Shown here in pieces: positions 1 to 64,000 of a stretch of 64,000 nucleotides of DNA. Positions within the stretch are counted from its first letter, which is position 1. Each line of letters begins with the position of its first letter. The stretch is taken from positions 29,493 to 93,492 of the IMG/VR virus record IMGVR_UViG_3300025892_000012; one strand, given 5' to 3'. Source of the stretch: a virus. The notes under the pieces were generated by a model. The model was not told the DNA's origin, ran no database searches, and saw only the letters and a program-made list of their open reading frames with translations. Both the position numbers and the translations under genes were made by a program.

Positions 1-1
1 T

Positions 2-502
2 GAAGTTTCTTTTTATGTAGACACAACAGAACCGACCTGTTTTATAGTTATTTCCACTCAAGATAGTATACGTGAAAATAATAGTATTTTATATACAAAA
101 GAATCAAATGTAAATGTTAACTTGCATTTTGGAGACGGTGGAACAGATCCAAGTGGAACATCTAAAGGACTTGTAAAAATAAATAATAGTACAACACCAA
201 CAGTTGCTGATTTTTCAAGTGGAATAGATTTATCATCCGAAACATCTCCGAAAAACGATTACAATATTACAGGTCTTGTTGCTGGTCAATTAAATGAATT
301 AACTTTTTTTGTCAAAGATAAAACTGATAATATTTCATCAGGAGACACAGTATCAGTTTTTGTAGACCAAACTCTCCCAACTGGTAGTATATTAATATCT
401 ACTCAACAACTAAAATCAACTGTGAGTTCATTAGATCATGCAAACACTGTTGATTTAAAAGTAAAATTAGAACATGCAGATACAGATTCTGGATTATTTT
501 AA
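2..502 (+). CDS. 3' end of a large Ig-like-repeat virion protein (5'-truncated by window edge)
   Basis: Frame of ORF 122..502 is open from base 2 (EVSFYVDTTEPTCFIV...). It has the D..SG / FFVKDKTDNIS...VD..P repeat signature seen in 5741..12709 and ends mid-repeat. Confidence 0.75.
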   Translation, partial: EVSFYVDTTEPTCFIVISTQDSIRENNSILYTKESNVNVNLHFGDGGTDPSGTSKGLVKINNSTTPTVADFSSGIDLSSETSPKNDYNITGLVAGQLNELTFFVKDKTDNISSGDTVSVFVDQTLPTGSILISTQQLKSTVSSLDHANTVDLKVKLEHADTDSGLF

Positions 503-515
503 AGGTTTAAAATAA

Positions 516-3500
516 ATGGCAGTAGTTAACCCATCTTGGCTAGGTAGTGGAACTGTAACATACAATTATACAGGCCATTTACTAGTATATGCTCAGGCAG
601 TAAATCAAAGTAATCCAAGTCAAGTTGGTGGCATAACCATACATTCCATAGGTGCTGAAGGTAATGCTGGAGGCAATGATATTAATAAAACACTTCAAGA
701 ATATACAGGAATTACCTTTAGTTTTAGTGGAGATGCCACAACACTGTATTATGGGGATGGTACAACAATTTGGGAAAAATATTCAGGCCAAGTGAATTCG
801 TCATGGTCTACTATTACATGGTTATCTGGTTCAACAAGTCGCTTAGATCCAATATTTGATGAAGTTGTGAGTGATGGTTGGGAAGTAGATAGAACTAAAC
901 AAATTGCACAAATGACTAGTATTCCAGGAGCAAGTGGTTTTTCATATGGAAGTGAGGAATGGAATCATAAATTAGCAGGTGAATCTACATTTAGTCGCAG
1001 CAATTTAAAAAACATATCAGATATTAGTGAATTTGCTGGTGCAGAATTTGACTTTAAGAATATGGATATTATTACAATTTTAGTAGAGAATGCATTAGAC
1101 TTCGGTATTTCATTTCAGGCTTCAGGTGATTTGGCAACTTTATATTGGATTTCGCCTTTTATTAAAATTGAAAAACCAAGTTTACCATCTCCACCTCCAG
1201 AACCTGAGCCAGAACCTGAGCCAGAACCTGAGTCAAGTCCTGCACCTGCACCTAATCCTGAACCTGTTTCTGCAACAGGTTGCTGGGACTGGATTGCGCC
1301 GTATGACTATCCGATTCAATTTCTAAATTTCAAAAAGAATTATCCAGTTGGTGATGTACCCCCCGGTGTTATGTCTAACAATTTAGAATTTTTTGCTACT
1401 GATTTAGCAGGTGCTCAAAGCATAGTAAAAATAATAAATGATTTTAGACCATATGCATTATCTAATGTTTACACTGATGTTTGGAACATAAAAGATAATG
1501 CAGGATATGCTCTACTACCTACAAGTGGATATTCCAATGGAGATCACTTACTTGTTGTGAATTTATCGGAAGCCAAAAATGGAAAATATCAAGTTGTATT
1601 TGATGATTTGGGTGTAACTGTAGGTGTAATATTTAAATCTGGAATAGAAACTGAGAATGTAACATTAAATGATACAGCTTTGTATAGTATGACGTTTAGT
1701 TTGGCAACTTATACTTGCGGTGGAGAAAGTAGTGCACCGGAATCTAATCCCCCATCTTCATCAGAAAGCACACCAATTAGTCGCACAACAGTTACACCAC
1801 CAACACAACCGGCTACACCAACACAGACTTCATTAACTGGTGGTTCTATATTACTATTACATTCAGACACTAACCCACCAACTCAGCCAGCTACACCAAC
1901 ACCTGCAGATTTTTTTGCATTCGGAGCGTCTGTATCTCCAGCGACATCATCATCTACAGACCCATATAGTTTTAACAGTGATTTTATTAGTGGAACTTCT
2001 CTGACGAATAATTCTATTAATACAATTTATTATTATTTAATGGATGTTGCGCAAAATATTTCAAGTCTTGGTTCAGTAACTTATTATAAAGATATGGATA
2101 AACCTACTAACATAGTAGTAAATCCAACTATAAATTCACCATATACAGCGGAATGGTTAGGTGTAAATAAACTATTTTCATTCACTGGCTCAGTAAATGT
2201 TTGTGATAATCCAACTCCTGCTAATGGTGTAGGTGGAGGAACAGGTGCGAGTCCTGCAGGTTCAGGTATTATAATTGAACATTTTGAATATAGTAATGCG
2301 AGTACACCAAGCTCAGGTACTTCATTTCAAAATAATATAAATGCAACACAATGTGTTGTCTTTGATTTAGGTTCAAGGCCGGATACGTATGTTAATATTG
2401 CAGCACAAGCAAATGGAACTGATTACTATCTACACTACAATACTAAAGACAAAGCATTAAATACTTCTGATTTTATAAAATTTGATTTTAAAATAGACAA
2501 TGATGATCCTTATATTTTAAGATTTAATAATTCTGGAGGATGTACACGTATAGCTCAAGATTACTTATATGTAGTTCAAGAAGTAACAGATAATACATCT
2601 GGAGTTGTTTATTATAATCAAGGTTCATCTAAAACAGGTTCTAATAAAATTACACTTACAACTAATTATGTGAGTCCCAACCATTTAGATATATTTCAAC
2701 AAGTTCAAATCGGTTCAACTCCAGGGGCAGTAAATGTTTTCATAGAAAGTTATGACCAAGCCGAAAATCATGTAGATAATATATTCACTGTAGAGAGAAC
2801 AAGTCAAACAATAAATTGGATCACTCTTACAGGCGCTAGGTCTTCTATCTCACCTTTTGTGGTAGAAGGTACTTATAAAGCAGAAATTACTCCAACAAGT
2901 CCTGAACTTATCAATGGGTTTTTCCCAACAGCAAACTTATATTATTCACCAATGGGTACAGATTATGATACTTCAGTAGGTTCTCAAGCTATTTCTGAAC
3001 AGGACTTCAGAATGTTAGTTAAAGATACAAATACAAAAGATGCTATTATGTATCTAAGAACCGATGGACATCCACATGCGTGTGCTACTAAAGCATTTAC
3101 ATTTACATCAATTGATTATTCTACACTAAGCGCAACGCCACCAACTTTATCCATTGTAGAAGAAAATCAATTAACATGTACGAATAAATCAGATAATTAC
3201 TACAGACTAATTGCAACTGCAGGAAATGTTACTGCAGATGGAACGACTACAGTGAATGGTGATTTAATTATAGGCTATAAAATAACAGAATCATCTACTT
3301 CTCCTGGTATACAACCAACTTTTAATGATGTAACAGGTAAATTTGAGGATGTTACTAATGTAGGATGGACTGTTTTTGTAAGTGGAGTAAATTCTTTTGA
3401 TGTAAACAAAGAGTTTTCATTTGCGGCAAATTCTTTTGGAACCAAAACTCTTTACTTACATATAGCTACTATGGCATATAGTGGTTTATATGCTTCTGTA

Positions 3501-5678
3501 AGTACAGGGTTAACATTTTCTGCATCAACACAGATAGAATATGTAAATGATTTTCAAGGACCAACATTATCAAATGTTCAAGTAACAGATTCTAATGCTG
3601 TAACAGAAAACGCAACATTAACTTCTGGTATAGCGCCTGAGCAAACATTTACTAAACCAACTGAAGTAACGGCAGATACTATAACTATTTCTGGAACATT
3701 AACAGATAATTTAACTTCTGTAGGATGTACATGTGTTAAAAGATGGGTAGTAGGAAATTTTGGAAATCCACCCCCATATACACTAACAAAGCCTGGTGTT
3801 TGGAATATTGTTTCCGGTACACAACAGTCTATTAACTTTACACAAGTAGTAACTTTAAATAGACCAAATTCAACAAAATCAATTTATGTCTGGGCTGTAG
3901 ATTGTGTTGGTAATTTGTCTAAAAATAAAATAAGAATTACATTAAATAATCCCGCTTACGCAATACCTGATTGTGGTCAAGAAGCTGGTAATGTATTTAA
4001 GTTTGAAGGTAAAGCAGGTGATGAACACAGACTAAGAAAAACTATTTCTGCTATGTATGGAGATGGTGTATTTCATGTAGGATTTATTTCAAATAAAACA
4101 AGTAAAATTAGATTAAATCGTGTTCATAAATTAAGTGAATATAGAGGATTAAAAATTATAAACAAAGGTAATAATGATGCACATGAAAATCTACCAATAC
4201 CAAACGAACCTTTAAAATTTTCTGATTTTTTTCCTCACAAAATACCAAGAATAGATGACTTAACTATTGTTCCATTTATACCTCCTGTTAGTCAGCCTGC
4301 AGTAACAAATGTTCCCCAATATGTTGGTGATACAAGGGATATCGCACTCACGTTAGATATTGACACTGGCAATAATATTGTTGACCATAAATTACCAATG
4401 AATGATAATCTTGTGGATGACAGTGCAAAATTCTTCGTAGATTTTATAGAAGAAGGTTCGGGTTTAGTGAAACCCAGAACATTCTCTTATAATCCAGTAA
4501 CAGGTCATATTAATAATTTTGTTTTTGATAAACCTGGAGTATATTTTATAATAGGATTTTCTTCTTTTTGTCAATCAGTTAGTGCAACATATAGAATATA
4601 TAAGAAAGGCGCACCTTTACCACCAATACAAGGTCCACCTATTGATGTACCTGTACCAATAGGTAATCCAGGCGGAACAACACCAGTAACCATACCATTT
4701 TTTATAGACCAAGTTTCGCTTGCTGTAGATGCGGCTTTTGTTATAGACCGTTCGGGTAGTTATGTACCCGGATTTTCAAATGCTATGTATAGTACATTAT
4801 CAGAATCATTAGATGCTCTTGATTCATTTGCTAAAAACACTACTACAAATTCAACAGATTCAAGATATTCAGTAGTTTGGTTTTGGAATCCAACATCTAG
4901 AGGAGGTATAGAAACTGCTCAAAATTGGACTTCTGATAGAAGTAAAATAGATGCCGCTGTTGCTAAATATAAAGATAGTGGGTCTGGTGGTTGGGAACCC
5001 AAAATAGAAGCTATTGCGAGAGTAGCAGGTGAAGACTTAGTAGGTCCTTGGAGAGAAACCGCACTTAAATTAGTATTGTTATATTCGGATGAACCTGACG
5101 GCGCTCCAACAAATACTTCAGCAGGTTCTTCTGATAGTAAATATACTTCAGCAAATTCACCAGATTATTTTATTAATAAATTTGTTGATAATAAAGTTGC
5201 ATTACTTATTTTTGATGCTGGTTTGAATTATTCAGATCGTTCAGACCCAATAGGTCCTGGATCTACTATTAATCAAGATAATTTACTGAAGGCTATATCA
5301 GATACTAGCGAAAATGGAAGTGTTGTACAAACTTTGGGTTTAAGTGCCAGTTCAGCAGATATTGTTAATGCAATAAACAAAGCGTTTGATAAATATAAAG
5401 AAGGATTAAGTTTTGATATAGAACCGGATTTATCTACACCTGCAATATTTAAATCAAAATCTGCAAATTCAGCGCATCCTGCTGGTACACCTGTACCCAT
5501 TCCATATAATAAATTAATTGATGATGGGTCACGTAAAAAAGCATTATTTGATGTTTTATTAGATAATGATGAAGTCTATAGTTTAGGTACTCAATATATC
5601 ATAACATTTGTAACTATATATAACTCTTCTGACATACCGATTGCTAGAAAAATGATAAGAATTAGAGTTGTGCCTTGA
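516..5678 (+). CDS. Large virion adhesin-like protein: Pro-rich linkers, Ig-like repeats, C-terminal vWA domain
   Basis: 1720 aa. PEPEPE and PPTQPATPT linkers; (M/K/V)D.(A/V)xN repeats; vWA MIDAS motif AFVIDRSGS (~4730-4760) and downstream LVLLYSDEPD. Confidence 0.7.
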   Translation: MAVVNPSWLGSGTVTYNYTGHLLVYAQAVNQSNPSQVGGITIHSIGAEGNAGGNDINKTLQEYTGITFSFSGDATTLYYGDGTTIWEKYSGQVNSSWSTITWLSGSTSRLDPIFDEVVSDGWEVDRTKQIAQMTSIPGASGFSYGSEEWNHKLAGESTFSRSNLKNISDISEFAGAEFDFKNMDIITILVENALDFGISFQASGDLATLYWISPFIKIEKPSLPSPPPEPEPEPEPEPESSPAPAPNPEPVSATGCWDWIAPYDYPIQFLNFKKNYPVGDVPPGVMSNNLEFFATDLAGAQSIVKIINDFRPYALSNVYTDVWNIKDNAGYALLPTSGYSNGDHLLVVNLSEAKNGKYQVVFDDLGVTVGVIFKSGIETENVTLNDTALYSMTFSLATYTCGGESSAPESNPPSSSESTPISRTTVTPPTQPATPTQTSLTGGSILLLHSDTNPPTQPATPTPADFFAFGASVSPATSSSTDPYSFNSDFISGTSLTNNSINTIYYYLMDVAQNISSLGSVTYYKDMDKPTNIVVNPTINSPYTAEWLGVNKLFSFTGSVNVCDNPTPANGVGGGTGASPAGSGIIIEHFEYSNASTPSSGTSFQNNINATQCVVFDLGSRPDTYVNIAAQANGTDYYLHYNTKDKALNTSDFIKFDFKIDNDDPYILRFNNSGGCTRIAQDYLYVVQEVTDNTSGVVYYNQGSSKTGSNKITLTTNYVSPNHLDIFQQVQIGSTPGAVNVFIESYDQAENHVDNIFTVERTSQTINWITLTGARSSISPFVVEGTYKAEITPTSPELINGFFPTANLYYSPMGTDYDTSVGSQAISEQDFRMLVKDTNTKDAIMYLRTDGHPHACATKAFTFTSIDYSTLSATPPTLSIVEENQLTCTNKSDNYYRLIATAGNVTADGTTTVNGDLIIGYKITESSTSPGIQPTFNDVTGKFEDVTNVGWTVFVSGVNSFDVNKEFSFAANSFGTKTLYLHIATMAYSGLYASVSTGLTFSASTQIEYVNDFQGPTLSNVQVTDSNAVTENATLTSGIAPEQTFTKPTEVTADTITISGTLTDNLTSVGCTCVKRWVVGNFGNPPPYTLTKPGVWNIVSGTQQSINFTQVVTLNRPNSTKSIYVWAVDCVGNLSKNKIRITLNNPAYAIPDCGQEAGNVFKFEGKAGDEHRLRKTISAMYGDGVFHVGFISNKTSKIRLNRVHKLSEYRGLKIINKGNNDAHENLPIPNEPLKFSDFFPHKIPRIDDLTIVPFIPPVSQPAVTNVPQYVGDTRDIALTLDIDTGNNIVDHKLPMNDNLVDDSAKFFVDFIEEGSGLVKPRTFSYNPVTGHINNFVFDKPGVYFIIGFSSFCQSVSATYRIYKKGAPLPPIQGPPIDVPVPIGNPGGTTPVTIPFFIDQVSLAVDAAFVIDRSGSYVPGFSNAMYSTLSESLDALDSFAKNTTTNSTDSRYSVVWFWNPTSRGGIETAQNWTSDRSKIDAAVAKYKDSGSGGWEPKIEAIARVAGEDLVGPWRETALKLVLLYSDEPDGAPTNTSAGSSDSKYTSANSPDYFINKFVDNKVALLIFDAGLNYSDRSDPIGPGSTINQDNLLKAISDTSENGSVVQTLGLSASSADIVNAINKAFDKYKEGLSFDIEPDLSTPAIFKSKSANSAHPAGTPVPIPYNKLIDDGSRKKALFDVLLDNDEVYSLGTQYIITFVTIYNSSDIPIARKMIRIRVVP
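1197..1232 (+). repeat. Coding tandem repeat (CCAGAACCTGAG)x3
   Basis: Three exact 12-bp units encoding PEPE. Confidence 0.95.
1797..1901 (+). repeat. 27-bp imperfect direct repeat encoding PPTQPATPT (1797-1823, 1875-1901)
   Basis: Seen in DNA and protein; differences are synonymous. Confidence 0.9.
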
Positions 5679-5686
5679 GTAGTAAT

Positions 5687-5693
5687 CTAAATA
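5687..5693 (+). promoter_or_regulatory. Possible T4-like late promoter (CTAAATA)
   Basis: TAAATA core in one of the few intergenic gaps, ~50 bp upstream of 5741; AT-rich background weakens it. Confidence 0.35.
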
Positions 5694-5740
5694 AAAAAAA
5701 TACTTATTTAAAATTAAAAAAACACCACTGAAATAAAAAT

Positions 5741-8700
5741 ATGGCAATTACAGGAAGCATCTATTTAAGTACCGCAGCTATTGTATTAACTGCACCTCCA
5801 AAATATCAATTAACATTCAATGTCAATGCAAACAGTACAAATTTATTAACAAAATATCAATTATTTGTTGATAATGTTCAAGTGGGTGTAGATCAAATTA
5901 TAAATCCAAATATTAATAATTATTCTAACACAAATATTGCATATGCAGTGGATGGTACTGGTTGGCATGATATAGGTATTTTATTTTTTGATGATCAAGG
6001 AAACACACAGTTATTTACAACTAGAATATATTTGGATTTAACAAATCCTATTTTAAATGGGTTTGCTTTAAATAGAATAGAACGTGATGCCACTAATGAT
6101 TATGTAGTTTACTTTGATATAGATGTTTCTGATGAAACTGGTATTTCAAGAACTAAAATTATAAATTCAAATGATGGCACTTCCTCTGAAGTTTTAGTGC
6201 CGTTAAGTTTTAATGATTATCGGGCTGAACAAAGTATAGTTGTTCCTGGATTTAATAATAATGTCACAAAAGATTTTTATTTAGAATGGGAAGATTATTC
6301 TGGTAATATAATACAAACTACTTCTCCCATTACTGTATTTTTTACAAATACTTTACCTGTTATAACAAATTTTGAGGTAAAGGAAATTACACAAACAGCA
6401 ACAGATTATGTAGTTACTACAGAAATTGGAACATCTTTTGCTAGTTATCAAGATATTATAGAATACTCTGTGACATATGAAGACCCTGCTTCTGTTTGGA
6501 AAAATATATTAATAACTACTAGTGGTGGTGTGATAACAGATACATTCACAATACCACTTTCAGAACCAGCAGGTTTAAAAACATTATATGCAAAAATTAA
6601 AGATAATTATCAAAATGAATCAAATGTTTTTCCAATTAATCATCTTATAGATAAAGTTAACCCAATAGGTTCTGTAAAATTAGAATATGCAGAAAAAATT
6701 GGATCAAATTACTATGCTAATGTTAAATTCACAGCAACAGATGCTGGTCTAATTTCTCATTATTCTCATAATTTTATAAGTGAAAACGTAACAAATTGGA
6801 ATGTAGTTAATCCTAAGACACAAACTTTTAATAAATTTAAAACGTTTAATTTAGGAACTAACGGACAATCTGTGATGTATGTTAAATATCGTGATTTTTC
6901 CGGAAATCTTTCTCCAGCATATCAATTGCCACTTGATATTGACACAACAAATCCAGAATTTGAATTTTCATTTGATCATGGTGAATTAAGAATTGATGGT
7001 GATTATAATGCATTTTTTCATTTACTTGCAAGTGATAATAATAAAATAAAATTTATAAAGTTATTTGGTGTAAATCAAATAACGTCAAATTTAATTGGAA
7101 GTAATAATTGGGTACAGATTGCCGAAACTAATCAATATGAAGAAATAAGACCAATTGTAATACCCGCAACAGAAAATGAAGATATTATAAAATTTTATTA
7201 TCAAGTAAGAGACCTGTATGGAAATTATAGTGCTTTTAAAACTATAGATTTAAATTTTGATAAAACAGCACCAGTAGTTAATACATTTACATATAAAGAT
7301 GCGGAGAAATATTCCACATACCATAGAATACATTTTGATTTTAATGCTACTGATAATTTAGGAATTATAGCTTATAGATTAGGTTTTGATGATATCACTG
7401 TAGAATCTTGGATAAACGTAACAAATACAACAAATTTAGATAAGTCTGTATATGTAGACTTATATAATGCTAATGAACTTGGTGTTACCAAAGATGTATT
7501 GGTTCAAGTAAAAGATGTTTTTGGAAATGTAAGTAACATAGCTTCTTATTCTGTCAAATTAGAAGATCAATCACCACTCGGTTCTCTAACCTTTGCTGGT
7601 GGGGGATTGTCACCTACAGATTTCTTATTAGATTTTGATATAACAGGAGTAGATACTGATAGTGATGTTTATTGGTACTCATTAGAAATTGACGATTCAA
7701 CAATTACAAATTGGTATAAAGTAAACACACCTGGTTTAAACATAGCTCAAGTTGTGCAAAAGACACTACCAAGAGCCAGTACAGGAAGACATAATTTTTA
7801 TTTGAGAGTAGCAGACATTTATAAAAATGTGAGTCCGACTTATAATTTAGAATATGATTTGGATTCTATTGCAGTTGTTGGTGGTTTGGAAGTAGACGAT
7901 ATTGAAAAATCTGCATTAAATTATACAGCAAATGTTCATTTATATGCATTTGATAACAGAAAAGTAAAATCATATTCTTTAAATGGTGGTGCAGATACAC
8001 TTCTTGTACCAGCAGTAAAATCATTTGATGATTATGTTTTAGTTCCTCTCGGATTAACACCTGGCCAAAAGCAAATAACTGTTCAATACAAAGACACTTT
8101 TGATAATTTATCAAATACATATAGTGTTGTTTTTAATTTAGATAATATTGACCCACATAGTAATATAGTATTCAATAATGCTACATCTAATACTACTACT
8201 ATGTTTATGAATATAGATACTCATTTAACAGATAATCAAGATGTTTATGAGTATAAATTTTGGTATGTTGGAGATTCAGAACCGTATGATTATACTACAC
8301 TACCAAGAGGAATAGTTAATACTACAATAAATAAAATCTTTGAAGTTCCTAAATCAGATACATTTCCTCAATTTACAGTCAGGGTCAGAGACTTTTTTGA
8401 TAATGAACATAGCAACACTTTATCTAAAATAGTAACTACTGTACCACCAACAATCAATTCACTTACTGTAAATTCAATTTCCTATACAGTTGCTGGTATT
8501 AATGTAGGTGTAGATTATGTTGTTACTGCGGATAATAATTCAACTGTAGATTACTTAGATGTAGTTGTAAATCCATCTGGCGCAACACAATTAGATGCAT
8601 TTACTGTAAATATAGATCCGAATGTTGTAAACGCAACCGGTACTTTTTATTATGACTTTCCTATAATTTCAAATTTTAATTTTGAAGTGAAAGCTTATTC

Positions 8701-11700
8701 TGATTATGGTTATTATTCTGCTCCTTCATACTTAGCACAGAATTTTGATTCAATCGGTCCAGTTATAAGTAATGTTACATTTTTAGGAAGTTTTGATGAT
8801 AACAATGATTACATTCTTCAATTCAGAATTCAAGGAACTGATGCAACAAGCGGTATTAGAAAAATACAAGCAACTGCATTAACTACTCCGAATCCAATTA
8901 CGACTTCTTATACAATTGATTTAACTAATAATTTAGATGAAGTTGTTCATTTAAGATTAGATAGGTCAAGTACATCAAATTACATTGATGTTTCATTCAT
9001 ACTATTTGATTTATTAGATAATCCTTCAAATTCATATACACTATCCAATCTTTACTTAGATAGTGATGCACCTCAGATTTCAAACACAATCTTTAATTTA
9101 AATAAAAAATATGGAGGTTCTGTATTACCAGGTGCAAATACTCCAAATATTGAAGTTTCCTTTGATGCTTATGATTTTTCAAACATAACACATTATAAGT
9201 ATTCTCCTAATTTAACAGAAACGTATAATGCCAGTTGGACATCAATAGCTGAAGCACAAACAATATCTGTAACTGAAACTGTAAATTTAGATACGTTAGG
9301 ATTTGTTGAAGGTGCTAGAGTATTTTACTTTCATGTAAGAGATAGATTTAACAATATTGCAACTGCTGGCATAAATGTTGAATATGATAAAACACCGCCT
9401 TCTGTTTCTACTACATTTTTAAATAGAATAGAAAGAGCAAATGTAGCCGGCATTGATACATTTGTAATACCATACACATTAGCTTATTCAGATAATTATT
9501 CAGAAGTTCTTACTTTACATGAAAATTATGAATACGGCACAACATCATCAAATACAATTTCTAAAAATTTATTACCTCAAGTAACTTCAAATACTGTTAC
9601 TGAGCGTCATTATGTTCCTGTAAACTATTATGGAGATACTACGATTAATATTGCTTTAGAAGATAGATTTGAAAATGTATCTGCAAATTCATCTTTTAAT
9701 GTATTCTTAGAGAATAATCCACCAGTTATACATTATGCTAAAATTAATAATGGTGCTGTGTATACAACATCAAAAGATGTTTATATAAGAATGGATTTAA
9801 GTGATGACCAAGGTGTGACTGAAAGATTGTTTTCTACAGCTAATAATGAAACATGGAACAGTGTAGGATGGGTTCCAATACCATATGCACCAGCAAGAAA
9901 TATAACACCTACGTTTAGTGTTGATTTAGAAGCCCTTGGATTTACACAAGGTACTTGTAATGTTTATGCATACATCAAAGACTTTTGTCAAAATATAAGT
10001 AATACTGCTCAAACTATTATATATGATTATGAACCCCCTGTAATAACAGATTTCAAAGTTAATAATATAATCAGAAACATTAATACATTTGAAGTAAGTT
10101 TAAATGGTTATTCTTATGATGTTACTTCTGGATTGGATACATATTATATTTCTCAAAGTAATAATCATAATACTTATAAATCAGTACCTAATGCACCTGT
10201 AATTGGAAATACTCCAATATTGTTTAATCAAATTGAAAGCATATCAAATAAAGACACGGGTTGGAAATATTTCTATTTCCAAACTACAGATGCAGCAGGA
10301 AATATATCAGCTAAAGCAAATACACAAATATATATTGACGGTTTAGCACCTGTTATAGCGTTTTTCCAACCTACAAGTACAATATCAAAATACTATTTGA
10401 ATGCTGCTAATAATGAATTTGAATATATTGTTTCTGATGATTATGCCTTAACATCTATTCAATATGAAATAGATAATAGTGCATTGTCAGTTGTAAACAC
10501 ATATGATGCTAATAATAATATATTATATGATGCAAATACTTTCTTAGCTGATTTCAGTAGTTTAGTAGATGGAGAACATACCATTTATCTAAATGCATTT
10601 GATAGTTTCAATAATAGAGTAAGAATTCCATATGAATTTTACTTTGATAATACACCTCCAGTCATAACGAATTATGACTTCAAAAAGATTAAACCTGTTG
10701 TTCCTGACAGTACACACTATGATGTAGAACTAAGATTATCTGCATATGATAATGTATCAGTTGATTACTATGAAATTTATGTAGATGGTAATTTACTTTC
10801 TTCAGTAGATGTTGATGCAGTTAACTTTAATCATACTCCAACAGTTAATACAACTTTAACTACTATGTTTGAATCTGACTTAGACATGACATTGGCACTC
10901 ATAGTAGATGGTTATGGTGGTGGTAAAATTCTTACTGTAGCAATGGTAGAAAATTATACAGGAACTCAAACAGAAGATGACCAAATTAAATTGTTTGCAA
11001 ATGTTGAATTAGGTATACCTACAACTGAAATTAATACATATGCCGTTTTAGGAAATGATATAGATATCATTACACAAAATACTATGCCAGGAGCAACCAC
11101 TACATTGAGCGATGAGATAACAAGCATTAATTATGGTGACCCTGCATTTCCTACAAATCCATATACTCTAATACAATTACAATATGAGACTGGAACATTT
11201 CCATTCTTGCCAACATCAACATTGTCAAATTATATAACTAATAATTATTCTTATTTGGTGGGTACAGGACCTTCACCAGGGAGATATAATACAGCTTATG
11301 TAACTGGTAGATTTACTGATTTAAGTGTTAAGAAAGAATTGCATCATTATGTTGTTAAAGTATATGATAATGCCGGTAATATGACTCAAGGTACATTATC
11401 TAAATTCATACACAATGGTGATAACTTAAAGATTGAGAATTTTACTGTAGATTCAGTTACTACAATAAATAGAACAGATATTTCAGATGAAATATTTCAA
11501 GCAGATATTTCAAGTGATGTTGATATCATTGAATATGCATTAACAATACATCCGCAAATAGATTATGATAGTGCATTATGGAAAAATTTTGTAACTCCTG
11601 CAAACACAATATCTTATACTGAAACAGTAAATACTGACATCTTTGCTGTTAGTACGCTATCTACAAACAAAGTATATTTACATGTGAAAGATGATTGCGG

Positions 11701-12709
11701 AAATGTTGCTAATTCTCATGTAGAAATAAATTTCAGTAGTGTACGTCCAACAATTGTGAGTGTAGATTCTCCTATTAATTTAGTAAGAGAAGGTCATTAT
11801 TATAAAGGAGTTTTGAGATATGAAATGGATGATCCTAATGATGTTATTGAAGCGTATGCAATAGGATATGAAAAAGATCCTTCTAATTTTAAATCACTTC
11901 CTCTGTATGAAGATACAATTACAAATTTACCAAGTGGGTCTTATACTGCACAAACTGATAATTCTAGAATAATTGAGCAACAATTTAAAATTCCGACAGA
12001 AGATATAGATGGTTCTAAATTAATTTATATTCGTTTGAGAGATCAAGCTGGAAATGAATCTTTGAATTATAGAATTTCTGTGAGAGCATTGGATTTTGAA
12101 ACTAATAAATTTGAGGTGACTCCAGATTCTTATATGTTTGGAATAACAAATAATGTCAATATACTTTATGATATAGATTCTAATCCAACTGATATTACAT
12201 ATGGTTACAGAGTAGATGATACCAATGAACCTCATGTATGGCATACTCCAGTATTATATAAAAATAGTATAGGAGAATATTACTTTGACTTTAATTTAGA
12301 TGTAACTTCATTAACACCTGGACCACATACTTTACATGTGTGGTTAAAGAGTAAAGAAGGTGAATTAGTTTTAAAGAATTCAACATTTGTTAGTGAACAA
12401 TCTCAAGTAGCACCATATGCATTTATATCTATTGCAAAAACGAAGTTTGAGGAAGGTGTGAAAAAGGTTTGGGTAGAAGCAAATATCTTTGATGATGGAG
12501 TAGGTGTTGAAAAAATATGTTTTGATGAAAATAGTAATCCTGACGTTTTTGAAAATATAAATATAGTACAAAATAAAAGAATTATTAAATTATTTCAATA
12601 TGACCAATTTAACAATAATTCAATAACATATAAGTTAAAAATGATAGATGCTGTTAACAGTCCATCTTTAACATATAACGTTTCAATTGACTTGTCTAGT
12701 GTCTATTGA
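5741..12709 (+). CDS. Giant protein of ~20 tandem ~100-aa Ig-like (beta-sandwich) repeats, probable virion fibre
   Basis: 2322 aa with recurring D..G(I/V)..Y....W...Y.(V/L)(K/R)D.(F/Y/A)(G/D)N.S...D...P periodicity. Confidence 0.75.
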   Translation: MAITGSIYLSTAAIVLTAPPKYQLTFNVNANSTNLLTKYQLFVDNVQVGVDQIINPNINNYSNTNIAYAVDGTGWHDIGILFFDDQGNTQLFTTRIYLDLTNPILNGFALNRIERDATNDYVVYFDIDVSDETGISRTKIINSNDGTSSEVLVPLSFNDYRAEQSIVVPGFNNNVTKDFYLEWEDYSGNIIQTTSPITVFFTNTLPVITNFEVKEITQTATDYVVTTEIGTSFASYQDIIEYSVTYEDPASVWKNILITTSGGVITDTFTIPLSEPAGLKTLYAKIKDNYQNESNVFPINHLIDKVNPIGSVKLEYAEKIGSNYYANVKFTATDAGLISHYSHNFISENVTNWNVVNPKTQTFNKFKTFNLGTNGQSVMYVKYRDFSGNLSPAYQLPLDIDTTNPEFEFSFDHGELRIDGDYNAFFHLLASDNNKIKFIKLFGVNQITSNLIGSNNWVQIAETNQYEEIRPIVIPATENEDIIKFYYQVRDLYGNYSAFKTIDLNFDKTAPVVNTFTYKDAEKYSTYHRIHFDFNATDNLGIIAYRLGFDDITVESWINVTNTTNLDKSVYVDLYNANELGVTKDVLVQVKDVFGNVSNIASYSVKLEDQSPLGSLTFAGGGLSPTDFLLDFDITGVDTDSDVYWYSLEIDDSTITNWYKVNTPGLNIAQVVQKTLPRASTGRHNFYLRVADIYKNVSPTYNLEYDLDSIAVVGGLEVDDIEKSALNYTANVHLYAFDNRKVKSYSLNGGADTLLVPAVKSFDDYVLVPLGLTPGQKQITVQYKDTFDNLSNTYSVVFNLDNIDPHSNIVFNNATSNTTTMFMNIDTHLTDNQDVYEYKFWYVGDSEPYDYTTLPRGIVNTTINKIFEVPKSDTFPQFTVRVRDFFDNEHSNTLSKIVTTVPPTINSLTVNSISYTVAGINVGVDYVVTADNNSTVDYLDVVVNPSGATQLDAFTVNIDPNVVNATGTFYYDFPIISNFNFEVKAYSDYGYYSAPSYLAQNFDSIGPVISNVTFLGSFDDNNDYILQFRIQGTDATSGIRKIQATALTTPNPITTSYTIDLTNNLDEVVHLRLDRSSTSNYIDVSFILFDLLDNPSNSYTLSNLYLDSDAPQISNTIFNLNKKYGGSVLPGANTPNIEVSFDAYDFSNITHYKYSPNLTETYNASWTSIAEAQTISVTETVNLDTLGFVEGARVFYFHVRDRFNNIATAGINVEYDKTPPSVSTTFLNRIERANVAGIDTFVIPYTLAYSDNYSEVLTLHENYEYGTTSSNTISKNLLPQVTSNTVTERHYVPVNYYGDTTINIALEDRFENVSANSSFNVFLENNPPVIHYAKINNGAVYTTSKDVYIRMDLSDDQGVTERLFSTANNETWNSVGWVPIPYAPARNITPTFSVDLEALGFTQGTCNVYAYIKDFCQNISNTAQTIIYDYEPPVITDFKVNNIIRNINTFEVSLNGYSYDVTSGLDTYYISQSNNHNTYKSVPNAPVIGNTPILFNQIESISNKDTGWKYFYFQTTDAAGNISAKANTQIYIDGLAPVIAFFQPTSTISKYYLNAANNEFEYIVSDDYALTSIQYEIDNSALSVVNTYDANNNILYDANTFLADFSSLVDGEHTIYLNAFDSFNNRVRIPYEFYFDNTPPVITNYDFKKIKPVVPDSTHYDVELRLSAYDNVSVDYYEIYVDGNLLSSVDVDAVNFNHTPTVNTTLTTMFESDLDMTLALIVDGYGGGKILTVAMVENYTGTQTEDDQIKLFANVELGIPTTEINTYAVLGNDIDIITQNTMPGATTTLSDEITSINYGDPAFPTNPYTLIQLQYETGTFPFLPTSTLSNYITNNYSYLVGTGPSPGRYNTAYVTGRFTDLSVKKELHHYVVKVYDNAGNMTQGTLSKFIHNGDNLKIENFTVDSVTTINRTDISDEIFQADISSDVDIIEYALTIHPQIDYDSALWKNFVTPANTISYTETVNTDIFAVSTLSTNKVYLHVKDDCGNVANSHVEINFSSVRPTIVSVDSPINLVREGHYYKGVLRYEMDDPNDVIEAYAIGYEKDPSNFKSLPLYEDTITNLPSGSYTAQTDNSRIIEQQFKIPTEDIDGSKLIYIRLRDQAGNESLNYRISVRALDFETNKFEVTPDSYMFGITNNVNILYDIDSNPTDITYGYRVDDTNEPHVWHTPVLYKNSIGEYYFDFNLDVTSLTPGPHTLHVWLKSKEGELVLKNSTFVSEQSQVAPYAFISIAKTKFEEGVKKVWVEANIFDDGVGVEKICFDENSNPDVFENINIVQNKRIIKLFQYDQFNNNSITYKLKMIDAVNSPSLTYNVSIDLSSVY

Positions 12710-12932
12710 AAACTATAAAAGAGACCGCAATACACTTGCTATTGTTGCAGTAAATAAAGAAGATATAAATACTCATAGGTCCACAATACACCAAAGAAAT
12801 TTATTACATTCTTATTTAAATAATCAAAGTGATGAAATTCGTCTTCTTAAAAATGAATTAACAGAATTAAAAAATATTATAATCAATTTAGTAAAAAATC
12901 AAGATAATTTAGGAAAAGCTAATGGCAATTAA
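12699..12932 (+). CDS. Small coiled-coil hypothetical protein of T4-like structural clusters
   Basis: YKRDRNTLAIV N-terminus and EIRLLKNELTELKNII coiled coil. GTG 12699 chosen as likely start; overlaps both neighbours. Confidence 0.6.
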   Translation: MSIENYKRDRNTLAIVAVNKEDINTHRSTIHQRNLLHSYLNNQSDEIRLLKNELTELKNIIINLVKNQDNLGKANGN

Positions 12933-15900
12933 TAAGATACAAACTGGTCAAACATTTGGTAATTGGCTTGATACTACAAACCAGATGATTGATGATTTAA
13001 ATGCTGCAACTCCAAATCGTATAGGCGGAAGACTAGCTAGATACAGTTCTACTGGAAATCTAGATGTATTTGATTTGGATGCCAATACACTTATATTATC
13101 TAGTGGAACACGGATAGATAGAATTAATACCGACTACAGAACTTTTGAAGACGATAATACTATTCTTACTGCTAATGCGGTGTATCAAGCAATTCGTGCA
13201 GAAGATAAATCTACTATTAAAGACACACCAGGTGGTTTACCGGCAAATAGTAGTATCTCAGTAGCTTTAAATGAGATGGAGTTTATTATTGATGGTGCTT
13301 TACAAATGAGTGTTTTTGCAAGTAACACTACATTTGAAAATGATTTGTATGTTAAAGGAGATTTATTTGTACAAGGAAATACTGTTGAATTTACAACAGA
13401 AACTTTAAATGTTGAAGACAATAACATTATTTTAAATAAAAATGGAACCGTTAATAAAAGTACAGCAGAAGGAGCCGGTTTTGATGTAGATAAAACTTCA
13501 GCATTTTTTAGATTAGTAAACAGTGAGAACAGATTTCCATTATACAATGATGTTAAAAATATAGAGTTGGATACTGCAAATCCTGATAAATCACTTTATA
13601 GTATTAATAATATTACTAATCTTCCAATTACAATAAATGAGAAAGATATCTTAGAATTAAGATATACTATTGATCCTGTTAATGAACCGAAGTCTAACAA
13701 ATATCCAATTGGCATTGGTCTAACAGAAGATGTGAATCGTGAGCAGGTGGGTAATGTAATAGAACCTGCTGTGAATGGTTTGAATCAACAAATTGGTGAA
13801 GTTGAATATATTATTGGAGGAACTTCATATAGTGATTATAATTCATACAAAGCAGCATTTTTAGCAACGAATGTAGAGACCGATGTAGTAGTTAAATTTA
13901 CACCTGAAAATGAAGGAATATATTATTATTGGGGTGGTAGAGTAGTAAACACATCTGAATTTAGAGAATTACTATTAAATGTGGGTGTAACACATAATGG
14001 TTTAGATGGTGTTTATGTAATGGATGAACCTGATGATAACATACTTGATAACAATCCATCTATTAATATGTTTCAGGGTGATACATATAAATTTGGAATT
14101 ACACTATCAGATCCAGGTCAAAGAGATCATTATTTTGCTATTGGTAAAACTCCTTACACAGACCCGAATCGCACAGATGTTGATAATATTATTACTGATA
14201 AAAGAGTTATCACATATGAAGTAGATGGCAATGTATTTGATTTTACTGCTGGAGATACGTTTGATGATTATATAGCTGCATTTACAAATAATTCCAGTCA
14301 AGTTGCAAATATTACATTCACTCCAATTGAAACTGCAGTTTATAATTATTGGTCAAATGCCAATAATCAAATTATAAATGCTGGCGCTGAGATTAATGTC
14401 TCCGCTAATAATATTTACATGGGCGCTCCAATCAATGTTCAATTCCCTATGGGATTGCAACATTCAAGAACAGTAAGTATTGGAACTATAAACGGTATTA
14501 CCGGTATTAATTTAAATGGAAATCCAAAAGAAGATTTAATGATAGATGCCGGCGATACTATCACATTTACTGTACCCGCGGCATTAATTACTAGCAATCC
14601 TTTAGATGTAATTGGAATTGGAGAATCTGTAAATGCTGATCCTTTAGAATTTTTAGAAGGTGTTGACTATATTGTAGATGATGTATTAATTAAAACATAT
14701 GCAGGCTATGTAGGAGCATACACTACTAATAACGGTAAAGATATTACAATAAAATTTACTCCTATTACAGCAGGTGATTATTATTATTGGTCAGCAGGAA
14801 ATCAAGATTATGGAGGGAAGATTACAGTAAATGCACCAAGAGTAAAAAGTTTAAGTGCATTTCATTTGAATACTGATAATGATACAGCTACAATAGAAAA
14901 TCCATCTAAGTTCAGAGTCACTAAAAATCATGTTAATGTTTTTGAATTAAATGGTGAATTCGCAGATTTCTCAGGAACAAATAAAGGATTGGTATTACCT
15001 AGCGAATCATTTGATTTTACTGCAGCAGAAGGTGCTGTAGACGGCATTATAAGATATAATCCACTATTAAAATTATTTGAAGGTTATTCCCAAAATGAAT
15101 GGAGAGGTTTGGGTGGTGTGATTGATTTAAATCAAGACACATTTATTGAAGCCGGAACAATTGCTACACCTGCTGATGATACTTTATATTTTAGTGCAAA
15201 TGGTAAAACAGTTTCAATAATAAATGAAGAACAGAATTTCTTAGAATCAGATAAAGCAACAGTAACAACTCTGGGTAATGTAACATCAGATAAAGAAGCT
15301 AAAATACGTGTAGAGTCTAATGCAAATACTGCTGAATATAGTATAATAGTAGATGGCAAGTCAGATATATCAGAAGGCGGAGTCCATACAGTTGAAGATA
15401 GAGTATCTGGAATTAGAATAGACCATGTGGGTATGGATATAGACTCTAATGGATATTTAAAATTACCAGTTGGTGAAGTTTCTGAAAGACCATTAGTAGC
15501 TAGAGAAGGTATGATTAGATTGGCTGCTGATAGTTTACAAGTATGGGATGTTGAAAGTGGAAATTATGAATCAATAGGTGCTTTAGAGTATTATGAAGAT
15601 ACAAGTTGGAAAACTTTAACATTTGTTACCAATGAATTTACTAGTTATAATAGACCAAGTGCTACAAATGTAATAGAATTTACAGATATTCAAGTACCTT
15701 TTGAAAAAAATGATGTTGATGTTTATGTTGATGGTTTACGAGTTCAAAAATCAGACTTTGATATTGTCACCACATCTGACAATCAAATCGCAACAACAGT
15801 AACTGTTGTCGGTAACGATTATAATTATACGACTGCAGTGCCAGCTACTGTTGGTTATAATGATGTTGTTGCATTTACTATTCCGATTGATTCTACTTCA

Positions 15901-16758
15901 AATACGTCTCCATTTTTAATAGGTATTGATGTTGGTGGTGGAAATATACAACCAGCTTCAATTGCTTATGGAGTAACATATGGAATTTACGATGGTGCAA
16001 ATCTAGTTGATTACACAGGAGATATAGCGAATTATATTTCTACATTTGAAGATGCAAATACTCATGGAAATAATGCTGTAGTTACATTAACTACTAAGTC
16101 CAATCAAGTATATCACTTATACTCAAACAATGCATCAATTACTACGACTACATTGGGTGCATCTGGACACACTTTACATACATGTAGTTTAAACTTTGTA
16201 GATAATAGAGCAAGTACACAAGTTATATCAGTAGTACATAGGCCTGGTAGAACAATAGGTACTACAACTATAGATGCAGTTAATAAATCTGAATTATCTA
16301 ATGGTTATGTAAATGATATTCGTATTACTGGCACAACTCATTTAGGTGCCGGACAAAAATCTATATCAACTACTAGTGGTGCATTGATTGTTTCTGGTGG
16401 TGTGGGTGTAGGTGGAGATTTATTTGTAGAGAAGTCTATAACAGAACTTTCTGCAGCCGAACTAAAAGAAAATATATCTCCTATTGATTCTGCTCTTGAT
16501 AAAATCAAACAATTAGTTGGGGTAGAATTTACTTGGAAAGATGACAAAACAGAATCAAAAGAGTATGGATTAATTGCAGAGAACGTGGCCGAAATAACAC
16601 CAAACTTAGCATCATTTAAAGATGCTAAACCTCAAGGTGTCAAATATAGTAAAGTAGTTGCGTTACTTATAGAAGCTATGAAACAACAACAAGAAGAGAT
16701 TGATATTTTAAAATCTTTGATACCTAAAAAAAGAACTAGAAAAAATAAATCAGAATAA
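12922..16758 (+). CDS. Long tail fibre with C-terminal intramolecular chaperone (peptidase S74-like)
   Basis: 1278 aa. Fibre motifs TLNVEDNNIILN, LKLPVGEVSERP..EGMIR, STTSGALIVSGGVGVGG; S74 block SAAELKENI...YGLIAENV...VKYSKVVALLIEAMKQQQ. Confidence 0.85.
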   Translation: MAINKIQTGQTFGNWLDTTNQMIDDLNAATPNRIGGRLARYSSTGNLDVFDLDANTLILSSGTRIDRINTDYRTFEDDNTILTANAVYQAIRAEDKSTIKDTPGGLPANSSISVALNEMEFIIDGALQMSVFASNTTFENDLYVKGDLFVQGNTVEFTTETLNVEDNNIILNKNGTVNKSTAEGAGFDVDKTSAFFRLVNSENRFPLYNDVKNIELDTANPDKSLYSINNITNLPITINEKDILELRYTIDPVNEPKSNKYPIGIGLTEDVNREQVGNVIEPAVNGLNQQIGEVEYIIGGTSYSDYNSYKAAFLATNVETDVVVKFTPENEGIYYYWGGRVVNTSEFRELLLNVGVTHNGLDGVYVMDEPDDNILDNNPSINMFQGDTYKFGITLSDPGQRDHYFAIGKTPYTDPNRTDVDNIITDKRVITYEVDGNVFDFTAGDTFDDYIAAFTNNSSQVANITFTPIETAVYNYWSNANNQIINAGAEINVSANNIYMGAPINVQFPMGLQHSRTVSIGTINGITGINLNGNPKEDLMIDAGDTITFTVPAALITSNPLDVIGIGESVNADPLEFLEGVDYIVDDVLIKTYAGYVGAYTTNNGKDITIKFTPITAGDYYYWSAGNQDYGGKITVNAPRVKSLSAFHLNTDNDTATIENPSKFRVTKNHVNVFELNGEFADFSGTNKGLVLPSESFDFTAAEGAVDGIIRYNPLLKLFEGYSQNEWRGLGGVIDLNQDTFIEAGTIATPADDTLYFSANGKTVSIINEEQNFLESDKATVTTLGNVTSDKEAKIRVESNANTAEYSIIVDGKSDISEGGVHTVEDRVSGIRIDHVGMDIDSNGYLKLPVGEVSERPLVAREGMIRLAADSLQVWDVESGNYESIGALEYYEDTSWKTLTFVTNEFTSYNRPSATNVIEFTDIQVPFEKNDVDVYVDGLRVQKSDFDIVTTSDNQIATTVTVVGNDYNYTTAVPATVGYNDVVAFTIPIDSTSNTSPFLIGIDVGGGNIQPASIAYGVTYGIYDGANLVDYTGDIANYISTFEDANTHGNNAVVTLTTKSNQVYHLYSNNASITTTTLGASGHTLHTCSLNFVDNRASTQVISVVHRPGRTIGTTTIDAVNKSELSNGYVNDIRITGTTHLGAGQKSISTTSGALIVSGGVGVGGDLFVEKSITELSAAELKENISPIDSALDKIKQLVGVEFTWKDDKTESKEYGLIAENVAEITPNLASFKDAKPQGVKYSKVVALLIEAMKQQQEEIDILKSLIPKKRTRKNKSE

Positions 16759-16770
16759 GGATATAAGAAT

Positions 16771-18501
16771 ATGGCCACTAAAGGAAAAATATTAAGCTAT
16801 GTTGATAATGTTGTATCTAGTTATGATAGTCTAGAACAAGAAGCTAGATTTCCAAACCTTGCAATTGATAATACCGCAGACGTACAAAATCTTAATGTAG
16901 TTGATACAAATATTACTAATCAATTAAGAATAGGTGATGTCACTACTGGTTATACTTTTCCTTCTAGTAGACCATCAAATGCAGCAGGTTATTATCTATC
17001 TATGAATAATGCAGGTAATTTTGAATTTAAGAATTTTTCAACAGAAAGTTTATCAACGGATGATATAGCAGGAATAACGCTAGATGGTGCTAATGATGGT
17101 GATATTGTACACTTTTCTAATGGAAGTATTACAACAGAACTCACTTCTCAAATTACTGTGATTGATAATAGGCCACCATTAGACGGTAGATTCTTATCAA
17201 ATTCAGATAGACTGTTAATTTCATCTGATGCTGGAGTTGGTACAAAGTTATATAGAATTGAAATTAAAGATTTATTACAAGGATTAGAATTTCTACAAAC
17301 TAGTGTTTCTGTTGTTGGGAGTTTAACGTCCAACACAAAAATGGCAGCAGGTGCAGATAATTTTACTTATATTATTGACAAAAACAATATTTTAACAACA
17401 ATTGCAGAAATAGATATTGATGGGTTAGCATTAAATGGTAATATAAAATTAACAGATACTTCTATACTTTCTTTTGGAAATACTTCAGATGCTTTTATAG
17501 ATACTTCTCCTGCAGAAGGTTATATATTTTCAAGAAATGGTAATACCGTAACTTTTAGTTTTAATGGAACTGAAAATTTAACTATTACAGATAATCAAAT
17601 AGAAGTTGGTTCTAATTTAATATTAGATAATGGGGCGTATTTGACTTTAAATGGTGGAGGATTTTACAACTCTACAGACCGTACGTTAGAATTAAGAGCA
17701 AACTGTGTGATTGATCAAAATCTAAGGTCTACTAATACAGATTCTGTTCGCTTTTATAATCTTCAAGCATCTGATTTCATGCGTGTTGGACAACCAACAG
17801 GCTATAGATTAGATATAAAACCAGAAGCAACATTTCTGGAAATTGATGCATATGATGATAATGACCAACGAACACCAATTTTATCAAATACAGTAATCAG
17901 TATTCTTAGTAGTGAAGCGGCTACAAATTCTGGTCTTGGTGCTTTTAGAGTTGTAGGTGGAATCTATAGTGGTGCTAATATCTATGCTGGTGGTGGAATA
18001 GATGCGGTGGGAATCATAAGTTCTGCTCTTGAAATAAGTTCTGATTATAACATAATAGCGGGAGATACATTACAAGGTTTTGATTTATCCGTAGCAAATA
18101 ATTCTGTTCTCGGTACGGTAGAAGCAGAAACTTTGAATGCAAATAACATAATTATAACTAATATTCAAGTTACTGAAGATATAAATGTAGCTAATTCTGT
18201 ATTTGCTATAGACTTTATTCAAAGTTCATCAATAGAATATAAAGAAAATATACAATCGTTTGAAAATGGATTAGATTATATTATCAATATGAATCCAGTT
18301 ATTTATGACAGAAAAGATAACAATTCTAAAAATAATATAGGATTTATAGCTGAAGATATGCAAAAAATATTACCAAATGTGGTTACAACTCTAGGTGATA
18401 AAACCGGTATTAAATATACAGAAATAATTCCAGTGTTAGTTTCTGCATTGAAAGAACAGCAAAATAAGATAAGTGAACTTGAAAGTAAAATAAATAATTA
18501 A
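16771..18501 (+). CDS. Tail fibre with C-terminal peptidase S74-like chaperone
   Basis: GAFRVVGGIYSG motif; SSIEYKENI...IGFIAEDM...IKYTEIIPVLVSALKEQQ. Confidence 0.85.
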   Translation: MATKGKILSYVDNVVSSYDSLEQEARFPNLAIDNTADVQNLNVVDTNITNQLRIGDVTTGYTFPSSRPSNAAGYYLSMNNAGNFEFKNFSTESLSTDDIAGITLDGANDGDIVHFSNGSITTELTSQITVIDNRPPLDGRFLSNSDRLLISSDAGVGTKLYRIEIKDLLQGLEFLQTSVSVVGSLTSNTKMAAGADNFTYIIDKNNILTTIAEIDIDGLALNGNIKLTDTSILSFGNTSDAFIDTSPAEGYIFSRNGNTVTFSFNGTENLTITDNQIEVGSNLILDNGAYLTLNGGGFYNSTDRTLELRANCVIDQNLRSTNTDSVRFYNLQASDFMRVGQPTGYRLDIKPEATFLEIDAYDDNDQRTPILSNTVISILSSEAATNSGLGAFRVVGGIYSGANIYAGGGIDAVGIISSALEISSDYNIIAGDTLQGFDLSVANNSVLGTVEAETLNANNIIITNIQVTEDINVANSVFAIDFIQSSSIEYKENIQSFENGLDYIINMNPVIYDRKDNNSKNNIGFIAEDMQKILPNVVTTLGDKTGIKYTEIIPVLVSALKEQQNKISELESKINN

Positions 18502-18533
18502 ACAAGTACAATCACAATTGCAAAAGGAAAAAA

Positions 18534-19982
18534 ATGGCATTTATTAACAACACTATTTCTAAAAATGATATATTTATTAGAGTAGGTAATGTCTATGATT
18601 CTAATGTAGGAACACTTGCGTTAGCTTCTACAATTAATGTTACGTCAACTGTAGATTATTTTAGACCAGATCATGTGAATAACTTGGTTGTATTTGATAA
18701 CGGACAAACTAAATTTGTTAAATCTTTTATAGATGCTACTACTGTTACTGTAGAACCTAGTGATGTAGAAGTATTACAAGGAACAACGTTTACTATATTC
18801 TCTCCATCGTTAACAGTTGATAATGATGGTAGAATAATATTTGGAAAAGCGCAACCTAGTACCATAATGAATGGTGTGACAGGAATAGATTTAGATTTTG
18901 GATATGTTAGAAATTCAGCACTCCCAACTAATGCACATGACTTAGCCACAAAACAATATGTAGATTCTTTACGTATTGGACAATGGAATCATATTGAAAG
19001 ATTTGAGGGAGATGGTGTTACTGATAGTTGGACAATAACAGTACCAATTTCTATTAAAAATGCAATTGTAAGTGTAGGTGGTGTAATTCAGGAACCTTAT
19101 TATTCTTATGTGTTTGAACAATTTGGTGAAAATACTAGAATAAAATTTTATGAAGCTCCGCCAACTGAAACATATGTAACAATTAGAACAACTACTGGAA
19201 CAAATATATCAGAAAGCACCGCTTTAGAAGAGATATTCGTTTCTGCAGATCAGCAAAGTACTTTTATTTTAGAAAATGAAGTATATGACAAATATGGATT
19301 AATTGTTTCTATTGATGGTGTTGTGCAGTCAACATTAAACTATGACATTCTTACTACACCTGCTGGTATAAGACAAGTAAATGGTTCAAATGTTTATTCT
19401 GGTAATGAATATAAAATATTAAAATTTGCAGAAGGATTAGATCAAGGAGCAACTGTCAGAGTTTTAAATGTACGTGGAAGAGGATTTCATTCACATAGTG
19501 GAACTTCCTTTGTCATAGAAAATGATACTCTTGTTCCAAATACAATTTATTGGGATGAAAATAATTTCTTTTACAGAGATATCACAAACGCAAACGGCAC
19601 ATTCAATATTACTCATGATTTAATTGCTTCCCGTGGAGGATTAAATGTTTATGCTAATACTTCATTAGATAATTTGTACATTAATTTACCAGAAATGGGT
19701 AGTGAATATTCACCAGATCAGGCTCTTGAAGTTAAGATAGTAAAGGGTAACAACACATCAAATGTATTCATTAATTGTCATGGTAATAACTTTATGAACT
19801 ATGAGGGTGTATTTGATGGTCATATTGGCGGAGGTGTTGTTTATGCAAGACAACCAGATGTTCCGAGTGTTATACACTTGGAGTGGGAAAGTTATTATAG
19901 AACATGGTATATAAAATATGGAGTAGGAATTTGGAATGTAAATGCCAACACTATATCATATCCAAATACAGCACCTTATTAA
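18534..19982 (+). CDS. Fibre/baseplate-associated protein with two ~80-aa 'V..GV.Q..Y...F.EAP' repeats
   Basis: PTNAHDLATKQYVD fibre motif, then FEGDGVTDSW..VSVGGVIQEP..KFYEAP and VSIDGVVQS..KFAEG units. Confidence 0.65.
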   Translation: MAFINNTISKNDIFIRVGNVYDSNVGTLALASTINVTSTVDYFRPDHVNNLVVFDNGQTKFVKSFIDATTVTVEPSDVEVLQGTTFTIFSPSLTVDNDGRIIFGKAQPSTIMNGVTGIDLDFGYVRNSALPTNAHDLATKQYVDSLRIGQWNHIERFEGDGVTDSWTITVPISIKNAIVSVGGVIQEPYYSYVFEQFGENTRIKFYEAPPTETYVTIRTTTGTNISESTALEEIFVSADQQSTFILENEVYDKYGLIVSIDGVVQSTLNYDILTTPAGIRQVNGSNVYSGNEYKILKFAEGLDQGATVRVLNVRGRGFHSHSGTSFVIENDTLVPNTIYWDENNFFYRDITNANGTFNITHDLIASRGGLNVYANTSLDNLYINLPEMGSEYSPDQALEVKIVKGNNTSNVFINCHGNNFMNYEGVFDGHIGGGVVYARQPDVPSVIHLEWESYYRTWYIKYGVGIWNVNANTISYPNTAPY

Positions 19983-19985
19983 TAT

Positions 19986-20312
19986 ATGTTTTTGAAAATT
20001 GAAAATCAGTTATTTAATACTGATAATTTACAATATTTTATATATGATGATAATAAATTAAGTATTCTATTTAATGGGTATGTTAAATGTGAACTACGTC
20101 AAAATAATGAAGAATATTTAGATTTTTTAGATTACATAAAAACAGATGAAAATATAATTGTATTTAATAAATACTATGGTAGTAATTTAAAAAATATTAG
20201 CGGCTTATATCAAGAAAAAGATATAGTTACTTTTTATTTTTCAGATGGCAGTACTAAAAAATTTTCAGACATAAATTTTGACCAATTTGAAAAATTAATA
20301 ACAGAGGAATAA
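19986..20312 (+). CDS. Hypothetical protein (possible internal duplication)
   Basis: 108-aa ORF tightly packed in the operon; two similar ~50-aa halves. Confidence 0.55.
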   Translation: MFLKIENQLFNTDNLQYFIYDDNKLSILFNGYVKCELRQNNEEYLDFLDYIKTDENIIVFNKYYGSNLKNISGLYQEKDIVTFYFSDGSTKKFSDINFDQFEKLITEE

Positions 20313-20516
20313 ATGCCACAGTTTTTTAATCTAAACGGCACACCAATACAATATATACCAGAGCTTAGAGTAAATGTTATTAAAGATCAATCTGCAAATT
20401 TAATGATTTTGCAGGTAGACACAGCAAATAATGCTGTGGATTTATATAACGTAGAATCTATCTATACTGTCAATGGTAGAGAAATAACTGCAAATAACAT
20501 TGTAACAAATCCATAA
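20313..20516 (+). CDS. Small hypothetical protein, paralog of 20524..20730
   Basis: GAGG RBS; shared MPQ..NL.G..IQ.I.ELRV...NV..I.T..GR.I.A pattern. Confidence 0.7.
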   Translation: MPQFFNLNGTPIQYIPELRVNVIKDQSANLMILQVDTANNAVDLYNVESIYTVNGREITANNIVTNP

Positions 20517-20523
20517 ATTATAA

Positions 20524-20730
20524 ATGCCTCAAATATATAATCTTGGCGGAATGTCAATACAAAAAATAGAAGAGTTAAGAGTAGATATGTTGTCATCTTC
20601 AAATGGAAGATATAATATTATGGAACTGCATTATAATAATGGTAGTGTATTATGGAGAAATGTAAGATATATTCATACAAGTGGAGGTAGAATAATCAAT
20701 GCAGAAAAAATTCAAGAATCACCAGGTTAA
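20524..20730 (+). CDS. Small hypothetical protein, paralog of 20313..20516
   Basis: Aligns end to end with the preceding ORF. Confidence 0.7.
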   Translation: MPQIYNLGGMSIQKIEELRVDMLSSSNGRYNIMELHYNNGSVLWRNVRYIHTSGGRIINAEKIQESPG

Positions 20731-20743
20731 TAAAAGAGAATAA

Positions 20744-21022
20744 ATGGCAGCAGGAACACTAAGGTTAGCTAATGTAACAGTATTTGAAGCTAACACTACA
20801 AGTGGAAATATTAAAGTTCCTACAGGAACAACGCTAGAAGGTATCACCGATATTCTTGATTTGAGCTTAAATAGTGCTGCATTTTCAACTTCTACTAATA
20901 TTTTGTCATTGGGAAATTTTAGCGGAAATACAGTAACAGTTGATTTAAGTACATTGAGTGGTGGAGGAGGTGGCGGCGCATCACTAGGAGATGTCACTGC
21001 ATTAGCAATAGCACTCGGTTAA
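20744..21022 (+). CDS. Small connector: plug-like N-terminus, 'ALAIALG' C-terminus
   Basis: MAAGTLRLANVTVF resembles MAGTLKVGGVTLA (46139); poly-Gly linker; ends DVTALAIALG like 34079 (YSIALG). Confidence 0.6.
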   Translation: MAAGTLRLANVTVFEANTTSGNIKVPTGTTLEGITDILDLSLNSAAFSTSTNILSLGNFSGNTVTVDLSTLSGGGGGGASLGDVTALAIALG

Positions 21023-21051
21023 TTTTTTAAAAAAGTTAAAGAAATAAAAAA

Positions 21052-22473
21052 ATGGCAAAACAAACTATTAATAGAGGAATAGCACCAAATGATAACACAG
21101 GTGATACGCTAAGAGATGGTGCTGATAAAATAAATTCAAATTTTAATGATTTATACGAAAATTTGGGAGATGGGGATAATTTATCATTTAATGTACATAC
21201 GTATACTACTAGCACACAAAATCTAGAAAATAAAACATTAATTGCTGCTAACAATAATATAGTTATTAATGTAAACGAATTAAATGATGTTAGTATACCA
21301 ATTCCTGCAGTAGATTCTCAAATATTAGAATACAATGGAACTCTTAATCAGTGGGTAGTAGCAGACCGTGTGGGTAGACATTTAGTTCCGAGTTCTAATA
21401 ATACATTTGATTTAGGAAGTCCGAATTATCAATTTAAAGATTTATATCTAAGTGGGGAAACACTTTACTTGGGTGATATAAAATTATCTTCAAACAATGG
21501 AGAATTTAAAGTTGAATCACAAAGTAATCCATCTGCTGGAGGATTTAAGCTAAGTGGATTAATTGATGTATCTCCAACTGCACCAACAAATACTCAAGTA
21601 CTAACATGGAATGCTTCTGCAAATACATGGTATGCGGCAAATGCAGCCGGAGTTAGTGGTGTTGCTTCGTATTTAAATGGAAATTTAGATACTCATATTA
21701 TACCAGACACTAATGCCGCTTATGATATTGGTTCTGCAGAATACAAAATAAGACACTTATATCTTTCTGACAATTCATTATGGGTAGGAGATGATCATAA
21801 GATAAGTGTAGAAGAAGGTGAAATTAAATTTAAAAAGTTAAAAAGAACAGCACAACATGTACCCAAAGTAATTTTAGATGCTGCAATTGCGGAAGGCATT
21901 GGTGGTGATTTAGATTCAGTAGTTGCTCATGCTTTGAATTGGATGAATACACAATTAGATCCAAATGCAATTGACTTATCTGATGCTAGAATAAAAATTG
22001 AATTATGGTTTAAATACGCTATTCAAAACATTACTAACTTCATTGTTAATTTTCCTACACCAGGTGATTTATTCCCCAATGTAAATGATGCTAATTATGA
22101 TAATAATGACTATGAAGAAAATGTTAAACTAGGACAAAGTACGCATATATTTGATGTAACAAATGCCAATAATACTTCATATCTCTTTACAGACTTAGGA
22201 AATATATGGTTTCCAACATCAACACCTAATCCCACACTATATCTAAGAAGAGGTGAGATTTATAACTTTAGAATAAATGCAAGCGGTCATCCATTTAGAA
22301 TCCAAAATTCAAGTGTTGATAGTGATTTAGATGCTGTTGCTACTTCGGGTATAGTTGGTAATACAACAGAATCGGGCACACTTGTGTTTAAAGTACCTAT
22401 GGAAACACCTAGTACACTTTATTATCGGTGTACTGTGCATTCAGTCATGTCAGGAACTATAAACATTGTTTAA
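21052..22473 (+). CDS. Baseplate wedge / fibre-connector protein (T4 gp9/gp10-like N-terminus) with cupredoxin-like C-terminal domain
   Basis: MAKQTINRGIAPNDNTGDTLRDGADKINSNFNDLY matches the gp9/gp10 N-terminal motif; C-terminus GHPF...LYYRCTVHSVMSGTI. Confidence 0.75.
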   Translation: MAKQTINRGIAPNDNTGDTLRDGADKINSNFNDLYENLGDGDNLSFNVHTYTTSTQNLENKTLIAANNNIVINVNELNDVSIPIPAVDSQILEYNGTLNQWVVADRVGRHLVPSSNNTFDLGSPNYQFKDLYLSGETLYLGDIKLSSNNGEFKVESQSNPSAGGFKLSGLIDVSPTAPTNTQVLTWNASANTWYAANAAGVSGVASYLNGNLDTHIIPDTNAAYDIGSAEYKIRHLYLSDNSLWVGDDHKISVEEGEIKFKKLKRTAQHVPKVILDAAIAEGIGGDLDSVVAHALNWMNTQLDPNAIDLSDARIKIELWFKYAIQNITNFIVNFPTPGDLFPNVNDANYDNNDYEENVKLGQSTHIFDVTNANNTSYLFTDLGNIWFPTSTPNPTLYLRRGEIYNFRINASGHPFRIQNSSVDSDLDAVATSGIVGNTTESGTLVFKVPMETPSTLYYRCTVHSVMSGTINIV

Positions 22474-22482
22474 AAAAAGTAG

Positions 22483-22827
22483 ATGGCAAATATATTTAAA
22501 TTAAAAACAAAAGCTAATGTATCTAATTCAACGGCTGATACAATTTATACAGTTCCTGCAACTACAACAGCCGTTGCTATTGGATTAGTTTTAGCAAATA
22601 AGTCTACTCATGTAGTTACTGCAACCGTTGATTTAAATTCAACTACAAATGATAACGAATTAAATACAGCAGTCACTCTTTTTCATAACATAACAATTCC
22701 TGATAAAAGTACACTTGAGGTTTTTGGCGGACAAAAACTGATACTACAAACAACAGACCAAATTAAAATAACTAGTGATACACAAAATGGCTTAGATGTA
22801 GCCTTGAGTGTCTTAGAAATAAGTTAA
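22483..22827 (+). CDS. ~110-aa adaptor family protein (copy 1 of 3)
   Basis: YTVPATTTAVAIGLVLAN...IPDKSTLEVFGGQKLIL...LSVLEIS; paralog of 23747 and 36880. Confidence 0.75.
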   Translation: MANIFKLKTKANVSNSTADTIYTVPATTTAVAIGLVLANKSTHVVTATVDLNSTTNDNELNTAVTLFHNITIPDKSTLEVFGGQKLILQTTDQIKITSDTQNGLDVALSVLEIS

Positions 22828-22831
22828 ACTC

Positions 22832-23743
22832 ATGCCTACAAAAATACTAGAACTTGCAAATGATTTCTCTACATTATATAAGAAATATAATAATGAAATC
22901 GTACAACATGTTCTTGTGGAAAATTCAGTCATTGATGCCGGTTTAATTGGTAATAATCATGTATCTACTGCAAGTATTCAACTTGATAATACAATCATTA
23001 GAATTGGCACTTCTAGAGGTCTTTTAGATAATGACCTTCTCACCTATGATGCACTTCAATATAAATTTGTAAATAAAAGTTTAGCTGAATTTGGTTTTGT
23101 TGGCGCAGCCGACATAGCTAATAGCATAACTACAGATACTCTCACTGCAAACACAATCAGCGTTACTGGTGACTTAGTTGTTGCTGGTAATACAATTACA
23201 CTTGATACTCAAACATTACTAGTTGAAGATAACATTATTGTACTTGGTGCAAACAATAATACAAATCTTATAGATTTTGGTTTTGCCGGTCAATATAGTT
23301 ACGATAATGGAGCAACTACAAAATATGCAGGTATCTTTAGAGATGCAAGTATTGGAAAATTTTATTTGTTTGAAAACTATCCTCTAGAACCTCCCACATC
23401 TACAATGACGGGATTCAATCCCAGTTCAATGTCGGGAACATTAATACTTTCAAATCTAGAAGTTCTAGATGATATAACTTTAAACACTGCAGTAATAGCA
23501 TACAATGCGGCTAACGGAACATTAGATGTAAATGGAAATGCTCTTTCTTATGATGCTGGTTCAACTCTGGCTTCTTTATCGGATGTTAATACAACAGCTA
23601 ATGCCAATCAAGTTCTCACTGCTGATGGTGTAGGTAACTTCAATTTCAACACAGTAGATTACAATAATCTGATAAATAAACCAGACGCACAACTTGCGGC
23701 CTTAGCGGATGATGCATTCATAAATTCAATAATTTTTGGTTAA
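22832..23743 (+). CDS. Fibre segment ending in 'SIIFG'
   Basis: TLLVEDNIIVLG..YAGIFRDAS fibre motif; LSDVN..ANQVLTADG spacer; IALG-like C-terminus. Confidence 0.7.
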   Translation: MPTKILELANDFSTLYKKYNNEIVQHVLVENSVIDAGLIGNNHVSTASIQLDNTIIRIGTSRGLLDNDLLTYDALQYKFVNKSLAEFGFVGAADIANSITTDTLTANTISVTGDLVVAGNTITLDTQTLLVEDNIIVLGANNNTNLIDFGFAGQYSYDNGATTKYAGIFRDASIGKFYLFENYPLEPPTSTMTGFNPSSMSGTLILSNLEVLDDITLNTAVIAYNAANGTLDVNGNALSYDAGSTLASLSDVNTTANANQVLTADGVGNFNFNTVDYNNLINKPDAQLAALADDAFINSIIFG

Positions 23744-23746
23744 TAA

Positions 23747-24091
23747 ATGGCGAATACACTTTTATCTAAAACTTATGATGGCGGAAATAATTATGTTACT
23801 GCCACAACAGATGTTAACATTTATACTGTGCCTACAAGTACAACTTCCATTTTAATTGGGTTTACAATATCAAATTTAACAACCGGTATCATAGCTTTGA
23901 GTGTTAAAATTTTAGATTCAGATGCGGCACAAACTGTACACTTTTTGAAAAATGTAGTCATTGATAGTGGCTCTACTCTTGAAATAATGGGGGGCAATAA
24001 AATTATTCTAAATGCTAGTGATGCAATACGTATGCAGTCCGATACACCAAATTCCTTTGATGTTGTACTATCACTAGTGGAACAGACATGA
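23747..24091 (+). CDS. ~110-aa adaptor family protein (copy 2)
   Basis: YTVPTSTTSILIGFTISN...GSTLEIMGGNKIIL...LSLVEQT. Confidence 0.75.
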   Translation: MANTLLSKTYDGGNNYVTATTDVNIYTVPTSTTSILIGFTISNLTTGIIALSVKILDSDAAQTVHFLKNVVIDSGSTLEIMGGNKIILNASDAIRMQSDTPNSFDVVLSLVEQT

Positions 24092-24342
24092 GCAAAGCTT
24101 TTAATATAGCTACAAATCTTGGAGCATATAAAAGTGCTTTTGATTCAAGTGGTAATATAAATGTACCAATGTATTCAAACCATGACACAACTGAAGATAT
24201 AACTGTAGTTGCAAATACTAATTCTTTAATGCCAGGACCTATTACAGCAAACAATGTAGCTGTAAGCGGACATTTAATTGTAATAAATGAATTTCATGTA
24301 ACTGGTAATATTACAGTTACTGGTTCTGTATCATTAATATAA
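24088..24342 (+). CDS. Socket connector (MSKA-type N-terminus)
   Basis: MSKAFNIAT...NTNSLMPGPITANNVAVSGHLIV...VTGSVSLI; ATGA overlap. Confidence 0.7.
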   Translation: MSKAFNIATNLGAYKSAFDSSGNINVPMYSNHDTTEDITVVANTNSLMPGPITANNVAVSGHLIVINEFHVTGNITVTGSVSLI

Positions 24343-24362
24343 ATGAACAAAGAGGAGAATAA

Positions 24363-24959
24363 ATGCCTACGTTTACACTAGGAGGAAAAACACTAGCAAC
24401 ACAAACAGGAAGTGCAGAGCCACAAATAGCAGATGCTGTAACATTTCCTGGAAAATCTGGAGCAATATTACAAACAAAAACTTATATAGATCCCACATCA
24501 TGGACTCAGGTACTTGACACTGATTTTGAAACGCTTGTAAATGGGTCTGGAGTTAAATTTGCTGTATCTATTACTCCTACTCTAACAGGGTCTAAAAATA
24601 TAGTAACAGTAACTTTTGGAACTTTTTATGCACACAATGCTCAAAATTATGCATTAGGAGTTAGATTGTGTAGAAATGGCACTCCAGTAAGATTAAGCAC
24701 AGCCACCGACAGTACACCTCTAGTAACTTTTAGTGCTAGTAGTTTATATGCAAACTATATGCCAGCATGTACTGCAGTTGTTCTTGATGAAACCTTGAAT
24801 ACTAAAGATGTATTAGTTGAGTACACTTTACAAATGCAAAGACATGCAATAAGTACATACACAATGGGTATGAATAAAACTGGAACCACAAGAACTGATA
24901 ATTCTGCCTATGGACAGCGTACATCCAGTCAAATTATGGCACAGGAGGTTGTGGTATGA
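24363..24959 (+). CDS. Receptor-binding tip, TFP(A)G family
   Basis: Plug MPTFTLGGKTLATQTG; VTFPG..GAILQ; ends QIMAQEVVV; GAGGAG RBS. Confidence 0.7.
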   Translation: MPTFTLGGKTLATQTGSAEPQIADAVTFPGKSGAILQTKTYIDPTSWTQVLDTDFETLVNGSGVKFAVSITPTLTGSKNIVTVTFGTFYAHNAQNYALGVRLCRNGTPVRLSTATDSTPLVTFSASSLYANYMPACTAVVLDETLNTKDVLVEYTLQMQRHAISTYTMGMNKTGTTRTDNSAYGQRTSSQIMAQEVVV

Positions 24960-25330
24960 TTACAATAACACAAGCAGTACAAGCACTAGGAGGAAAAAGT
25001 TTTAGTGTTGAAGAAGAAAATCCAAATAAAGTTTTTTTTAATAGAGGTAATCCATTAAACATAACAACTGCTCAAATAAAAGAAAAATTTGACGAATTAG
25101 TTGCAGAATTTAATCAGACAGAACCCATTAGATTACTAAGAGAACAAAGGGATAAATTACTTACAGAAACCGATTGGGTAACTGCAAAAGCAATAGAAAC
25201 AGAAGAACCAATACCTGCTGAATGGAAAACCTATAGACAAGCACTCAGAGATTTACCAGCTACTGCAGAACCACAACTAGATGAGTTTGGTAATTTAATT
25301 AATGTAACTTGGCCGGAGAAACCAGAGTGA
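24956..25330 (+). CDS. Phage tail assembly chaperone (LR..R..LL.ETDW...YRQALRDLP family)
   Basis: Family motif, ends WPEKPE; ATGA overlap. Confidence 0.85.
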   Translation: MITITQAVQALGGKSFSVEEENPNKVFFNRGNPLNITTAQIKEKFDELVAEFNQTEPIRLLREQRDKLLTETDWVTAKAIETEEPIPAEWKTYRQALRDLPATAEPQLDEFGNLINVTWPEKPE

Positions 25331-25599
25331 GTGGAACACTTAAATTAAACGATACACTATTTGCTACAGAAAATAGTGGAGATATAAGTGTAACTGCGCA
25401 TTTTACAGAAACTAATGTTGTACAAAACTCAAATGTTATAACACAGAGTTTGACGATAGCAAACAATAAAAATGCAACAATTTCAGGACCTGTATCTGTA
25501 AGTGGTTTAACAATCAATGGAAGTTTAAATGTAATGGGTAATTTAACAATTCCTACAACACAAAATTTAACAATTACAGGAAGATTAAGGATATTATAA
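25327..25599 (+). CDS. Plug-plus-socket 'extender' connector
   Basis: GTGA-coupled start gives MSGTLKLNDTLFATENSG (plug); ends NKNATISGPVSVSGLTINGSLNV...ITGRLRIL (socket). Confidence 0.7.
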   Translation: MSGTLKLNDTLFATENSGDISVTAHFTETNVVQNSNVITQSLTIANNKNATISGPVSVSGLTINGSLNVMGNLTIPTTQNLTITGRLRIL

Positions 25600-25600
25600 T

Positions 25601-26194
25601 ATGGCAGATTTAATTTTAGGAAACACTACTGTAATGACAGAAAGTGGAGGTAATGTTACACTTGCTGATTTTTTTGAAGCTAAAATATTACAAATAGATT
25701 ATGGAATGCACAGTAGCACTTATTACGACAGTGGCCAGGGTACTGCATTTCCTGGAACCACTTTACCTGGAGAACTTGGTGATGGAAGTGTAAATTTAAC
25801 TCCTACCAGTTCCAGTAATTTTATAGAGATTTCGTATACAATGCATTGTGGACAACATGCCACATGGAATTTATTTTTCTTTAGAACATATTACAGTGTA
25901 GACGGAGGTAGTACTTATGCATATGTAACAGATACTGGAGGTGGAGCAATAGGTTATCATTCAGGTTGGAATGGCTCACCTTTTATAGCATCTGCCTGTG
26001 TGATTAAACCGGTGACTTTTTTTACTAGCACAAATCAAAATATAAAATTTCGAATGAATTCTTGTAAAGAAAGTAATTCAGCAACAGGATTAGCACTCAA
26101 CGTAAACACAAGTACTAATGATAGCTCAAAAACTACAAATTTTTCAGGTGCTTGTTCATCATTGATAGTAAAAGAATTAAAAGGACCATTATGA
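25601..26194 (+). CDS. Receptor-binding tip (TFPAG-related family)
   Basis: Plug MADLILGNTTVMTESGG; KILQ...LTPTSSSNFIEI...SSLIVKEL. Confidence 0.7.
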   Translation: MADLILGNTTVMTESGGNVTLADFFEAKILQIDYGMHSSTYYDSGQGTAFPGTTLPGELGDGSVNLTPTSSSNFIEISYTMHCGQHATWNLFFFRTYYSVDGGSTYAYVTDTGGGAIGYHSGWNGSPFIASACVIKPVTFFTSTNQNIKFRMNSCKESNSATGLALNVNTSTNDSSKTTNFSGACSSLIVKELKGPL

Positions 26195-26553
26195 CAGACA
26201 TTGTTAACGCTATAGAATCTTTAGTTGATAAAGCTAAATTCAGTATTGAAGATGGAGATTATGACAAAATTGTTTGGAAAGATGAAAGAACTATTCCCAC
26301 AAAAGCACAAATAGAAACAAAGATTACTGAATTAGAAGCTGAAGAACCTGTGCGAATTTTACGATTACACAGAGATAGATTATTACAAGAAACAGATTGG
26401 GTATCTGCTAGAAGTGTTGATTCAGGTACACCAGTGTCTCAAGAATGGGTTGCATATAGACAAGCACTTAGAGATTTGCCAGTTACAGCAGAACCACAAC
26501 TAGATGAAAATGGTAATTTGACAAATGTCACTTGGCCAGTAAAACCAGTATAA
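26191..26553 (+). CDS. Tail assembly chaperone
   Basis: LRLHRDRLLQETDW...YRQALRDLP...WPVKP; start moved to ATG 26191 (ATGA overlap). Confidence 0.85.
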   Translation: MTDIVNAIESLVDKAKFSIEDGDYDKIVWKDERTIPTKAQIETKITELEAEEPVRILRLHRDRLLQETDWVSARSVDSGTPVSQEWVAYRQALRDLPVTAEPQLDENGNLTNVTWPVKPV

Positions 26554-26563
26554 AAGGATTAAA

Positions 26564-26839
26564 ATGGATTACACAATAACATTAACAGATACTGAAGACA
26601 AAGCACTGGCATATGCCGCTGCAAGTCAACAGGATTGGATTGATAACGTAGTTCACAATCGTTGTCGCATTGCAATTGATGACATTGTAAAACTTGCAAT
26701 AGACAAATTTATTGCTGCTGGTGAAAGCATGCCAGGAAATAAAGACCAAATTGTTGCAATTGCATTTGAAAGAGGTTGGGTCAAAACTGCAGCACAAAGA
26801 AATGAAGAAGCACAAGCCGAAATGGAGAAACAAGCATAA
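26564..26839 (+). CDS. Helical hypothetical protein, probable fibre-associated chaperone
   Basis: AAGGA RBS; QDWIDNVVHNRCRIAIDDIV...GWVKTAAQRN. Function inferred from context only. Confidence 0.55.
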   Translation: MDYTITLTDTEDKALAYAAASQQDWIDNVVHNRCRIAIDDIVKLAIDKFIAAGESMPGNKDQIVAIAFERGWVKTAAQRNEEAQAEMEKQA

Positions 26840-27324
26840 TGCCAGTTTTAGGAGCCGTAGCAAGACCTAATATCACTAGTTCATCAACAATCATAGATCA
26901 TAAAGAATATCTTGGTGGACATGCGGATATAATTTCAAATCCTGGCTATTATACTTTTTATGCACACTATACACCAGGAAATGTATCTGTCATAGTGCGT
27001 GGAATAAATATGGCGAGTAGTGACTATACGGCATCTAGTGGCAAAGATATTTTAATATCCACATCAGCAATAACATTAAACTCTGATGATATCATACAAA
27101 TTATCGGATATGGAACTAGCACTTCTGCCATATTAACCAAAAGCGATATGAACATCACTGGTGGACAGGCAATCAATCTAGAAAAAGTGGATAGTAAGAT
27201 TTATATGAATCGTAATCAGTATTCTGCAAATTTACATGTGCCCGCAGGATACAATGCATTCTTTGCTGGACCTATGAATTTTACAGGCACATTAACAATT
27301 GATGGCGTTTTAAACATAATTTAA
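26839..27324 (+). CDS. Socket connector with YIG-type N-terminus; paralog of the 55017 N-domain
   Basis: NPGYYTFY..Y.PGN.SV...SD.NITGG shared with 55017; ends YNAFFAGPMNFTGTLTIDGVLNII. Confidence 0.75.
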   Translation: MPVLGAVARPNITSSSTIIDHKEYLGGHADIISNPGYYTFYAHYTPGNVSVIVRGINMASSDYTASSGKDILISTSAITLNSDDIIQIIGYGTSTSAILTKSDMNITGGQAINLEKVDSKIYMNRNQYSANLHVPAGYNAFFAGPMNFTGTLTIDGVLNII

Positions 27325-27333
27325 AAAGAAGAT

Positions 27334-27912
27334 ATGAGTGGAGTTATAAAACTAGGTTCAACAACATTTGGCACAGAGAACAATGGCAAGATAGATTTGA
27401 CCAATGTTGGTGAAATCGCTTACAATAATCATCCTGCATTTTTTGCATGGTTAAGTACTCTTCAAAATAACTTTACTGATCAAACATATGTCAAAGTTGC
27501 GTATAATTCCATAGATATAGACACTCACAATTCTTTTGATACTACTTCTTTTGTTGGTAGATATACTATACCTGATGGTTGTAGTGGAACTTATCAAATA
27601 AGTGCTAGAGTTACTGGATGGGCAGTAACAGATACAAACCTAAGAGATGACCACTTATATTTAAGAAAAAATGGTTCTAATTATGAAGGTGTGGCGAATA
27701 GATGGGCAGGAAATGATATAGCACACCATTCTAATGTGCTAACAACAATTATAGATTTAAATGCTGGAGATTATTTAGAGATTTATTGTTTTATGAATTC
27801 AGTAAATAGTGCTGATAATAGAGTTTTATCAAAAATGGGTGACTACAACTTAAATAGTGGTTGGGAGGAAATATCAAGATTAACAACTTTTAGTGGATAT
27901 CGTATAAGGTAA
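27334..27912 (+). CDS. Receptor-binding tip, C1q/TNF-like domain
   Basis: Plug; HPAFFA...FDTT..GRYTIP..GTYQISA...LNAGDYLEIY...FSGYRI. Confidence 0.7.
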   Translation: MSGVIKLGSTTFGTENNGKIDLTNVGEIAYNNHPAFFAWLSTLQNNFTDQTYVKVAYNSIDIDTHNSFDTTSFVGRYTIPDGCSGTYQISARVTGWAVTDTNLRDDHLYLRKNGSNYEGVANRWAGNDIAHHSNVLTTIIDLNAGDYLEIYCFMNSVNSADNRVLSKMGDYNLNSGWEEISRLTTFSGYRIR

Positions 27913-27919
27913 TTAACTT

Positions 27920-28489
27920 ATGGCATCAGAAATACAATTAGGCGGTAAAACAATATTCACGCAAGATGGTAACAACATGCCAGAAATGCATACGAATGTT
28001 GTAATACCCGAAGCAACAAAAACAGCATTAGGATTAAATGCTATACCAGCAGGAACAACAGCAGAAAGACCAGGTACTCCTGCAGTTGGTATGATTCGTT
28101 ACAACACAGATTTTAAATGTATTGAATACTATGATACTAATAGTCTATCTGGTTCAACTTGGCACAGTGTAGGGCCTTTTGTTACTGTAAAATTTAATGG
28201 CTTTAATGGTTCTGTCATGAATTGGTGGGGTAATTATTCAAGTATAACGAGAAATGCAACAGGACATTATACATTAACTTTTGCAACAGCAGTTGGTGAT
28301 TATATGTGGTATATTGATACCGATACAAATAATTCAAGGAGTGGTAATCACGTAATGGGACTAAGTGGTTTTGGTAGTTATTATTTTGTTTATAATTCAA
28401 CTTATTTTACATTTACAATAGGTGATATTATTACACCAGCACGGTCAGATGCCGATATAGTTTGGGTTTCTCTATGGAGTATATCATGA
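27920..28489 (+). CDS. Receptor-binding tip
   Basis: Plug MASEIQLGGKTIFTQDG; PAGTTAERP..GMIRYNT spacer; VKFNG..SSITRNATGHYTLTF domain. Confidence 0.7.
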   Translation: MASEIQLGGKTIFTQDGNNMPEMHTNVVIPEATKTALGLNAIPAGTTAERPGTPAVGMIRYNTDFKCIEYYDTNSLSGSTWHSVGPFVTVKFNGFNGSVMNWWGNYSSITRNATGHYTLTFATAVGDYMWYIDTDTNNSRSGNHVMGLSGFGSYYFVYNSTYFTFTIGDIITPARSDADIVWVSLWSIS

Positions 28490-28905
28490 ATAATTTAATA
28501 CTTTACACAAATGCAGAAGGTTCAGTCTCTAGCATTTGTATCAATGGTGCAGAAGACATCACAAAAGTCAGAAAGTATATATTAGACCATAGTTTAAATG
28601 ATGCTATTATTATAGATGAAGCCGCACTACCAGAAAAAAAATTAGAGTATTGCAAAATAGTAAATGGTGAGTTAATATCAGATGAAGAATATAAAACAAA
28701 TAAAGCCATGCAATTGTTGCGAGAAGAAAGAGAAAAGTTATTGATTCAATCTGATTGGCGTGACCTTCCTTCTTATCCAGGTACAGACCAAGAAGCATGG
28801 CGAACATATAGACAGGATCTAAGAGACATGACTGAATTAGAATCTCCTAAAATAGATCAATATGGTAATCTAATTGAAGTAGTCTGGCCAACACCACCGG
28901 AGTAA
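28486..28905 (+). CDS. Tail assembly chaperone
   Basis: LREEREKLLIQSDW...YRQDLRDM...WPTPPE; ATG 28486 overlaps upstream stop. Confidence 0.8.
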   Translation: MNNLILYTNAEGSVSSICINGAEDITKVRKYILDHSLNDAIIIDEAALPEKKLEYCKIVNGELISDEEYKTNKAMQLLREEREKLLIQSDWRDLPSYPGTDQEAWRTYRQDLRDMTELESPKIDQYGNLIEVVWPTPPE

Positions 28906-28906
28906 A

Positions 28907-29137
28907 ATGGGAAACATTTCAATCATCAAAGGTTTTGATTCAGAAGGAATCAGACCAAGCAACGAAATAGTTGTAGACAAGAATGTAGTAGCTGAAGAAG
29001 GTTATTCACAATTGTTAATTGGTCCTGTTACTGTTCCCAATGTTACTGTAAATGGTAATCTAAACGTGATGACTGAAATAAATATTACTGGAGACTTAAC
29101 AATTGGTGAGAACGGTCAACTCAACATCATCGGATAA
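28907..29137 (+). CDS. Socket connector
   Basis: YSQLLIGPVTVPNVTVNGNLNV...GENGQLNIIG; close paralog of 32799. Confidence 0.7.
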   Translation: MGNISIIKGFDSEGIRPSNEIVVDKNVVAEEGYSQLLIGPVTVPNVTVNGNLNVMTEINITGDLTIGENGQLNIIG

Positions 29138-29142
29138 AACGA

Positions 29143-29667
29143 ATGGGTAATCTTGTATTAAATGGGCAGACAGTATTAGAGCAAGTCGGAACTGCTAAAC
29201 CTACAGTTGGTTCTGGTTGGCCTTCTGGTACAATTTGTGGATTTGAAAGATACATTACACCTATTACAAGTCATCAATCTAGTACTACCACATATCAAAC
29301 TATTACAGGAACACAAATAGATTATACACCAGTGACAGGTAGTACTTATGTATATTATAGTACAAGTTTTTTAATGACTGGAGAAGATAATAGTGCTTTA
29401 GGACATTTTAAACTATTATTAGATTACAATACAGTAAATGGAGCGGAGTTTACAATAAGGCAGGGAGTTTATTGGGCAGGAAATCTTATATATTTAGAAT
29501 GGATATTTGATTCATGGAGTGGTCCTAAAAATATATTATGTGAGTGTAGGGAGTATAATGCCTCATACACATTTAGATTACATCAAAATGTTAATTGGGA
29601 TGGAGCAAGTGATTCGGCAACTGGACCATATAAATCTCCAGTAACTAAAATATATTCTATAATGTGA
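29143..29667 (+). CDS. Receptor-binding tip
   Basis: Plug MGNLVLNGQTVLEQVG; WPSGTI in place of FPAGH. Confidence 0.7.
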   Translation: MGNLVLNGQTVLEQVGTAKPTVGSGWPSGTICGFERYITPITSHQSSTTTYQTITGTQIDYTPVTGSTYVYYSTSFLMTGEDNSALGHFKLLLDYNTVNGAEFTIRQGVYWAGNLIYLEWIFDSWSGPKNILCECREYNASYTFRLHQNVNWDGASDSATGPYKSPVTKIYSIM

Positions 29668-29674
29668 GAAACTA

Positions 29675-30274
29675 ATGGCAACACTTAAACTCAACAACAC
29701 AACAGTTTTTACAGAATCAAATGGTGCTGCGAGTATTCCAAGTGCGGTCAAGTTTCCTGCTGGACATGTTGTACAAGTTGTAGAATTACATGATGATAAT
29801 TATGTAACAATAAATGCTGCATCCATTAAATGTTATGATGTTCAAATTACAACCAAACAATCAAATTCAAAAATTTATGTGATAGCAAATTTAGGTCACA
29901 GTAACTATAATCATGATGTTGATAGAGCATTGGCAATGGGATATAAAGTTGGTGGGGTATCCACAAATTCTTCTGATTATATTGCTTTACAAAGTTCAAA
30001 ATATACTAGGCAAATAGAAGGAAATTTAGGTAGTTTTTGGACACAAGATACAGGAGACCCAGGTGGAGGAAGTTGGAGTGGAACTTACGGAATAAGTTCG
30101 GTGATGTTTACTAAACTACATGCTCCTAATGTTCCTAAAGATACACTATTATCATATTCGTTGTGGGGTTCTTCAGATGGTACATTCTACATTGGCACAT
30201 CCAATTCTACAGGAGGTGGAACACCTAATGGTTATGACAATAGTATTACTTTAATGGAGATTTCTAATGGTTAA
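29675..30274 (+). CDS. Receptor-binding tip, FPAGH family
   Basis: MATLKLNNTTVFTESNG...KFPAGHVVQ...SITLMEIS. Confidence 0.75.
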   Translation: MATLKLNNTTVFTESNGAASIPSAVKFPAGHVVQVVELHDDNYVTINAASIKCYDVQITTKQSNSKIYVIANLGHSNYNHDVDRALAMGYKVGGVSTNSSDYIALQSSKYTRQIEGNLGSFWTQDTGDPGGGSWSGTYGISSVMFTKLHAPNVPKDTLLSYSLWGSSDGTFYIGTSNSTGGGTPNGYDNSITLMEISNG

Positions 30275-30641
30275 GCCAAAACAAATAACCATCAATAATG
30301 CTATGGTAGAATATTATGGCAATTATAGTTGGGGAATGACTGGACCGAACTATACAGATATTATTTGGAAATCTAATCCTGATGAGAAACCAAGTTTAGA
30401 AGATTTAGAAGAAAAGGTAATACTGTTACAACAACAAGAACCATTAAGATTTTTGAGAGAAAAAAGAAACATTTTGTTAAAAGAAACAGATTGGAGAGCA
30501 ACAGTTGACTATCCTGGAACAGACCAAGAGGCATGGTTGACTTATAGACAGGCACTGAGGGATTTACCTGCAACAGCAGAACCAGAATTGGATGAAAACG
30601 GAATGCTTACAAACGTAACTTGGCCAGAGGAACCAGTATAA
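30267..30641 (+). CDS. Tail assembly chaperone
   Basis: LREKRNILLKETDW...YRQALRDLP...WPEEP. Confidence 0.85.
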   Translation: MVKPKQITINNAMVEYYGNYSWGMTGPNYTDIIWKSNPDEKPSLEDLEEKVILLQQQEPLRFLREKRNILLKETDWRATVDYPGTDQEAWLTYRQALRDLPATAEPELDENGMLTNVTWPEEPV

Positions 30642-31225
30642 TGGCAATACTAAAGTTAAACAGTCATGAAGTGATTACACAAAGTGGAGACAATCGTCCA
30701 GAGTTTGGTGCAAGTGTGCCTGCTGGTTGTATGTTACAACTTAAATCAACTACTAAAACCGACCATTGGGGTGGTTCTGGAGTTTCAAATGGAAATTCAG
30801 GTGTTACTCCATATGCTGTAACTGGATTATCTGTTACAATTACTCCAAAGTTTAATACAAGTAAAATATGGTTATTTGCTGATATTTTTATGGGATTAAA
30901 TAACTTTGAAGGATACAATTATTATTGGTCAATTTATAGAAGTATTAATGGAGGAACTAGTTCAGCAATTGGAGTAGGTACAGATAGTAGTGCAACATTT
31001 TTTGTTATGGGTGGTCATAATATGTATCCTTCTGGAAGTAGTATTCCTTTTGCGGGAGGTAATTCTAAAAATTATTTAGACAGTCCATCTACAATAGATA
31101 GTATAACTTATCAAATAAATGTAGGTGCTGCAGATTCAAATGCTATTTTATATGTTAATAGAAGAGCTAGTGGTGGCAATCCTTGTGGGGTATCAACAAT
31201 CACAGCAATGGAGATAGCAGCATAA
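30641..31225 (+). CDS. Receptor-binding tip, PAG family
   Basis: TAATG-coupled start MAILKLNSHEVITQSG; VPAGCMLQ; ITPKFNTSKI; STITAMEIAA. Confidence 0.75.
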   Translation: MAILKLNSHEVITQSGDNRPEFGASVPAGCMLQLKSTTKTDHWGGSGVSNGNSGVTPYAVTGLSVTITPKFNTSKIWLFADIFMGLNNFEGYNYYWSIYRSINGGTSSAIGVGTDSSATFFVMGGHNMYPSGSSIPFAGGNSKNYLDSPSTIDSITYQINVGAADSNAILYVNRRASGGNPCGVSTITAMEIAA

Positions 31226-31776
31226 TGGCAACTCTACAACTCGGAAACAAAACACTGTTTACACAATCTGGAAGTGCTGATCCGGAAATAACATCAAATG
31301 TAAATTTGACAAATGCAGATATGTCTAATGCAGATATGTCTAATGCAAATATTAAAACATCATTTAGTTCATTAGATACTTCTGCATCTCAAGGACCAAC
31401 AACAGATTTAACAAATACAACATTACCTATATTTGCTTGTAGAGCATGGGTACATTTTAACGGCATGTCATATGTTACTGTAGAAAGTGAATCTCATTGT
31501 GATATATATGCTTCTGGTAACGTAAGTAAAGTAGTAAGGGTTGGCGTTGGTTTGTATAAAATTTATTTTTTAACCCCAATGCCAGATACTAATTATTGTG
31601 TAACTGGTTCGCATGTTGCTTCAACCAATAGTTATGGTAATGTTGGTGGAATCGGAGGTTACAATGCTACGGCAGGGGGTATTGAAACAACTTATGTAGG
31701 AATAACATACCAATACCACTATAGTAGTTATGGTTTCGTTGACCAAGACCATTTACATATTGCTATTTTCAGATAA
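31225..31776 (+). CDS. Receptor-binding tip, 'RAWV.FNG...SGNVS' family
   Basis: TAATG-coupled start MATLQLGNKTLFTQSG; CRAWVHFNG..ASGNVSKV..G.Y...F..PMPDTNY. Confidence 0.75.
   Translation: MATLQLGNKTLFTQSGSADPEITSNVNLTNADMSNADMSNANIKTSFSSLDTSASQGPTTDLTNTTLPIFACRAWVHFNGMSYVTVESESHCDIYASGNVSKVVRVGVGLYKIYFLTPMPDTNYCVTGSHVASTNSYGNVGGIGGYNATAGGIETTYVGITYQYHYSSYGFVDQDHLHIAIFR
31312..31347 (+). repeat. 15-bp tandem repeat AATGCAGATATGTCT x2.4 (NADMS)
   Basis: Exact in-frame tandem duplication. Confidence 0.9.
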
Positions 31777-31786
31777 GGTATAAAAC

Positions 31787-32368
31787 ATGGCAACACTTAC
31801 GATTGGTGGAAAAACAGTAGTAACGCAGACAGGCACGGATGAGCCTATAATGACAAGTAATGTTGTGATGGATAATGTTAATGTGAACAATGCATTGGCA
31901 AGTGCTACGTTTCCTGCTGGACATATGTTAAGACATTTTTATGATGAATATAATTTTAATGGGTCTCCTGCTACAATCACAACAACCGCATCAAATTGGA
32001 GCGGTCTACAAATTGATATAATTAATCCTAATACAAGTAATTATTTATTTTTACAAATGTTTATTCCTGACGTATATTGTAGCGGTTCAAGTAATGGACT
32101 TGGAGGTGGTTTTGTTTATAGTACAAATTCTTTTAGTTCAGAATCAATTTTAGGTTCATCTGCTTGGTATTTTAATCAACATTCATGGACAAGTTCTGGT
32201 TCAAATTTAAATAATACTAGTTTGACTGTTAGAGTATTACATCCAACAAGTAGTAACTATTCAATAAGACCATATTTTCAGGCTTATAATGCAAGTTTAA
32301 GTATAGGACAAGGCAATAGTGGCAATAAGTCTATCGCAACATTATTTGCTATGGAGATACAAGGATGA
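31787..32368 (+). CDS. Receptor-binding tip, TFPAGH family
   Basis: MATLTIGGKTVVTQTG...ATFPAGH...LFAMEIQG. Confidence 0.75.
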   Translation: MATLTIGGKTVVTQTGTDEPIMTSNVVMDNVNVNNALASATFPAGHMLRHFYDEYNFNGSPATITTTASNWSGLQIDIINPNTSNYLFLQMFIPDVYCSGSSNGLGGGFVYSTNSFSSESILGSSAWYFNQHSWTSSGSNLNNTSLTVRVLHPTSSNYSIRPYFQAYNASLSIGQGNSGNKSIATLFAMEIQG

Positions 32369-32799
32369 AAACATATTTTGAAGTGGTTATAGATTTAGTA
32401 GGTATTGAAAATATTTGTAACGGACCATCCAATGGACCTGTATCTCAAATTAAATTTATAAATGGATTTGTAAACATACCCACTGAAGAAGAAATCCAAG
32501 CAAAGATAGCAGAACTTCAAGCAGCCGAACCACTACGTCTATTAAGAATAGAACGAAACCAAATTCTTCAACAATCTGATTGGGAAGTTCAACGCAATAC
32601 AGAACGCAACATTACAGATTCAAATCTAATAGACTATCGTAATGCACTCCGAGACCTTCCACAAGAAATAGCAAATGGAAACATTCCAGCACCTACACTG
32701 GATGAGAATGGAATGCTGGTGTTTGAACATTGGCCGAATCGCTATGAGATAAATATAGAAGATGAACCAACAGCAAACAATTCAGCTAATACAGTTTAA
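32365..32799 (+). CDS. Tail assembly chaperone with C-terminal extension
   Basis: AEPLRLLRIERNQILQQSDW...YRNALRDLP...FEHWP plus ~20 extra residues. Confidence 0.85.
   Translation: MKTYFEVVIDLVGIENICNGPSNGPVSQIKFINGFVNIPTEEEIQAKIAELQAAEPLRLLRIERNQILQQSDWEVQRNTERNITDSNLIDYRNALRDLPQEIANGNIPAPTLDENGMLVFEHWPNRYEINIEDEPTANNSANTV
32749..32755 (+). promoter_or_regulatory. Possible late promoter ATAAATA
   Basis: GATAAATATAG, identical to the element at 50482; ~45 bp before socket gene 32799. Confidence 0.4.
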
Positions 32800-33023
32800 T
32801 GCCGTCAAAAAGTAACGCCAAACAAAAATCAATTATAGTTGGTATTAACACAAAAACTTTTACCAATGATGTTGAAGTTGCTGAAAACTATTCTGCAATT
32901 CTCAGTGGTCCTGTAAGTGTACCAAACATCACTGTCAATGGTACTTTAAATGTGATCAACAATCTAAGTGTAGATGGTGATATTGTGATTGGTCCAAATG
33001 GTAATTTAAATCTAACAGGATGA
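32799..33023 (+). CDS. Socket connector
   Basis: YSAILSGPVSVPNITVNGTLNV...GPNGNLNLTG. Confidence 0.7.
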   Translation: MPSKSNAKQKSIIVGINTKTFTNDVEVAENYSAILSGPVSVPNITVNGTLNVINNLSVDGDIVIGPNGNLNLTG

Positions 33024-33024
33024 T

Positions 33025-33747
33025 ATGCCCAACGCAAGTTTGACAATAGATGGAACAGAAGTTATCAGCAAAGTAAATGGCTCAACTTCTATTCAAATTG
33101 ACACCGTAGAAAGTAATGATATAAAAAATGCACATGGAAATGTTGTTGGTTTTAGATCTGTTCAAATATTTGACACTGTTGGTACATCAACATGGACAAA
33201 GCCCGCTGGTGTAAATTATATAAAAGTTTATGTTACTGGCGGAGGAGGTGGCGGTGGTTCTCACAACCAAGATGATGCTCAAGGAGGTGGTGGAGCAGGG
33301 GGAACTACAATTAAATGGATTGATGTACGACAAGTAACAAGCGTATCTGTCACAGTTGGAGTTGGAGGTACACGTTCTATTGGTAATTCAGGAGGTGGTG
33401 GAGGTCCTGGAGGCACATCATCTTTTGGTTCGTATTGCTCTGCCACAGGTGGTGAAGAACCAGAAACTTGGGCAGTTGGTGGATATGGTGGTGTTGCTAC
33501 TGGAGGAGATATCAATTTGTATGGTAATGCAGGAATATGTGGCAACATAGATGGCGGTGGCAATGAAGAAAGTAGTGGAGTTGGAGGTGCTTCTTATTGG
33601 GGTGGAACAGGCAGAGGAGGTAGTGTTTGGGGTGCAAGGTCTAATCCAAATGGATGGGGATGTGGTGGTTCAGGCACCCATGTAAGCACTAATAATGAAG
33701 GTGCTGATGGATACAAAGGTGCTGTTATTGTAGAGGAATACGTATGA
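33025..33747 (+). CDS. Glycine-rich adhesin-like tip
   Basis: Plug MPNASLTIDGTEVIS; TWTKPAGVNYIKVYVTGGGGGGG...GGTSSFGSY...GAVIVEEY polyglycine domain. Confidence 0.75.
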   Translation: MPNASLTIDGTEVISKVNGSTSIQIDTVESNDIKNAHGNVVGFRSVQIFDTVGTSTWTKPAGVNYIKVYVTGGGGGGGSHNQDDAQGGGGAGGTTIKWIDVRQVTSVSVTVGVGGTRSIGNSGGGGGPGGTSSFGSYCSATGGEEPETWAVGGYGGVATGGDINLYGNAGICGNIDGGGNEESSGVGGASYWGGTGRGGSVWGARSNPNGWGCGGSGTHVSTNNEGADGYKGAVIVEEYV

Positions 33748-34079
33748 AAAAGGCGCTTATACATTTAGATAAAATTGTACAAGTTTCAGATTCCACATTT
33801 GAAGTTCATTCCAGTATGAAATGGGTAGACTGTCCAGATAATTGCACTACTAAATGGAAATATGAAAATGAACAATTCATTGAAAATGTTTATACAGATG
33901 AAGAAAAATTAAGAGATTTGAGATTAGCAAGAGGAACTAAGTTAAGAAAAACAGATTGGTGGGTTTTACCAGATAGAACTCCAACACAAGAGCAATTAAA
34001 CTATAGACAAGCTTTACGGGATATTACTAACACATATACATCACTTGATGATGTTATTTGGCCGGAGAAACCTGAATAA
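33744..34079 (+). CDS. Tail assembly chaperone
   Basis: FEVHSSMKWVDCPD N-domain; LRLARGTKLRKTDW...YRQALRDIT...WPEKPE. Confidence 0.85.
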   Translation: MKKALIHLDKIVQVSDSTFEVHSSMKWVDCPDNCTTKWKYENEQFIENVYTDEEKLRDLRLARGTKLRKTDWWVLPDRTPTQEQLNYRQALRDITNTYTSLDDVIWPEKPE

Positions 34080-36871
34080 TGCCATTCATCGGAGCACCGT
34101 CACCTAAAGAATTACAATCCATAGAAACCATTTCTGACCGTAAAACATATACGGGGGATGGCATAAAAACTATTTTTGGCGTTAGCTATGAATCCAATCA
34201 TATTAGTGTATTTCAAAACGGCTTAAAACTTATTGAAGGTATTGACTATAATATTGCATCTACTGGTCAGTATATAACATTTGTTATTGCTCCAGAAAGT
34301 GGAGATGTAATTGATTTAGTCGGTGCAAGTGGAGTTACTAATTTAGCACAATCAAGTTATTCAAGAGAAACATTTGTCTCTCTCGCAAATCAAACATCAT
34401 TCATTCTTTCAACAAATATAGATGATTCTTTTAGAACAAATGTATATGTAAATGGAATAAGATTAACAGAGACTGATTATACAATATATAATTCAAATAA
34501 TACACTTGAATTTAATTCTGCTCTTGCAGTAGATGATACTGTTGCTATAGAATTAATTAAACCTGGATTTAGAATAGTAGATGGTACTCTTGATGTTTCA
34601 AATCTAACACAAACAAGTTATGCTAGAGAAGCTTTTGAAAATATATCAAACACTTCCAATGTAATATTATCTTCAAATATTGATGCTAGTACAAGATTAA
34701 ATGTCTTTTTTAATGGTGCTAGATTACATGATACATCATTTACCATTGATGTTGCAAATAATAAAGTAACTTTCAATCAAAGTATATCAGCTAATGATGT
34801 AATAGAATTTGATATATTCAGTCCTGGTTTCAGAACGATTGATAGTGTATCAACAGGAATATCTAATTTTTCTCAATCTAGTTATAATGAAGAAGTGTTT
34901 CAAGCAATTGAAAACCAAACGGTCATAACACTTGATACAGACATTAATAGTTCTTATTTTATTAATGTATATAATAATGGTATTCGTTTAAATTTAGAAG
35001 ATTATACATTTAATTATTCTGCAAATACTATTACATTTACAGAAGCATTATTTGCTAATGATGTTATTACAGTGGACACATTTAGACCTGGATTTAGAAT
35101 ACAAGGTGTACGCACATTTCTTTCTGACTTAGTTGATGTAAATTCTACTGCTACTGCAAATCAAGTTCTGACTGCAGATGGAACTGGTAATTTCTATTTT
35201 GCTAATACAGCAGGCGGAAGCGGAAGTGTTTCACTAGCTTCATTCACGGCTAATGGTACAATCACAACAGGAGATACAGTAGCATTACGAATAGATAATG
35301 GAGAAATTGAAAAGATTGCACATCCCATAATAGCACAATATACAGAAGTTTCACAAACATTAAGTGAAGCAACTACAACTGGTACTACATTTTTTGATGT
35401 AGATTATGATGAAAACACAAGTTCTGCCATTGTTGCTCAAAGAAGTTCAGTTTCTCCTTTTAATGGATTAGTAAGTATAGGAACAGTGACTGAAACCTCA
35501 AATACGACCACAAACGGAGAAACCACAAGAGAAGTTGGTTTTAATTGGGGTACACCTGTAGCATGGAACTCAGACAATATTTCTAACACAGTTGTTGCAA
35601 TTGATACTGACCAAAATAAAGTAGTTATAACTTATATTAATAATAGTGATGCAATCAACATATATGCAGTAGTTGGAGATATAAGTGGAAATAGCATCAC
35701 ATTTGGAACTCCTCTTGAACTTTATACAACAAGGTCAAGATTTAATTCAATAGTATATGATACTAATTCAAATAAAATGGTGATATACTTTCAAGATTAT
35801 AATTCCTTTTATATGTACTATGCAGTATGTACGGTTTCTGGTACAAATATAACACTTGATTCACCAGTGACATTTATAGTAACTACGGCATCTAATGCAT
35901 ATTCAACTGCTCTATACATACCCGAATTAAATAAGCATGTTTTACTCTATCATGATACTTCTAATTATGTAACGATAATGATTGGTGAACTTGCTAATGG
36001 AACTATAACATGGGGGTCGGCAGTAACTGTACAATCTGCAGCCGGAATCACACCTATTTGCCGATATGATAGTGTAAATGAAAAACTACTTCTTTATATT
36101 GGTCAGAATACTGCAGACAGTAACTACCAGTCAGTATTTATTGGTACAATTACCAATAATTCTGTAACTTTTGGTTCTGCTATAAGAGTTAGTACTGCTA
36201 ATCCGTTTTCTGGCGTTGCTAATATTTTTGTTCATCATAAAGCCAGCAATAAATTTATAATTGGTGGTGCTGATGGAAATAATAGTTCTTATCCATATTA
36301 TAACGTAGTTCAAATAGATGATTCTGCTCCTAATGGATTATCAATTTCAGGTGTTACTGATATAGTTTCTACAGGTTCAACTTATTTTGGATTAGGTGGT
36401 GGTGTGTATGCGAGTAATTTTGAAAAAATATTTGTAGGTATACGTTTAGATAATACTACCAGACCTAATGTTTGGACATATAATCCAGAATATACATCAT
36501 ATGATCTAACAACAACAAATGCGACTAATTATATAGGTATAGCCAAAGATTCTGTAAACAATGGTCAAGTATCTGAAGTATTTTTAGTAGGTGATATTGC
36601 GGACAATCAAACTGGACTTACCGTAAATCAAAATTACTATTTAACTGGAAGTGGTTTGTTAACTACATCATCTACTTCTTATGGTTTAATTGGCAGAGCA
36701 GTATCAGATACATCTATACAACTATTACAAACTACATCAAAATCACTAACAGACCTAAATATAACAGATGGTACTTCTGGTCAAGTTCTCAAAACATATG
36801 GCAATAATGCATTCTATTTTGCTGATGAAGAAAACCTTAATGCAATACTTTATTCAATTGCTCTCGGATAA
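34079..36871 (+). CDS. Multidomain fibre: four ~85-aa repeats, propeller-like domain, IALG end
   Basis: MPFIG start; V(Y/F).NG.(R/K)L...Y...F...D.I...PGFR x4; ISGNSITFGTP-type blades; ends YSIALG. Confidence 0.75.
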   Translation: MPFIGAPSPKELQSIETISDRKTYTGDGIKTIFGVSYESNHISVFQNGLKLIEGIDYNIASTGQYITFVIAPESGDVIDLVGASGVTNLAQSSYSRETFVSLANQTSFILSTNIDDSFRTNVYVNGIRLTETDYTIYNSNNTLEFNSALAVDDTVAIELIKPGFRIVDGTLDVSNLTQTSYAREAFENISNTSNVILSSNIDASTRLNVFFNGARLHDTSFTIDVANNKVTFNQSISANDVIEFDIFSPGFRTIDSVSTGISNFSQSSYNEEVFQAIENQTVITLDTDINSSYFINVYNNGIRLNLEDYTFNYSANTITFTEALFANDVITVDTFRPGFRIQGVRTFLSDLVDVNSTATANQVLTADGTGNFYFANTAGGSGSVSLASFTANGTITTGDTVALRIDNGEIEKIAHPIIAQYTEVSQTLSEATTTGTTFFDVDYDENTSSAIVAQRSSVSPFNGLVSIGTVTETSNTTTNGETTREVGFNWGTPVAWNSDNISNTVVAIDTDQNKVVITYINNSDAINIYAVVGDISGNSITFGTPLELYTTRSRFNSIVYDTNSNKMVIYFQDYNSFYMYYAVCTVSGTNITLDSPVTFIVTTASNAYSTALYIPELNKHVLLYHDTSNYVTIMIGELANGTITWGSAVTVQSAAGITPICRYDSVNEKLLLYIGQNTADSNYQSVFIGTITNNSVTFGSAIRVSTANPFSGVANIFVHHKASNKFIIGGADGNNSSYPYYNVVQIDDSAPNGLSISGVTDIVSTGSTYFGLGGGVYASNFEKIFVGIRLDNTTRPNVWTYNPEYTSYDLTTTNATNYIGIAKDSVNNGQVSEVFLVGDIADNQTGLTVNQNYYLTGSGLLTTSSTSYGLIGRAVSDTSIQLLQTTSKSLTDLNITDGTSGQVLKTYGNNAFYFADEENLNAILYSIALG

Positions 36872-36879
36872 TTTAAGAC

Positions 36880-37179
36880 ATGGCTACATTTAAAAGAAAA
36901 GCTGCAACTGCAAATACTGCTGGCGTGATCGTTCATACAACACCCGCCGGTATTACTGCATTAATCATTGGTTTAGTTCTAGCAAACAAAGGTAGTAGTT
37001 CTGAAACTGCAGATGTAGATATTGACGGAACATATGTTGTGAAGAATGCACCGATTCCAGTTGGAAGTACACTTTCAGTACTTGATGGTAAAATGGTTGT
37101 TCAGCAAAATGAAATTATCACAGTCACTGCATCGGCTAACAATGTCATAGATGCCACAATCAGCATACTAGAATTATGA
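36880..37179 (+). CDS. ~100-aa adaptor family protein (copy 3)
   Basis: HTTPAGITALIIGLVLANK...APIPVGSTLSVLDGKMVV...ISILEL. Confidence 0.75.
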   Translation: MATFKRKAATANTAGVIVHTTPAGITALIIGLVLANKGSSSETADVDIDGTYVVKNAPIPVGSTLSVLDGKMVVQQNEIITVTASANNVIDATISILEL

Positions 37180-37454
37180 GTGGTTACTTAGGTTCAAAAA
37201 GAGCGGTCAACTTTGCTACAGTACAGTTGCCGATAAAATCAAAAGACATGGAAATCATCACAGAGCATGGTGCAATTGCTCAAAGAAATTCAATACCCGA
37301 AGCAGTAACTATAGATGAGGGTACAAATGTAGCTTTTTATGGTGATGTAACATTTGATTCTTTAGTCACAGTCAATGGAAATTTAATTGTGATTGGTGGA
37401 GACATTGACTTCAAAGGTGGTGCGGACATCGTAGGAAAATTAATCTATCGTTAA
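37176..37454 (+). CDS. Socket connector with YLG N-terminus
   Basis: MSGYLGS...TNVAFYGDVTFDSLVTVNGNLIVI...IVGKLIYR. Confidence 0.65.
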   Translation: MSGYLGSKRAVNFATVQLPIKSKDMEIITEHGAIAQRNSIPEAVTIDEGTNVAFYGDVTFDSLVTVNGNLIVIGGDIDFKGGADIVGKLIYR

Positions 37455-37456
37455 CT

Positions 37457-38110
37457 ATGCCTGACATAAACATAAACGGTTATCCATTTATATCTCAATC
37501 TGGAACGAATGTACCTGAAATTGACAATGTTAAAATAGGTGCAAGTGTTGATACTGTTTCCAATACAGGTGCAGGATATAAACCAGCAGAAGTTTGGCTT
37601 TCTACAACTGAAATTTCAGCACAAGATACTGTCATAAATCTACCATCTGGTTATAAAAAGTATCATGTTATTGGACATAATGTATTTTGGGGTGGAACGG
37701 CCTCAACTGGTGATATTAGAATGTACATGCGTTATAACAACAATACACAAGATGATACTGGTTTACAAATGAGTGAATGGTATAAAAGATTAGATGCTGC
37801 GGGATATGGGCAAGAAGTATGGGATGGTTTTGTTGTTATTTCAAATAATATGGGAACAGACCCAACAGAAAATTCTTTTTTTGATATTTGGTTAAATGGT
37901 TGTAATGAGGCCAATAAAACCAGGGGATATACAGGATATGGTATGTCCACTTATGGTCATACCTCAGACCAACATGCATACCATTATACTATTGGTTTTA
38001 GATCACAATTAACAGATGCTATAGATGGTTTTAGAATATATTTTCATCCCGATGATAATGCTATTACTTCTTATGGTGGCACAATAGTTGTAACAGGATA
38101 TACTTTTTAG
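37457..38110 (+). CDS. Receptor-binding tip (distinct fold)
   Basis: Plug MPDININGYPFISQSG; LPSGYKKY...IDGFRIYF...GGTIVVTGY. Confidence 0.7.
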   Translation: MPDININGYPFISQSGTNVPEIDNVKIGASVDTVSNTGAGYKPAEVWLSTTEISAQDTVINLPSGYKKYHVIGHNVFWGGTASTGDIRMYMRYNNNTQDDTGLQMSEWYKRLDAAGYGQEVWDGFVVISNNMGTDPTENSFFDIWLNGCNEANKTRGYTGYGMSTYGHTSDQHAYHYTIGFRSQLTDAIDGFRIYFHPDDNAITSYGGTIVVTGYTF

Positions 38111-38123
38111 GATTTAACATAAC

Positions 38124-38726
38124 ATGCCTGAACTTAAAATAAACGGTTACACATTTGCAACTCAAGCTGACGGCAACAATCCTGTGCTGGCGAGTAATGT
38201 TGATTTAGGTAGTGCTACGTTTCCTGCTGGGCATGTTCTACAGGTAAAAGGTGTAATTAGGAATACAGAATGGCAAGGACCAGATACAGTAAATGATAAT
38301 CATACGCTTTTTACAACTGACACTTTCACAACTACTGCACATACCAATACTGCATTTAAAGTAGAAATTACTCCAGCATCAAATGCTTCTAAATTTCTTG
38401 TTCAATATGCAATTAATATTGGTAACACAAGTACCGGCATAAGTTTAAAATTGCATCGTGGTAATGCTACATCACCAATTTATGGTTCTAGTGGTAGTAG
38501 AACACCACAGAATTCTGGCAAAGAATGGACAGGAGATAATAATCAATCGTCTCAAACTTACTATTCTATACTAGATGAACCTGCAACTGATAGCACATTA
38601 ACCTATTATCTTACTTATGTTTATTTTGGGGTTAAGCCTTGGTTTAACACAAATGTAAGCAGAAATGGTGCGGCGTATGATGATGCGTATACATCCACTC
38701 TTATTGTTATGGAGATATCAGGATGA
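38124..38726 (+). CDS. Receptor-binding tip, TFPAGH family
   Basis: MPELKINGYTFATQ...SATFPAGHVLQV...ITPASNASKFLV...LIVMEISG. Confidence 0.75.
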   Translation: MPELKINGYTFATQADGNNPVLASNVDLGSATFPAGHVLQVKGVIRNTEWQGPDTVNDNHTLFTTDTFTTTAHTNTAFKVEITPASNASKFLVQYAINIGNTSTGISLKLHRGNATSPIYGSSGSRTPQNSGKEWTGDNNQSSQTYYSILDEPATDSTLTYYLTYVYFGVKPWFNTNVSRNGAAYDDAYTSTLIVMEISG

Positions 38727-39100
38727 CCGACTTTAGGAATCAAGCAATCTATGCATTATCTCCGGATGGAGATTGGATGTGGGACGATGGTAATCTCATT
38801 TGGTGTAGCCCAAATGTTGCTCAACCAACACAAGCAGAAATAGATGCTAAATTAGCAGAACTAGAAGCAGCCGAACCACTACGCCTATTAAGAATAGAAC
38901 GCAACCGATTACTACAAGAAACAGATTGGGAAATTACTAGAGGATTAGAAGAAGGATTAAATATAGATAGTTTAAAAACATATAGAACAGCACTTAGAAA
39001 CTTACCACAACAAATAGAAGCTGGAGAAATAACAGCACCTACTTTGAATGACAATGGTATGTTAGTGTTTGAACATTGGCCGGAAAGAACAGATGCCTGA
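38723..39100 (+). CDS. Tail assembly chaperone
   Basis: AEPLRLLRIERNRLLQETDW...YRTALRNLP...FEHWP. Confidence 0.85.
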   Translation: MTDFRNQAIYALSPDGDWMWDDGNLIWCSPNVAQPTQAEIDAKLAELEAAEPLRLLRIERNRLLQETDWEITRGLEEGLNIDSLKTYRTALRNLPQQIEAGEITAPTLNDNGMLVFEHWPERTDA

Positions 39101-39695
39101 AATAAGAATTAATAATAAAGTATTAGTAACACAAACTGGAGCGGCTGAGCCTGTATTGGCGAGTAATGTTAATTTAGGTAGTGCTACGTTTCCTGCTGGG
39201 CATATTATTCAGACAGTACAACATGTATTTACTGGAACTGCATCTATTAGTTCAGTATCTACTGATAGTTTTGCATCATTTAATATTCCGTTTAGTAAAG
39301 GAATTACTCCATTTCTAAGTTCATCAAAAATTTTGGTGAGCGTTAATATAAGTTTAGGACATGATGCAGGTTCAATTCATACTGCAATATACAGAGATGG
39401 AACTAAACTCACAGGAGCAGCAGGTGACGTAGCAGGAAATAGGTTTGGTAGTACCACTCTTTCTAGATATGCAAATCCTGCATATGGTTTTGGTTGTAAT
39501 TCAATGAGTTTTAATTATTTAGATTCACCAACAATACCTACCACACCTATAGAAATTGTTTATGAAATAAAAGCAACTCTTGGTGCAAGTTATAATGATG
39601 GTATATATTTGAATCATAGTGCGAGTGACAGTACTAATATGGATTACACACCAAGAACAGCATCTTTTATGACATTATTTGAGATAGCACAATGA
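39093..39695 (+). CDS. Receptor-binding tip, TFPAGH family
   Basis: Start ATG 39093: MPEIRINNKVLVTQTG...SATFPAGHIIQ...MTLFEIAQ. Confidence 0.75.
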   Translation: MPEIRINNKVLVTQTGAAEPVLASNVNLGSATFPAGHIIQTVQHVFTGTASISSVSTDSFASFNIPFSKGITPFLSSSKILVSVNISLGHDAGSIHTAIYRDGTKLTGAAGDVAGNRFGSTTLSRYANPAYGFGCNSMSFNYLDSPTIPTTPIEIVYEIKATLGASYNDGIYLNHSASDSTNMDYTPRTASFMTLFEIAQ

Positions 39696-40054
39696 ATTAT
39701 CTAGCAAAAGCATTGGGGGAATTAAGACCACAAGAAGGCATGATTTATAATTCAGAATTACCACCAATTGCAAGTAAAATAATTTATGATTCTGAATCAA
39801 CTGTTAAAATTACACAAGAAGAATTAGATAACAAAATACAAGAAATTAAAGATAGGCAACCACTACGCCTGCTAAGAATAGAACGTGATCGATTGCTACA
39901 AGAAACAGATTGGCGTTTTCGTTCAGACCTAACACCATCTCAAGCATGGATTGACTATTGCCAAGCATTGAGAGATTTACCTGCAAACAGTGAACCACAA
40001 TTGAATGAGAATGGAGAATTGACAAACGTAACATGGCCGGAGAAACCTGAATGA
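39692..40054 (+). CDS. Tail assembly chaperone
   Basis: QPLRLLRIERDRLLQETDW...YCQALRDLP...WPEKPE. Confidence 0.85.
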   Translation: MNYLAKALGELRPQEGMIYNSELPPIASKIIYDSESTVKITQEELDNKIQEIKDRQPLRLLRIERDRLLQETDWRFRSDLTPSQAWIDYCQALRDLPANSEPQLNENGELTNVTWPEKPE

Positions 40055-40806
40055 GCGGAACGATTACATTGGGTGGGAAGACATTAGCAAGTCATAGTAA
40101 TGATACGGATAAATTAAGTCTAAGCGGAGATGTAGGAATACCTAGCGGTACTACATCAAACAGACCAGTATCTCCTTCCATTGGAACAAGTTATTACAAT
40201 ACAGAATTAAATGCTGTAGAGATGTATGTTGGACAATCACAATGGTTAACAGTTCAATACAGATATAAATGGATGTATCCTAGAGATAGTAATATTAATA
40301 ATGGAATAATATCACCTGATGGTCAGAAGTGGTGGGGGAATGGTCAAGTTGCAAGTTCATATGGAGGTGTGATTTTGAATAGAGTATTTCCTGGAGATTT
40401 TACAGTAGTTGCATCTTGGCAACAAGATTTTCGTGGTGCGGGTATGGTATATAGAGATAGTGCTAGTTTAGACGATTTCACTGGTGATGGAGGCAATGGA
40501 CCTTATTGGGGAGCAATAGGACAATCTGGATTTAGTCCTGCTTCTCCTGCATATAGTATATTATCTCAATATTATGCTCCTATAACAGGAGACACCAGTA
40601 ATACATTCTATTATTTTAAATGGCAAAGAAGTGGAAACACATTAACCTTACAGTATAGTGCGACATCAGCAACTGGTCCTTGGACAAATTTTAATACTAA
40701 TTATACGGCTACTTGTGCAACAAGTAATGAAGTAATTATAGGTGCAGGTGAAGCAAACGTCGGAGAAGTAAAACCATTAACACTAATAAGTGTAACAGAA
40801 GGATAG
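40051..40806 (+). CDS. Receptor-binding tip (lectin-like, distinct fold)
   Basis: Plug MSGTITLGGKTLASH; PSGTTSNRP..YYNTEL spacer; aromatic-rich beta domain. Confidence 0.65.
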   Translation: MSGTITLGGKTLASHSNDTDKLSLSGDVGIPSGTTSNRPVSPSIGTSYYNTELNAVEMYVGQSQWLTVQYRYKWMYPRDSNINNGIISPDGQKWWGNGQVASSYGGVILNRVFPGDFTVVASWQQDFRGAGMVYRDSASLDDFTGDGGNGPYWGAIGQSGFSPASPAYSILSQYYAPITGDTSNTFYYFKWQRSGNTLTLQYSATSATGPWTNFNTNYTATCATSNEVIIGAGEANVGEVKPLTLISVTEG

Positions 40807-40810
40807 ATTA

Positions 40811-41830
40811 ATGCCAGGAACTCTTAAAGTTGGTGGAAACATAATAGCAAGTCACACAGGTGTAGAAGGTGCGGGAACTGTTACGCTAGGGAATGTTGTG
40901 CTGGGTGATTCAGCGGTTCCTACAAATAATTACACGTTCCGCAACAAGATTATCAACGGTGGAATGCAGATTGACCAAAGAAATGCTGGCGCAAGCGTAG
41001 GTCCATTTGCATCCGCGAGTGCAGGATACAAAGGTGTAGATAGATGGTTTATAGCTAGCGATCCTATGACTTCACAACAGATAACAGGAAATACACCTAC
41101 AGGATTTTCCCATTATTTAAAACTTACTAAAGGATCAGGAAGTAATATTGATATTCGTCAAACTGTAGAATTGCCTGCTGCAGGTCAAGCAGGACAATTT
41201 GGTGTTGGTTCTGTTTGGACTTTAAGTTTTTATGCTAAGTCAGTAGCTGGTGGTGAAACTTTAAATTTTAGTAGTTATTTTCGTCTTGGAGTTGCAACAG
41301 GCACTTTTACTGCTGTTTCAGCACCTACACCAAGTAGTATTACATTAACAACAAATTGGACAAGATACTCAGTACTTTTTACAATTGATGTATCTCCAGG
41401 TGCAAGTGATTTATGTATAGCATTCGGATTAAACACTACAGCAACAGAGTTGCATTTAACTGGAGTCCAGCTTGAAGAAGGACCTGTTGCCACTCCATTT
41501 GAGCATCGTTCGATTGGGGTGGAGCTAAAGTTGTGTAAAAGATATTATGCAACTGGAAGAGTTTCTGGATTGCTTGCTTATGCTGGTGGCAGACAATCTG
41601 CTTTTACAGATGTTAATTTTGAAGTTGAAATGAGAGCAGTCCCAACTGCTTATGTCACACATGATGGAACAACAGGAACAATTAGAGACAATAATAGTGC
41701 AGTCACATATAGTGGCTGGACAACAATAGGGGGTACAAATAAATATGTCGCAGTTAGAAATGGCAATGCTAGTGTGGGCGCCCCAAGTCACCATTTTAGT
41801 ACAACTTATTTTGCAGATGCGGAATTATGA
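40811..41830 (+). CDS. Fibre, FRNKIING...QLEEG...LC.RYY family (carbohydrate-binding-module-like middle domain)
   Basis: Plug MPGTLKVGG; FRNKIINGGMQIDQRNAG; TLSFYAK; GVQLEEGPVATPFEHR; ends ADAEL. Confidence 0.75.
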   Translation: MPGTLKVGGNIIASHTGVEGAGTVTLGNVVLGDSAVPTNNYTFRNKIINGGMQIDQRNAGASVGPFASASAGYKGVDRWFIASDPMTSQQITGNTPTGFSHYLKLTKGSGSNIDIRQTVELPAAGQAGQFGVGSVWTLSFYAKSVAGGETLNFSSYFRLGVATGTFTAVSAPTPSSITLTTNWTRYSVLFTIDVSPGASDLCIAFGLNTTATELHLTGVQLEEGPVATPFEHRSIGVELKLCKRYYATGRVSGLLAYAGGRQSAFTDVNFEVEMRAVPTAYVTHDGTTGTIRDNNSAVTYSGWTTIGGTNKYVAVRNGNASVGAPSHHFSTTYFADAEL

Positions 41831-42063
41831 GTTCAATAACAAATGTAAAATACATGGCTCAAATAAATTTTGATCCAAATGCTGAAATTAAATTTAGTAA
41901 TGGTGAAAATATCAGATTTTTAGCAACTATTGACGGTATAGAAAAGTCTGTACCATTTCATTCTGGAAATAAGGATTACATAGAAATAATGGAAATGGTT
42001 GAAAAAGGCGAACTTACTATTAGTGATGCTGACGAACCTTCACAAGAGGAACCGCAATCGTGA
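41827..42063 (+). CDS. Small chaperone-like partner of FRNKIING fibres
   Basis: VPFHSGNKDYIEI...ADEPSQEEP; paralog of 49019, 50265, 56493. Confidence 0.7.
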   Translation: MSSITNVKYMAQINFDPNAEIKFSNGENIRFLATIDGIEKSVPFHSGNKDYIEIMEMVEKGELTISDADEPSQEEPQS

Positions 42064-42554
42064 GTAAAGCAAGAGAAATATCCAAGTTTGCATCCAAATT
42101 AACTGTACAAACAAACTCAGTACTCATTGATTCATTGAATACTACAAATGCCAATATTGTTTTTGCTACAACTTTAAGTGAATTATCAGATATAAATTCA
42201 GCAACTGCAACTGCCAATCAAGTTCTGACTACAGATGGATCAGGCAATTTTTATTTTAGAACGGTATCAGAAAACTTTATAACATCACTATCTCAATTAT
42301 CAGATGTCAATTCAACTGGAAATGCTAATCAAGTTCTGACTACAGATGGTTCGGGTAATTTTTATTTTACAACAGTACAGCATCCAGAAGCAAACACAGG
42401 AGGTGGTGCGTCATTAGATATTGGAAACTGGGATATAACAACTGATGGTTCTTCTAACTTATTGTTTACTTACAACAATGTAAACAAATTAAATCTAAAC
42501 ACAAGTGGTGCATTAATAGTTTCTGATGATATAGAAGCATATGGCAATCCCTAA
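42060..42554 (+). CDS. Short fibre: MSKAR N-terminus, two LSD.N..ANQVLTTDG spacers, 'DIEAYG' end
   Basis: GTG start; duplicated spacer visible at DNA level (~42181-42257, ~42295-42371). Confidence 0.7.
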   Translation: MSKAREISKFASKLTVQTNSVLIDSLNTTNANIVFATTLSELSDINSATATANQVLTTDGSGNFYFRTVSENFITSLSQLSDVNSTGNANQVLTTDGSGNFYFTTVQHPEANTGGGASLDIGNWDITTDGSSNLLFTYNNVNKLNLNTSGALIVSDDIEAYGNP

Positions 42555-43894
42555 TGGCAGTAAATGAAAACGGCTCAATAAAATTTTCTGATATAATAAG
42601 TGAATATAGAAACAAAGCCAATCATCCTACTTTATCCGATTCTAAGTTAAGTACATTTCAAGGCTGGCAAGATCACGACCGTGATGCTACACTACCGTCA
42701 AATAATATAAAATTTTCAGACCTCAGAGGTCTACCAAAACCAAGAGCAAAAAATTTAGCAGATTTGCAGACACCGTTAATCATATCAAATGCAATCCGAA
42801 CTTGGTCAACTGGTACAAGTAAATTAGATATAGAATTTAATACTATTGCAGATGGAGAAGAATATAATGAAGTAGATTACTATATTCAAACAACAACAGC
42901 AAATTCACAACCATCTAATACTCAAGGTAATTGGATATTTCTGAATCCAAATGACAGTCAGGTATCTGGACAAACTAAAGAATTTAACACTACGCAAGAC
43001 CCAGATTTTAAATTGTACTATTGGGTAAAAGCTACAAATACTGCAAACTCACAAAATTATGATATCAATCCCACACCATATGAATATCATTCTCCTCCAA
43101 AATCATATTTTATGGGTACAATATATCCAAATATAACTATCAATGATGTAGATGTTCAATCTGATTATATAAGTTATGCCCGACCAACAAGGACCGTGGA
43201 AATTAATCCAAATTGGACATGGACTCCAGCAGAAGTATATGCTTGGAACGGAATGACAGATCCTGCTAATGGTGGCACAAGTTCTGTTGTGGATAAATAT
43301 AAGGTTTTTTATAGTGCTACCCCAACTTCCGCTGCAGACATTGGAGATACAGGAACAACAATTAGTAATTGGGATGGAAACAGTTTTAAAGAAGTTGAAA
43401 TTACAGGAACAAGAACATACACTCTCGGTGTAACTAGACAAATGAATGCACATGATGAAAAAGGTGACGAAAAAACTTGGTATGATAATTGGAGAGTTAC
43501 CCCAATTAGACATGTTAGTCCTGGATATCGTTTCTGGGTAGAGCATCCAAATGGCATGAATTGGAGTCATATTGGAAATTGTCAAGGTGTTTATACATCA
43601 TTAAATCTTCCAAATGGTACTGGAGGTGGTGGAACACTTTGGTATGTTCAAATGAGTTCAGAACCGCCTACTTTAACTACTGCAAACTTTGTTGCAGATG
43701 AAAACGTAGTTTTTCAACCTAATATTTCAGGCGCAACCTTCTATAGTAGCAATTCATTTACACAACCATATAATGTTTGGAGATACTATTTTATTTTAAG
43801 ATTAACTCAAGATTATAATCTCTATAATGGATATAGATATCATTATTATTGGCAGTATTCAAGTTGGCGTTCACTTATAGTATATGCATGTTAA
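42554..43894 (+). CDS. Adhesin with N-terminal '(I)KFSD' attachment-like domain
   Basis: MAVNENGSIKFSDIISEY...KLSTFQG...PSNNIKFSDLRG, then Trp/Tyr-rich beta domains; TAATG coupling. Confidence 0.6.
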   Translation: MAVNENGSIKFSDIISEYRNKANHPTLSDSKLSTFQGWQDHDRDATLPSNNIKFSDLRGLPKPRAKNLADLQTPLIISNAIRTWSTGTSKLDIEFNTIADGEEYNEVDYYIQTTTANSQPSNTQGNWIFLNPNDSQVSGQTKEFNTTQDPDFKLYYWVKATNTANSQNYDINPTPYEYHSPPKSYFMGTIYPNITINDVDVQSDYISYARPTRTVEINPNWTWTPAEVYAWNGMTDPANGGTSSVVDKYKVFYSATPTSAADIGDTGTTISNWDGNSFKEVEITGTRTYTLGVTRQMNAHDEKGDEKTWYDNWRVTPIRHVSPGYRFWVEHPNGMNWSHIGNCQGVYTSLNLPNGTGGGGTLWYVQMSSEPPTLTTANFVADENVVFQPNISGATFYSSNSFTQPYNVWRYYFILRLTQDYNLYNGYRYHYYWQYSSWRSLIVYAC

Positions 43895-43907
43895 AAAGGA
43901 GTAAAAT

Positions 43908-44177
43908 ATGATTAAAGAATTTATAGTCACAAGACAATATATGAGCCCAGTTTCAAATGGAGCAACAATAGTTTATTTTGATGAGCCTACAAATACTATT
44001 ACTTCTAAAGAAGATTTTGAAATTGAACTTAAACATGACATGGAAATCTTAGTCATAGATGAAAATGATAGAGAAAAATCATTGACCATTGATGTTGTTT
44101 TAGATGAACAAGGTAAATATAATGAAGAGGCTACTTTAAAAAAAATTGAAGATCTTTTACCAACAATAACTTTCTAA
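43908..44177 (+). CDS. Acidic hypothetical protein, possible partner of 42554
   Basis: AAGGAG RBS; 89 aa. Confidence 0.55.
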   Translation: MIKEFIVTRQYMSPVSNGATIVYFDEPTNTITSKEDFEIELKHDMEILVIDENDREKSLTIDVVLDEQGKYNEEATLKKIEDLLPTITF

Positions 44178-44182
44178 AAAAC

Positions 44183-44797
44183 ATGAGCAGAGCAAGAAGT
44201 TTTTCTAAACTAATTAATAAATCAAACTATCTAGCACATCGCGGAACAAGTTCTGTTGCTGATTTATCACCTACGGAAACAGATGTTGCTGCTGAAATAA
44301 GTTCTAATCCAATACCTGCTTTTGTGGGAATGATTGGTGCGTTTTCAATGGCAACAACAACTGAATGGAAAACAACAAATCGGTGGATTGTTTGTGATGG
44401 TTCTGCAATATCTAGAACAATCTATAGTGATTTGTTCACTGTAGTTGGAACAACGTGGGGTATAGGTGATGGTTCTAGTACATTTAATTTACCGAATTTA
44501 CAAGGTGCTTTTTTAAGAGGTACTGGAACAGGGACAATAAACGCAAGAAATAAAACCGCAGTTGCTGTTGGAAGTCTCCAAGAAGATAATTTTCAATCAC
44601 ACCATCATCAGTATAGAAGTGAAGGTTGGCAAACGGGGTATAGTGGTGGAATGAATTTAGTTACAACAAGTACAAATTATAATCAAACTATGACTACAAA
44701 CCATGACATTGTACAATATGGTAGTAATGGAACACCCAGACACACTTCAGAAACTTATCCATATAATGCTTCTGTTCAATTTTGTATAAAATTTTAA
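44183..44797 (+). CDS. Phage tail collar domain fibre (short-fibre/gp12-like)
   Basis: GMIGAF..WIVCDGSAISRT.Y..LF...WG.GDGSSTFNLPNLQGAFLRG; QSHHH metal-type motif; PYNASVQFCIK. Confidence 0.9.
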   Translation: MSRARSFSKLINKSNYLAHRGTSSVADLSPTETDVAAEISSNPIPAFVGMIGAFSMATTTEWKTTNRWIVCDGSAISRTIYSDLFTVVGTTWGIGDGSSTFNLPNLQGAFLRGTGTGTINARNKTAVAVGSLQEDNFQSHHHQYRSEGWQTGYSGGMNLVTTSTNYNQTMTTNHDIVQYGSNGTPRHTSETYPYNASVQFCIKF

Positions 44798-45432
44798 AGG
44801 TAAGATGGCTAGTAAGGCTAAAATATTTTCAAGATTTATAAACAATTTAGATGTTGTAAATGACCAAATTATAATAAATACAGTAACGATTGATGATTCA
44901 TCAATAACAAATACTAACATGGGTGCAAATATTCAAATTGGAGGTTCTGATTTATCTAGTACTTTGTTAAGTGCAGCACCAATTGGTACAATATTAAATT
45001 ATGCCGCCGAAACAGCACCATTAGGATGGTTAATTTGTGACGGGTCCGCAATTTCAAGAACAACATACGTTAATTTATTTACAGCAATCAGCACAGCATG
45101 GGGTATAGGTGATGGTTCTAGTACATTTAATTTACCGAATTTACAAGGTGCTTTTTTAAGAGGTACTGGAACAGGGACAATAAACGCAAGAAATAAAACC
45201 GCAGTTGCTGTTGGAAGTTTCCAAGAAGACCAATTTCAAGGACACTATCATAGAGTTAGAACTTATGCAGGAACGGCAACTTATAGAATAAGTAGAAGAG
45301 CGGATAATGGTCCAACAGTTGCTTTTTACGATTCTGAAGTATTGCAGCCAACTCCCGATGGAACAAATGGTAATCCTAGATATTCCGATCAAACAAATCC
45401 ATATAATGCTTCTGTTCAATTTTGTATAAAAT
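44456..45432 (+). repeat. Identical blocks shared by the two collar genes
   Basis: 44456-44575=45099-45218 (120 bp); 44757-44792=45397-45432 (36 bp). Confidence 0.95.
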
Positions 45433-45437
45433 ATTAA
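44805..45437 (+). CDS. Phage tail collar domain fibre
   Basis: PIGTILNYA..APLGWLICDGSAISRT...; QGHYH motif. Confidence 0.9.
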   Translation: MASKAKIFSRFINNLDVVNDQIIINTVTIDDSSITNTNMGANIQIGGSDLSSTLLSAAPIGTILNYAAETAPLGWLICDGSAISRTTYVNLFTAISTAWGIGDGSSTFNLPNLQGAFLRGTGTGTINARNKTAVAVGSFQEDQFQGHYHRVRTYAGTATYRISRRADNGPTVAFYDSEVLQPTPDGTNGNPRYSDQTNPYNASVQFCIKY

Positions 45438-45444
45438 AGGTAAA

Positions 45445-45873
45445 ATGATAGCATATAATATACATAACGCAAATCAAGTTCCAAGGCAAGAATCTCCATT
45501 GGAGCCTGGAGTATGGTTAATGCCAGGACAATGCACTGATGTGGAGCCACCAGAATTTAATCAAGAAACACACACATGTAAATTCAATGGAGCCGAATGG
45601 ATTGTTGAATTAATTCCTGTTAAAGAAGAAGAGCCAACTCCAGAACCAATTCCAGCAATGGAATTATTAAGAATGGAAAGAGATTCTAAATTAGCACAAT
45701 CTGATTGGAGAGTCAACACTGATTATCCATATGATGACCAAGAAGCTTGGAAAACATATAGAGAGGAACTAAGACAACTTCCTCAACAAATAGAAACTGG
45801 TGTTATACCTGCTCCTACATTAGATGAAAATTATCAATTAGTTTTTGATAATTGGCCTGTTGAACCATCATAA
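45445..45873 (+). CDS. Tail fibre assembly protein (Tfa-like N-domain plus chaperone C-domain)
   Basis: ESPLEPGVWLMPGQCTDVEPP...FNGAEW; LRMERDSKLAQSDW...YREELRQLP. Confidence 0.8.
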   Translation: MIAYNIHNANQVPRQESPLEPGVWLMPGQCTDVEPPEFNQETHTCKFNGAEWIVELIPVKEEEPTPEPIPAMELLRMERDSKLAQSDWRVNTDYPYDDQEAWKTYREELRQLPQQIETGVIPAPTLDENYQLVFDNWPVEPS

Positions 45874-45876
45874 ATA
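45870..45876 (+). promoter_or_regulatory. Probable T4-like late promoter ATAAATA
   Basis: Opens an AT-rich intergenic gap ~35 bp before socket gene 45912. Confidence 0.5.
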
Positions 45877-45911
45877 TTGTATATAATATAAAACTTTCTT
45901 AACCAAAATAT

Positions 45912-46139
45912 ATGAGTACAGCAGAAGATTTAGCAACCTTTGCATCCGTTGGTGTCCTAACACATGATAGTTCTTTTGGATATAATCATGTAGTTGAAGC
46001 AAACACTAATGCATTGCTTATTGGACCAATAACACTACCTGGTATCATAAACGTACAAGAAAATGCAGCACTCACTGTATTTGGTGAAGTCTCTGTTACT
46101 GGTAGTTTAACTGTTGATGGCAACTTGGATATACGATAA
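45912..46139 (+). CDS. Socket connector
   Basis: MSTAEDLATFAS...NTNALLIGPITLPG...LTVDGNLDIR. Confidence 0.7.
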   Translation: MSTAEDLATFASVGVLTHDSSFGYNHVVEANTNALLIGPITLPGIINVQENAALTVFGEVSVTGSLTVDGNLDIR

Positions 46140-46732
46140 TGGCGGGAACTCTTAAAGTTGGTGGCGTAACACTCGCAACACATTCAGATGCAACTGGCTT
46201 GGTCAGTATGGATAGTAGCGTGACGTTTCCGTTTCCTGCTGGGGCGGTTATAAACTATCAGGTATCCTCTTTTAGAGGAGAATATACTAATGTTGGTGAA
46301 GGATTTTTTAATTCTTTTGATACAACTATTACTGCAAAATCTAACAATTCATGTTTCAAATATACAATGAGTTCCCAGTATGGGGTTAATTATGAGTATC
46401 ATTCAGCAAGTTACAGATTATACGTTCAAGTAAATAGTGGTTCTGATAATCTTATAAAAGATATAAATAATAATGATAACATAGCATCTTTTGGCAGTTA
46501 TCCCGATACTGGAAAGCTTCCATATCATCGTGATGCAAATCACGCAAAACCGTTTAGTTTTTCACACTTTGATTATACGACTCATAGTGCTGGAGATTCT
46601 ATGAAATACAAATTTTGGATAAGAACTCAAGGTGGTGATATTTTAGTGTTCAATCGAGCGCAAAATGGAACAGACCAAGACTACAGAGCAAGTGGAATTA
46701 CGACAATAATTATTGAAGAATTTGAAAAATAA
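46139..46732 (+). CDS. Receptor-binding tip, TFPAG family
   Basis: MAGTLKVGGVTLATH...VTFPFPAGAVI...TIIIEEFEK. Confidence 0.75.
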   Translation: MAGTLKVGGVTLATHSDATGLVSMDSSVTFPFPAGAVINYQVSSFRGEYTNVGEGFFNSFDTTITAKSNNSCFKYTMSSQYGVNYEYHSASYRLYVQVNSGSDNLIKDINNNDNIASFGSYPDTGKLPYHRDANHAKPFSFSHFDYTTHSAGDSMKYKFWIRTQGGDILVFNRAQNGTDQDYRASGITTIIIEEFEK

Positions 46733-46742
46733 AAAGGATTTG

Positions 46743-47099
46743 ATGTTTTTGGCAATCGCAATTCAAAATTTACAACCAGATGCTAGCTTCATAGTAGAGG
46801 ATAATAGTTACGATTCAATAATTTGGAGAAGTCAAGGTCTTGCAATTCCTTCTAAAGAAGAAGTGATGACTGAAGTAGACAGGTTAAAAAGTCTTGAACC
46901 ACTACGCCAACTCCGAATTCAACGCAACCAACTCCTCGCATTAACAGATTGGCGAATGACTGAAGATTACCCATTCAATGACAAAGAAGCATGGAAAACA
47001 TACCGACAAGCACTTAGAGATTTACCTGCAAACAGTTTTCCAGAATTAGATGAATTTGGTAATCTAACAAACATCACTTGGCCAGAGGAACCAGCATAA
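46743..47099 (+). CDS. Tail assembly chaperone
   Basis: AAGGA RBS before ATG 46743; EPLRQLRIQRNQLLALTDW...YRQALRDLP. Confidence 0.85.
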   Translation: MFLAIAIQNLQPDASFIVEDNSYDSIIWRSQGLAIPSKEEVMTEVDRLKSLEPLRQLRIQRNQLLALTDWRMTEDYPFNDKEAWKTYRQALRDLPANSFPELDEFGNLTNITWPEEPA

Positions 47100-47100
47100 C

Positions 47101-47664
47101 ATGACAGGGATTCTTAAAGTAGACCAAATAGCAGAAGCAAATTTGGGACAAGGTGTCAGACTGAATCATACTCTCAAGAATAGTTCTGATACAGAGATTA
47201 TAAGTGCTGTAGGAACGATTAGCAACGCAACGCTGGACTCAACGGTTACGTTTCCTGCTGGGAATATTGTTAATTTTAGTCAAGGATACTCAACTACTAA
47301 CACTGAAAAAACACTGTCATCAAGCTATGGTGCAACAGACACAAGCGTTACGTTGAGTGACATCACAACTGGAAATTCTATCTACATTATTTATTCATTT
47401 TTAGCTGACGTTGATGGAGACATCCATTCAACTATTTATGTTGATTCAACAGATGATTTAGCTTTATCAGGAGATGTAGCCTTGACACAAACGACAGATG
47501 CTGGGTCTGGTCGATTTTTAGTTAATAGTGTGGGGTCAGTTTTTTACACTTCTACTAGTACCAGTCATACTTTTACAATTTACGCAAAAACAGTAGTAAC
47601 TCCTTGTTCAATTCGGGATGACAGAATCAAAAGTCAAATTATGGCAATGGAGATTCAAGTATAA
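47101..47664 (+). CDS. Receptor-binding tip, TFPAG family
   Basis: MTGILKVDQI plug; VTFPAGNIV...QIMAMEIQV. Confidence 0.75.
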   Translation: MTGILKVDQIAEANLGQGVRLNHTLKNSSDTEIISAVGTISNATLDSTVTFPAGNIVNFSQGYSTTNTEKTLSSSYGATDTSVTLSDITTGNSIYIIYSFLADVDGDIHSTIYVDSTDDLALSGDVALTQTTDAGSGRFLVNSVGSVFYTSTSTSHTFTIYAKTVVTPCSIRDDRIKSQIMAMEIQV

Positions 47665-48050
47665 TGACTGCTCATAAACAAAAAAGAAATGCTATAAATG
47701 CGATAAGTCCCAACGCAAAGTTTACTTTATTTGGATTAACACTGAACTGGCTTGATGAAAATCAGAGAAAACCAACCGAAGAAGAAATCCAAGCAAAGAT
47801 TCAAGAACTCCGAGCCGCAGAACCACTACGCCAACTCCGAATTCAACGCAACCAACTCCTAGCATCAACAGATTGGCGCATGACAACAGACTATCCATAT
47901 GCAGACCAACCTGAATGGGAAGACTATCGTTTTGAGTTGAGAGAATTACCACAACGTATTGCGAATGGTGAAGTGCCTGCTCCTACACTGGATGAAAATG
48001 ATATGCTGATGTTTGATGAATGGCCACTAAAACCGGGAGAGACTGCATGA
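47664..48050 (+). CDS. Tail assembly chaperone
   Basis: AEPLRQLRIQRNQLLASTDW...YRFELRELP...FDEWP. Confidence 0.85.
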   Translation: MTAHKQKRNAINAISPNAKFTLFGLTLNWLDENQRKPTEEEIQAKIQELRAAEPLRQLRIQRNQLLASTDWRMTTDYPYADQPEWEDYRFELRELPQRIANGEVPAPTLDENDMLMFDEWPLKPGETA

Positions 48051-49015
48051 GTAAAGTAGTAGGATTAGGCACACTTGCAGACGATATATCAGTTAGTAAT
48101 GGTGAAGTCACTATTAATGATTTAAAACCTAGCCAAAGTATGATGTTTCGGAATAAGATTATTAATGGAAACTTTGATATTTGGCAACGTGGGACAAGTC
48201 AGACGAGTAATGATTATGGAAGTGTAGACAGGTGGCGTTTAGGGAACGTTGGAAGTTCCAAAACAGCATCACAACAATCCTTTACTCTTGGGCAAACAGA
48301 GGTTCCAGGCAATCCAAAATATTATCTAAGACATGTGGTAACAAGCGCAAATGGGTCTGGAAATTTAGTTGTTGCTTTTCATAGAATTGAAGGAGTTGGA
48401 ACATTAGCTGGGAAAACAGCAACATTAAGTTTCTGGGCAAAAGCTGATTCTAATAAGAATATTGCAACTGAGGCAGAGCAAACGTTTGGAACTGGAGGAT
48501 CTCCATCTAGTTCAGTTAATTCAATTGGGGTCACTACATATAGTCTAACACCTTCTTGGCAAAAATTTACAACCACTATTTCCATTCCATCTATTAGTGG
48601 AAAAACTATTGGCACAGATGGTAATGACTATTTTCAAATAATATTTTGGTTTGAGGCAGGTTCAACTTACAATTCCAGAACCAACTCACTAGGCAACCAA
48701 TCTGGAACCTTTGACATTGCCCAAGTCCAACTTGAAGAAGGCACAGTCGCAACTCCGTTCGAGCATCGTCCAATTGGGGTAGAACTAGGGTTGTGTCAGA
48801 GGTATTACCAGAAGATTTCTGGTAATTTGTACGGGACACAGGGCAGTGCAAGTTATGCGGTTTGGCAATTTAAGGAAACATTTAGAGCGCAACCTACTTG
48901 TACTGGCAACAACTCTGGTTCTGTTGTTGATTACCGAAATACCGATTTTGTTTCATGTTACTATAATGGTGGATATGCTAGTTGGACTAATGCAACTGCC
49001 GAAGCAGAGTTATAA
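48047..49015 (+). CDS. Fibre, FRNKIING family
   Basis: ATG 48047 (ATGA overlap); FRNKIINGNFDIWQRGTS...AQVQLEEGTVATPFEHR...LCQRYY...AEAEL. Confidence 0.8.
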   Translation: MSKVVGLGTLADDISVSNGEVTINDLKPSQSMMFRNKIINGNFDIWQRGTSQTSNDYGSVDRWRLGNVGSSKTASQQSFTLGQTEVPGNPKYYLRHVVTSANGSGNLVVAFHRIEGVGTLAGKTATLSFWAKADSNKNIATEAEQTFGTGGSPSSSVNSIGVTTYSLTPSWQKFTTTISIPSISGKTIGTDGNDYFQIIFWFEAGSTYNSRTNSLGNQSGTFDIAQVQLEEGTVATPFEHRPIGVELGLCQRYYQKISGNLYGTQGSASYAVWQFKETFRAQPTCTGNNSGSVVDYRNTDFVSCYYNGGYASWTNATAEAEL

Positions 49016-49018
49016 AAA

Positions 49019-49225
49019 ATGAGTTATACATATAAATTACAAGCAAATTACATTGATCCAATGGGTGAACTTCGGATACCTGATTTTATTATAAGAATTG
49101 AAGACAATGCCTATATCCCCTTCGACCCAGCAAACACTGACTACCAAGAATATCTTGCTTGGCTAGCCGAAGGTAATGAACCAGAACCACCAGATGAACC
49201 ACAACAAGAGGAACCGCAAGCATGA
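49019..49225 (+). CDS. Small chaperone-like partner (YQEYLAWLAEGNEPEP family)
   Basis: IPFDPANTDYQEYLAWLAEGNEPEP. Confidence 0.75.
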   Translation: MSYTYKLQANYIDPMGELRIPDFIIRIEDNAYIPFDPANTDYQEYLAWLAEGNEPEPPDEPQQEEPQA

Positions 49226-50268
49226 CCAAAGCTAGAAACATAGCAGAATTTGCAGACGATTTAAGCGTATCAAATGGTGAGGTTTCCATTGCCGATTTGA
49301 AACCTAGCCAGAGTATGATGTTTCGGAATAAGATTATTAATGGGGATATGCAAATTGACCAGAGAAATGCTGGAAGTAGTGTGGTTTTGTCAAATGCAAA
49401 TAATCTTCCTGTTGATAGATGGAGAGCATATGCGGCATCTGGTTCAGGACATACTGCACAACAATCAACAGATGTGCCTAGTGGAGTAGGGTTTAGTAAT
49501 TCTGTAAAACTTACAGTTGGAACGGGTGCGAGTCCGGCAGGAAGTAATTTGAATATCTTTTATCATGTAATTGAAGGATACAATATTTCTGATTTAATGT
49601 TTGGTTCAACGAACGCTAAATTTGTTACTCTTTCATTTTGGGTTAAATCTACTGGCTTGTCTTATCCAGCAACATTTTCAGCAAGTTTGCAAGATGGGGC
49701 AATTCCAATTGGAACAGGCATTCCTAAAGAATATACTATAAGCACTTCAAATACTTGGGAATACAAAACCTTAACCTTTATTGGTGATGTTAACACTGGA
49801 TCAACTTATTCAAATACCAATGGTAAGGGATTACATATCACTTTTGACCTTGGTTCTGGTTCTGACTACGAAGGGTCTGCTAATGTTTGGTCATCTGGAA
49901 ATATAAAAAGAACATCTTCAAGTGTTAAACTCATTGAAACATCTGGAGCAACATTATACATCACCGGAGTCCAGCTTGAAGAAGGCTCCGTTGCCACTCC
50001 GTTTGAGCATCGTCCTTATGGGTTGGAGTTAGGGTTGTGTCAGAGGTATTATGAAAAATTTGAGGGGGCTATGTATAGTGGAGATGACTCTGGTTCTGGT
50101 AATCATTATTCAATTGTCTTTTTTAAAGTTGAAAAAAGAGATGTCCCAACGACTGCTTATAGTCATTTGTACGATACTATTCAACTAATTACTAAACAAA
50201 AGTTAAGTCTATATAGGTCAAACTATAATACTTCAGTTGGCGATTTACAGATTATAGCGGAATTATGA
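49222..50268 (+). CDS. Fibre, FRNKIING family
   Basis: MTKARNIA; FRNKIINGDMQIDQRNAG...GVQLEEGSVATPFEHR...LCQRYY. Confidence 0.8.
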   Translation: MTKARNIAEFADDLSVSNGEVSIADLKPSQSMMFRNKIINGDMQIDQRNAGSSVVLSNANNLPVDRWRAYAASGSGHTAQQSTDVPSGVGFSNSVKLTVGTGASPAGSNLNIFYHVIEGYNISDLMFGSTNAKFVTLSFWVKSTGLSYPATFSASLQDGAIPIGTGIPKEYTISTSNTWEYKTLTFIGDVNTGSTYSNTNGKGLHITFDLGSGSDYEGSANVWSSGNIKRTSSSVKLIETSGATLYITGVQLEEGSVATPFEHRPYGLELGLCQRYYEKFEGAMYSGDDSGSGNHYSIVFFKVEKRDVPTTAYSHLYDTIQLITKQKLSLYRSNYNTSVGDLQIIAEL

Positions 50269-50483
50269 TTATTAAAACAGCAAGATTGCAGAATACTATA
50301 TCCCCAATATCTGGGGAGATTATTGAAAGATTAGTAGTTATTACTGATGTTAATGATAATAAAATGACAGTACCATTTGCATCGGGGAACACAGAATATC
50401 AAGAGTATCTAGCTTGGTTAGCAGAAGGCAATGAACCAGAACCATCAGATGAACCACCGCAAGAGGAACCACCCGTTACATGA
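50265..50483 (+). CDS. Small chaperone-like partner (YQEYLAWLAEGNEPEP family)
   Basis: VPFASGNTEYQEYLAWLAEGNEPEP. Confidence 0.75.
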   Translation: MIIKTARLQNTISPISGEIIERLVVITDVNDNKMTVPFASGNTEYQEYLAWLAEGNEPEPSDEPPQEEPPVT

Positions 50484-50489
50484 TAAATA
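50483..50489 (+). promoter_or_regulatory. Probable T4-like late promoter ATAAATA
   Basis: GATAAATATAG opening the gap before 50528. Confidence 0.5.
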
Positions 50490-50527
50490 TAGTAAAACAA
50501 TTTTACTCAATTTAAATTAACAATAGT

Positions 50528-51643
50528 ATGTCATACATCGGTAACTCACCAGTTTTACAAATATCTGAAAGCAAAGAAGACCAGATTGTAACTGCAACAA
50601 CGCAATCTGTCTTCAACACCAACGGATATCTTGTCGGATACATCACAGTTTACCGCAATGGTGTACGTTTATCTGCAGATGATTTCGTAGCTACCGATGG
50701 TGCAACAGTCACACTCAATGCAGCCGCCAACAAAGATGATCTAATCAGTTTTGAATATCGCACCGAAATCACACAAGGTGTGAAGATTAGTGAAATCAAA
50801 CAAGAGATTCTAGTCACCAACACCGCAGTTACTGCATACACTCTATCCTCTGACCCGCTACCAGAATACACAAACGTCTACTACAATGGTTTGTTGTTGT
50901 CTCAAGAGGACTATTCATTCAATGGTAGAGTGATGACCATGTTGTTTAGTTTGAATCTAAATGACGTAATCACGGTCATCATGAAGAAAGGTGTTGATGT
51001 TTCAGAGTACTCAGTTGCATCAGAAGCAAGAGAAGAATTCACAGTTACAGCAAACACACAAACAGATTTCATCACATTCAACGAAATCACGGATGGTCTG
51101 ACAGATGTGTTTGTCAATGGAATCAAGCTTTCCATAGATGATTTCACGGTGACAGGAAGCACAAAGACAATCACATTGACAGATGCTGCGGTGAGTGGTG
51201 ATTTGGTTGCTGTGATTAGCAAGAACAACTACATCACTGGTCCACAAATCACAGAGGCAAGACAAGAATTCACAGTGACTGCAGCACTTGAAACATCGTT
51301 CACAACAAGCGGACGTATTGTTCCAAGTCATACAGATGTCTATCTAAATGGTATACGTTTGAACACTGCGGACTATTCAATCTCTGGTCAGACAGTGACA
51401 TTGACAGATGCACCTAATGAAAATGACATCGTGGTTGTCTACAGTAGAACAAGCCTGACAGATGCTACAAAGATTGGAGCAACTGGTGGAGGAAATGATA
51501 GAGTGTTCTGGCAAAACGATACGACACTCACAACATCCTATTCTATTCCATTGAATACTAATGCGTTGTCTGCTGGACCAATCACAGTAGCAAATGGTGT
51601 AGTTATAACAGTGCCTGATGGCTCAACTTGGACGGTGGTATAA
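50528..51643 (+). CDS. Four-repeat scaffold with YIG N-terminus and socket C-terminus
   Basis: MSYIGNSP; 4x V(Y/F).NG(V/L/I).L...D(F/Y)..G..(V/M/I)T..D.(I/V); ends NALSAGPITVANGVVITVPDGSTWTVV. Confidence 0.8.
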   Translation: MSYIGNSPVLQISESKEDQIVTATTQSVFNTNGYLVGYITVYRNGVRLSADDFVATDGATVTLNAAANKDDLISFEYRTEITQGVKISEIKQEILVTNTAVTAYTLSSDPLPEYTNVYYNGLLLSQEDYSFNGRVMTMLFSLNLNDVITVIMKKGVDVSEYSVASEAREEFTVTANTQTDFITFNEITDGLTDVFVNGIKLSIDDFTVTGSTKTITLTDAAVSGDLVAVISKNNYITGPQITEARQEFTVTAALETSFTTSGRIVPSHTDVYLNGIRLNTADYSISGQTVTLTDAPNENDIVVVYSRTSLTDATKIGATGGGNDRVFWQNDTTLTTSYSIPLNTNALSAGPITVANGVVITVPDGSTWTVV

Positions 51644-52243
51644 ATGGCAACGAGTATAATAAAGACTGATGAGATTAGAAGACTAAACGATACAGTGTTG
51701 ATGAGTGATGGTGTGTTGAGTGGGAATGTTACGTTTCCTGCTGGGCATATTATTCAAACATTTCATAGAACATATCAAATTGAAAACTCTGTCAATTATA
51801 ATGGCACAACAGCAATAACTGTTAAAAGTGATGGGACTATAAGTGGTTCTAGTACAGAAGAGTTTTATGTTGATGCATCAAATATTACATCTGGGAACAA
51901 GATATTTTTGATGTTTACTTTTTCTTATAGCATATATGGTTCTGGGGTGGATGCAATTTTTGGATCATTTGGTATTTGTCGAGATTCATTGACTGTTGAT
52001 AGCAATGGAGATCCCACTAATGATTTAGTAATTAATCAAACTGCGAATGATATACTTGGGGTTAACCAACAGGCAGGAACTAACATTCAGCATCAAGGTA
52101 TGTTAACTTTAACAGCATTTGATACTCCTACAGGTGCTAGTCATAGATATAAACTTACTTATCAAACAGCTAGTTCAAATTATTATTTTAAAGTACGACC
52201 TCAAGCTATAAATAACTTTTTCGCTTTTGAGGTACAACAATGA
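51644..52243 (+). CDS. Receptor-binding tip, TFPAGH family
   Basis: MATSIIKTDEIRRLN...VTFPAGHIIQ...FFAFEVQQ. Confidence 0.75.
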   Translation: MATSIIKTDEIRRLNDTVLMSDGVLSGNVTFPAGHIIQTFHRTYQIENSVNYNGTTAITVKSDGTISGSSTEEFYVDASNITSGNKIFLMFTFSYSIYGSGVDAIFGSFGICRDSLTVDSNGDPTNDLVINQTANDILGVNQQAGTNIQHQGMLTLTAFDTPTGASHRYKLTYQTASSNYYFKVRPQAINNFFAFEVQQ

Positions 52244-52587
52244 ATTTTTTAATTGAAGCAATTAATTTTTTTACACCCAATGCTGTTGTTTCTCTTAGTG
52301 AAACTAAAATAGTTGAATGGCATGATTCTCGGCCTCAACCAACCGAAGCAGAAATCCAAGCAAAGATTGCAGAATTAGAAGCAGCCGAACCACTACGCCT
52401 ATTAAGAATAGAACGCAACCGATTGCTACAAGAAACAGATTGGCGTTTTCGTTCAGACCTAACACCAAGTCAAGCATGGTATGAGTATTGCCAAGCACTC
52501 AGAGACTTGCCTGTAAATAGTGAACCACAACTAGATGAGTTTGGAAATTTAACTAACGTAAATTGGCCTACACCACCGGAGAATTGA
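52240..52587 (+). CDS. Tail assembly chaperone
   Basis: AEPLRLLRIERNRLLQETDW...YCQALRDLP...WPTPP. Confidence 0.85.
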   Translation: MNFLIEAINFFTPNAVVSLSETKIVEWHDSRPQPTEAEIQAKIAELEAAEPLRLLRIERNRLLQETDWRFRSDLTPSQAWYEYCQALRDLPVNSEPQLDEFGNLTNVNWPTPPEN

Positions 52588-52590
52588 TAG

Positions 52591-53184
52591 ATGCCAAGTG
52601 CTTTAAGAATAAAAGAACTAAGAGATTTGAATGATAATGTAATCATGAGTGATGGTGCGTTAGGCGCAAATGTCACGTTTCCTGCTGGGCATGTGATTCA
52701 GACAAAGGTGATTAAAGATTCTACTGCTAGAGGTGGATTTGGCAGTCAAGGAGACACATACACTGGAGTTAGTATTACATTTGATAACAATTTGTCTAGT
52801 ACAAACTCAGTTGTCTTAATTGAAGCAAGTCTGCAAATTGATATACAAAATGACACTGGATATGGCTTTACTTGGGGGGCATCATCTACAACATTATCGG
52901 GTAATAAAATAGGAGTTGAGGGTAGTACAATTACAAATTTTTCTAGAGGCGCTCCACCTTATATTAACGGATCTCGGCACGGAGATCATGTAAGTTTTAT
53001 AACCTGTGATTCAAACATTATTTCTGTTACACCGAAAACTTATTATTTGTGGGTTATAAATTCTTACTCTACAAATATTTATATAAATACTCATTTAAAT
53101 GTAAATCAAGGACAACAATTTGCCACTAACTTTTGGACTGGATCTTCAACAGCAGTTTATAAATTAACAGAGATTGCAGGATGA
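52591..53184 (+). CDS. Receptor-binding tip, TFPAGH family
   Basis: MPSALRIKELRDLN...VTFPAGHVIQ...KLTEIAG. Confidence 0.75.
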   Translation: MPSALRIKELRDLNDNVIMSDGALGANVTFPAGHVIQTKVIKDSTARGGFGSQGDTYTGVSITFDNNLSSTNSVVLIEASLQIDIQNDTGYGFTWGASSTTLSGNKIGVEGSTITNFSRGAPPYINGSRHGDHVSFITCDSNIISVTPKTYYLWVINSYSTNIYINTHLNVNQGQQFATNFWTGSSTAVYKLTEIAG

Positions 53185-53534
53185 ATAAACTAATAGCAAT
53201 TAATGAATTAGGTTGTGGCCCAGTCGCTATTGATTCAGATGGGAATGTTACAGCATTGTACAATCAACAATTACCTACTGAAGAGCAAATCCAAGCAAAA
53301 ATAGCAGAACTAGAAGCAGCAGAACCACTACGCCTATTAAGAATAGAACGCAACCGAATCCTCCAACAATCAGACTGGATGGCAAATTCAGATGTTGTAA
53401 TGACAGATGAATGGAGAGCATACCGACAAGCACTCCGAGACTTACCAGAAACACAAACACCTGCACTAGATGATAATGGCAATCTAATCAATGTAGAATG
53501 GCCAACACCACCAGGAGAAACAAGTGTCAGTTAA
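53181..53534 (+). CDS. Tail assembly chaperone
   Basis: AEPLRLLRIERNRILQQSDW...YRQALRDLP...WPTPP. Confidence 0.85.
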   Translation: MNKLIAINELGCGPVAIDSDGNVTALYNQQLPTEEQIQAKIAELEAAEPLRLLRIERNRILQQSDWMANSDVVMTDEWRAYRQALRDLPETQTPALDDNGNLINVEWPTPPGETSVS

Positions 53535-54105
53535 AATATTTGGTTCTACAGGTATAGAATTTTCAGATAGCAATCAAGAAATCAAAATCAAAGGACCAAC
53601 TCAGACATTCAGTTTGAAAGCAACAACTGATGATGAGTTTACTGTATACAATGCTGCGAACAAGTTATGGGGAATGAGTTCTGCTGGATTGGAAAGTAAG
53701 CCTAATGTACCTGGATTTGTAGCTTTTGCTAGTGGTAATTCTAATTACTTAACAGTAAATGCCGGTGTACCTTTTCCTGGTAACAATGTTAATTATAATC
53801 AGGGCGGTTGTTATGATACAACAACTTATAAATTTACAGCACCAAAACAAGGATTATATTTTTTTGCATTTTCTTCTATAAAAGAAAATACTAGTAGTAG
53901 TAGACCGATGTTTTATGTTAATGATAGTAGTACTTACAATCAATGTCAACATGGTATATGTGGAGGTTCAGGTAATGCTAGTAATTCTACTTCCAGTTTA
54001 ATTTATTTACAATTGGGTGATAGTGTGTATGCTGCTTCACAATCAGGAAGCTTATATTATTATGGAAGCGGTCACAGTACATTTAGTGGATTTCTAATAG
54101 GTTAA
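53524..54105 (+). CDS. Receptor-binding tip, C1q-like domain
   Basis: GTG start after AGGAG; PGFVA...NQGGCYDTTTYKFTAPKQGLYFF...LQLGDSV...FSGFLIG. Confidence 0.75.
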   Translation: MSVKIFGSTGIEFSDSNQEIKIKGPTQTFSLKATTDDEFTVYNAANKLWGMSSAGLESKPNVPGFVAFASGNSNYLTVNAGVPFPGNNVNYNQGGCYDTTTYKFTAPKQGLYFFAFSSIKENTSSSRPMFYVNDSSTYNQCQHGICGGSGNASNSTSSLIYLQLGDSVYAASQSGSLYYYGSGHSTFSGFLIG

Positions 54106-54108
54106 CCC

Positions 54109-54264
54109 ATGACCTATCTCAAGGACAAACTTAAACAAGATTATTCATTGTTCAAAAGTTTGTTCACCAAAGAAGAGTTGTTCAGTTTTCATTTTCTAGT
54201 TATGCTTATTTCTTTATTAACTTTACCAGCGATCTTTGCGATTTTATTTTACTATTACATTTGA
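54109..54264 (+). CDS. 51-aa predicted single-pass membrane protein (below ORF-track cutoff)
   Basis: Hand translation MTYLKDKLKQDYSLFKSLFTKEELFSFHFLVMLISLLTLPAIFAILFYYYI; fills the gap exactly. Confidence 0.5.
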   Translation: MTYLKDKLKQDYSLFKSLFTKEELFSFHFLVMLISLLTLPAIFAILFYYYI

Positions 54265-54270
54265 TAAATA
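54264..54270 (+). promoter_or_regulatory. Probable T4-like late promoter ATAAATA
   Basis: GATAAATATAT opening the gap before 54307. Confidence 0.5.
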
Positions 54271-54306
54271 TATAATAAAATAGTAAAATTCATTTAATAT
54301 AATTAC

Positions 54307-55002
54307 ATGTCAAATAATAGTATACAACATATTAGAGGTACACTTGCCGAACATTCTACTTATACTGGTAGAAAAGGTGAAATCTCTTTAATCACAGATA
54401 CAACAAACGATAGAGTACCAACTGGTGAAATAAGAATTCATGATGGTGTTACTGCAAGTGGTTTACCCATAAAATTAGGTACATCCTCTTCACCATTGAC
54501 AAGTGATATCTATTTGGCTAGTGGTTCAGGAATTAATTTTGATGCGTATGCCACAAGTGGAAATCCTAGTTCAAATCTTCTGAATGATTATGAGGAGGGT
54601 ACTTGGGTTCCAAATATATATGATGCTAATGGTACTATACCATTTAGTGTTCAGTATGCCAATTATGTAAAAACAGGAAAAAATGTATATGTAACATTTT
54701 TTGCTAGTGGAGCTTTTAATTACACTTCTAGTGGTAATGTTAGAGTAGGCGGCCTTCCATTTACATCTGATGGTGGTTCATTCAACGGTGCAAAATTTGC
54801 AGGAAATTTTTATGTAAGAATGCTTGGCTCTGGCATTGTAAATCCTGGTTGTGTTATTTCTGGCGGCTCAGATCTAATTGAGATTTTAGAAATGAATAGT
54901 GGCACTTCTTTTACTGCAAATGTTTCAGCAACTCAAATATTTGTATTTAATAATTCTTCCAATAATTATTTTGGACTTTCGATAGTATATTTAACAAATT
55001 AA
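54307..55002 (+). CDS. Fibre with Mtd-N/hyaluronidase-type N-terminal domain and 'DYEEGTW' tip
   Basis: RGTLAEHSTYTGRKGEI...IRIHDGVT.SGLP; NLLNDYEEGTWVP...YVKTGKNVYV..GLPFT. Confidence 0.7.
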   Translation: MSNNSIQHIRGTLAEHSTYTGRKGEISLITDTTNDRVPTGEIRIHDGVTASGLPIKLGTSSSPLTSDIYLASGSGINFDAYATSGNPSSNLLNDYEEGTWVPNIYDANGTIPFSVQYANYVKTGKNVYVTFFASGAFNYTSSGNVRVGGLPFTSDGGSFNGAKFAGNFYVRMLGSGIVNPGCVISGGSDLIEILEMNSGTSFTANVSATQIFVFNNSSNNYFGLSIVYLTN

Positions 55003-55016
55003 AATATAGGATTTAA

Positions 55017-56492
55017 ATGCCGTACATTGGTTCAGCAGTAAAAAGTATAAACACAAGGTCAGCAGTTGACCATCAACAATTTCTTGGTTCATCTGCAGAT
55101 ACTGTTACAAATCCTGGATACTATACATTCTATGTGAACTATTCACCGGGTAATATATCTGTTTTTGTAGCAGGTAATAATATAAGTCATACAGACTATA
55201 CTGCTAATAATGGTACTGATGTAAGAATTTCTACAAGCACATTAACAATTAATCCAGCGGATAATGTAGAAATCATTGGTTATAATATACCAACAAGTCA
55301 AGTGTTAGAAAGAAGTGATGTGAATATTACTGGTGGAAGTATACGAAATGTTGAAATATCTGATTCTAATTTTCTTGGAACAAACAATGTACAATTTTCT
55401 ACGGGTCTGCCAGTTGTAGATAGTACTGGAAATAATGTTATAAGTGAAAGTGGGGGAGTAGTTACTCTTGCAAATAATGTTGTTCCTAGCAGTAGTTATA
55501 TGTTTCGGAACAAGATTATCAATGGTAATTTTGACATTTGGCAACGTGGGACAAGTCAGACAAGTAGTGGGTATGGAAGTGCAGATAGGTGGAATAACAC
55601 TCATTCTGGGCCATCATCTAAAACAGCATCACAAGGAGTATTTGCTTTAGGTCAAACTGATGTTCCAGACAATCCTAAATATTATTTAAGGACTGTATTT
55701 ACAAGTTCAGGTGGGAATGGTGATATTTGTCTAACCCTACAAAATATAGAAGATGTTAAAACATTAGCAGGGCAAACAGCAAAATTGAGCTTTTGGGCCA
55801 GAACAACAGGTTCCAATAAAAACATTGCAACTGAAATTATTCAATATTTCGGAACTGGTGGTTCTCCATCACCTTCCGTTCTTTCAATTGGGACAACAAC
55901 TCACACACTAACAAGTTCGTGGCAGAAATTTACAACTACTGTTTCTATTCCGTCTATTAGTGGAAAGACCATTGGCACAGATGCTAATGATTACTTAGGT
56001 TTAAATTTTTGGTTTGAAGCAGGTGCTAACATAAATTCTTCTAGAACTAATTCATTAGGCAACCAATCTGGAACCTTTGACATTGCCCAAGTCCAGCTTG
56101 AAGAAGGCACAGTTGCGACACCGTTCGAGCATCGGCCTTATGGGTTAGAGTTAAGTTTGTGTCAACGCTACGCACATTTTATAAGACCAGCATCACAATA
56201 TGCTGCAATTGGTGTTGGAAGAGCGTGGAGTTCTACACAGGGAAATGCTCATGTGTATCTTCCAGTCAGTATGCGAGGTGCTATAGCAATAGAATATTCA
56301 AATCTTAGCCATTTTGATTTACCCCCTGCAGGAGAAGGTGTTAATGGACTACACAATGACGGGTCAACTAAACAAACTGTGAAAGTTGGATGGGTAAGAA
56401 ATTCAAATGTCACAAGTGGTACTTACTATCAATTAGAGTTTGAAGATTCAAATTGGCAAAATGCTTATCTAGGTTTTACTTCGGAGTTGTAA
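55017..56492 (+). CDS. Fused fibre: YIG N-domain plus FRNKIING module plus unique tip
   Basis: N-domain paralogous to 26839; middle closely similar to 48047; ends FTSEL. Confidence 0.8.
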   Translation: MPYIGSAVKSINTRSAVDHQQFLGSSADTVTNPGYYTFYVNYSPGNISVFVAGNNISHTDYTANNGTDVRISTSTLTINPADNVEIIGYNIPTSQVLERSDVNITGGSIRNVEISDSNFLGTNNVQFSTGLPVVDSTGNNVISESGGVVTLANNVVPSSSYMFRNKIINGNFDIWQRGTSQTSSGYGSADRWNNTHSGPSSKTASQGVFALGQTDVPDNPKYYLRTVFTSSGGNGDICLTLQNIEDVKTLAGQTAKLSFWARTTGSNKNIATEIIQYFGTGGSPSPSVLSIGTTTHTLTSSWQKFTTTVSIPSISGKTIGTDANDYLGLNFWFEAGANINSSRTNSLGNQSGTFDIAQVQLEEGTVATPFEHRPYGLELSLCQRYAHFIRPASQYAAIGVGRAWSSTQGNAHVYLPVSMRGAIAIEYSNLSHFDLPPAGEGVNGLHNDGSTKQTVKVGWVRNSNVTSGTYYQLEFEDSNWQNAYLGFTSEL

Positions 56493-56672
56493 ATGCAATA
56501 TAAATTAATCAATGGACCAAATAATAAACCTATTAGTATTATGATAGTAGGTGGTAATGTAAGTTTTCCTTTATCTGAGGATTGTAATTATTACCAAGAA
56601 TACTTGGCATGGCTAGCAGAAGGCAATGAACCAGAACCGGCAGATGAACCAATACAACAACATGAGGAATGA
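56493..56672 (+). CDS. Small chaperone-like partner, 59 aa (missed by ORF track)
   Basis: MQYKLINGPNNKPISIMIVGGNVSFPLSEDCNYYQEYLAWLAEGNEPEPADEPIQQHEE. Confidence 0.8.
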   Translation: MQYKLINGPNNKPISIMIVGGNVSFPLSEDCNYYQEYLAWLAEGNEPEPADEPIQQHEE

Positions 56673-56675
56673 TTA

Positions 56676-57320
56676 ATGCCATTCATAGGAAATCAACCCA
56701 CACAAGAAAAAATACAAGACCATCGTTCATACACTGGTGATGGTGTTAGAACGGCATTTGGTGTTCAGTATGAAGGTGGTGCAGTACTTGTATTTCAAAA
56801 TGGTATAAAATTAAAAGAAACCGAAGATTATTTATTAAATGATATAGGCACATTTGTTACTTTTGTAGATGCGCCATTAGCAAATGATGTCATAGACCTA
56901 TATGGAACAAGTGAAATCACAGACCTATCACGTTCAACATATGCCAAAGAAACTTTCACTGCAGCAAAATATCAAACTAACTTTCAAGTACATAATCCAA
57001 TATCACCAACAGAACGTATCAATGTTTATGTAAATGGTTTAAGATTATCTGAAGTAGATTTTACAATTGATTATGTAAATAAAACTATTATTGTTCCGGA
57101 GAGAGACACAGATGATATTGTAATGGTTGAAGTGATCTCACCAGGCTTTAGAAGTTCTATGCATAATGCCAAAAATGAAAAGGCATATCATCCAATGTTC
57201 TCCACACCGGATGAGATAAATAGTGATATAGTAATACCAGAAGGAGAGAACGCAATGCTAGTTGGTCCCGTTACTCTGAATGGTGTAATCACTCTCAATG
57301 GAACACTCACCGTAGTATAA
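56676..57320 (+). CDS. Two-repeat scaffold with FIG N-terminus and socket C-terminus
   Basis: Paralog of the 34079 N-terminus; ends ENAMLVGPVTLNGVITLNGTLTVV. Confidence 0.8.
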   Translation: MPFIGNQPTQEKIQDHRSYTGDGVRTAFGVQYEGGAVLVFQNGIKLKETEDYLLNDIGTFVTFVDAPLANDVIDLYGTSEITDLSRSTYAKETFTAAKYQTNFQVHNPISPTERINVYVNGLRLSEVDFTIDYVNKTIIVPERDTDDIVMVEVISPGFRSSMHNAKNEKAYHPMFSTPDEINSDIVIPEGENAMLVGPVTLNGVITLNGTLTVV

Positions 57321-57327
57321 AAAATAA

Positions 57328-60300
57328 ATGGCAAGCATACTCAAAATTGATGTATTAGAACAAAGATACGCCAATTCAGGATTATATCTTTCTGGTAGGA
57401 TTCACGGTCCTCAGGGAGATATAATTAATAATGGTAGAGTTGTTCTTCCTGGAAACTTTGAAGCAAATACATTCAATGTTCTTGAAAGTCTAGATGCTAA
57501 TACAATAAATGCCAATACAATATTTCTCGGTGGAGTCAATGGTAAGCTTGAATTTGACGCAAACACTTCCACATTAAAAATCAATAATGCTTCCCTTGCA
57601 TTACAATCTGATGTCTCTACATTAATTGAAAATAGTTACACTAAGTTTACAGCAAATAGTTCAATTACAGCAGGAGATTTAGTAAGTTTATTAGATAATG
57701 GTAAAATTGAAAAGACAGCAGAAGCGAGTGTTAGAACTAACAGTGTTGGTGCTACTACAACATTTGATAGTAATGCTAGTGACAACATATATGTTCAATA
57801 TGATAAAACTTTAAACAAAGTACTTGTTTCATATGCGGTTGGAAGTTCCTCTGCTTGCTACGGTGTACTTGGAACGGTTAATGCTGACGGAAGTATAACA
57901 TTTGGAACACCACTTCAGATTACTTCTCAATATAATTTGATGACTGGTGCGATAGACCCCGTTCAAAATAGAGCAGTTTTTACATTTTTAGGTGATGTAT
58001 ATATTGCTGAAATTTCTGGTAACAATCTTATAAATTTACAATCTCCAATAACATTTGATAGTAGTACAGAAAATTATAATGCGACAATATATGACCCAAA
58101 TTCTGGTAAAATAATAATAGCATATTCAGATAGTGCGAGTCCTACAGGTAGAGCAGGTAATGTACTGGCGGTAACTGTTAATGGAAATTCAATTACATTT
58201 GGACAAACAACTGTTTTTGAGGCTTCCAATACAGAAACGATTTCTTTAAGTATAGATAATGATACAAATAAAATAATTATCGGATATTCATTAATAGGAT
58301 CATCCGCTAGATGTGTTATCGCAACTGTATCTGGAACAACAATAACAACAAGCTCACCTGCCGTTGCCTCTCCAGGTACAGCAGATTTTGTAAAATTTAC
58401 TTATGCTTCAAATGGCATAGTTGTTGCTGCTTTCCGTGATAATACTAATAGTAACTATGGTGCATATTCTATAGGACAGATATCTGGCAACTCAATAACA
58501 TTTGGAAGTTCTGTTGTTTTCAATTCTGCAACTTCCGTACCAATAGGTTTGAGTTATGATAATGTAAATGAGAGAATTTCAATTTCATACAATGATTTTG
58601 GAAACAGTAATTATGGTACAGTAAAATCCGGTATAATTGAAAACGGAGCTATAACATTTGAAGCTACAGATATATTCAATAGCAGTGCTACATATGAAGT
58701 TTTTAGTGTAGTTGATACCACATACAATAGAATTTTAATAGGATTTAAAAATGGTGCTACTGGTCCTGGTAGAATAAATGTATATTCAACGTTTGGAACC
58801 GAATATAAAGATAACGTAGATAATTATATTGGAATAGCAAAGGATTCAATTGCTGCTACTCAGGAAGGTTCTGTATTCATAATTGGAGACATTGCTGATA
58901 ATCAAACAAGTCTCACAGAAAATCAAATTTATTATGTTGATAAAACAGGAAGCCTAACCACATCCAAAACAGAATATAGTATTGTAGGTAGAGCGGTATC
59001 AAATACGTCAATACAATTACTTGACAATAAACCAACATTACTTACTGATTTAAATATTATAGATGGAACTAATTCACAAGTATTGACAACATATGGTAAT
59101 GGTTCTTTTTATTTTGCCGCAGCTAGTGACCCTATAGCAGTATCCAAAACTAATACTACAAATGCCATTCTATCAACAGTTACAAATGTAAATGATTTTA
59201 GATTTGATAGTGATAGTGGTTTTGATGTTGTTGATTTAGGAGCAGGTGCAGTAAAGATTCAAATGAATTCAACTTTCAAAACATTGAAAGTTTCTGGTCA
59301 GAGTGATTTAGTAGCAACTGGTTTAGATACATTAGAGTTAATAGGTTCTGGAATAACAATTACAACAGATGCTGTAGCTAATCCTAAAACACTCACATTT
59401 ACTGGTGCCAGCACTCTTACTGATTTGGGAATAACTGATGGTAGTGCAAATCAAGTATTAATTACAGACGGTTTAGGAAACTATTCTTTTGCTAATGCTG
59501 CTTCGGGAGGCGCAAGCACACTAACAGATTTAGGCATAGCTGATGGTGAATCAGACCAAGTGCTTACAACAGATGGAAATGGTAGTTTCTTCTTTGGACA
59601 TTCATTATCTATATTAAATCAAGATTTGATTGATGGTGGAGAAATTACAGAATTGCGTGATTGTCGTACAGTTATTGATTTAGGTAGTGTAGATACAAGA
59701 TTGGGATATGCCGTACCTGAAGGTAGTAAAACTATTCTTTTAGCAAATGATTCTACAATTGTTTCTTCTACAAATGATATAATTATATCAGAAACAAATG
59801 GATTTGCAAAATTAGAAAATGTCACTATAGATTTAAGTGGAAAAACGGATGCAATTATAGTTCCAAAAGGTACAACAGCACAAAGACCTAGTTCACCTAT
59901 TGCTGGAATGATTCGTTATAACACAGAATTAGACCAGTATGAATTATATGATGAAACAACAACAGCTTGGGGAAAACTTGGAGATCAACCACCTACAATT
60001 TCCAGTATTTCTCCTGCCACAACAGAAACTGTTTCAGGTACAACACAATTTACTGTGGTCGGCACTAATTTTGAATCCACAGGAATGACAACTCAATTTG
60101 TGAGTACGGTAGATAGTACCGCTGTAAATAGAACTGCATTTATTTTTGATAATAGTGGTCAAATTAGAATCACCTTTGATAACACAGATTTTGATGCCGC
60201 AAAAGAACCTTACAATTTAATTGTTACAAAATCCAGTGGTTTAAGTGTTACTAAACTAAATGCATTATATGTAGATGAAGCTCCTGTTTGGTCACTTACA

Positions 60301-61269
60301 AGCACAAATATTGCTACTATTTTACCACAAGCAATTACAAATGTCAATATAGATTTACCTACAGCAACAGACCCTGAAGGAGATATAGTAACTTATAGTG
60401 GGAGTAATTTACCTAGCGGTTTAAGTATTGATGCAAACACTGGTGATTTGAGTGGTAGTGTTCCTGCAGCAAATACAGAAATAGAATATACAGTTACTAT
60501 AAATGCACAAAGCACTGGTAGTGACCCGGGTGCAACACAAAAAACCACAACAAGACAACCCACAATCATTGTGAAACCTGTGATTGAAAATTCCTTGATG
60601 TTTGATGGGAGCAGCTATTTAAGTAAAAGCACAAGTGATAACAGCACCAATTCAAGTATTAAGACTTGGTCTTTTTGGGTTAAAAGATCAGTTCTAGGAA
60701 CAAACTTTTATATGACCGGAGGATTCAAATCGGGGAACTCAAATACTTTTGATATCTACTTTCATACTGATGATACTTTTAGTGTCCAGTGGGGTGGCAG
60801 TTCTGCATTACTTAACAGATCCAGTGCGGTATTTAGAGATACATCTGCGTGGTATCATATATTGGTGCATAAAAACAGCACTTCACAAAGTTTTTACATT
60901 AATGGCAGTTTGGTTAGTTTAGCAACAACTAACACAACTTCGTCATCAGTGGCATTTGCTGAAAACGGGATGTCTGTCTCTGGTAATTATGGCAGTTTCA
61001 TTGGTGGAGGTGGATTTGGAGGAAGCAATAACATAATTGGCTACCTCGCCAACATCCATTTCATAGACGGACAAGCATTGACCCCAACATCATTCGGTGA
61101 AAGTATAAATGGTATCTGGTTGCCGAAAGTTTACAATCCAACAGGTAATGCACTAACAGATTACGGTACAAATGGTTTCCACCTTACATTTGCACCAAGC
61201 ACAATTAGCGGCACAACTGTACAAGATATTTCTGGTAGAGGAAATGATTGGACAGCAAATGGTTTTTAA
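57328..61269 (+). CDS. Large fibre: plug, propeller-like domain, spacers, Ig-like domains, LamG/ConA-like C-terminal domain
   Basis: MASILKID plug; region homologous to the 34079 C-half; PKGTTAQRP; ATDPEGD..LPSGLSID Ig; SLMFDGSSYL..TWSFWVKRS..FRDTSAWYHI..GYLANIHFIDGQAL. Confidence 0.8.
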   Translation: MASILKIDVLEQRYANSGLYLSGRIHGPQGDIINNGRVVLPGNFEANTFNVLESLDANTINANTIFLGGVNGKLEFDANTSTLKINNASLALQSDVSTLIENSYTKFTANSSITAGDLVSLLDNGKIEKTAEASVRTNSVGATTTFDSNASDNIYVQYDKTLNKVLVSYAVGSSSACYGVLGTVNADGSITFGTPLQITSQYNLMTGAIDPVQNRAVFTFLGDVYIAEISGNNLINLQSPITFDSSTENYNATIYDPNSGKIIIAYSDSASPTGRAGNVLAVTVNGNSITFGQTTVFEASNTETISLSIDNDTNKIIIGYSLIGSSARCVIATVSGTTITTSSPAVASPGTADFVKFTYASNGIVVAAFRDNTNSNYGAYSIGQISGNSITFGSSVVFNSATSVPIGLSYDNVNERISISYNDFGNSNYGTVKSGIIENGAITFEATDIFNSSATYEVFSVVDTTYNRILIGFKNGATGPGRINVYSTFGTEYKDNVDNYIGIAKDSIAATQEGSVFIIGDIADNQTSLTENQIYYVDKTGSLTTSKTEYSIVGRAVSNTSIQLLDNKPTLLTDLNIIDGTNSQVLTTYGNGSFYFAAASDPIAVSKTNTTNAILSTVTNVNDFRFDSDSGFDVVDLGAGAVKIQMNSTFKTLKVSGQSDLVATGLDTLELIGSGITITTDAVANPKTLTFTGASTLTDLGITDGSANQVLITDGLGNYSFANAASGGASTLTDLGIADGESDQVLTTDGNGSFFFGHSLSILNQDLIDGGEITELRDCRTVIDLGSVDTRLGYAVPEGSKTILLANDSTIVSSTNDIIISETNGFAKLENVTIDLSGKTDAIIVPKGTTAQRPSSPIAGMIRYNTELDQYELYDETTTAWGKLGDQPPTISSISPATTETVSGTTQFTVVGTNFESTGMTTQFVSTVDSTAVNRTAFIFDNSGQIRITFDNTDFDAAKEPYNLIVTKSSGLSVTKLNALYVDEAPVWSLTSTNIATILPQAITNVNIDLPTATDPEGDIVTYSGSNLPSGLSIDANTGDLSGSVPAANTEIEYTVTINAQSTGSDPGATQKTTTRQPTIIVKPVIENSLMFDGSSYLSKSTSDNSTNSSIKTWSFWVKRSVLGTNFYMTGGFKSGNSNTFDIYFHTDDTFSVQWGGSSALLNRSSAVFRDTSAWYHILVHKNSTSQSFYINGSLVSLATTNTTSSSVAFAENGMSVSGNYGSFIGGGGFGGSNNIIGYLANIHFIDGQALTPTSFGESINGIWLPKVYNPTGNALTDYGTNGFHLTFAPSTISGTTVQDISGRGNDWTANGF

Positions 61270-61283
61270 TAGGATAAATTAAT

Positions 61284-63137
61284 ATGGCAGTTATAGATCA
61301 CGTTTTTCCTGATTCACCAACGAATACTTTTGCTACGCTTAATGTTTTAGATGCAGAATCTGCTACACTTAGTAATGGCAATTTAGCCGCAACAATAAAT
61401 GCTGGGCCAAACAACTCAACAACAATAATTCCGTCATCCGGTACATGGTATTGGGAAGTTTACATAACTGACCACACAAACATTTATATGGGAATTCAAA
61501 AGATAGAAACTCAAGAAAGCGGATATTCTCAAGATGCAGTGGCAGTTAATAATGTTGGAAATGTCTATTATGATGCTAGTTACCAAAATAAAGATGCACT
61601 GCCTTCAATTGCAACCGGAGATATTATTTCTGTTTTTTGGGATATAGATAATAAAAAAATTTGGTTTGCTCAAAATGGTCAATTTTATGATGCGACAGGA
61701 ACAACTCATCCCACTTTAACACTTTCCCAAGTAGCCAGTGGTGTGAACGGATATGATTATAGTTCTAATATTCCAAATAGTGCTAAACCTTTCTTTGGTA
61801 GTTCAGCGACTTCTGCAGGAATTATTTGTAATTTCGGTCAAGACAGTTCTTTTGGCGGAAATAAAACTAGCGGATCAGCTAATGCTACTGATTCTGGTGG
61901 TATAGGAGACTTTTATCATTCAGTACCAACGGGTGCAAAAGCATTATGCACATCAAATATTCAAAGTAACTTAGCTATAGATCCAGCAGTGGATGATTTG
62001 CCGGAAGACTACTTTAAATGTGTAAAATATAACGGTGTTAGCACTGGTGGGGGTAATTTTGCTGTGCCAGTAGGTTTCCAAAGTGATTTAATTTGGATTA
62101 AAAGACGAAATAACGGTAATTCGCATAATCTTTTTGATTCTGTCAGAGGATTTGATAAGTGGATAATATCAGATTTTTCGGGGGCCGAAAGGAATAACAC
62201 TTCTAACAATAGTGGTAATTCTAAAATATCAACAGTCAATAGCAGTGGGTTTACAGTACACGATAATCATAATGCGGAAGTCAATGACGGTACTGCTGGG
62301 TCAGCTAGTCAATATATCAGTTGGAATTGGAAAGCCGGTGGTGCGCCAAGTGGATCAAACATCTATATGAAGAATGATGTAGGATATACTAGTTCAACGT
62401 CAGATAAAGCAACTGTATTTGGTAACGCTAGTAACTATACGATTACTCCAGCATCAGCAAGTATTAATACAAAAGCGGGTTTTAGTATAATTAAGTATCT
62501 TTCTCCAGACGATTCGGGAGGAGCAGTTTCTACTGCTACTGTGCCGCACGGTCTTAGCGCTGCACCAGATTTTATAATTTGCAAGAATTTAGACACTTCA
62601 TACAACTGGGATATTTATCATAGCAGTGTTAATTATTCTGGAATTTTTACAACTGCAGCGATTAACTCAAGAAACGCATTCGGCACAATTAACTCTAATA
62701 TTTTTACAACTAAAGACACATTTACGCATCATGATGATGATGAGTACATAGCATATTGTTTTACAAGTATTCCCGGCTACTCCGCATTTGGTTCGTATAC
62801 TGGTACTAATCATCAAGATAAAGGTTATCGTTCATTAGATTTTAAGCCTAGTTTCATTTTGATTAAAGATGTAACTTCGAGTGGTAATTGGGCTATGTTT
62901 GATAATCAAAGAGGCCCGATTAATCCAATAGATCATTGTTTATTAGCTGATTCTGCTGCTGTTGAAACTACCAGCACTACTAGTAGTGGTCAAAATCAAA
63001 TCGACTTTTTAAGCAACGGGTTTTTTATTCGTTGCGATAATGCGAATAGCAAAATGGGGAATGTAACCGGAAATACTTACCTCTACGCAGCCTTTGCGGA
63101 AATGCCCTTCAAATACTCAGCAACGAACGCCAGGTAA
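61284..63137 (+). CDS. SPRY-like plus repeat-domain virion protein
   Basis: DSPTNTFATLN..SNGNL; SGTWYWEV; GDIISVFWDIDNKKIWF; VGFQSDLIWIKRR; HGLSAAPDFII; YLYAAFAE.PFKY. Confidence 0.75.
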   Translation: MAVIDHVFPDSPTNTFATLNVLDAESATLSNGNLAATINAGPNNSTTIIPSSGTWYWEVYITDHTNIYMGIQKIETQESGYSQDAVAVNNVGNVYYDASYQNKDALPSIATGDIISVFWDIDNKKIWFAQNGQFYDATGTTHPTLTLSQVASGVNGYDYSSNIPNSAKPFFGSSATSAGIICNFGQDSSFGGNKTSGSANATDSGGIGDFYHSVPTGAKALCTSNIQSNLAIDPAVDDLPEDYFKCVKYNGVSTGGGNFAVPVGFQSDLIWIKRRNNGNSHNLFDSVRGFDKWIISDFSGAERNNTSNNSGNSKISTVNSSGFTVHDNHNAEVNDGTAGSASQYISWNWKAGGAPSGSNIYMKNDVGYTSSTSDKATVFGNASNYTITPASASINTKAGFSIIKYLSPDDSGGAVSTATVPHGLSAAPDFIICKNLDTSYNWDIYHSSVNYSGIFTTAAINSRNAFGTINSNIFTTKDTFTHHDDDEYIAYCFTSIPGYSAFGSYTGTNHQDKGYRSLDFKPSFILIKDVTSSGNWAMFDNQRGPINPIDHCLLADSAAVETTSTTSSGQNQIDFLSNGFFIRCDNANSKMGNVTGNTYLYAAFAEMPFKYSATNAR

Positions 63138-63163
63138 TTATAATTATCAATGGAGAAAACAAT

Positions 63164-63375
63164 ATGGCAGAACAATTGAAATTGAAAACACAATTTTTGA
63201 AAACACAAACTTTTTTACAGCAGTAAATAAAGTTATAAATCATGATGAAGTTTCTATTGCCGATGCATATAGAATAAATAAGATCATTAAAAAAACTTAA
63301 AGAATTCAAGATGGAATTTTGGTCGCTGATATCAACAAACTAGAATTAATATTTGATTTTTCTAACATAGAATAA
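63164..63375 (+). pseudogene. Frameshifted remnant of a small fibre-associated gene
   Basis: GGAG RBS plus ATG 63164 is one base out of frame with TIEIENTIFEN...AYRINKIIKK; stop at 63298-63300 after an A-run; protein-like QDGILVADINKLELIFDF resumes. Confidence 0.5.
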
Positions 63376-63380
63376 AATAA

Positions 63381-63920
63381 ATGCCAGAAGTTATAAAATT
63401 TTCCAAAGGTACTGTAGCAGAACACAATAACTTTACGGGAGAGAATGGTGAAATCACATTGATTTGTGATGATAGCCCGAATCGTAAAGTTACTGGCATC
63501 ATACGTTTACATGACGGTCAGACTGTTGGTGGTGTTCCTTTTGGTGGTAGTCAATTGCTAAATGATTTACATGATGTAAATACTGCTAGTGCTACACTTG
63601 GTACTGTATTAACTGCTGGTGCTAATGACACGTTTTATTTTAATTCAGTAGTAACTAATCTAGCTGGATTGACTGATGTAATTTCTGCTAACACTGCAGC
63701 AAATGGTACAATACTTACAGCAGATGGTAATGGTGGTTTTAAGTTTGATACAATAGCAAAAGGTGGTGGAAACAATCAAGTGTTTTTTGAAAATGATACA
63801 ACAATCACAGATGATTATACAATCTCAGCAGGTAAGAATGCAATGACTGCTGGACCAATAACAATCGCAAACAATGCAACTGTAGTTATACCAGTTGGTT
63901 CAACTTGGACAATAGTGTAA
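63381..63920 (+). CDS. Socket connector with Mtd-N-type N-terminus
   Basis: KGTVAEHNNFTGENGEI..IRLHDGQTVGG (paralog of 54307); ends NAMTAGPITIANNATVVIPVGSTWTIV. Confidence 0.75.
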   Translation: MPEVIKFSKGTVAEHNNFTGENGEITLICDDSPNRKVTGIIRLHDGQTVGGVPFGGSQLLNDLHDVNTASATLGTVLTAGANDTFYFNSVVTNLAGLTDVISANTAANGTILTADGNGGFKFDTIAKGGGNNQVFFENDTTITDDYTISAGKNAMTAGPITIANNATVVIPVGSTWTIV

Positions 63921-63921
63921 T

Positions 63922-64000
63922 ATGGCAGAAAGTATATTAAAAACGGACGAAATTCGTCTATTAAATAATCAAGTGTTGATGAGTGATGGTGCGTTGACTG
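63922..64000 (+). CDS. Start of next tip gene (3'-truncated)
   Basis: MAESILKTDEIRLLNNQVLMSDGALT, closely matching the 51644 plug. Confidence 0.75.
   Translation, partial: MAESILKTDEIRLLNNQVLMSDGALT

What the first reader, a model, noticed from the sequence alone, without database searches (positions are those of the whole stretch)
20744..46139. Mini-genes that convert one connector type into another imply a multi-level fibre tree
Recurrent N-termini: plug; (Y/F/V)(I/L)G (26839, 34079, 37176, 50528, 55017, 56676); M(S/T)(K/R)A(R)-type helix (24088, 42060, 44183, 44805, 49222, likely 45912, 48047); Mtd-N type. Recurrent C-termini: socket; IALG/IIFG; DIEAYG. Several 75-95 aa ORFs are little more than one of each: 25327 plug->socket (extender), 20744 plug->IALG, 37176 YLG->socket, 24088 and 45912 helix->socket. 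Pure adaptors make sense if the connectors are orthogonal and chained into a branching or extendable structure.
Basis: inference. Interest (0 to 1): 0.75.

Follow-up and report, generated by a model that had tools for sequence, protein, structure and literature searches.

The report
Mini adaptor genes joining phage fibre tips
A marine T4-like phage encodes tiny, conserved adaptor proteins, each an N-terminal anchor peptide plus a small beta-helix "socket", that most likely attach about 20 separately encoded, swappable receptor-binding tips to the virion; the joint is unannotated yet widespread, but a branching fibre "tree" is not shown.

Summary
The window is the host-recognition cluster of a T4-like marine myovirus (IMG/VR fragment).

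**What is there**
- Ten proteins end in a homologous C-terminal "socket". Six are 74-92 aa mini-genes.
- 18 ORF starts carry a ~20-aa "plug" that occurs nowhere else in the six-frame translation. Five more carry a second plug type.
- There are 13 Phage_tail_APC-type chaperones.

**Evidence that the minis are real genes and adaptors**
- dN/dS is 0.12-0.23.
- The socket family has 1,893 clusters in metagenomes. The socket is C-terminal in 107 of 112 short hits.
- A plug gene follows a socket gene in 30 of 45 cases, against 54 of 517 for other genes.
- Anchor peptides are shared between mini-sockets and whole fibres.
- Melnitz gene _179 fuses an anchor directly to a tip body.
- A near-identical contig has one tip body replaced exactly after the plug.
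- Models give a bactofilin-like beta-solenoid for the mini and a TNF/C1q-like head for a tip.

**What fails or stays open**
- DIEAYG occurs only once.
- The plug of 20744 fails a leave-out test.
- Only 25327 is a supported plug-to-socket extender. Chains are plausible; branching is unproven.

The concept (adaptor plus docking peptide) is known from T4, K1-5, G7C and KP32. This joint family is not annotated. Other first-reader notes of this scan cover the same genome.

The parts
20744..21022 (+). 92-aa mini ORF. It has an IALG-type C-terminus behind a poly-Gly linker. Its N-terminus is only loosely plug-like.
   Evidence: C-terminus. Homologues of 79-90% identity and 93-115 aa. Leave-out plug profile gives 3.0 bits, which is background.
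24088..24342 (+). 84-aa mini adaptor: helix-type anchor peptide plus long socket.
   Evidence: BLASTP to the other minis. A1. The same 22-aa N-terminus heads a 351-aa socket-less fibre in L009.
24363..25330 (+). Plug-bearing tip (24363-24959) and its Phage_tail_APC chaperone (24956-25330).
   Evidence: Plug profile. PF16778 E 2.5e-16, above the cut-off.
25327..25599 (+). 90-aa mini with a plug at the N-terminus and a long socket at the C-terminus (GTG start overlapping the chaperone stop). Candidate extender.
   Evidence: Start and N-terminus. Socket. Leave-out plug profile 12.7 bits, E 0.003. Database relatives P0004, P0033 and P0093 share this architecture.
25601..26553 (+). Plug tip (25601-26194) and chaperone (26191-26553).
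26839..27324 (+). 161-aa base protein: (V)LG-type N-terminal domain plus short socket.
   Evidence: 47% identity to the 55017 N-terminal domain, and socket matches. A1.
27334..28905 (+). Two plug tips (27334, 27920) and a chaperone (28486-28905).
28907..29137 (+). 76-aa mini adaptor with a long socket.
   Evidence: 86% conserved in L009-L012, while the downstream tips keep only the plug. dN/dS 0.12-0.14. AF2 pLDDT 84, beta-solenoid.
29143..32799 (+). Five plug tips (29143, 29675, 30641, 31225, 31787) and two chaperones (30267, 32365).
   Evidence: The body of tip 30641 (30695-31224) is replaced in L008, with breakpoints after codon 18 and at the next start codon.
32799..33023 (+). 74-aa mini adaptor with a long socket.
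   Evidence: 72-78% conserved in L009-L011. dN/dS 0.20-0.23. Always followed by an M(P/S)NASLTIDGTEVI tip.
33025..34079 (+). Glycine-rich plug tip (33025-33747) and chaperone (33744-34079).
   Evidence: PF21722..
34079..37179 (+). 930-aa fibre (FIG start, IALG end) and a 99-aa member of the 99-114-aa family.
   Evidence: The ESM Atlas labels look-alikes of family member 22483 virion structural / CARDB-like.
37176..37454 (+). 92-aa mini: YLG-type start plus a divergent long socket (GD in place of GP).
   Evidence: Its homologue P0040 (157 aa) keeps both ends with a longer middle.
37457..41830 (+). Five plug tips (37457, 38124, 39093, 40051, 40811) and two chaperones (38723, 39692).
   Evidence: The model of 38124 is TNF/C1q-like.
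45912..46139 (+). 75-aa mini: loose helix-type start plus a long socket ending DIR.
   Evidence: DIR/DVR-type sockets are followed by VGG..LA.H plugs in all five cases seen.
46139..48050 (+). Two tips (46139, 47101), each with a chaperone (46743, 47664).
50528..53534 (+). 371-aa YIG protein ending in a short socket, then two type-2 plug tips, each with a chaperone.
56676..61269 (+). 214-aa FIG protein ending in a short socket, then a 1313-aa fibre with a type-2 plug.
   Evidence: The same pair occurs in L010 with a 304-aa partner.
63381..63999 (+). 179-aa Mtd_N-like protein ending in a short socket, then the start of a type-2 plug gene (63922).

Best explanation
**Setting.** The region is the host-recognition cluster of a T4-like marine myovirus. 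It builds its receptor-binding appendages from separately encoded parts.

**The three parts.**
- Base proteins have an N-terminal anchor of one of several types: MSKA/MTRA helix, (Y/F)IG, Mtd_N, gp9/10-N or plug. An optional shaft follows, then a C-terminal socket of about 45-65 aa that is modelled as a small beta-solenoid.
- Tips have a ~20-aa N-terminal beta-strand plug followed by a head. The head is TNF/C1q-like, glycine-rich or of another kind.
- Most tips are followed by a Phage_tail_APC chaperone.

**The mini-genes.** The 74-92-aa mini-genes are the minimal base proteins: an anchor peptide plus a socket. They convert a virion docking site into a generic acceptor for exchangeable tips.

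**What is shown.**
- The families are homologous, and each motif sits at its expected end of the protein.
- The minis are under purifying selection.
- Sockets and plugs are linked in gene order.
- Anchors and tip bodies are portable between proteins.
- A tip was swapped in nature while its plug was kept.

**What is inferred.**
- The plug binds the open C-terminal end of the socket non-covalently, perhaps by adding strands to the beta-helix.
- N-termini point toward the virion and C-termini away from it, as in T4 gp34-37.
- 25327 (plug plus socket) can insert a third level.
- The excess of tips (about 21) over sockets (10) means either alternative occupancy or multivalent sockets.
For: **Homology and positions**
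- Socket homology.
- Plug found only at ORF starts.
- Chaperones PF16778 and tail-fibre-assembly PHROGs.

**Real and widespread**
- dN/dS 0.12-0.23.
- 1,893 clusters at 50% identity match the socket profile, 48 of them at E<=1e-10.
- The socket lies within 3 aa of the C-terminus in 107 of 112 hits of 300 aa or less.
- The family is present in the cultured phages Melnitz (_193, followed by tips _194 and _195 and assembly gene _196) and P-TIM68 (gp031).

**Linkage of socket and plug**
- A plug gene follows a socket gene in 42 of 61 cases, against 70 of 659 for other genes. After removing duplicates this is 30 of 45 against 54 of 517, OR 17, p 7e-17.
- In five related phages, a given socket type keeps its own first-tip plug while the tip body differs.

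**Portable modules**
- L009 has a 351-aa fibre with the 24088 anchor.
- P0026 carries the 48047 anchor on a mini-socket.
- Melnitz _179 is an anchor plus tip body in one chain.
- L008 is 99.9-100% identical to the window except for one tip body, replaced from codon 19 up to the next start codon.

**Models**
- Mini 28907: pLDDT 84, residues 21-76 above 90, N-terminal 20 residues disordered.
- Its best structural neighbours are bactofilin (Z 5.0, rmsd 2.8 A over 62 residues) and other beta-helices.
- Tip 38124 resembles the Pgp3 TNF-like domain (E 5e-5), C1q, BclA and lambda gpJ.
- 53524 has a C1q domain.

**Protein-level conservation.** Sockets are not among the DNA repeats, which are mostly chaperone genes.
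Against: - No experiment and no multimer model shows the plug bound to the socket. Only monomer folds could be run.
- The socket 3' end and the plug 5' end are contiguous DNA, so their co-conservation and subtype matching could be linkage alone.
- The socket is modelled as a single-chain solenoid, whereas TNF/C1q-like tips are expected to be trimers. The stoichiometry is therefore unresolved, and the monomer model may mislead.
- Fold matches for the mini are weak: Z 5 at best, and no Foldseek hit at E<=0.001.
- 15 of 45 socket genes are not followed by a gene that my plug profiles recognise. Several of these look plug-like by eye. In L010 a 26839-type socket is followed by a helix-type gene.
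- There are no expression or virion-proteome data for this phage.
- No longer, fused form of 28907 was found, but that search gives only weak evidence.
Confidence: 0.65

Rival explanations
1. A flat, two-level architecture with no tree. Every plug protein, 25327 included, simply competes for socket sites on base proteins that sit directly on the baseplate. Virions carry a mixture of tips, with no branching and no orthogonal wiring beyond two or three socket/plug subtypes.
For: - Only one window gene (25327) passes as plug-to-socket, and 20744 fails.
- In 57 chaperone-anchored loci, none of the 49 distinct socket proteins had a plug N-terminus by profile.
- Socket proteins range from 69 to 741 aa and mostly carry baseplate- or fibre-type anchors: YIG, Mtd_N, gp9/10-N-like.
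Against: - Plug-to-socket proteins recur in the database: P0004, P0033 and P0093 by profile, and many type-2-like starts by eye.
- In L009 the whole block 24088-26553, which is two cassettes including 25327, is replaced by one fibre with the same anchor. That fits both cassettes hanging from one site.
Confidence: 0.3
2. The recurrent termini are mainly nucleotide-level features: recombination anchors and translational-coupling signals at gene junctions. On this reading the mini-proteins have another role, for example assembly factors that are absent from the virion.
For: - The conserved tip C-terminus M-E-I is encoded by ATGGAGAT, and the chaperone C-terminus W-P-E-K-P-E by TGGCCGGAGAAACC. Both place GGAG just upstream of the next start codon.
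- The DNA repeats are chaperone genes, short plug-coding stretches and TFPAGH-coding stretches.
- Tip swaps break exactly at gene junctions.
- T4 gp38 and gp57A are fibre genes whose products are absent from the virion (PMC9603124).
Against: - Sockets are conserved as protein, not as DNA. They are absent from the repeat families and have dN/dS 0.12-0.23.
- No Shine-Dalgarno-like motif lies in the socket ends.
- The socket folds as a confident domain.
- A separate chaperone family already follows the tips.
- Anchor peptides shared with complete fibres imply a structural position.
Confidence: 0.12
3. The mini ORFs are remnants: 5' fragments of fibre genes left by cassette shuffling, or split pseudogenes.
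For: - The locus is highly mosaic.
- The minis share N-termini with longer fibres.
Against: - Purifying selection acts on them.
- A conserved stop position and C-terminal motif recur across hundreds of clusters, 72 of the top 150 being 115 aa or shorter.
- The domain is modelled with confidence.
- They lie in tight operons with overlapping start and stop codons.
Confidence: 0.03

Closest known systems
T4 long tail fibre chain gp34-gp35-gp36-gp37 with chaperones gp38 and gp57A (review PMC9603124)
   Same: - The fibre is built from separately encoded pieces joined end to end.
- The C-terminus of a small proximal piece (gp36, 221 aa) binds the N-terminus of the distal receptor-binding piece (gp37).
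- Gene order runs from proximal to distal and ends with a chaperone.
- The phage lineage is T4-like.
   Different: - No sequence similarity to gp35 or gp36 was seen.
- The base pieces here can be as small as 74 aa.
- There are at least 10 of them in one genome, and each is followed by one to five alternative tips.
- The tips are small TNF/C1q-like heads of 170-250 aa rather than a 1026-aa fibre.
- The chaperones belong to the Phage_tail_APC family.
Adapter and anchor-branch receptor-binding systems: K1-5/SP6 gp37 adapter, G7C gp66/gp63.1, Klebsiella KP32/KP34, Menlow and PhiK64-1 groups (PMC6872550; PMC13352976)
   Same: - A small adapter, or the first receptor-binding protein, provides the docking site.
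- Further receptor-binding proteins carry a short conserved N-terminal peptide (7-29 aa) and a variable body.
- The parts are modular and exchangeable.
   Different: - In those systems the docking site is a T4gp10-like domain. No such domain was detected in the minis.
- Here the acceptor is a C-terminal beta-solenoid-like module with no Pfam family and no PDB relative by sequence.
- Those tips are depolymerase tailspikes, and those phages carry 2-11 receptor-binding proteins. This phage carries about 21 tips.
Host recognition cluster (HRC) of pelagimyophages and cyanomyophages (PMC7029224)
   Same: It is the same kind of large hypervariable island inside the structural module of marine T4-like phages, of about 34-45 kb.
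   Different: That paper reports the island and says tail-fibre proteins could not be identified. The base/socket, plug/tip and chaperone grammar is not described there.
Bactofilin and other single-chain beta-helices (structural neighbours only)
   Same: The mini model superposes on Thermus bactofilin (Z 5.0, rmsd 2.8 A, 62 residues). From my own knowledge, bactofilins polymerise through their beta-helix ends, which makes an end-on joint plausible.
   Different: The Pfam Bactofilin score is 17 bits against a cut-off of 27.9. No homology is claimed, and the match is in the range of common arrangements.

Membership tests
Phage_tail_APC (PF16778) tail-fibre assembly chaperones | Score above the Pfam gathering cut-off. 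| tested here: met
   24956 scores 59.7 bits against a cut-off of 26.6. It matches tail-fibre-assembly PHROGs. Twelve paralogues match it by BLASTP at E 1e-8 to 1e-38.
Adapter with T4gp10-like branching domain (K1-5 gp37 / G7C gp66 type) | Presence of a T4gp10-like domain as the docking site. | tested here: not met
   No gp10-type Pfam hit in any mini. Only 21052 has T4_gp9_10_N, and it is not a mini.
Adapter with T4gp10-like branching domain (K1-5 gp37 / G7C gp66 type) | Secondary receptor-binding proteins carry a short conserved N-terminal docking peptide with a variable body. | tested here: met
   Plug peptide at 19 ORF starts. Only the N-terminal ~20% is conserved at 68-88% in database relatives of 38124. 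The tip body was swapped behind the plug.
T4 gp36-like fibre connector | Sequence homology to gp36. | tested here: inconclusive
   No Pfam or PHROG fibre-connector family matched the minis. No direct comparison with the gp36 sequence was run.
T4 gp36-like fibre connector | The C-terminus binds the N-terminus of the distal fibre protein within the virion. | not testable with these tools
   Only monomer structure prediction was available. Gene order and co-conservation are compatible with it.
Bactofilin (PF04519) | Score above the gathering cut-off. | tested here: not met
   25309 scores 17 bits against a cut-off of 27.9.
Bactofilin (PF04519) | Bactofilin-like beta-helical fold. | tested here: inconclusive
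   Best VIA-align match is 6ria_A: Z 5.0, rmsd 2.8 A, 62 aligned. That is below the level at which a fold match is reliable.
C1q/TNF-like trimeric heads (tips) | C1q Pfam domain or a TNF-like jelly-roll fold. | tested here: met
   53524 matches PF00386 at 61.5 bits against a cut-off of 23.7. The 38124 model matches the Pgp3 TNF-like domain at E 5e-5, then C1q, BclA and adiponectin. Model pLDDT is only 72.
Mtd_N (PF18454) | Score above the gathering cut-off. | tested here: met
   54307 scores 32.3 bits against a cut-off of 26.3. 63381 scores only 17.6 bits, below the cut-off.

The most novel reading that the evidence does not exclude
The socket/plug pair is a widespread, so far undescribed non-covalent joint of marine phage fibres, with a subtype specificity code.
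- Short ...TW/LT(V/I)V sockets would take S-I-(I/L)-K-x-D plugs.
- ...DIR sockets would take VGG..LA.H plugs.
- ...NIIG sockets would take MGNL.LNGQTVL plugs.

Plug-to-socket minis would let cassettes be stacked. One virion, or a population of virions, would then display a combinatorial and hierarchical set of about 20 different TNF-like tips from about 10 docking sites.
Probability: 0.3. Interest if true: 0.8.

Novelty: new variant of a known kind. Interest (0 to 1): 0.62.

Why it matters
**Ecology.** Marine T4-like phages of streamlined bacteria carry 35-45 kb host-recognition islands whose fibre genes could not be annotated (PMC7029224). A simple grammar parses most of this island. It also parses hypothetical genes in two cultured phages, Melnitz and P-TIM68. 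The grammar is a base protein ending in a socket, then one or more tips starting with a plug, then a chaperone.

**Mechanism.** If the joint is physical, it explains how these phages exchange receptor-binding heads one at a time, as seen directly. It would also explain how a single virion could carry many specificities.

**Tool value.** It would offer a very small (about 55 aa plus 20 aa) natural plug-and-socket pair for modular protein display.

**Testability.** The idea can be tested in cultivable, harmless marine phage-host systems.

Tried and rejected
**Searches that found nothing**
- tblastn of 24363, 56676 and 28907, and megablast of 20 kb, against 50,697 phage records. Profile searches were needed instead.
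- The socket profile against PDB sequences gave only chance-level beta-helix hits.
- Foldseek of the mini model against PDB and BFVD gave nothing at E<=0.001. The BFVD lead 'virion structural protein, P-TIM68' was followed up, and gp031 does end in a socket. I could not verify the proteomic basis of that name.
- A search for longer, fused forms of 28907 found none; this is weak evidence.
- P0033 gave no viral-contig relatives.

- One call was wasted on a query that was too short, and one on a word-count limit.

**Readings rejected**
- Mini ORFs as gene fragments (dN/dS, conservation).
- Sockets as recent gene-conversion repeats (absent from the DNA repeat families).
- Minis plus tips as one gene joined by frameshift or readthrough. 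I did not test this directly. It is judged unlikely because the stop, the C-terminal motif and the downstream Met-plug start are conserved across hundreds of clusters.

**Limit of the co-variation argument.** Socket-plug co-variation cannot prove binding, because the two motifs are adjacent on the DNA.

Full report
**Context**

The window is bases 29493-93492 of a 93.5-kb IMG/VR virus record estimated at 52% complete. Upstream lie T4-type sheath, tube, portal and capsid genes. The major capsid protein is about 55% identical to those of cyanomyophages and of the OM43 phage Melnitz, all Kyanoviridae.

From about 20 to 64 kb, one tightly packed plus-strand operon encodes some 70 proteins. Gaps between genes run from -11 to +44 nt, with one 243-nt gap before 63381. 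The position and content match the hypervariable 'host recognition cluster' described for pelagimyophages and cyanomyophages, whose fibre genes that paper could not identify (PMC7029224).

**Check of the observation**

*Socket.*
- All-against-all BLASTP shows that the small ORFs 24088, 25327, 28907, 32799, 45912 and 37176 are paralogues of each other. They also match the C-termini of 26839, 50528, 56676 and 63381 (E 1e-4 to 6e-18).
- The alignment (A1) gives a core of N(A/S)xxxGP(V/I)(T/S), followed by short beta-strand repeats.
- There is a short form ending about ...TLTVV, and a long form with some 20 extra residues.

*Plug.*
- A profile of the ~25 N-terminal residues of the small tip proteins hits 19 ORF starts at 18-34 bits. 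Nothing else in the six-frame translation scores above 4.7 bits.
- A second plug type, S-I-(I/L)-K-x-D, heads 51644, 52591, 57328, 63922 and, more loosely, 47101.

*Other end types.*
- Mtd_N is confirmed for 54307 and is sub-threshold for 63381.
- IALG/IIFG ends occur three times, all at the extreme C-terminus.

*Two details fail.*
- DIEAYG occurs once only.
- When 20744 and 25327 are left out of the plug profile, 25327 still scores 12.7 bits (E 0.003). 20744 drops to background at 3.0 bits.

**Are the mini-ORFs genes?**

Yes.
- Against relatives at 72-87% identity, 28907 and 32799 have dN/dS of 0.12-0.23 at dS of about 0.8-0.9.
- 20744 has 79-90% identical homologues that differ mainly in the length of a poly-Gly linker.
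- The socket profile finds 1,893 clusters (50% identity representatives) among 1.84 billion proteins, 48 of them at E<=1e-10.
- 72 of the best 150 hits are 115 aa or shorter.
- Among hits of 300 aa or less, the socket ends within three residues of the C-terminus in 107 of 112.
- Sockets are not among the DNA repeat families of the locus, which are mostly chaperone genes. So their similarity is maintained at the protein level.

**What the parts look like**

- AlphaFold2 with a 56-sequence alignment models 28907 with mean pLDDT 84. Residues 21-76 form a stack of short strands at pLDDT above 90. Residues 1-20 have low confidence.
- Foldseek finds nothing significant in PDB or BFVD.
- The exhaustive aligner puts bactofilin first (Z 5.0, rmsd 2.8 A, 62 residues). 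It is followed by autotransporter and adhesin beta-helices and by left-handed beta-helix acyltransferases. The mini is therefore most simply a flexible anchor peptide plus a small beta-solenoid. The match is weak, and a monomer model may misrepresent an oligomer.
- The tip 38124 (pLDDT 72) has N-terminal strands and a jelly-roll head. The head is most similar to the TNF-like domain of chlamydial Pgp3 (E 5e-5), then to lambda gpJ, C1q, BclA and adiponectin.
- 53524 has a bona fide C1q domain, and 33025 a glycine-rich domain.
- The ~120-aa genes after the tips are Phage_tail_APC chaperones.

**Evidence that sockets and plugs belong together**

1. *Gene order.*
   - Every one of the ten window sockets is followed directly by a plug gene.
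   - In 63 IMG/VR loci, 57 of them fetched through a chaperone and not through a socket, a socket gene is followed by a plug gene in 42 of 61 cases. Other genes are followed by one in 70 of 659 cases.
   - After removing duplicates the figures are 30 of 45 against 54 of 517, odds ratio 17, p 7e-17. These cases are not phylogenetically independent.
   - Several of the misses are plug-like by eye.
2. *Conservation pattern.*
   - In L009-L012 the 28907-type mini is 86% conserved, and the next gene always starts MGNL(V/T)LNGQTVL. Its body differs, at 171-219 aa and 30-40% identity or none.
   - The same holds for the 32799-type and 56676-type sockets.
   - Database relatives of tip 38124 include several that share only the first ~20% at 68-88% identity.
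3. *A natural swap.* Contig L008 is 99.86-100% identical to the window across 28525-30694 and 31225-33758. The body of tip 30641 between these blocks is replaced by unrelated sequence. The left breakpoint lies after codon 18, at the end of the plug. The right breakpoint is the next gene's start codon.
4. *Other lineages.* Unrelated small contigs (L013, L014, L017) carry MTRAV-type mini-sockets of 77-83 aa, each followed by a MAELILGSTTA- or MADLILGSTTA-type tip. In L013 and L014 this pattern repeats.

**Evidence that the N-termini are portable anchors**

- In L009 the gene after the 23747 homologue starts with the same 22 residues as 24088. It continues as a 351-aa fibre with no socket.
- That single gene replaces the whole window block 24088-26553: mini, tip, chaperone, plug-socket mini, tip, chaperone.
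- P0026 (83 aa) joins the first 19 residues of the 322-aa fibre 48047 to a socket.
- P0040 keeps both ends of 37176 around a longer middle.
- In Melnitz, gene _179 (272 aa) fuses an MPFIG anchor domain directly to a tip body, from the FPAG motif to the ...IMEIAV end. It has no socket and no plug.
- Melnitz _193 (115 aa) ends in a socket. It is followed by two tips and a fibre-assembly gene, and all of _193 to _195 are annotated hypothetical.
- P-TIM68 gp031 (131 aa, MSKA start) also ends in a socket.
- HTVC008M lacks both sockets and this tip family. S-CAM9 lacks the tip family and gave only a weak socket-profile match inside a 610-aa ORF.

These comparisons say that socket plus plug stand where other phages have a covalent link.

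**Most likely mechanism**

Base proteins attach by their N-terminal anchor to the baseplate or to another fibre. This polarity is inferred from T4 gp34-37 (PMC9603124). The C-terminal socket receives the plug of a chaperone-folded tip. The mini-genes are the shortest base proteins in a continuum from 69 to 741 aa.

Strand addition to the open end of the solenoid is a plausible mode of binding, but it is an inference.

**How far does the 'multi-level tree' hold?**

- 25327 is a supported plug-to-socket protein.
- The architecture recurs in the database: P0004, P0033 and P0093 by profile, and many type-2-like starts by eye.
- The L009 replacement fits both cassettes hanging from one anchor.
- Against this, none of the 49 distinct socket proteins in the chaperone-anchored loci had a plug by profile, and 20744 fails.
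- Nothing bears on branching, nor on whether the about 21 tips share the 10 sockets by competition or through multivalent sites.
- Subtype matching is consistent: short sockets with type-2 plugs in 5 of 5 cases, and DIR sockets with VGG..LA.H plugs in 5 of 5. But it is confounded by the motifs being contiguous DNA.

**Comparison with the known**

- The logic of a small adapter or first receptor-binding protein providing a docking site, with further proteins carrying a short conserved N-terminal peptide, is established for K1-5/SP6, G7C and Klebsiella phages (PMC6872550; PMC13352976). End-to-end joints are established in the T4 long fibre.
- What differs is the acceptor. Here it is a C-terminal solenoid-like module rather than a T4gp10-like domain, and it has no Pfam or PHROG family and no PDB relative by sequence.
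- The minimal size, the number of tips and the TNF-like heads also differ.

I therefore class it as a new variant of a known kind.

**Limits**

- Only monomer folds were possible.
- No expression or proteome data exist for this phage.

Noticed in passing
window 32350-32368, 38708-38726, 47649-47664; 25302-25326, 34051-34075, 40026-40050: The conserved tip C-terminus ...M-E-I-x-G is encoded by ATGGAGAT, and the conserved chaperone C-terminus W-P-E-K-P-E by TGGCCGGAGAAACC. Both put a GGAG Shine-Dalgarno-like motif just upstream of the overlapping start of the next gene. Part of this terminal 'protein' conservation may therefore be a translational-coupling constraint.
   Followed up: partly
window 30695-31224 versus L008 2171-2666: A contig from another sample is 99.9-100% identical on both sides, but the body of one tip gene is replaced. 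The breakpoints fall after codon 18 (the end of the plug) and at the next start codon. This is a clean single-cassette swap.
   Followed up: yes
window 22483-22827, 23747-24091, 36880-37179: A 99-114-aa family (27-37% identical to each other). Two of the three members follow an IALG/IIFG-ending fibre; 22483 instead follows the gp9/10-like protein 21052. Each precedes a helix- or YLG-type gene. ESM Atlas look-alikes of 22483 are named 'virion structural protein' and 'CARDB domain'. PHROG 26609 and 1276 have unknown function. The role is not resolved.
   Followed up: partly
window 41827-42063, 49019-49225, 50265-50483, 56493-56672: Four small acidic proteins end in Y-(Q/I)-E-Y-L-A-W-L-A-E-G-N-E-P-E-P-like tails, and each follows a 'FRNKIING' fibre. 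The same motif is in P-TIM68 gp029. A gene at the same position in Melnitz (_178) is annotated tail assembly chaperone. This is probably a second chaperone family.
   Followed up: partly
window 44183-45437: Twin tail-collar (PF07484) genes are 46% identical overall and share a 225-nt block at 86% identity.
   Followed up: no
window 54109-54264: A 51-aa ORF with a strongly hydrophobic C-terminal half sits inside the fibre array. It may be a membrane peptide or a spurious ORF.
   Followed up: no
window 20744-21022: The identical protein (P0169) is on record from 74 contigs, the longest 271,561 bases. This phage type is common in public assemblies, and longer assemblies of it may exist.
   Followed up: no
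L023 (Melnitz MZ577097) 11471-11686: A 71-aa gene annotated 'tail fiber' ends in ...FAIALG and lies directly before the neck genes. The IALG-type C-terminus therefore also occurs on a mini-gene in a cultured phage.
   Followed up: no
window 61284-63137: A 617-aa protein with SPRY and DUF7483 domains lies between fibre cassettes.
   Followed up: no

What the first reader, a model, noticed from the sequence alone, without database searches (positions are those of the whole stretch)
24088..64000. Candidate new system: plug-and-socket assembly of a combinatorial phage fibre array
Seen: ten genes (24088, 25327, 26839, 28907, 32799, 37176, 45912, 50528, 56676, 63381) end in one beta-strand motif, (N/S)xxxxG(P/D)(I/V/M)...(V/I/L).G.(L/W).(I/V), the 'socket'. 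In 10/10 cases the next gene (24363, 25601, 27334, 29143, 33025, 37457, 46139, 51644, 57328, 63922) starts with a short 'plug', M.x.(L/I).(L/I/V).G.T..(T/S)(Q/E).G or M.S.(L/I)K.D.(I/L). About 12 more plug genes follow in runs (27920, 29675, 30641, 31225, 31787, 38124, 39093, 40051, 40811, 47101, 52591, 25327), carrying unrelated tip folds. Inference: socket and plug complete a shared beta structure non-covalently, so about twice as many tips as sockets compete for attachment. That would give virions mixed receptor-binding sets without DNA rearrangement. Branched tailspike networks are known (e.g. CBA120, phiKp24); I do not know a description of this terminal-motif connector code.
Basis: partly seen in the sequence, partly recalled or inferred. 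Interest (0 to 1): 0.92.

Follow-up and report, generated by a model that had tools for sequence, protein, structure and literature searches.

The report
Modular fibre-end dock with swappable tips
An uncultured marine T4-like phage carries ten copies of a small, unannotated fibre-end domain, each followed at once by exchangeable host-binding tip genes that start with a short conserved peptide; the same pair occurs in thousands of aquatic phages, including the model cyanophage P-SSP7, so it is probably a common joint for fastening swappable tips, though the contact itself is not shown.

Summary
Ten + strand genes end in one homologous C-terminal domain of about 50 residues (the "socket"). All ten are followed within -1 to +20 nt by a gene whose first 17-35 residues are a conserved peptide (the "plug"), and about 13 more plug genes follow in runs.

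A profile built only from foreign contigs finds the window's sockets. The domain occurs in 9,148 protein clusters and sits at the very C-terminus in about 146 of the best 150. P-SSP7 gp17, S-SBP1, S-B05 and S-T4 carry it, each followed directly by tip genes.

In close relatives the socket and the first 17-22 codons of the next gene are conserved, while the tip body is replaced. One-piece fibres (55017, 34079, P0228) lack the socket. Twelve tips share one TNF-like head, so the tips are not all unrelated. Thirteen PF16778 chaperones accompany them.

A non-covalent joint is the best reading (about 0.6). The "shared beta structure", a specific "code" and competition between tips remain untested. 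The principle is already known from KP32/K11, TP901-1 and T4 gp36/37. This is a new, very widespread variant in an extreme array. The scan has reported the same module on other genomes.

The parts
24088..24342 (+). 84-aa mini-adaptor ending in socket type A
25327..25599 (+). 90-aa mini-adaptor with plug A at the N-end and socket A at the C-end (GTG start; TTG at 25309 also possible)
   Evidence: leave-one-out 14.9 bits
26839..27324 (+). 161-aa protein: T7-fibre-like N-domain (47% identical to 55017 residues 1-133) plus socket A
28907..29137 (+). 76-aa mini-adaptor with socket A, under purifying selection (22-23 synonymous against 10-11 non-synonymous codon changes relative to relatives)
32799..33023 (+). 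74-aa mini-adaptor with socket A
37176..37454 (+). 92-aa mini-adaptor with a divergent socket A (GD in place of GP)
   Evidence: at noise level
45912..46139 (+). 75-aa mini-adaptor with socket A; its stop overlaps the next start
50528..51643 (+). 371-aa fibre; socket B at residues 320-371
   Evidence: 87 bits
56676..57320 (+). 214-aa fibre base (47% identical to 34079 residues 1-165) with a short socket B
63381..63920 (+). 179-aa protein with socket B at residues 128-179
   Evidence: 81 bits
24363..24959 (+). tip: plug A plus TNF-like head
25601..26194 (+). tip: plug A plus TNF-like head (weak match, E 1.7e-5)
27334..27912 (+). tip: plug A, head of unknown family
27920..28489 (+). tip: plug A; its N-part resembles an internal stretch of 57328
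29143..29667 (+). tip: plug A plus TNF-like head (weak). In relatives only the first 17-22 residues are kept
29675..30274 (+). tip: plug A plus TNF-like head
30641..31225 (+). tip: plug A plus TNF-like head
31225..31776 (+). tip: plug A, other head
31787..32368 (+). tip: plug A plus TNF-like head
33025..33747 (+). tip: marginal plug A (5 bits) plus glycine-rich domain PF21722
37457..38110 (+). tip: plug A, head of unknown family
38124..38726 (+). tip: plug A plus TNF-like head
39093..39695 (+). tip: plug A plus TNF-like head; 37% identical to the head of the one-piece fibre P0228
40051..40806 (+). tip: plug A, other head
40811..41830 (+). tip: plug A plus the head class shared with 48020, 49222 and 55017
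46139..46732 (+). tip: plug A plus TNF-like head
47101..47664 (+). tip: plug-B-like N-end plus TNF-like head
51644..52243 (+). tip: plug B (35 nearly invariant N-terminal residues in 70 homologues) plus TNF-like jelly-roll head (AF2 and Foldseek)
52591..53184 (+). tip: plug B plus TNF-like head
57328..61269 (+). 1313-aa distal fibre starting with plug B; homologous to 34079 residues 312-915
63922..64000 (+). start of a plug B gene, cut off by the contig end
24956..25330 (+). tail-fibre assembly chaperone, PF16778 (59.7 bits)
26152..26553 (+). PF16778-like chaperone
28462..28905 (+). PF16778-like chaperone
30267..30641 (+). PF16778-like chaperone
32365..32799 (+). PF16778-like chaperone
33744..34079 (+). 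PF16778-like chaperone
38723..39100 (+). PF16778-like chaperone
39692..40054 (+). PF16778-like chaperone
45445..45873 (+). PF16778-like chaperone
46713..47099 (+). PF16778-like chaperone
47664..48050 (+). PF16778-like chaperone
52240..52587 (+). chaperone, PF16778 (41.8 bits)
53181..53534 (+). PF16778-like chaperone
55017..56492 (+). one-piece (fused) fibre: N-domain of 26839 joined directly to the head class of 40811/48020; no socket
34079..36871 (+). one-piece fibre equivalent to 56676 plus the first part of 57328; no socket

Best explanation
The window is the tail-fibre region of an uncultured marine T4-like myovirus. Its fibres are built from separately encoded parts:
- A stalk or mini-adaptor ends in a C-terminal domain of about 50 residues, the socket.
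- Receptor-binding tips begin with a 17-35 residue anchor peptide, the plug. Most carry a trimeric TNF-like or C1q-like lectin head.
- PF16778 chaperones fold the tips.

The plug most likely docks non-covalently on the socket of the protein encoded just upstream. Tip bodies can then be exchanged by recombination behind the plug without touching the virion scaffold.

Several tips share one plug class, and mini-adaptors carry other N-terminal connectors. The virion is therefore probably decorated with many different tips.

Shown:
- The two motifs, their terminal positions and their adjacency.
- Their distribution in other phages.
- The conservation boundary between plug and tip body.
- The fused forms without a socket.
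- The fold of one tip head, and the chaperones.

Inferred:
- The physical contact, its geometry and its stoichiometry.
- Whether tips compete for one site.
For: Motifs and adjacency in the window:
- Socket homology was confirmed with a profile made from foreign sequences only.
- Plug A is separated from background in a leave-one-out test.
- 10 of 10 socket genes are followed by a plug gene, in varying frames.

The same pair elsewhere:
- In 51 IMG/VR loci the socket is followed directly by a stop, and in 50 of them a gene of 50 aa or more starts -1 to +12 nt later.
- The window's plug B profile hits 26 foreign ORFs. 25 hits lie at the N-terminus, and 12 are directly behind a socket. Most of the others start 900-1,300 nt further on, as second tips.
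- 9,148 clusters at 50% identity carry the socket. About 146 of the best 150 matches end within 4 residues of the C-terminus.
- P-SSP7 gp17, S-SBP1 gp40, a 101-aa S-B05 adaptor and an S-T4 fibre end in it, each followed at once by tip genes.

Plug conserved, tip body swapped:
- In relatives L085-L088 the socket and the first 17-22 codons of the next gene are conserved, and the rest of the tip is unrelated.
- 70 homologues of 51644 share 35 nearly invariant N-terminal residues and then diverge.

Fused against split forms:
- 55017 equals the N-domain of 26839 plus the head class of 40811.
- 34079 equals 56676 plus 57328.
- P0228 is a T7-type N-domain plus a TNF-like head.
- None of the three has a socket.

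Tip function:
- The head of 51644 models as a TNF-like jelly roll. The best Foldseek hits are trimeric lectins and cyanophage fibre binding domains.
- P-SSP7 genes 37, 38, 39 and 41 are homologues of these heads.
- Resistance-breaking mutations map to genes 37 and 38 (PMC5520035).
Against: - No interface has been modelled or measured.
- Socket B is about 54% identical between the window and P-SSP7. The plugs behind it fall into at least five unlike classes, and the P-SSP7 plugs do not match the window's plug profiles. That argues against a sequence-specific code.
- P0078 and P0079 carry tandem internal copies of the socket unit. The domain therefore probably folds on its own rather than needing a plug strand.
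- AF2 models plug B as a low-confidence helix, not a strand.
- The socket model is of only moderate confidence and has no informative fold match.
- Tips in runs have no socket of their own directly upstream.
Confidence: 0.6

Rival explanations
1. The socket is not a dock. It is a C-terminal folding or trimerisation nucleus, or a small terminal binding knob of its own fibre. The tips are independent fibres that attach elsewhere through their N-terminal peptide. Adjacency reflects only a conserved gene order and cassette exchange.
For: - The unit occurs in tandem, internally, in P0078 and P0079, so it looks like an autonomous domain.
- The socket is far more conserved than the peptides that follow it.
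- C-terminal folding nuclei are common in phage fibres (general knowledge: T4 fibritin foldon).
Against: - Mini-proteins of 74-92 aa that consist of little more than a short N-peptide and the socket are under purifying selection. They make little sense as fibres of their own.
- One-piece fibres drop the socket exactly where stalk and tip are covalently joined.
- Adjacency holds in 50 of 51 foreign loci and across podovirus and myovirus genomes, although the flanks vary.
Confidence: 0.22
2. Most tip genes are a silent or rarely used cassette library. The conserved plug-coding 5' ends and chaperone 3' ends serve mainly as recombination anchors for swapping tips, and only one or a few tips per socket are assembled at a time.
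For: - Tip bodies are replaced between close relatives exactly behind the plug.
- Chaperone C-ends are highly similar among the 13 copies.
- The P-SSP7 tip region is a metagenomic island (PMC5520035).
Against: - All genes are intact, tightly packed and co-oriented.
- Plug DNA is no more conserved than socket DNA, and conservation is at the protein level.
- In P-SSP7, host-range mutations hit two different paralogous tips, 37 and 38, so more than one is in use.
- This reading is compatible with the best explanation rather than opposed to it.
Confidence: 0.12
3. The motifs are chance or compositional similarities in beta-rich fibre proteins.
For: The motifs are short and of low complexity. Two sockets (28907, 37176) and one plug (33025) score at noise level with single profiles.
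Against: - A profile from foreign sequences recovers eight sockets as its top eight hits among all six-frame ORFs.
- 5,025 clusters match at E <= 1e-10, almost always at the C-terminus.
- Leave-one-out scores separate plugs from background.
Confidence: 0.01

Closest known systems
Anchor-branch dual receptor-binding proteins of Klebsiella podophages KP32 and K11: a T4gp10-like branching domain plus a conserved peptide of about 35 aa on RBP2 (PMC13579863)
   Same: - The second protein is encoded directly downstream.
- It starts with a short conserved peptide and is followed by a freely exchangeable receptor-binding domain.
- The dock sits on the upstream fibre, so domains can be swapped between phages.
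   Different: - Here the dock is a domain of about 50 aa at the extreme C-terminus, with no Pfam family and no detectable gp10 likeness. It is not an internal T4gp10-like branch.
- The tips are small lectin-like heads, not depolymerases.
- Up to five or six tips follow one dock.
- Mini-adaptors exist that are hardly more than a dock.
- Binding has not been tested.
Lactococcal phage TP901-1 / Tuc2009 baseplate BppU-BppL (my own knowledge, not checked here)
   Same: A small trimeric receptor-binding protein of about 170 aa is held through its N-terminus by the C-terminal domain of an upstream-encoded protein. Many copies sit on each virion.
   Different: - No sequence relationship was tested.
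- The host phages are siphoviruses of Gram-positive bacteria.
- There is one tip type per phage, not an array.
T4 long tail fibre joints (gp36 C-end to gp37 N-end) and T2/S16 gp38 adhesins on the gp37 tip (my own knowledge; mentioned in PMC4819975)
   Same: Fibre segments encoded by neighbouring genes are joined end to end non-covalently. The distal piece determines host range, and chaperones are encoded next to it.
   Different: - No homology was detected.
- T4 has one linear chain per fibre. There is no family of alternative tips sharing one connector.
Multi-tailspike phages CBA120, phi92 and phiKp24
   Same: Many receptor-binding proteins sit on one virion, held by dedicated N-terminal attachment domains.
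   Different: Those phages use large XD or gp10-like domains and large enzymatic spikes. This phage uses a 50-aa end domain, short peptides and small heads of about 190 aa, in larger numbers (at least 23 plug genes).
Chain-like fibres of podophages GP4, VP1 and A1002 (PMC13730344)
   Same: Many small fibre proteins of 140-170 aa dock on another protein by beta-sheet augmentation. Two paralogues share one dock.
   Different: There the units are dimers strung along a long 'rope' domain. Here the heads are probably trimeric TNF-like domains and the dock is a terminal domain. The similarity is in concept only.

Membership tests
KP32/K11-type anchor-branch RBP system | T4gp10-like branching domain on the first RBP | tested here: inconclusive
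   Pfam and PHROGs give no gp10-like hit on the socket region. The structural search with the socket model gave nothing informative. The socket was not folded on its own.
KP32/K11-type anchor-branch RBP system | Short conserved N-terminal peptide on the downstream RBP, followed by a variable receptor-binding domain | tested here: met
KP32/K11-type anchor-branch RBP system | Physical docking of the peptide on the branching domain | not testable with these tools
   Needs binding or structural experiments.
Phage_tail_APC (PF16778) tail-fibre assembly chaperones | Pfam match above the gathering score | tested here: met
   24956 scores 59.7 bits and 52240 scores 41.8 bits against a cut-off of 26.6. 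The other 11 copies were matched only by tblastn or BLASTP.
Phage_tail_APC (PF16778) tail-fibre assembly chaperones | Needed for folding of the neighbouring fibre and absent from the final complex | not testable with these tools
   PMC7289586 shows this for V22 gp27, an unrelated downstream-encoded chaperone with a C-terminal DUF4376 domain. Its kinship with PF16778 was not tested, so it is an analogy only.
TNF-like / C1q-like trimeric lectin heads | Jelly-roll fold like TNF-family trimers | tested here: met
   The AF2 model of 51644 has mean pLDDT 77.6. Foldseek finds PLTL 9ib7 (E 1.3e-5, TM by target 0.68-0.75), BC2L-C 2wq4, and the cyanophage A-1(L) and A4 fibre domains. 53524 matches Pfam C1q at E 1.2e-16.
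TNF-like / C1q-like trimeric lectin heads | Trimeric assembly and sugar binding | not tested
   Inferred from the fold only.
T7 gp17-type fibre N-terminal domain (PF03906) | N-terminal tail-attachment domain on socket-bearing fibres | tested here: inconclusive
   There is no Pfam hit on 50528 or 56676. Atlas neighbours of the socket include clusters in which 100% of members carry PF03906. P-SSP7 gp17 carries the socket.

The most novel reading that the evidence does not exclude
The socket is a near-universal, low-specificity docking domain shared by marine podoviruses and myoviruses. Any tip that begins with a suitable N-terminal strand can attach to it. On this reading, a phage encoding ten sockets and at least 23 tips assembles virions with mixed, partly random sets of receptor-binding heads. 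That would be phenotypic host-range bet-hedging without any DNA change. Tips would also act as a common currency exchanged between phage families.
Probability: 0.25. Interest if true: 0.85.

Novelty: new variant of a known kind. Interest (0 to 1): 0.6.

Why it matters
How marine phages, including the abundant cyanophages, recognise hosts is poorly understood, and the distal parts of their fibres have not been resolved by cryo-EM.

A 50-residue end domain is present in more than 9,000 protein clusters and has no Pfam family. It always sits in front of exchangeable tip genes. That gives a concrete, testable model for how these fibres are put together.

The model would explain why the region downstream of the fibre gene is hypervariable. 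It would also explain why P-SSP7 host-range mutations fall in genes 37 and 38. It can be tested in cultured systems such as P-SSP7, S-B05 and S-T4.

If the dock proves promiscuous, it would offer a natural plug-in site for tip swapping. It could also allow heterogeneous virions. The array in this window, with 10 docks, at least 23 tips and 13 chaperones in 40 kb, is among the largest receptor-binding repertoires I know of.

Tried and rejected
- **Complex prediction.** I folded 3 copies of the last 110 residues of 50528 with 3 copies of 51644, both with alignments. The tool gave no verdict: scores were 0.27 and 0.01 against a mark of 0.32, and the controls were not run. This counts neither for nor against binding.
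- **Structural search with the socket model**. There was no match above Z 2.6. The socket was not folded on its own, so this says nothing about whether the fold is new.
- **PDB sequence searches** with 50528 and 38124 found nothing relevant.
- **Search for longer proteins carrying plug B internally** found none. This is weak evidence only.
- **Locus search with the type A alignment** failed because no stretch was conserved enough. The single-protein search found only six close relatives.
- **T4 late-promoter consensus** occurs less often than chance, so it does not define units.
- **My first regular expressions** for socket and plug were too strict and missed most members. I replaced them with profiles.
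- **Read-through or frameshift fusion of socket and plug genes** is rejected, because frames differ in 8 of 10 pairs.
- **Near-identical phage record.** None was found in the phage collection.
Full report
**What the window is.** The window is the last 64 kb of a 93.5-kb IMG/VR virus contig, estimated about half complete. GC content is about 34%. The major capsid protein upstream is about 55% identical to those of T4-like cyanomyoviruses and of Methylophilales phage Melnitz. Baseplate and long-fibre PHROG families hit the genes before 22.5 kb. It is therefore a divergent marine T4-like myovirus of unknown host. From about 20.7 kb to the contig end almost every gene lies on the + strand, tightly packed, and belongs to a fibre array.

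**Checking the observation.**
- All ten "socket" genes exist and end in a related C-terminal motif.
- I built a profile from 32 foreign sequences only and ran it against all six-frame ORFs of the window. Its eight best hits are eight of the ten socket genes. 28907 and 37176 are at noise level with this profile, but BLASTP links them to the others.
- Two subtypes appear. Type A is a longer tail with a six-residue hydrophobic period (autocorrelation 0.27 at lag 6). It occurs on six mini-proteins of 74-92 aa and on 26839. Type B is a compact unit of about 50 residues on 50528, 56676 and 63381.
- All ten are followed, -1 to +20 nt after the stop, by a gene with a conserved N-terminus. Frames differ in eight of ten pairs, so these are separate polypeptides.
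- In a leave-one-out test, 16 plug A N-termini score 10.5-35.8 bits against at most 5.4 for other genes. 20744 is also plug-like at 9.2 bits, and 33025 is marginal at 5.0 bits.
- Counting plug B genes (51644, 52591, 57328, 47101 and the cut 63922) and 53524, there are at least 23 plug genes for ten sockets.

**Distribution.**
- The type B socket is the C-end of the P-SSP7 tail fibre gp17 (gene 36), of S-SBP1 gp40, of a 101-aa adaptor in cyanomyovirus S-B05 and of a 544-aa fibre in S-T4. In each case a tip gene starts within about 25 nt.
- In 51 IMG/VR loci the socket is followed directly by a stop codon. In 50 of them the next gene starts -1 to +12 nt later.
- The window's plug B profile finds 26 foreign ORFs. 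25 hits are at the N-terminus. 12 lie directly behind a socket, and most of the rest are a second tip further on. This repeats the order socket, tip, chaperone, tip seen at 50528-53534.
- Against 1.84 billion cluster representatives the socket profile finds 9,148 clusters (5,025 at E <= 1e-10). In about 146 of the best 150 the match ends within four residues of the C-terminus, and many of these proteins are only 60-135 aa long.
- No Pfam family covers the domain. Atlas neighbours are all viral and unnamed.

**Anatomy of the tips.**
- AF2 models residues 36-199 of 51644 as a beta sandwich. Foldseek places it with TNF-like trimeric lectins (PLTL, BC2L-C N-domain) and with the binding domains of the cyanophage A-1(L) and A4 fibres.
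- A profile of that head finds 12 of the window's tips, and also P-SSP7 genes 37, 38, 39 and 41.
- Other tips carry a C1q domain (53524), a glycine-rich domain (33025), the head class of 40811/48020/49222/55017, or unknown heads.
- Thirteen PF16778-type chaperones follow tips or runs of tips.

**Where conservation stops.** In four related contigs the 28907 adaptor is 86% identical. It shows 22-23 synonymous against 10-11 non-synonymous codon changes, so it is a real gene under purifying selection. The first 17-22 residues of the next gene are kept, and the rest of that gene is unrelated. Likewise, 70 homologues of 51644 share 35 nearly invariant N-terminal residues, starting at Met1, and then diverge. 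This is the classic signature of a structural anchor in front of a swappable receptor-binding domain.

**Fused against split forms.**
- 55017 has the N-domain of 26839 (47% identity over 133 residues) joined directly to the head class of 40811 and 48020.
- 34079 equals 56676 plus the first part of 57328.
- The metagenomic protein P0228 is a T7-type N-domain and shaft joined to a TNF-like head 37% identical to 39093.

None of these one-piece fibres contains a socket. Wherever stalk and tip are separate genes, the stalk ends in a socket and the tip starts with a plug. That is what one expects if the pair stands in for a covalent link.

**Most likely mechanism.** Stalks and mini-adaptors present the socket at their free C-end. 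Tip trimers, folded with the help of the neighbouring chaperone, attach through their N-terminal peptide. Recombination just behind the plug exchanges tip heads.

Mini-adaptors carry different N-terminal connectors. 25327 itself starts with plug A, and 24088 and 45912 start like 42060 and 49222. They probably convert one attachment type into another, giving a branched or multi-level arrangement.

Functional support comes from P-SSP7. Resistance-breaking mutations map to genes 37 and 38, directly downstream of the fibre gene. The authors proposed unrecognised host-recognition proteins of the fibre, without structural evidence (PMC5520035). Cryo-EM of P-SSP7 and P-SCSP1u resolved only the N-terminal part of the fibre, so the joint has not been seen.

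**What is not supported.**
- The contact itself is inferred.
- The idea that the two parts complete one beta structure is weakened by proteins with tandem internal socket units (P0078, P0079). It is also weakened by AF2 modelling plug B as a low-confidence helix.
- A specific "code" is unlikely. Nearly identical sockets are followed by at least five unlike plug classes that share little more than an alternating hydrophobic start. The P-SSP7 plugs do not match the window's plug profiles.
- Competition of several tips for one site, giving mixed virions, is plausible. P-SSP7 has four tips for one socket, and two of them matter for host range. It remains untested. One socket trimer holding three tip trimers would fit equally well.

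**Comparison with what is known.** The principle of a docking domain on one fibre protein plus a short conserved N-terminal peptide on the downstream, swappable receptor-binding protein is established for KP32/K11 (PMC13579863). From my own knowledge it also applies to TP901-1 BppU/BppL, G7C, K1-5 and the T4 gp36/gp37 joint. Beta-augmentation docking of many small fibre units is described for A1002 and GP4.

What differs here is the dock and the scale. The dock is a tiny terminal domain with no Pfam family and no detectable gp10 likeness. It occurs on both podoviruses and myoviruses. Mini-adaptors exist that are little more than a dock. And this phage has an unusually large array. In the papers I could search I found no description of this domain or joint.

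The scan has already reported the same kind of module on other genomes (e1-5632202, e1-5858777, e1-5333790). I did not re-test those loci.

**Verdict.** This is a new and very widespread variant of a known kind of modular receptor-binding system, seen here in an extreme form. Confidence in a non-covalent socket-plug joint is about 0.6. Confidence in combinatorial mixed virions is about 0.25.

Noticed in passing
window 20744-21022, 22832-23743, 34079-36871 with 22483-22827, 23747-24091, 36880-37179: A second possible connector type. Three fibre proteins end in a similar short hydrophobic C-terminal motif finishing in Gly. Two of them (22832, 34079) are each followed directly by a paralogous 99-114 aa protein (28-37% identical to one another, PHROG families of unknown function) and then by a mini-adaptor. 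The third paralogue, 22483, follows 21052, the gene next to 20744.
   Followed up: partly
window 40811-41830, 48020-49015, 49222-50268, 55017-56492 with 41827-42063, 49019-49225, 50265-50483, 56493-56672: A second tip-and-partner class. Four heads share one family and end in the same three residues. Each is followed by a 59-78 aa acidic protein, three of which have a conserved Trp-containing motif (41827 is a distant paralogue). These may be a different small chaperone. The same head class follows sockets in S-SBP1, S-B05 and S-T4.
   Followed up: partly
P0078 (1520 aa) and P0079 (329 aa): These proteins carry 5-10 tandem internal copies of the socket unit. The unit can therefore act as a repeated bead-like domain as well as a terminal one.
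   Followed up: partly
window 516-5678 and 5741-12709: Two giant ORFs of 1720 and 2322 aa have no informative PHROG match. They are presumably giant fibre or decoration proteins.
   Followed up: no
window 54109-54264: A 51-aa ORF with a strongly hydrophobic C-terminal half lies inside the fibre array. It could be a small membrane protein or a spurious ORF.
   Followed up: no
window 44183-44797 and 44805-45437: Two paralogous 204 and 210 aa proteins (46% identical) were seen. 44183 matches the Phage Tail Collar domain PF07484, and 44805 was not scanned. Their N-termini resemble those of 42060 and 49222, and a PF16778-like chaperone follows at 45445.
   Followed up: partly
window 27920-28489, 40051-40806, 57328-61269 (residues about 800-885): A shared stretch containing a conserved Arg-Pro and Arg-Tyr-Asn motif lies directly behind the plug in two tips. 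The same stretch occurs internally in the long fibre 57328, so plug-like segments also exist inside one-piece shafts.
   Followed up: partly

What the first reader, a model, noticed from the sequence alone, without database searches (positions are those of the whole stretch)
26839..63920. Three fused-versus-split pairs show the socket/plug junction replacing a covalent link
(a) 34079 has N-terminal repeats plus a propeller region in one ORF. The same parts occur as 56676 (repeats + socket) and 57328 (plug + FTAN..IT.GD...NYIGIAKDS...GDIADNQT.LT.NQ.YY...GRAVS.TSIQLL region). (b) 55017 has the NPGYYTFY domain fused to a fibre, while 26839 has the same domain ending in a socket. 55017 even keeps an internal plug-like NNVISESGGVVTLA (cf. 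25601 NTTVMTESGGNVTLA). (c) 54307 is an Mtd-N-type domain fused to a tip; 63381 is the same domain ending in a socket. This is internal Rosetta-stone evidence that socket+plug is a linker.
Basis: partly seen in the sequence, partly recalled or inferred. Interest (0 to 1): 0.8.

Follow-up and report, generated by a model that had tools for sequence, protein, structure and literature searches.

The report
Fused versus split phage tail-fibre joints
A marine T4-like phage encodes the same tail-fibre parts both as single long proteins and as pairs of neighbouring proteins, one ending in a small conserved "socket" and the next starting with a "plug", which suggests but does not prove a widespread, unnamed snap-on joint for host-binding tips.

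Summary
All three pairs align far above chance (BLASTP E 1e-12 to 4e-50), but they are not equally good pairs.

- **Pair (a)** is a true Rosetta stone. 34079 carries anchor, repeats and propeller in one chain. The adjacent genes 56676 (anchor, repeat, socket) and 57328 (plug, propeller) carry the same parts in the same order.
- **Pair (b)** is composite. Fused 55017 shares its anchor with 26839 and its tip with 40811, which is not adjacent. It has lost the socket core but keeps the plug internally.
- **Pair (c)** shares only a 49-residue Mtd_N domain.

Wider evidence favours a joint.
- All 10 sockets in the window are followed within 20 nt by a plug gene.
- The socket profile finds 5,492 protein clusters. 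In 145 of the top 150 it sits at the extreme C-terminus.
- In 79 of 80 unrelated viral contigs it ends at a stop codon, usually followed by a plug-like start.
- Prochlorococcus phage P-SSP7 gp17 ends in this socket and is followed by four plug-bearing tips.
- The tips model as TNF/C1q-like knobs.

No Pfam family, solved structure or paper I found covers the socket. Binding itself was not shown. The scan has noted similar plug-and-socket kits in at least 41 other genomes.

Verdict: a real feature and a new variant of a known kind, the non-covalent fibre joint.

The parts
34079..36871 (+). Fused fibre protein (930 aa). N-terminal MPFIG anchor plus Y..NG.RL..DY repeats (1-340), LSDL..NQVLTADG motif (343-381), propeller-like region (385-885), second NQVL motif (887-915). 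No socket.
   Evidence: BLASTP to 56676 and 57328. Sequence. No socket HMM hit. Atlas structure neighbours at TM 0.71-0.78, one of those clusters with an SGL propeller family on 22% of members.
56676..57320 (+). Split partner 1 (214 aa): the same anchor, one repeat, and a socket at residues 152-214 (window 57129-57317).
   Evidence: 47% identity to 34079[1-165]. Socket HMM 93.5 bits, ending at the last residue. Orthologues in L008-L015 keep the split form.
57328..61269 (+). Split partner 2 (1313 aa), starting 7 nt after the stop of 56676. Plug region 1-102 (MASILKIDVLEQ...), propeller-like region 103-597 homologous to 34079, NQVL motifs, an internal plug-like stretch at about 815-840, He_PIG Ig domain, distal part 763-1311.
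   Evidence: Residues 763-1311 are 38% identical (E 5e-98) to a 632-aa Mtd_N-fused fibre of the same phage, L019:3219-5114.
55017..56492 (+). Fused fibre (491 aa): NPGYYTFY anchor domain (1-~115), internal plug-like segment (131-155, window 55407-55481), FRNKIING-type tip (156-491). No socket.
   Evidence: PHROG tail fiber families phrog_4492 and phrog_25042 on the tip.
26839..27324 (+). Split form of the same anchor (161 aa), ending in a socket at residues 97-161 (window 27127-27321).
   Evidence: 47% identity to 55017[1-133]. Socket HMM 72.8 bits, C-terminal.
27334..27912 (+). Plug-bearing tip (192 aa, MSGVIKLGSTTFGTENNG...) starting 9 nt after the socket gene 26839.
40811..41830 (+). Plug plus FRNKIING tip (339 aa): the plug-bearing homologue of the tip that is fused in 55017.
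   Evidence: 40811[1-245] matches 55017[131-385], 30% identity, E 1e-21.
54307..55002 (+). Mtd_N domain (residues 6-54) fused to a tip (231 aa).
   Evidence: Pfam PF18454 E 9.4e-8, 32.3 bits. PDB 1YU0 Mtd E 0.0048.
63381..63920 (+). Mtd_N-type domain (5-53), NQVL-type motifs, then a socket at residues 117-179 (window 63729-63917). The next gene lies beyond the window. In contig G001, the same phage continued past the window's end, it is a plug tip (MAESILKTDEIR..., 207 aa) starting 1 nt after the stop.
50528..52243 (+). A further anchor-repeats-socket protein (50528-51643) directly followed by a plug tip (51644-52243).
24088..46732 (+). Six mini socket proteins of 74-96 aa (24088, 25309, 28907, 32799, 37176, 45912). 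Each is followed within 20 nt by a plug tip (24363, 25601, 29143, 33025, 37457, 46139). Eleven further plug tips and the Tfa-like chaperones lie in between and up to 53534.
   Evidence: Chaperone PHROG hits phrog_4912 and phrog_4628.

Best explanation
The window is the tail-fibre arsenal of an uncultured marine T4-like myovirus. Its fibres are built from exchangeable modules:
- N-terminal anchors (the MPFIG repeat type, the NPGYYTFY type, the Mtd_N type);
- shaft spacers;
- trimeric TNF/C1q-like knobs or other tips.

Two neighbouring modules can be joined covalently in one polypeptide. Alternatively they can be joined non-covalently, through a roughly 45-60-residue C-terminal beta-rich cap (the socket, consensus N..T..Y.I..G.NA..AGPIT...G..V.V..GS.WT[IV]V-stop) on the proximal protein and a roughly 20-residue N-terminal beta-hairpin (the plug, M-x-[ILV]-x-[ILV]-x-G/N...T/S-E/Q-S-G) on the protein encoded immediately downstream.

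The three fused proteins 34079, 55017 and 54307 carry the same anchors without a socket. Their split counterparts (56676 with 57328, 26839, 63381) carry the socket, and the next gene starts with a plug.

What is shown:
- the homologies;
- the absence of sockets in the fused forms;
- the strict C-terminal position of the socket;
- the conserved socket-to-plug gene order in many unrelated phages, including P-SSP7;
- the knob fold of the tips, from a model.

What is inferred:
- that plug and socket bind each other, probably as trimer on trimer;
- that several alternative tips compete for, or share, one socket, giving a multi-specificity fibre set;
- that fused and split forms interconvert by recombination at module borders rather than by one fusion or fission event.
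For: - **Pair homologies.** E 1e-12 to 4e-50.
- **Sockets in the window.** The fused proteins have none, and the window has exactly 10, all terminal.
- **Gene order in the window.** 10 of 10 sockets are followed by a plug gene at -1 to +20 nt. The tenth case was seen in the contig that extends the window.
- **Spread and position of the socket.** The socket profile against 1.84 billion representatives gives 5,492 clusters at E<=1e-3 and 277 at E<=1e-10. In 145 of the top 150 the socket lies within 3 residues of the C-terminus of proteins 70-1131 aa long. The 5 exceptions are unrelated DUF11-like repeat proteins.
- **Unrelated viral contigs.** In 79 of 80 IMG/VR loci the match ends exactly at a stop, and the next gene mostly starts within -16 to +12 nt with a plug-like strand. 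A plug pattern fits 35 of 58 unique downstream genes against 34 of 249 control ORFs, Fisher p 1.5e-12. The controls are contaminated by second and third tips.
- **Co-variation.** Over 50 unique pairs the last 25 aa of the socket and the first 20 aa of the plug co-vary more than any other pair of segments (Mantel rho 0.275, p 5e-4). The shaft 70-130 aa upstream in the same protein is uncorrelated.
- **P-SSP7.** Tail fibre gp17 ends in the socket. Three nucleotides later the first of four 191-213-aa 'tail fiber' proteins begins; all four have plug-like N-termini and the same ..MEVAA-type end as the window's tips.
- **Models.** The AF2 socket model is confident over its last 40 residues (pLDDT 91-96). 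In the AF2 tip model the plug forms three short strands in front of a jelly roll. That jelly roll matches the trimeric Pgp3 C-terminal domain, BclA, C1q and TNF folds and phage knobs (Foldseek E 1.9e-5, TM 0.52).
- **Conserved module border.** Distant homologues of tip 38124 share only the first ~20% (plug plus FPAGH) at 68-88% identity.
- **Experimental precedent.** In Klebsiella phages a covalent link can stand in for a non-covalent RBP joint (PMC8262889).
Against: - No direct evidence of binding was obtained.
- Only pair (a) is a strict fused/split pair. (b) is composite and (c) shares only the anchor.
- Fused 55017 keeps the plug, and 57328 has an internal plug-like stretch. The plug is therefore also an ordinary shaft element, not only a docking peptide.
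- Plug tips outnumber sockets: 20 against 10 in the window, 4 against 1 in P-SSP7. The stoichiometry is unexplained.
- In relatives L009, L013 and L014 the same anchors end in a coiled coil instead of a socket, yet one of them is followed by a plug-like N-terminus. The plug may therefore not need this socket specifically.
- The co-variation signal is not clearly stronger than that between adjacent segments of one protein (bootstrap 39% and 6%). Physical linkage on the DNA could explain it.
- Modules are heavily shuffled, which weakens Rosetta-stone reasoning in general.
Confidence: 0.6

Rival explanations
1. Cassette linkage without docking. The socket is a C-terminal capping, trimerisation or folding-nucleus domain of the proximal fibre. 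The plug is the usual N-terminal shaft start of independent small fibres that attach somewhere else (baseplate, another part of the fibre, or another connector). The conserved gene order and co-variation reflect only tight linkage and translational coupling within tail-fibre cassettes, and the fused/split pairs reflect ordinary module shuffling.
For: - Modules are promiscuous and reshuffled.
- Plug-like segments occur inside continuous fibres.
- Tips outnumber sockets.
- Coiled-coil ends replace sockets in relatives.
- The co-variation cannot be told apart from linkage.
Against: - In the part of the P-SSP7 genome I examined, the four tips have no other recognisable attachment domain, and only gp17 carries the T7-type tail anchor.
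- The socket is the best conserved part of otherwise unrelated proteins and is strictly terminal.
- The mini proteins are little more than a socket with a short N-terminal adaptor, which makes sense for a connector but not for a cap.
- Pair (a) keeps the same proximal-to-distal order in the fused and split forms.
Confidence: 0.25
2. The socket is a C-terminal intramolecular chaperone, like the peptidase S74 domains of endosialidases and T5 pb1, that helps trimerisation and is then removed.
For: It sits at the extreme C-terminus of proteins that are probably trimeric fibres, and it is highly conserved.
Against: - It is only ~45-60 residues long.
- Pfam found no Peptidase_S74 or any other family on socket proteins.
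- No sequence relative has a solved structure.
- Proteins of 74-96 aa consist almost entirely of it.
- Dedicated Tfa-like chaperone genes are already present next to the tips.
Confidence: 0.05
3. The similarities are chance or low-complexity matches between Ser/Thr/Asn/Gly-rich fibre sequences, so there are no real fused/split pairs.
For: The composition is biased. The short internal plug match of 55017 to 25601 is only marginal on its own (38 of 1000 shuffles).
Against: E-values run from 1e-12 to 4e-50 over 49 to 541 aligned columns at 34-51% identity. Orthologues in other contigs keep the same domains.
Confidence: 0.01

Closest known systems
T4 long tail fibre joints (gp34-gp35-gp36-gp37)
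   Same: A fibre assembled from separately encoded proteins joined end to end without covalent bonds. The genes are adjacent and in assembly order, and the phage here is T4-like. The T4 gp36 N-terminus (MADLKVGSTTGG) resembles the plug (MADLILGNTT, MATLKLNNTT). The assembly order of the T4 fibre is from my own knowledge.
   Different: Pfam Phage_T4_gp36 matched T4 gp36 itself but none of the nine window proteins scanned. The plug HMM scores only 5.8 bits on gp36 residues 1-10, and the socket HMM finds nothing in gp34-gp37. Here a single joint type is reused ten times in one genome with many alternative distal partners.
Branched and anchored receptor-binding proteins of Klebsiella podoviruses (KP32 gp37/gp38, K11, KP34 anchor protein)
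   Same: A first RBP anchored to the tail carries a second RBP that lacks its own anchor. KP34 uses a separate intermediate anchor protein. Domains that naturally lack an anchor still gave infective phage when fused covalently to the K11 anchor, so covalent and non-covalent links are interchangeable (PMC8262889).
   Different: No sequence relation was detected. The docking element here is a terminal ~50-residue cap, not an internal branching domain, and the partners are TNF-like knobs, not depolymerase spikes. That the Klebsiella branching domain is T4 gp10-like is from my own knowledge and from earlier scan notes; I did not test it.
Prochlorococcus phage P-SSP7 tail fibre gp17 and ORFs 037-041
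   Same: gp17 ends in the same socket (56% identity to 63381's socket). It is followed 3 nt later by the first of four tips with plug-like N-termini, which belong to the same family as the window's tips.
   Different: It is a T7-like podovirus with one socket. The distal fibre is still unresolved in published cryo-EM, which models only the N-terminal 117 aa (bioRxiv 10.64898/2026.08.19.745834; the related phage P-SCSP1u likewise, PMC10575957). No joint has been described there.
Bordetella phage BPP-1 Mtd (Pfam Mtd_N, PDB 1YU0)
   Same: 54307 carries an Mtd_N domain above the Pfam threshold and matches 1YU0 over residues 5-167. This N-terminal domain is the shared anchor of pair (c).
   Different: No diversity-generating retroelement was looked for. 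In this phage the domain precedes a tip, a socket, a long fibre or, in relatives, a coiled coil.
Chain-like fibres of podophages A1002, GP4 and VP1
   Same: Many small fibre subunits dock by beta-sheet augmentation on a separately encoded scaffold protein (PMC13730344). This is a precedent for several tips per docking protein.
   Different: Those subunits are dimers docked along a 'rope'. No sequence relation was tested or seen.

Membership tests
Pfam Mtd_N (PF18454) | HMM score above the gathering threshold (26.3 bits) | tested here: met
   54307 scores 32.3 bits, E 9.4e-8, and matches PDB 1YU0 at E 0.0048. 63381 scores only 17.6 bits, below the threshold, but aligns to 54307 at E 1e-12.
T4 long-tail-fibre connector proteins (gp35, gp36) | Sequence homology to gp36 (Pfam Phage_T4_gp36) or gp35 | tested here: not met
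   No such Pfam hit on the nine window proteins scanned. Plug HMM on the gp36 N-terminus: 5.8 bits over 10 residues. Socket HMM on gp34-gp37: nothing.
T4 long-tail-fibre connector proteins (gp35, gp36) | Non-covalent end-to-end joining of separately encoded fibre proteins | not testable with these tools
   Only indirect evidence: gene order, terminal position and co-variation.
Anchor/branching dual-RBP systems (KP32 type) | A recognisable internal branching domain on the first RBP | tested here: not met
   Pfam found no family on 56676 or 26839, and only a sub-threshold Mtd_N match on 63381. Eight database socket proteins gave only sub-threshold BppL_N matches and one PTR repeat. The conserved element is terminal, not internal.
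Peptidase S74 intramolecular chaperone domain | Pfam Peptidase_S74 match at the C-terminus | tested here: not met
   No hit. The socket is only ~45-60 aa.
TNF/C1q-like trimeric jelly-roll knobs (for the plug-bearing tips) | Jelly-roll fold matching solved trimeric TNF/C1q-like domains | tested here: met
   AF2 model of 38124 (pTM 0.68). Foldseek hits: Pgp3 C-terminal domain E 1.9e-5, prob 1.0, TM 0.52; also BclA, EDA-A1, C1q-like, Sf6 knob and the cyanophage A-1(L) short-fibre CBD. The trimeric state itself was not tested.
Left-handed beta-helix / beta-solenoid (for the socket) | Structural match to solved beta-helix proteins | tested here: inconclusive
   Foldseek found no match at E<=1e-3. 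Best VIA-align Z 2.1-2.4, among them pieces of hexapeptide acyltransferases and of the IcsA autochaperone. Weak VioB sequence hint at E 6.4.
Tail fibre assembly chaperones (Tfa-like), for the genes between the tips | Match to phage tail fibre assembly families | tested here: met
   30267 hits phrog_4912 (E 1.3e-14), phrog_4628, phrog_4697 and phrog_8746.

The most novel reading that the evidence does not exclude
The socket, a strictly C-terminal ~50-residue beta cap, and the plug, an N-terminal beta-hairpin, form a portable and so far undescribed trimer-to-trimer connector. Thousands of aquatic phage lineages of both T4-like and T7-like build, including the model cyanophage P-SSP7, would use it to mount several alternative TNF-like receptor-binding knobs on one shaft. 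Evolution would switch freely between this joint and a covalent link. On this reading the distal fibre of P-SSP7, still unresolved, is a gp17-socket plus a choice of four tips.
Probability: 0.5. Interest if true: 0.75.

Novelty: new variant of a known kind. Interest (0 to 1): 0.55.

Why it matters
If the joint is real, several things follow.
- Thousands of short "hypothetical" genes next to phage tail-fibre genes get an explanation.
- The unresolved distal tail fibre of P-SSP7 and of many abundant ocean phages gets a concrete, testable model.
- One virion could display several receptor specificities, which bears on host range in the sea.
- It would offer a compact natural connector for swapping receptor-binding tips in phage engineering.

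The fused and split pairs mark where the module borders lie.

Tried and rejected
- **Complex prediction**. Three copies of the 56676 socket (65 aa) with three copies of 57328(1-110), each with its own alignment, gave ipSAE 0.01. That is no verdict, and I count it neither for nor against binding.
The genomic context of the database socket proteins therefore came from the search for related loci instead.
- **Cultured-phage searches.** Megablast of 54307-63920 and tblastn of 56676 against cultured phages found nothing.
- **Relatives of 34079.** The search for related loci found none, so the direction of change (fusion or fission) for pair (a) could not be rooted.
- **Fold of the socket model.** Foldseek found nothing at E<=1e-3. 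VIA-align reached only Z 2.1-2.4 on beta-helix fragments. The fold is not identified.
- **Sequence searches of solved structures.** The socket profile, 56676 and 55017 gave nothing significant.
- **Giant multi-hit proteins.** P0001, P0002, P0003, P0019 and P0059 were checked as possible covalent socket chains and rejected. P0003, read in full, is a roughly 100-aa DUF11-like Ig repeat; the other four show the same kind of periodic partial matches.
- **Recoding.** Frameshifting or readthrough across the socket stop was considered and rejected, because the gaps and frames differ from pair to pair (-1 to +20 nt).
- **Plug HMM.** An HMM built only from the window's plugs separates distant plugs poorly, although the enrichment is significant.

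Full report
**Context.** The window is the last 64 kb of a 93.5-kb IMG/VR viral contig. The 29 kb upstream carries large ORFs whose N-termini I read, from my own knowledge of T4, as terminase, sheath, portal, prohead protease and capsid genes in T4-like order. Only the capsid call was checked. That protein is 56% identical to the capsid protein of Synechococcus myophage S-CAM9 and 55% identical to that of the Methylophilales phage Melnitz. This is therefore an uncultured marine T4-like myovirus of unknown host. From about 24 kb to the end, every gene lies on the + strand and belongs to a tail-fibre array.

**The observation.** All-against-all BLASTP confirms the three pairs.

- (a) 34079[1-165] matches 56676[1-159] at 47% identity, E 2.5e-42. 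34079[385-915] matches 57328[103-597] at 34% over 541 columns, E 4e-50.
- (b) 55017[1-133] matches 26839[1-134] at 47%, E 7e-37.
- (c) 54307[6-54] matches 63381[5-53] at 51%, E 1e-12. The shared piece is an Mtd_N domain. Pfam PF18454 scores 32.3 bits on 54307, and PDB 1YU0 matches at E 0.0048.

A socket HMM finds exactly ten sockets in the window, all C-terminal, and none in 34079, 55017 or 54307.

**How good each pair is.**

Pair (a) is a genuine fused/split pair. The anchor and the propeller-like region occur in the same order in one chain and in two adjacent genes separated by 7 nt. The split pair has extra material that the fused protein lacks: the socket (56676 residues ~160-214) and the plug region (57328 residues 1-102). 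In their place the fused protein has two more repeats and an LSDL..NQVLTADG spacer motif. It does not have a simple linker there.

Pair (b) is composite. The tip of 55017 is the FRNKIING type. Its plug-bearing homologue is 40811, and the alignment begins at residue 1 of 40811 and residue 131 of 55017 (E 1e-21). So the fused protein keeps the plug as an internal segment and lacks only the ~25-residue socket core. The gene that actually follows 26839 is a different tip, 27334.

Pair (c) shares only the anchor. The tip of 54307 has no plug-bearing homologue in any sequence compared.

I found a fourth pair beyond the window. 57328[763-1311] is 38% identical (E 5e-98) to a 632-aa protein of the same phage in which that distal part follows an Mtd_N domain directly.

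**Is socket followed by plug a rule?** In the window each of the ten sockets is followed, at -1 to +20 nt, by a gene that begins with the plug. For 63381 this was checked in a contig of the same phage that extends past the window's end: a 207-aa tip beginning MAESILKTDEIR starts 1 nt after the stop. Eleven further plug-bearing tips follow these pairs, interleaved with Tfa-like chaperones.

The rule holds outside this phage as well.

- The socket profile finds 5,492 clusters at E<=1e-3 among 1.84 billion representatives.
- In 145 of the top 150 the socket lies within three residues of the C-terminus of proteins 70-1131 aa long. The five exceptions are unrelated DUF11-like repeat proteins.
- A scan of IMG/VR gave at least 589 confirmed occurrences. 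In 79 of the 80 loci kept, the match ends exactly at a stop codon. The next gene usually starts within a few nucleotides with a plug-like strand such as MAITINGSGT, MSIRIDGTNT, MASIKIQSS or MSTLKVN.
- A simple plug pattern fits 35 of 58 unique downstream genes against 34 of 249 other ORFs (p 1.5e-12). Many of those control matches are themselves second or third tips.
- Over 50 unique pairs, the last 25 residues of the socket and the first 20 of the plug co-vary more than any other pair of segments (Mantel rho 0.275, p 5e-4). The shaft 70-130 residues upstream in the same protein is uncorrelated with the socket.

The junction thus behaves as one block that crosses a gene boundary. This agrees with co-adaptation, but simple linkage could also produce it.

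**A model phage carries it.** The T7-like tail fibre gp17 of Prochlorococcus phage P-SSP7 ends in this socket. Three nucleotides later the first of four 191-213-aa proteins begins. All four are annotated 'tail fiber protein', start with plug-like strands (MPITLNGSGTVSG, MSQLKLTADSGGG, MATLNATNLKH, MSRIIVDAIRN) and end like the window's tips. S-SBP1, S-T4 and S-CAM7, together with Lentibacter, Methylophilales and Vibrio phages, also have the socket. Published cryo-EM of P-SSP7 and of P-SCSP1u resolves only the N-terminal part of the fibre. The distal joint has therefore not been seen.

**Structure.** AlphaFold2 with a 65-row alignment models the last 40 residues of the socket with pLDDT 91-96 as six short strands. 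No solved fold matches it clearly; the best hits have Z about 2 on beta-helix fragments. No Pfam family or solved sequence covers it. The tip 38124 models (pTM 0.68) as three short N-terminal strands, which are the plug, followed by a jelly roll. That jelly roll matches the trimeric Pgp3 C-terminal domain, BclA, C1q and TNF folds and phage knobs. This supports trimeric tips. Homologues of this tip often share only the first ~20% (plug plus FPAGH motif) at 68-88% identity, so the plug is the conserved handle of a variable head.

**Fusion or fission?** Neither in a simple sense. At the position syntenic with 55017, a 91%-related phage has the same anchor fused to a different tip, and three others have it ending in a coiled coil. 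The Mtd_N anchor occurs with a tip, a socket, a long fibre, a coiled coil or another ending. In L008 the protein after the 56676 orthologue is a different mosaic without the propeller. The ends are replaced repeatedly by recombination at module borders.

**Interpretation.** Binding is inferred, not shown.

The main rival (about 0.25) is that the socket only caps the proximal fibre and the gene order reflects cassette linkage. Several facts remain unexplained:
- there are more plugs than sockets;
- the plug also occurs inside continuous fibres;
- some relatives have coiled-coil ends in place of sockets.

An experimental precedent exists in Klebsiella phages, where RBP domains that naturally dock non-covalently still work when fused to an anchor (PMC8262889).

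**Earlier notes of this scan.** They describe similar plug-and-socket kits in at least 41 other genomes. They are unchecked leads, not independent support. They pointed me to the KP32 comparison.

**Verdict.** The finding is real. Non-covalent fibre joints and module shuffling are known in principle. This particular connector family appears undescribed, and it is widespread.

Noticed in passing
L019:3219-5114, L019:9164-9463, L019:12160-12477 (contig G001, the same phage beyond the window's end): There are three more Mtd_N paralogues. One is a 632-aa protein in which Mtd_N is fused to the distal half of 57328. One is a 100-aa Mtd_N plus socket, followed at a 1-nt gap by a plug tip. One is a 106-aa Mtd_N with an internal plug-like NNIISESNGSVNI that ends ..SIALGG.
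   Followed up: partly
window 36862-37179 and 23747-24091; L019:12484-12804: This looks like a second junction type. Proteins ending ..SIALG(G) (34079, and L019:12160-12477) are followed by a 99-114-aa protein (36880, MATFKRK...; L019 MAEAFKRK...). In the window a mini socket protein then follows. The small protein 23747, which precedes mini socket 24088, looks similar. Together this suggests a multi-level chain of connectors.
   Followed up: no
L009:3845-4066 and 5586-5999; L013:3495-3722 and 5578-5985: In related phages the Mtd_N and NPGYYTFY-type anchors end in a short coiled coil (..LQNRVTALEGS, ..LEDQVATLTGS) instead of a socket. The Mtd_N version is followed at 1 nt (L013) or 42 nt (L009) by a fibre starting MAGVLIVDEIQ. 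This may be a third connector type.
   Followed up: no
window 42060, 44183, 44805, 48020, 49222, 24088: Another recurrent N-terminus, M(S/T)KAR.I..FA.., heads several tips and at least one mini socket protein. It may be a separate docking peptide whose partner is unknown.
   Followed up: no
window 35105-35221, 36737-36823, 59400-59640, 63540-63770; L008:6880-7250: A ~30-residue spacer motif, L(S/T)D(L/V)..V......NQVLT.DG.GNF.F, recurs in many fibres. It is repeated four times in tandem in the L008 plug protein. No Pfam family matched it.
   Followed up: partly
window 38124-38726 and its database homologues P0162-P0168: Homologues share only the first ~20% (plug plus FPAGH motif) at 68-88% identity and diverge completely after it. 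This points to a sharp recombination border just behind the plug.
   Followed up: partly
window 33025-33747: One plug-bearing tip has long glycine runs (GGGGGGG, GGGGAGG, GGGGGPGG), unlike the jelly-roll tips. A similar Gly-rich protein begins at L019:12806.
   Followed up: no
window 61284-63137 and L019:5124-9143: A SPRY plus DUF7483 protein (Pfam E 6.8e-70) follows the long fibre 57328. A 1340-aa paralogue follows the Mtd_N-fused fibre in the same way, so the two genes seem to travel as a pair.
   Followed up: no
window 25309-25599: This mini protein has a plug-like N-terminal stretch (GTLKLNDTLFATENSG) as well as a socket. It could act as an extension piece between a socket and another plug.
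   Followed up: no
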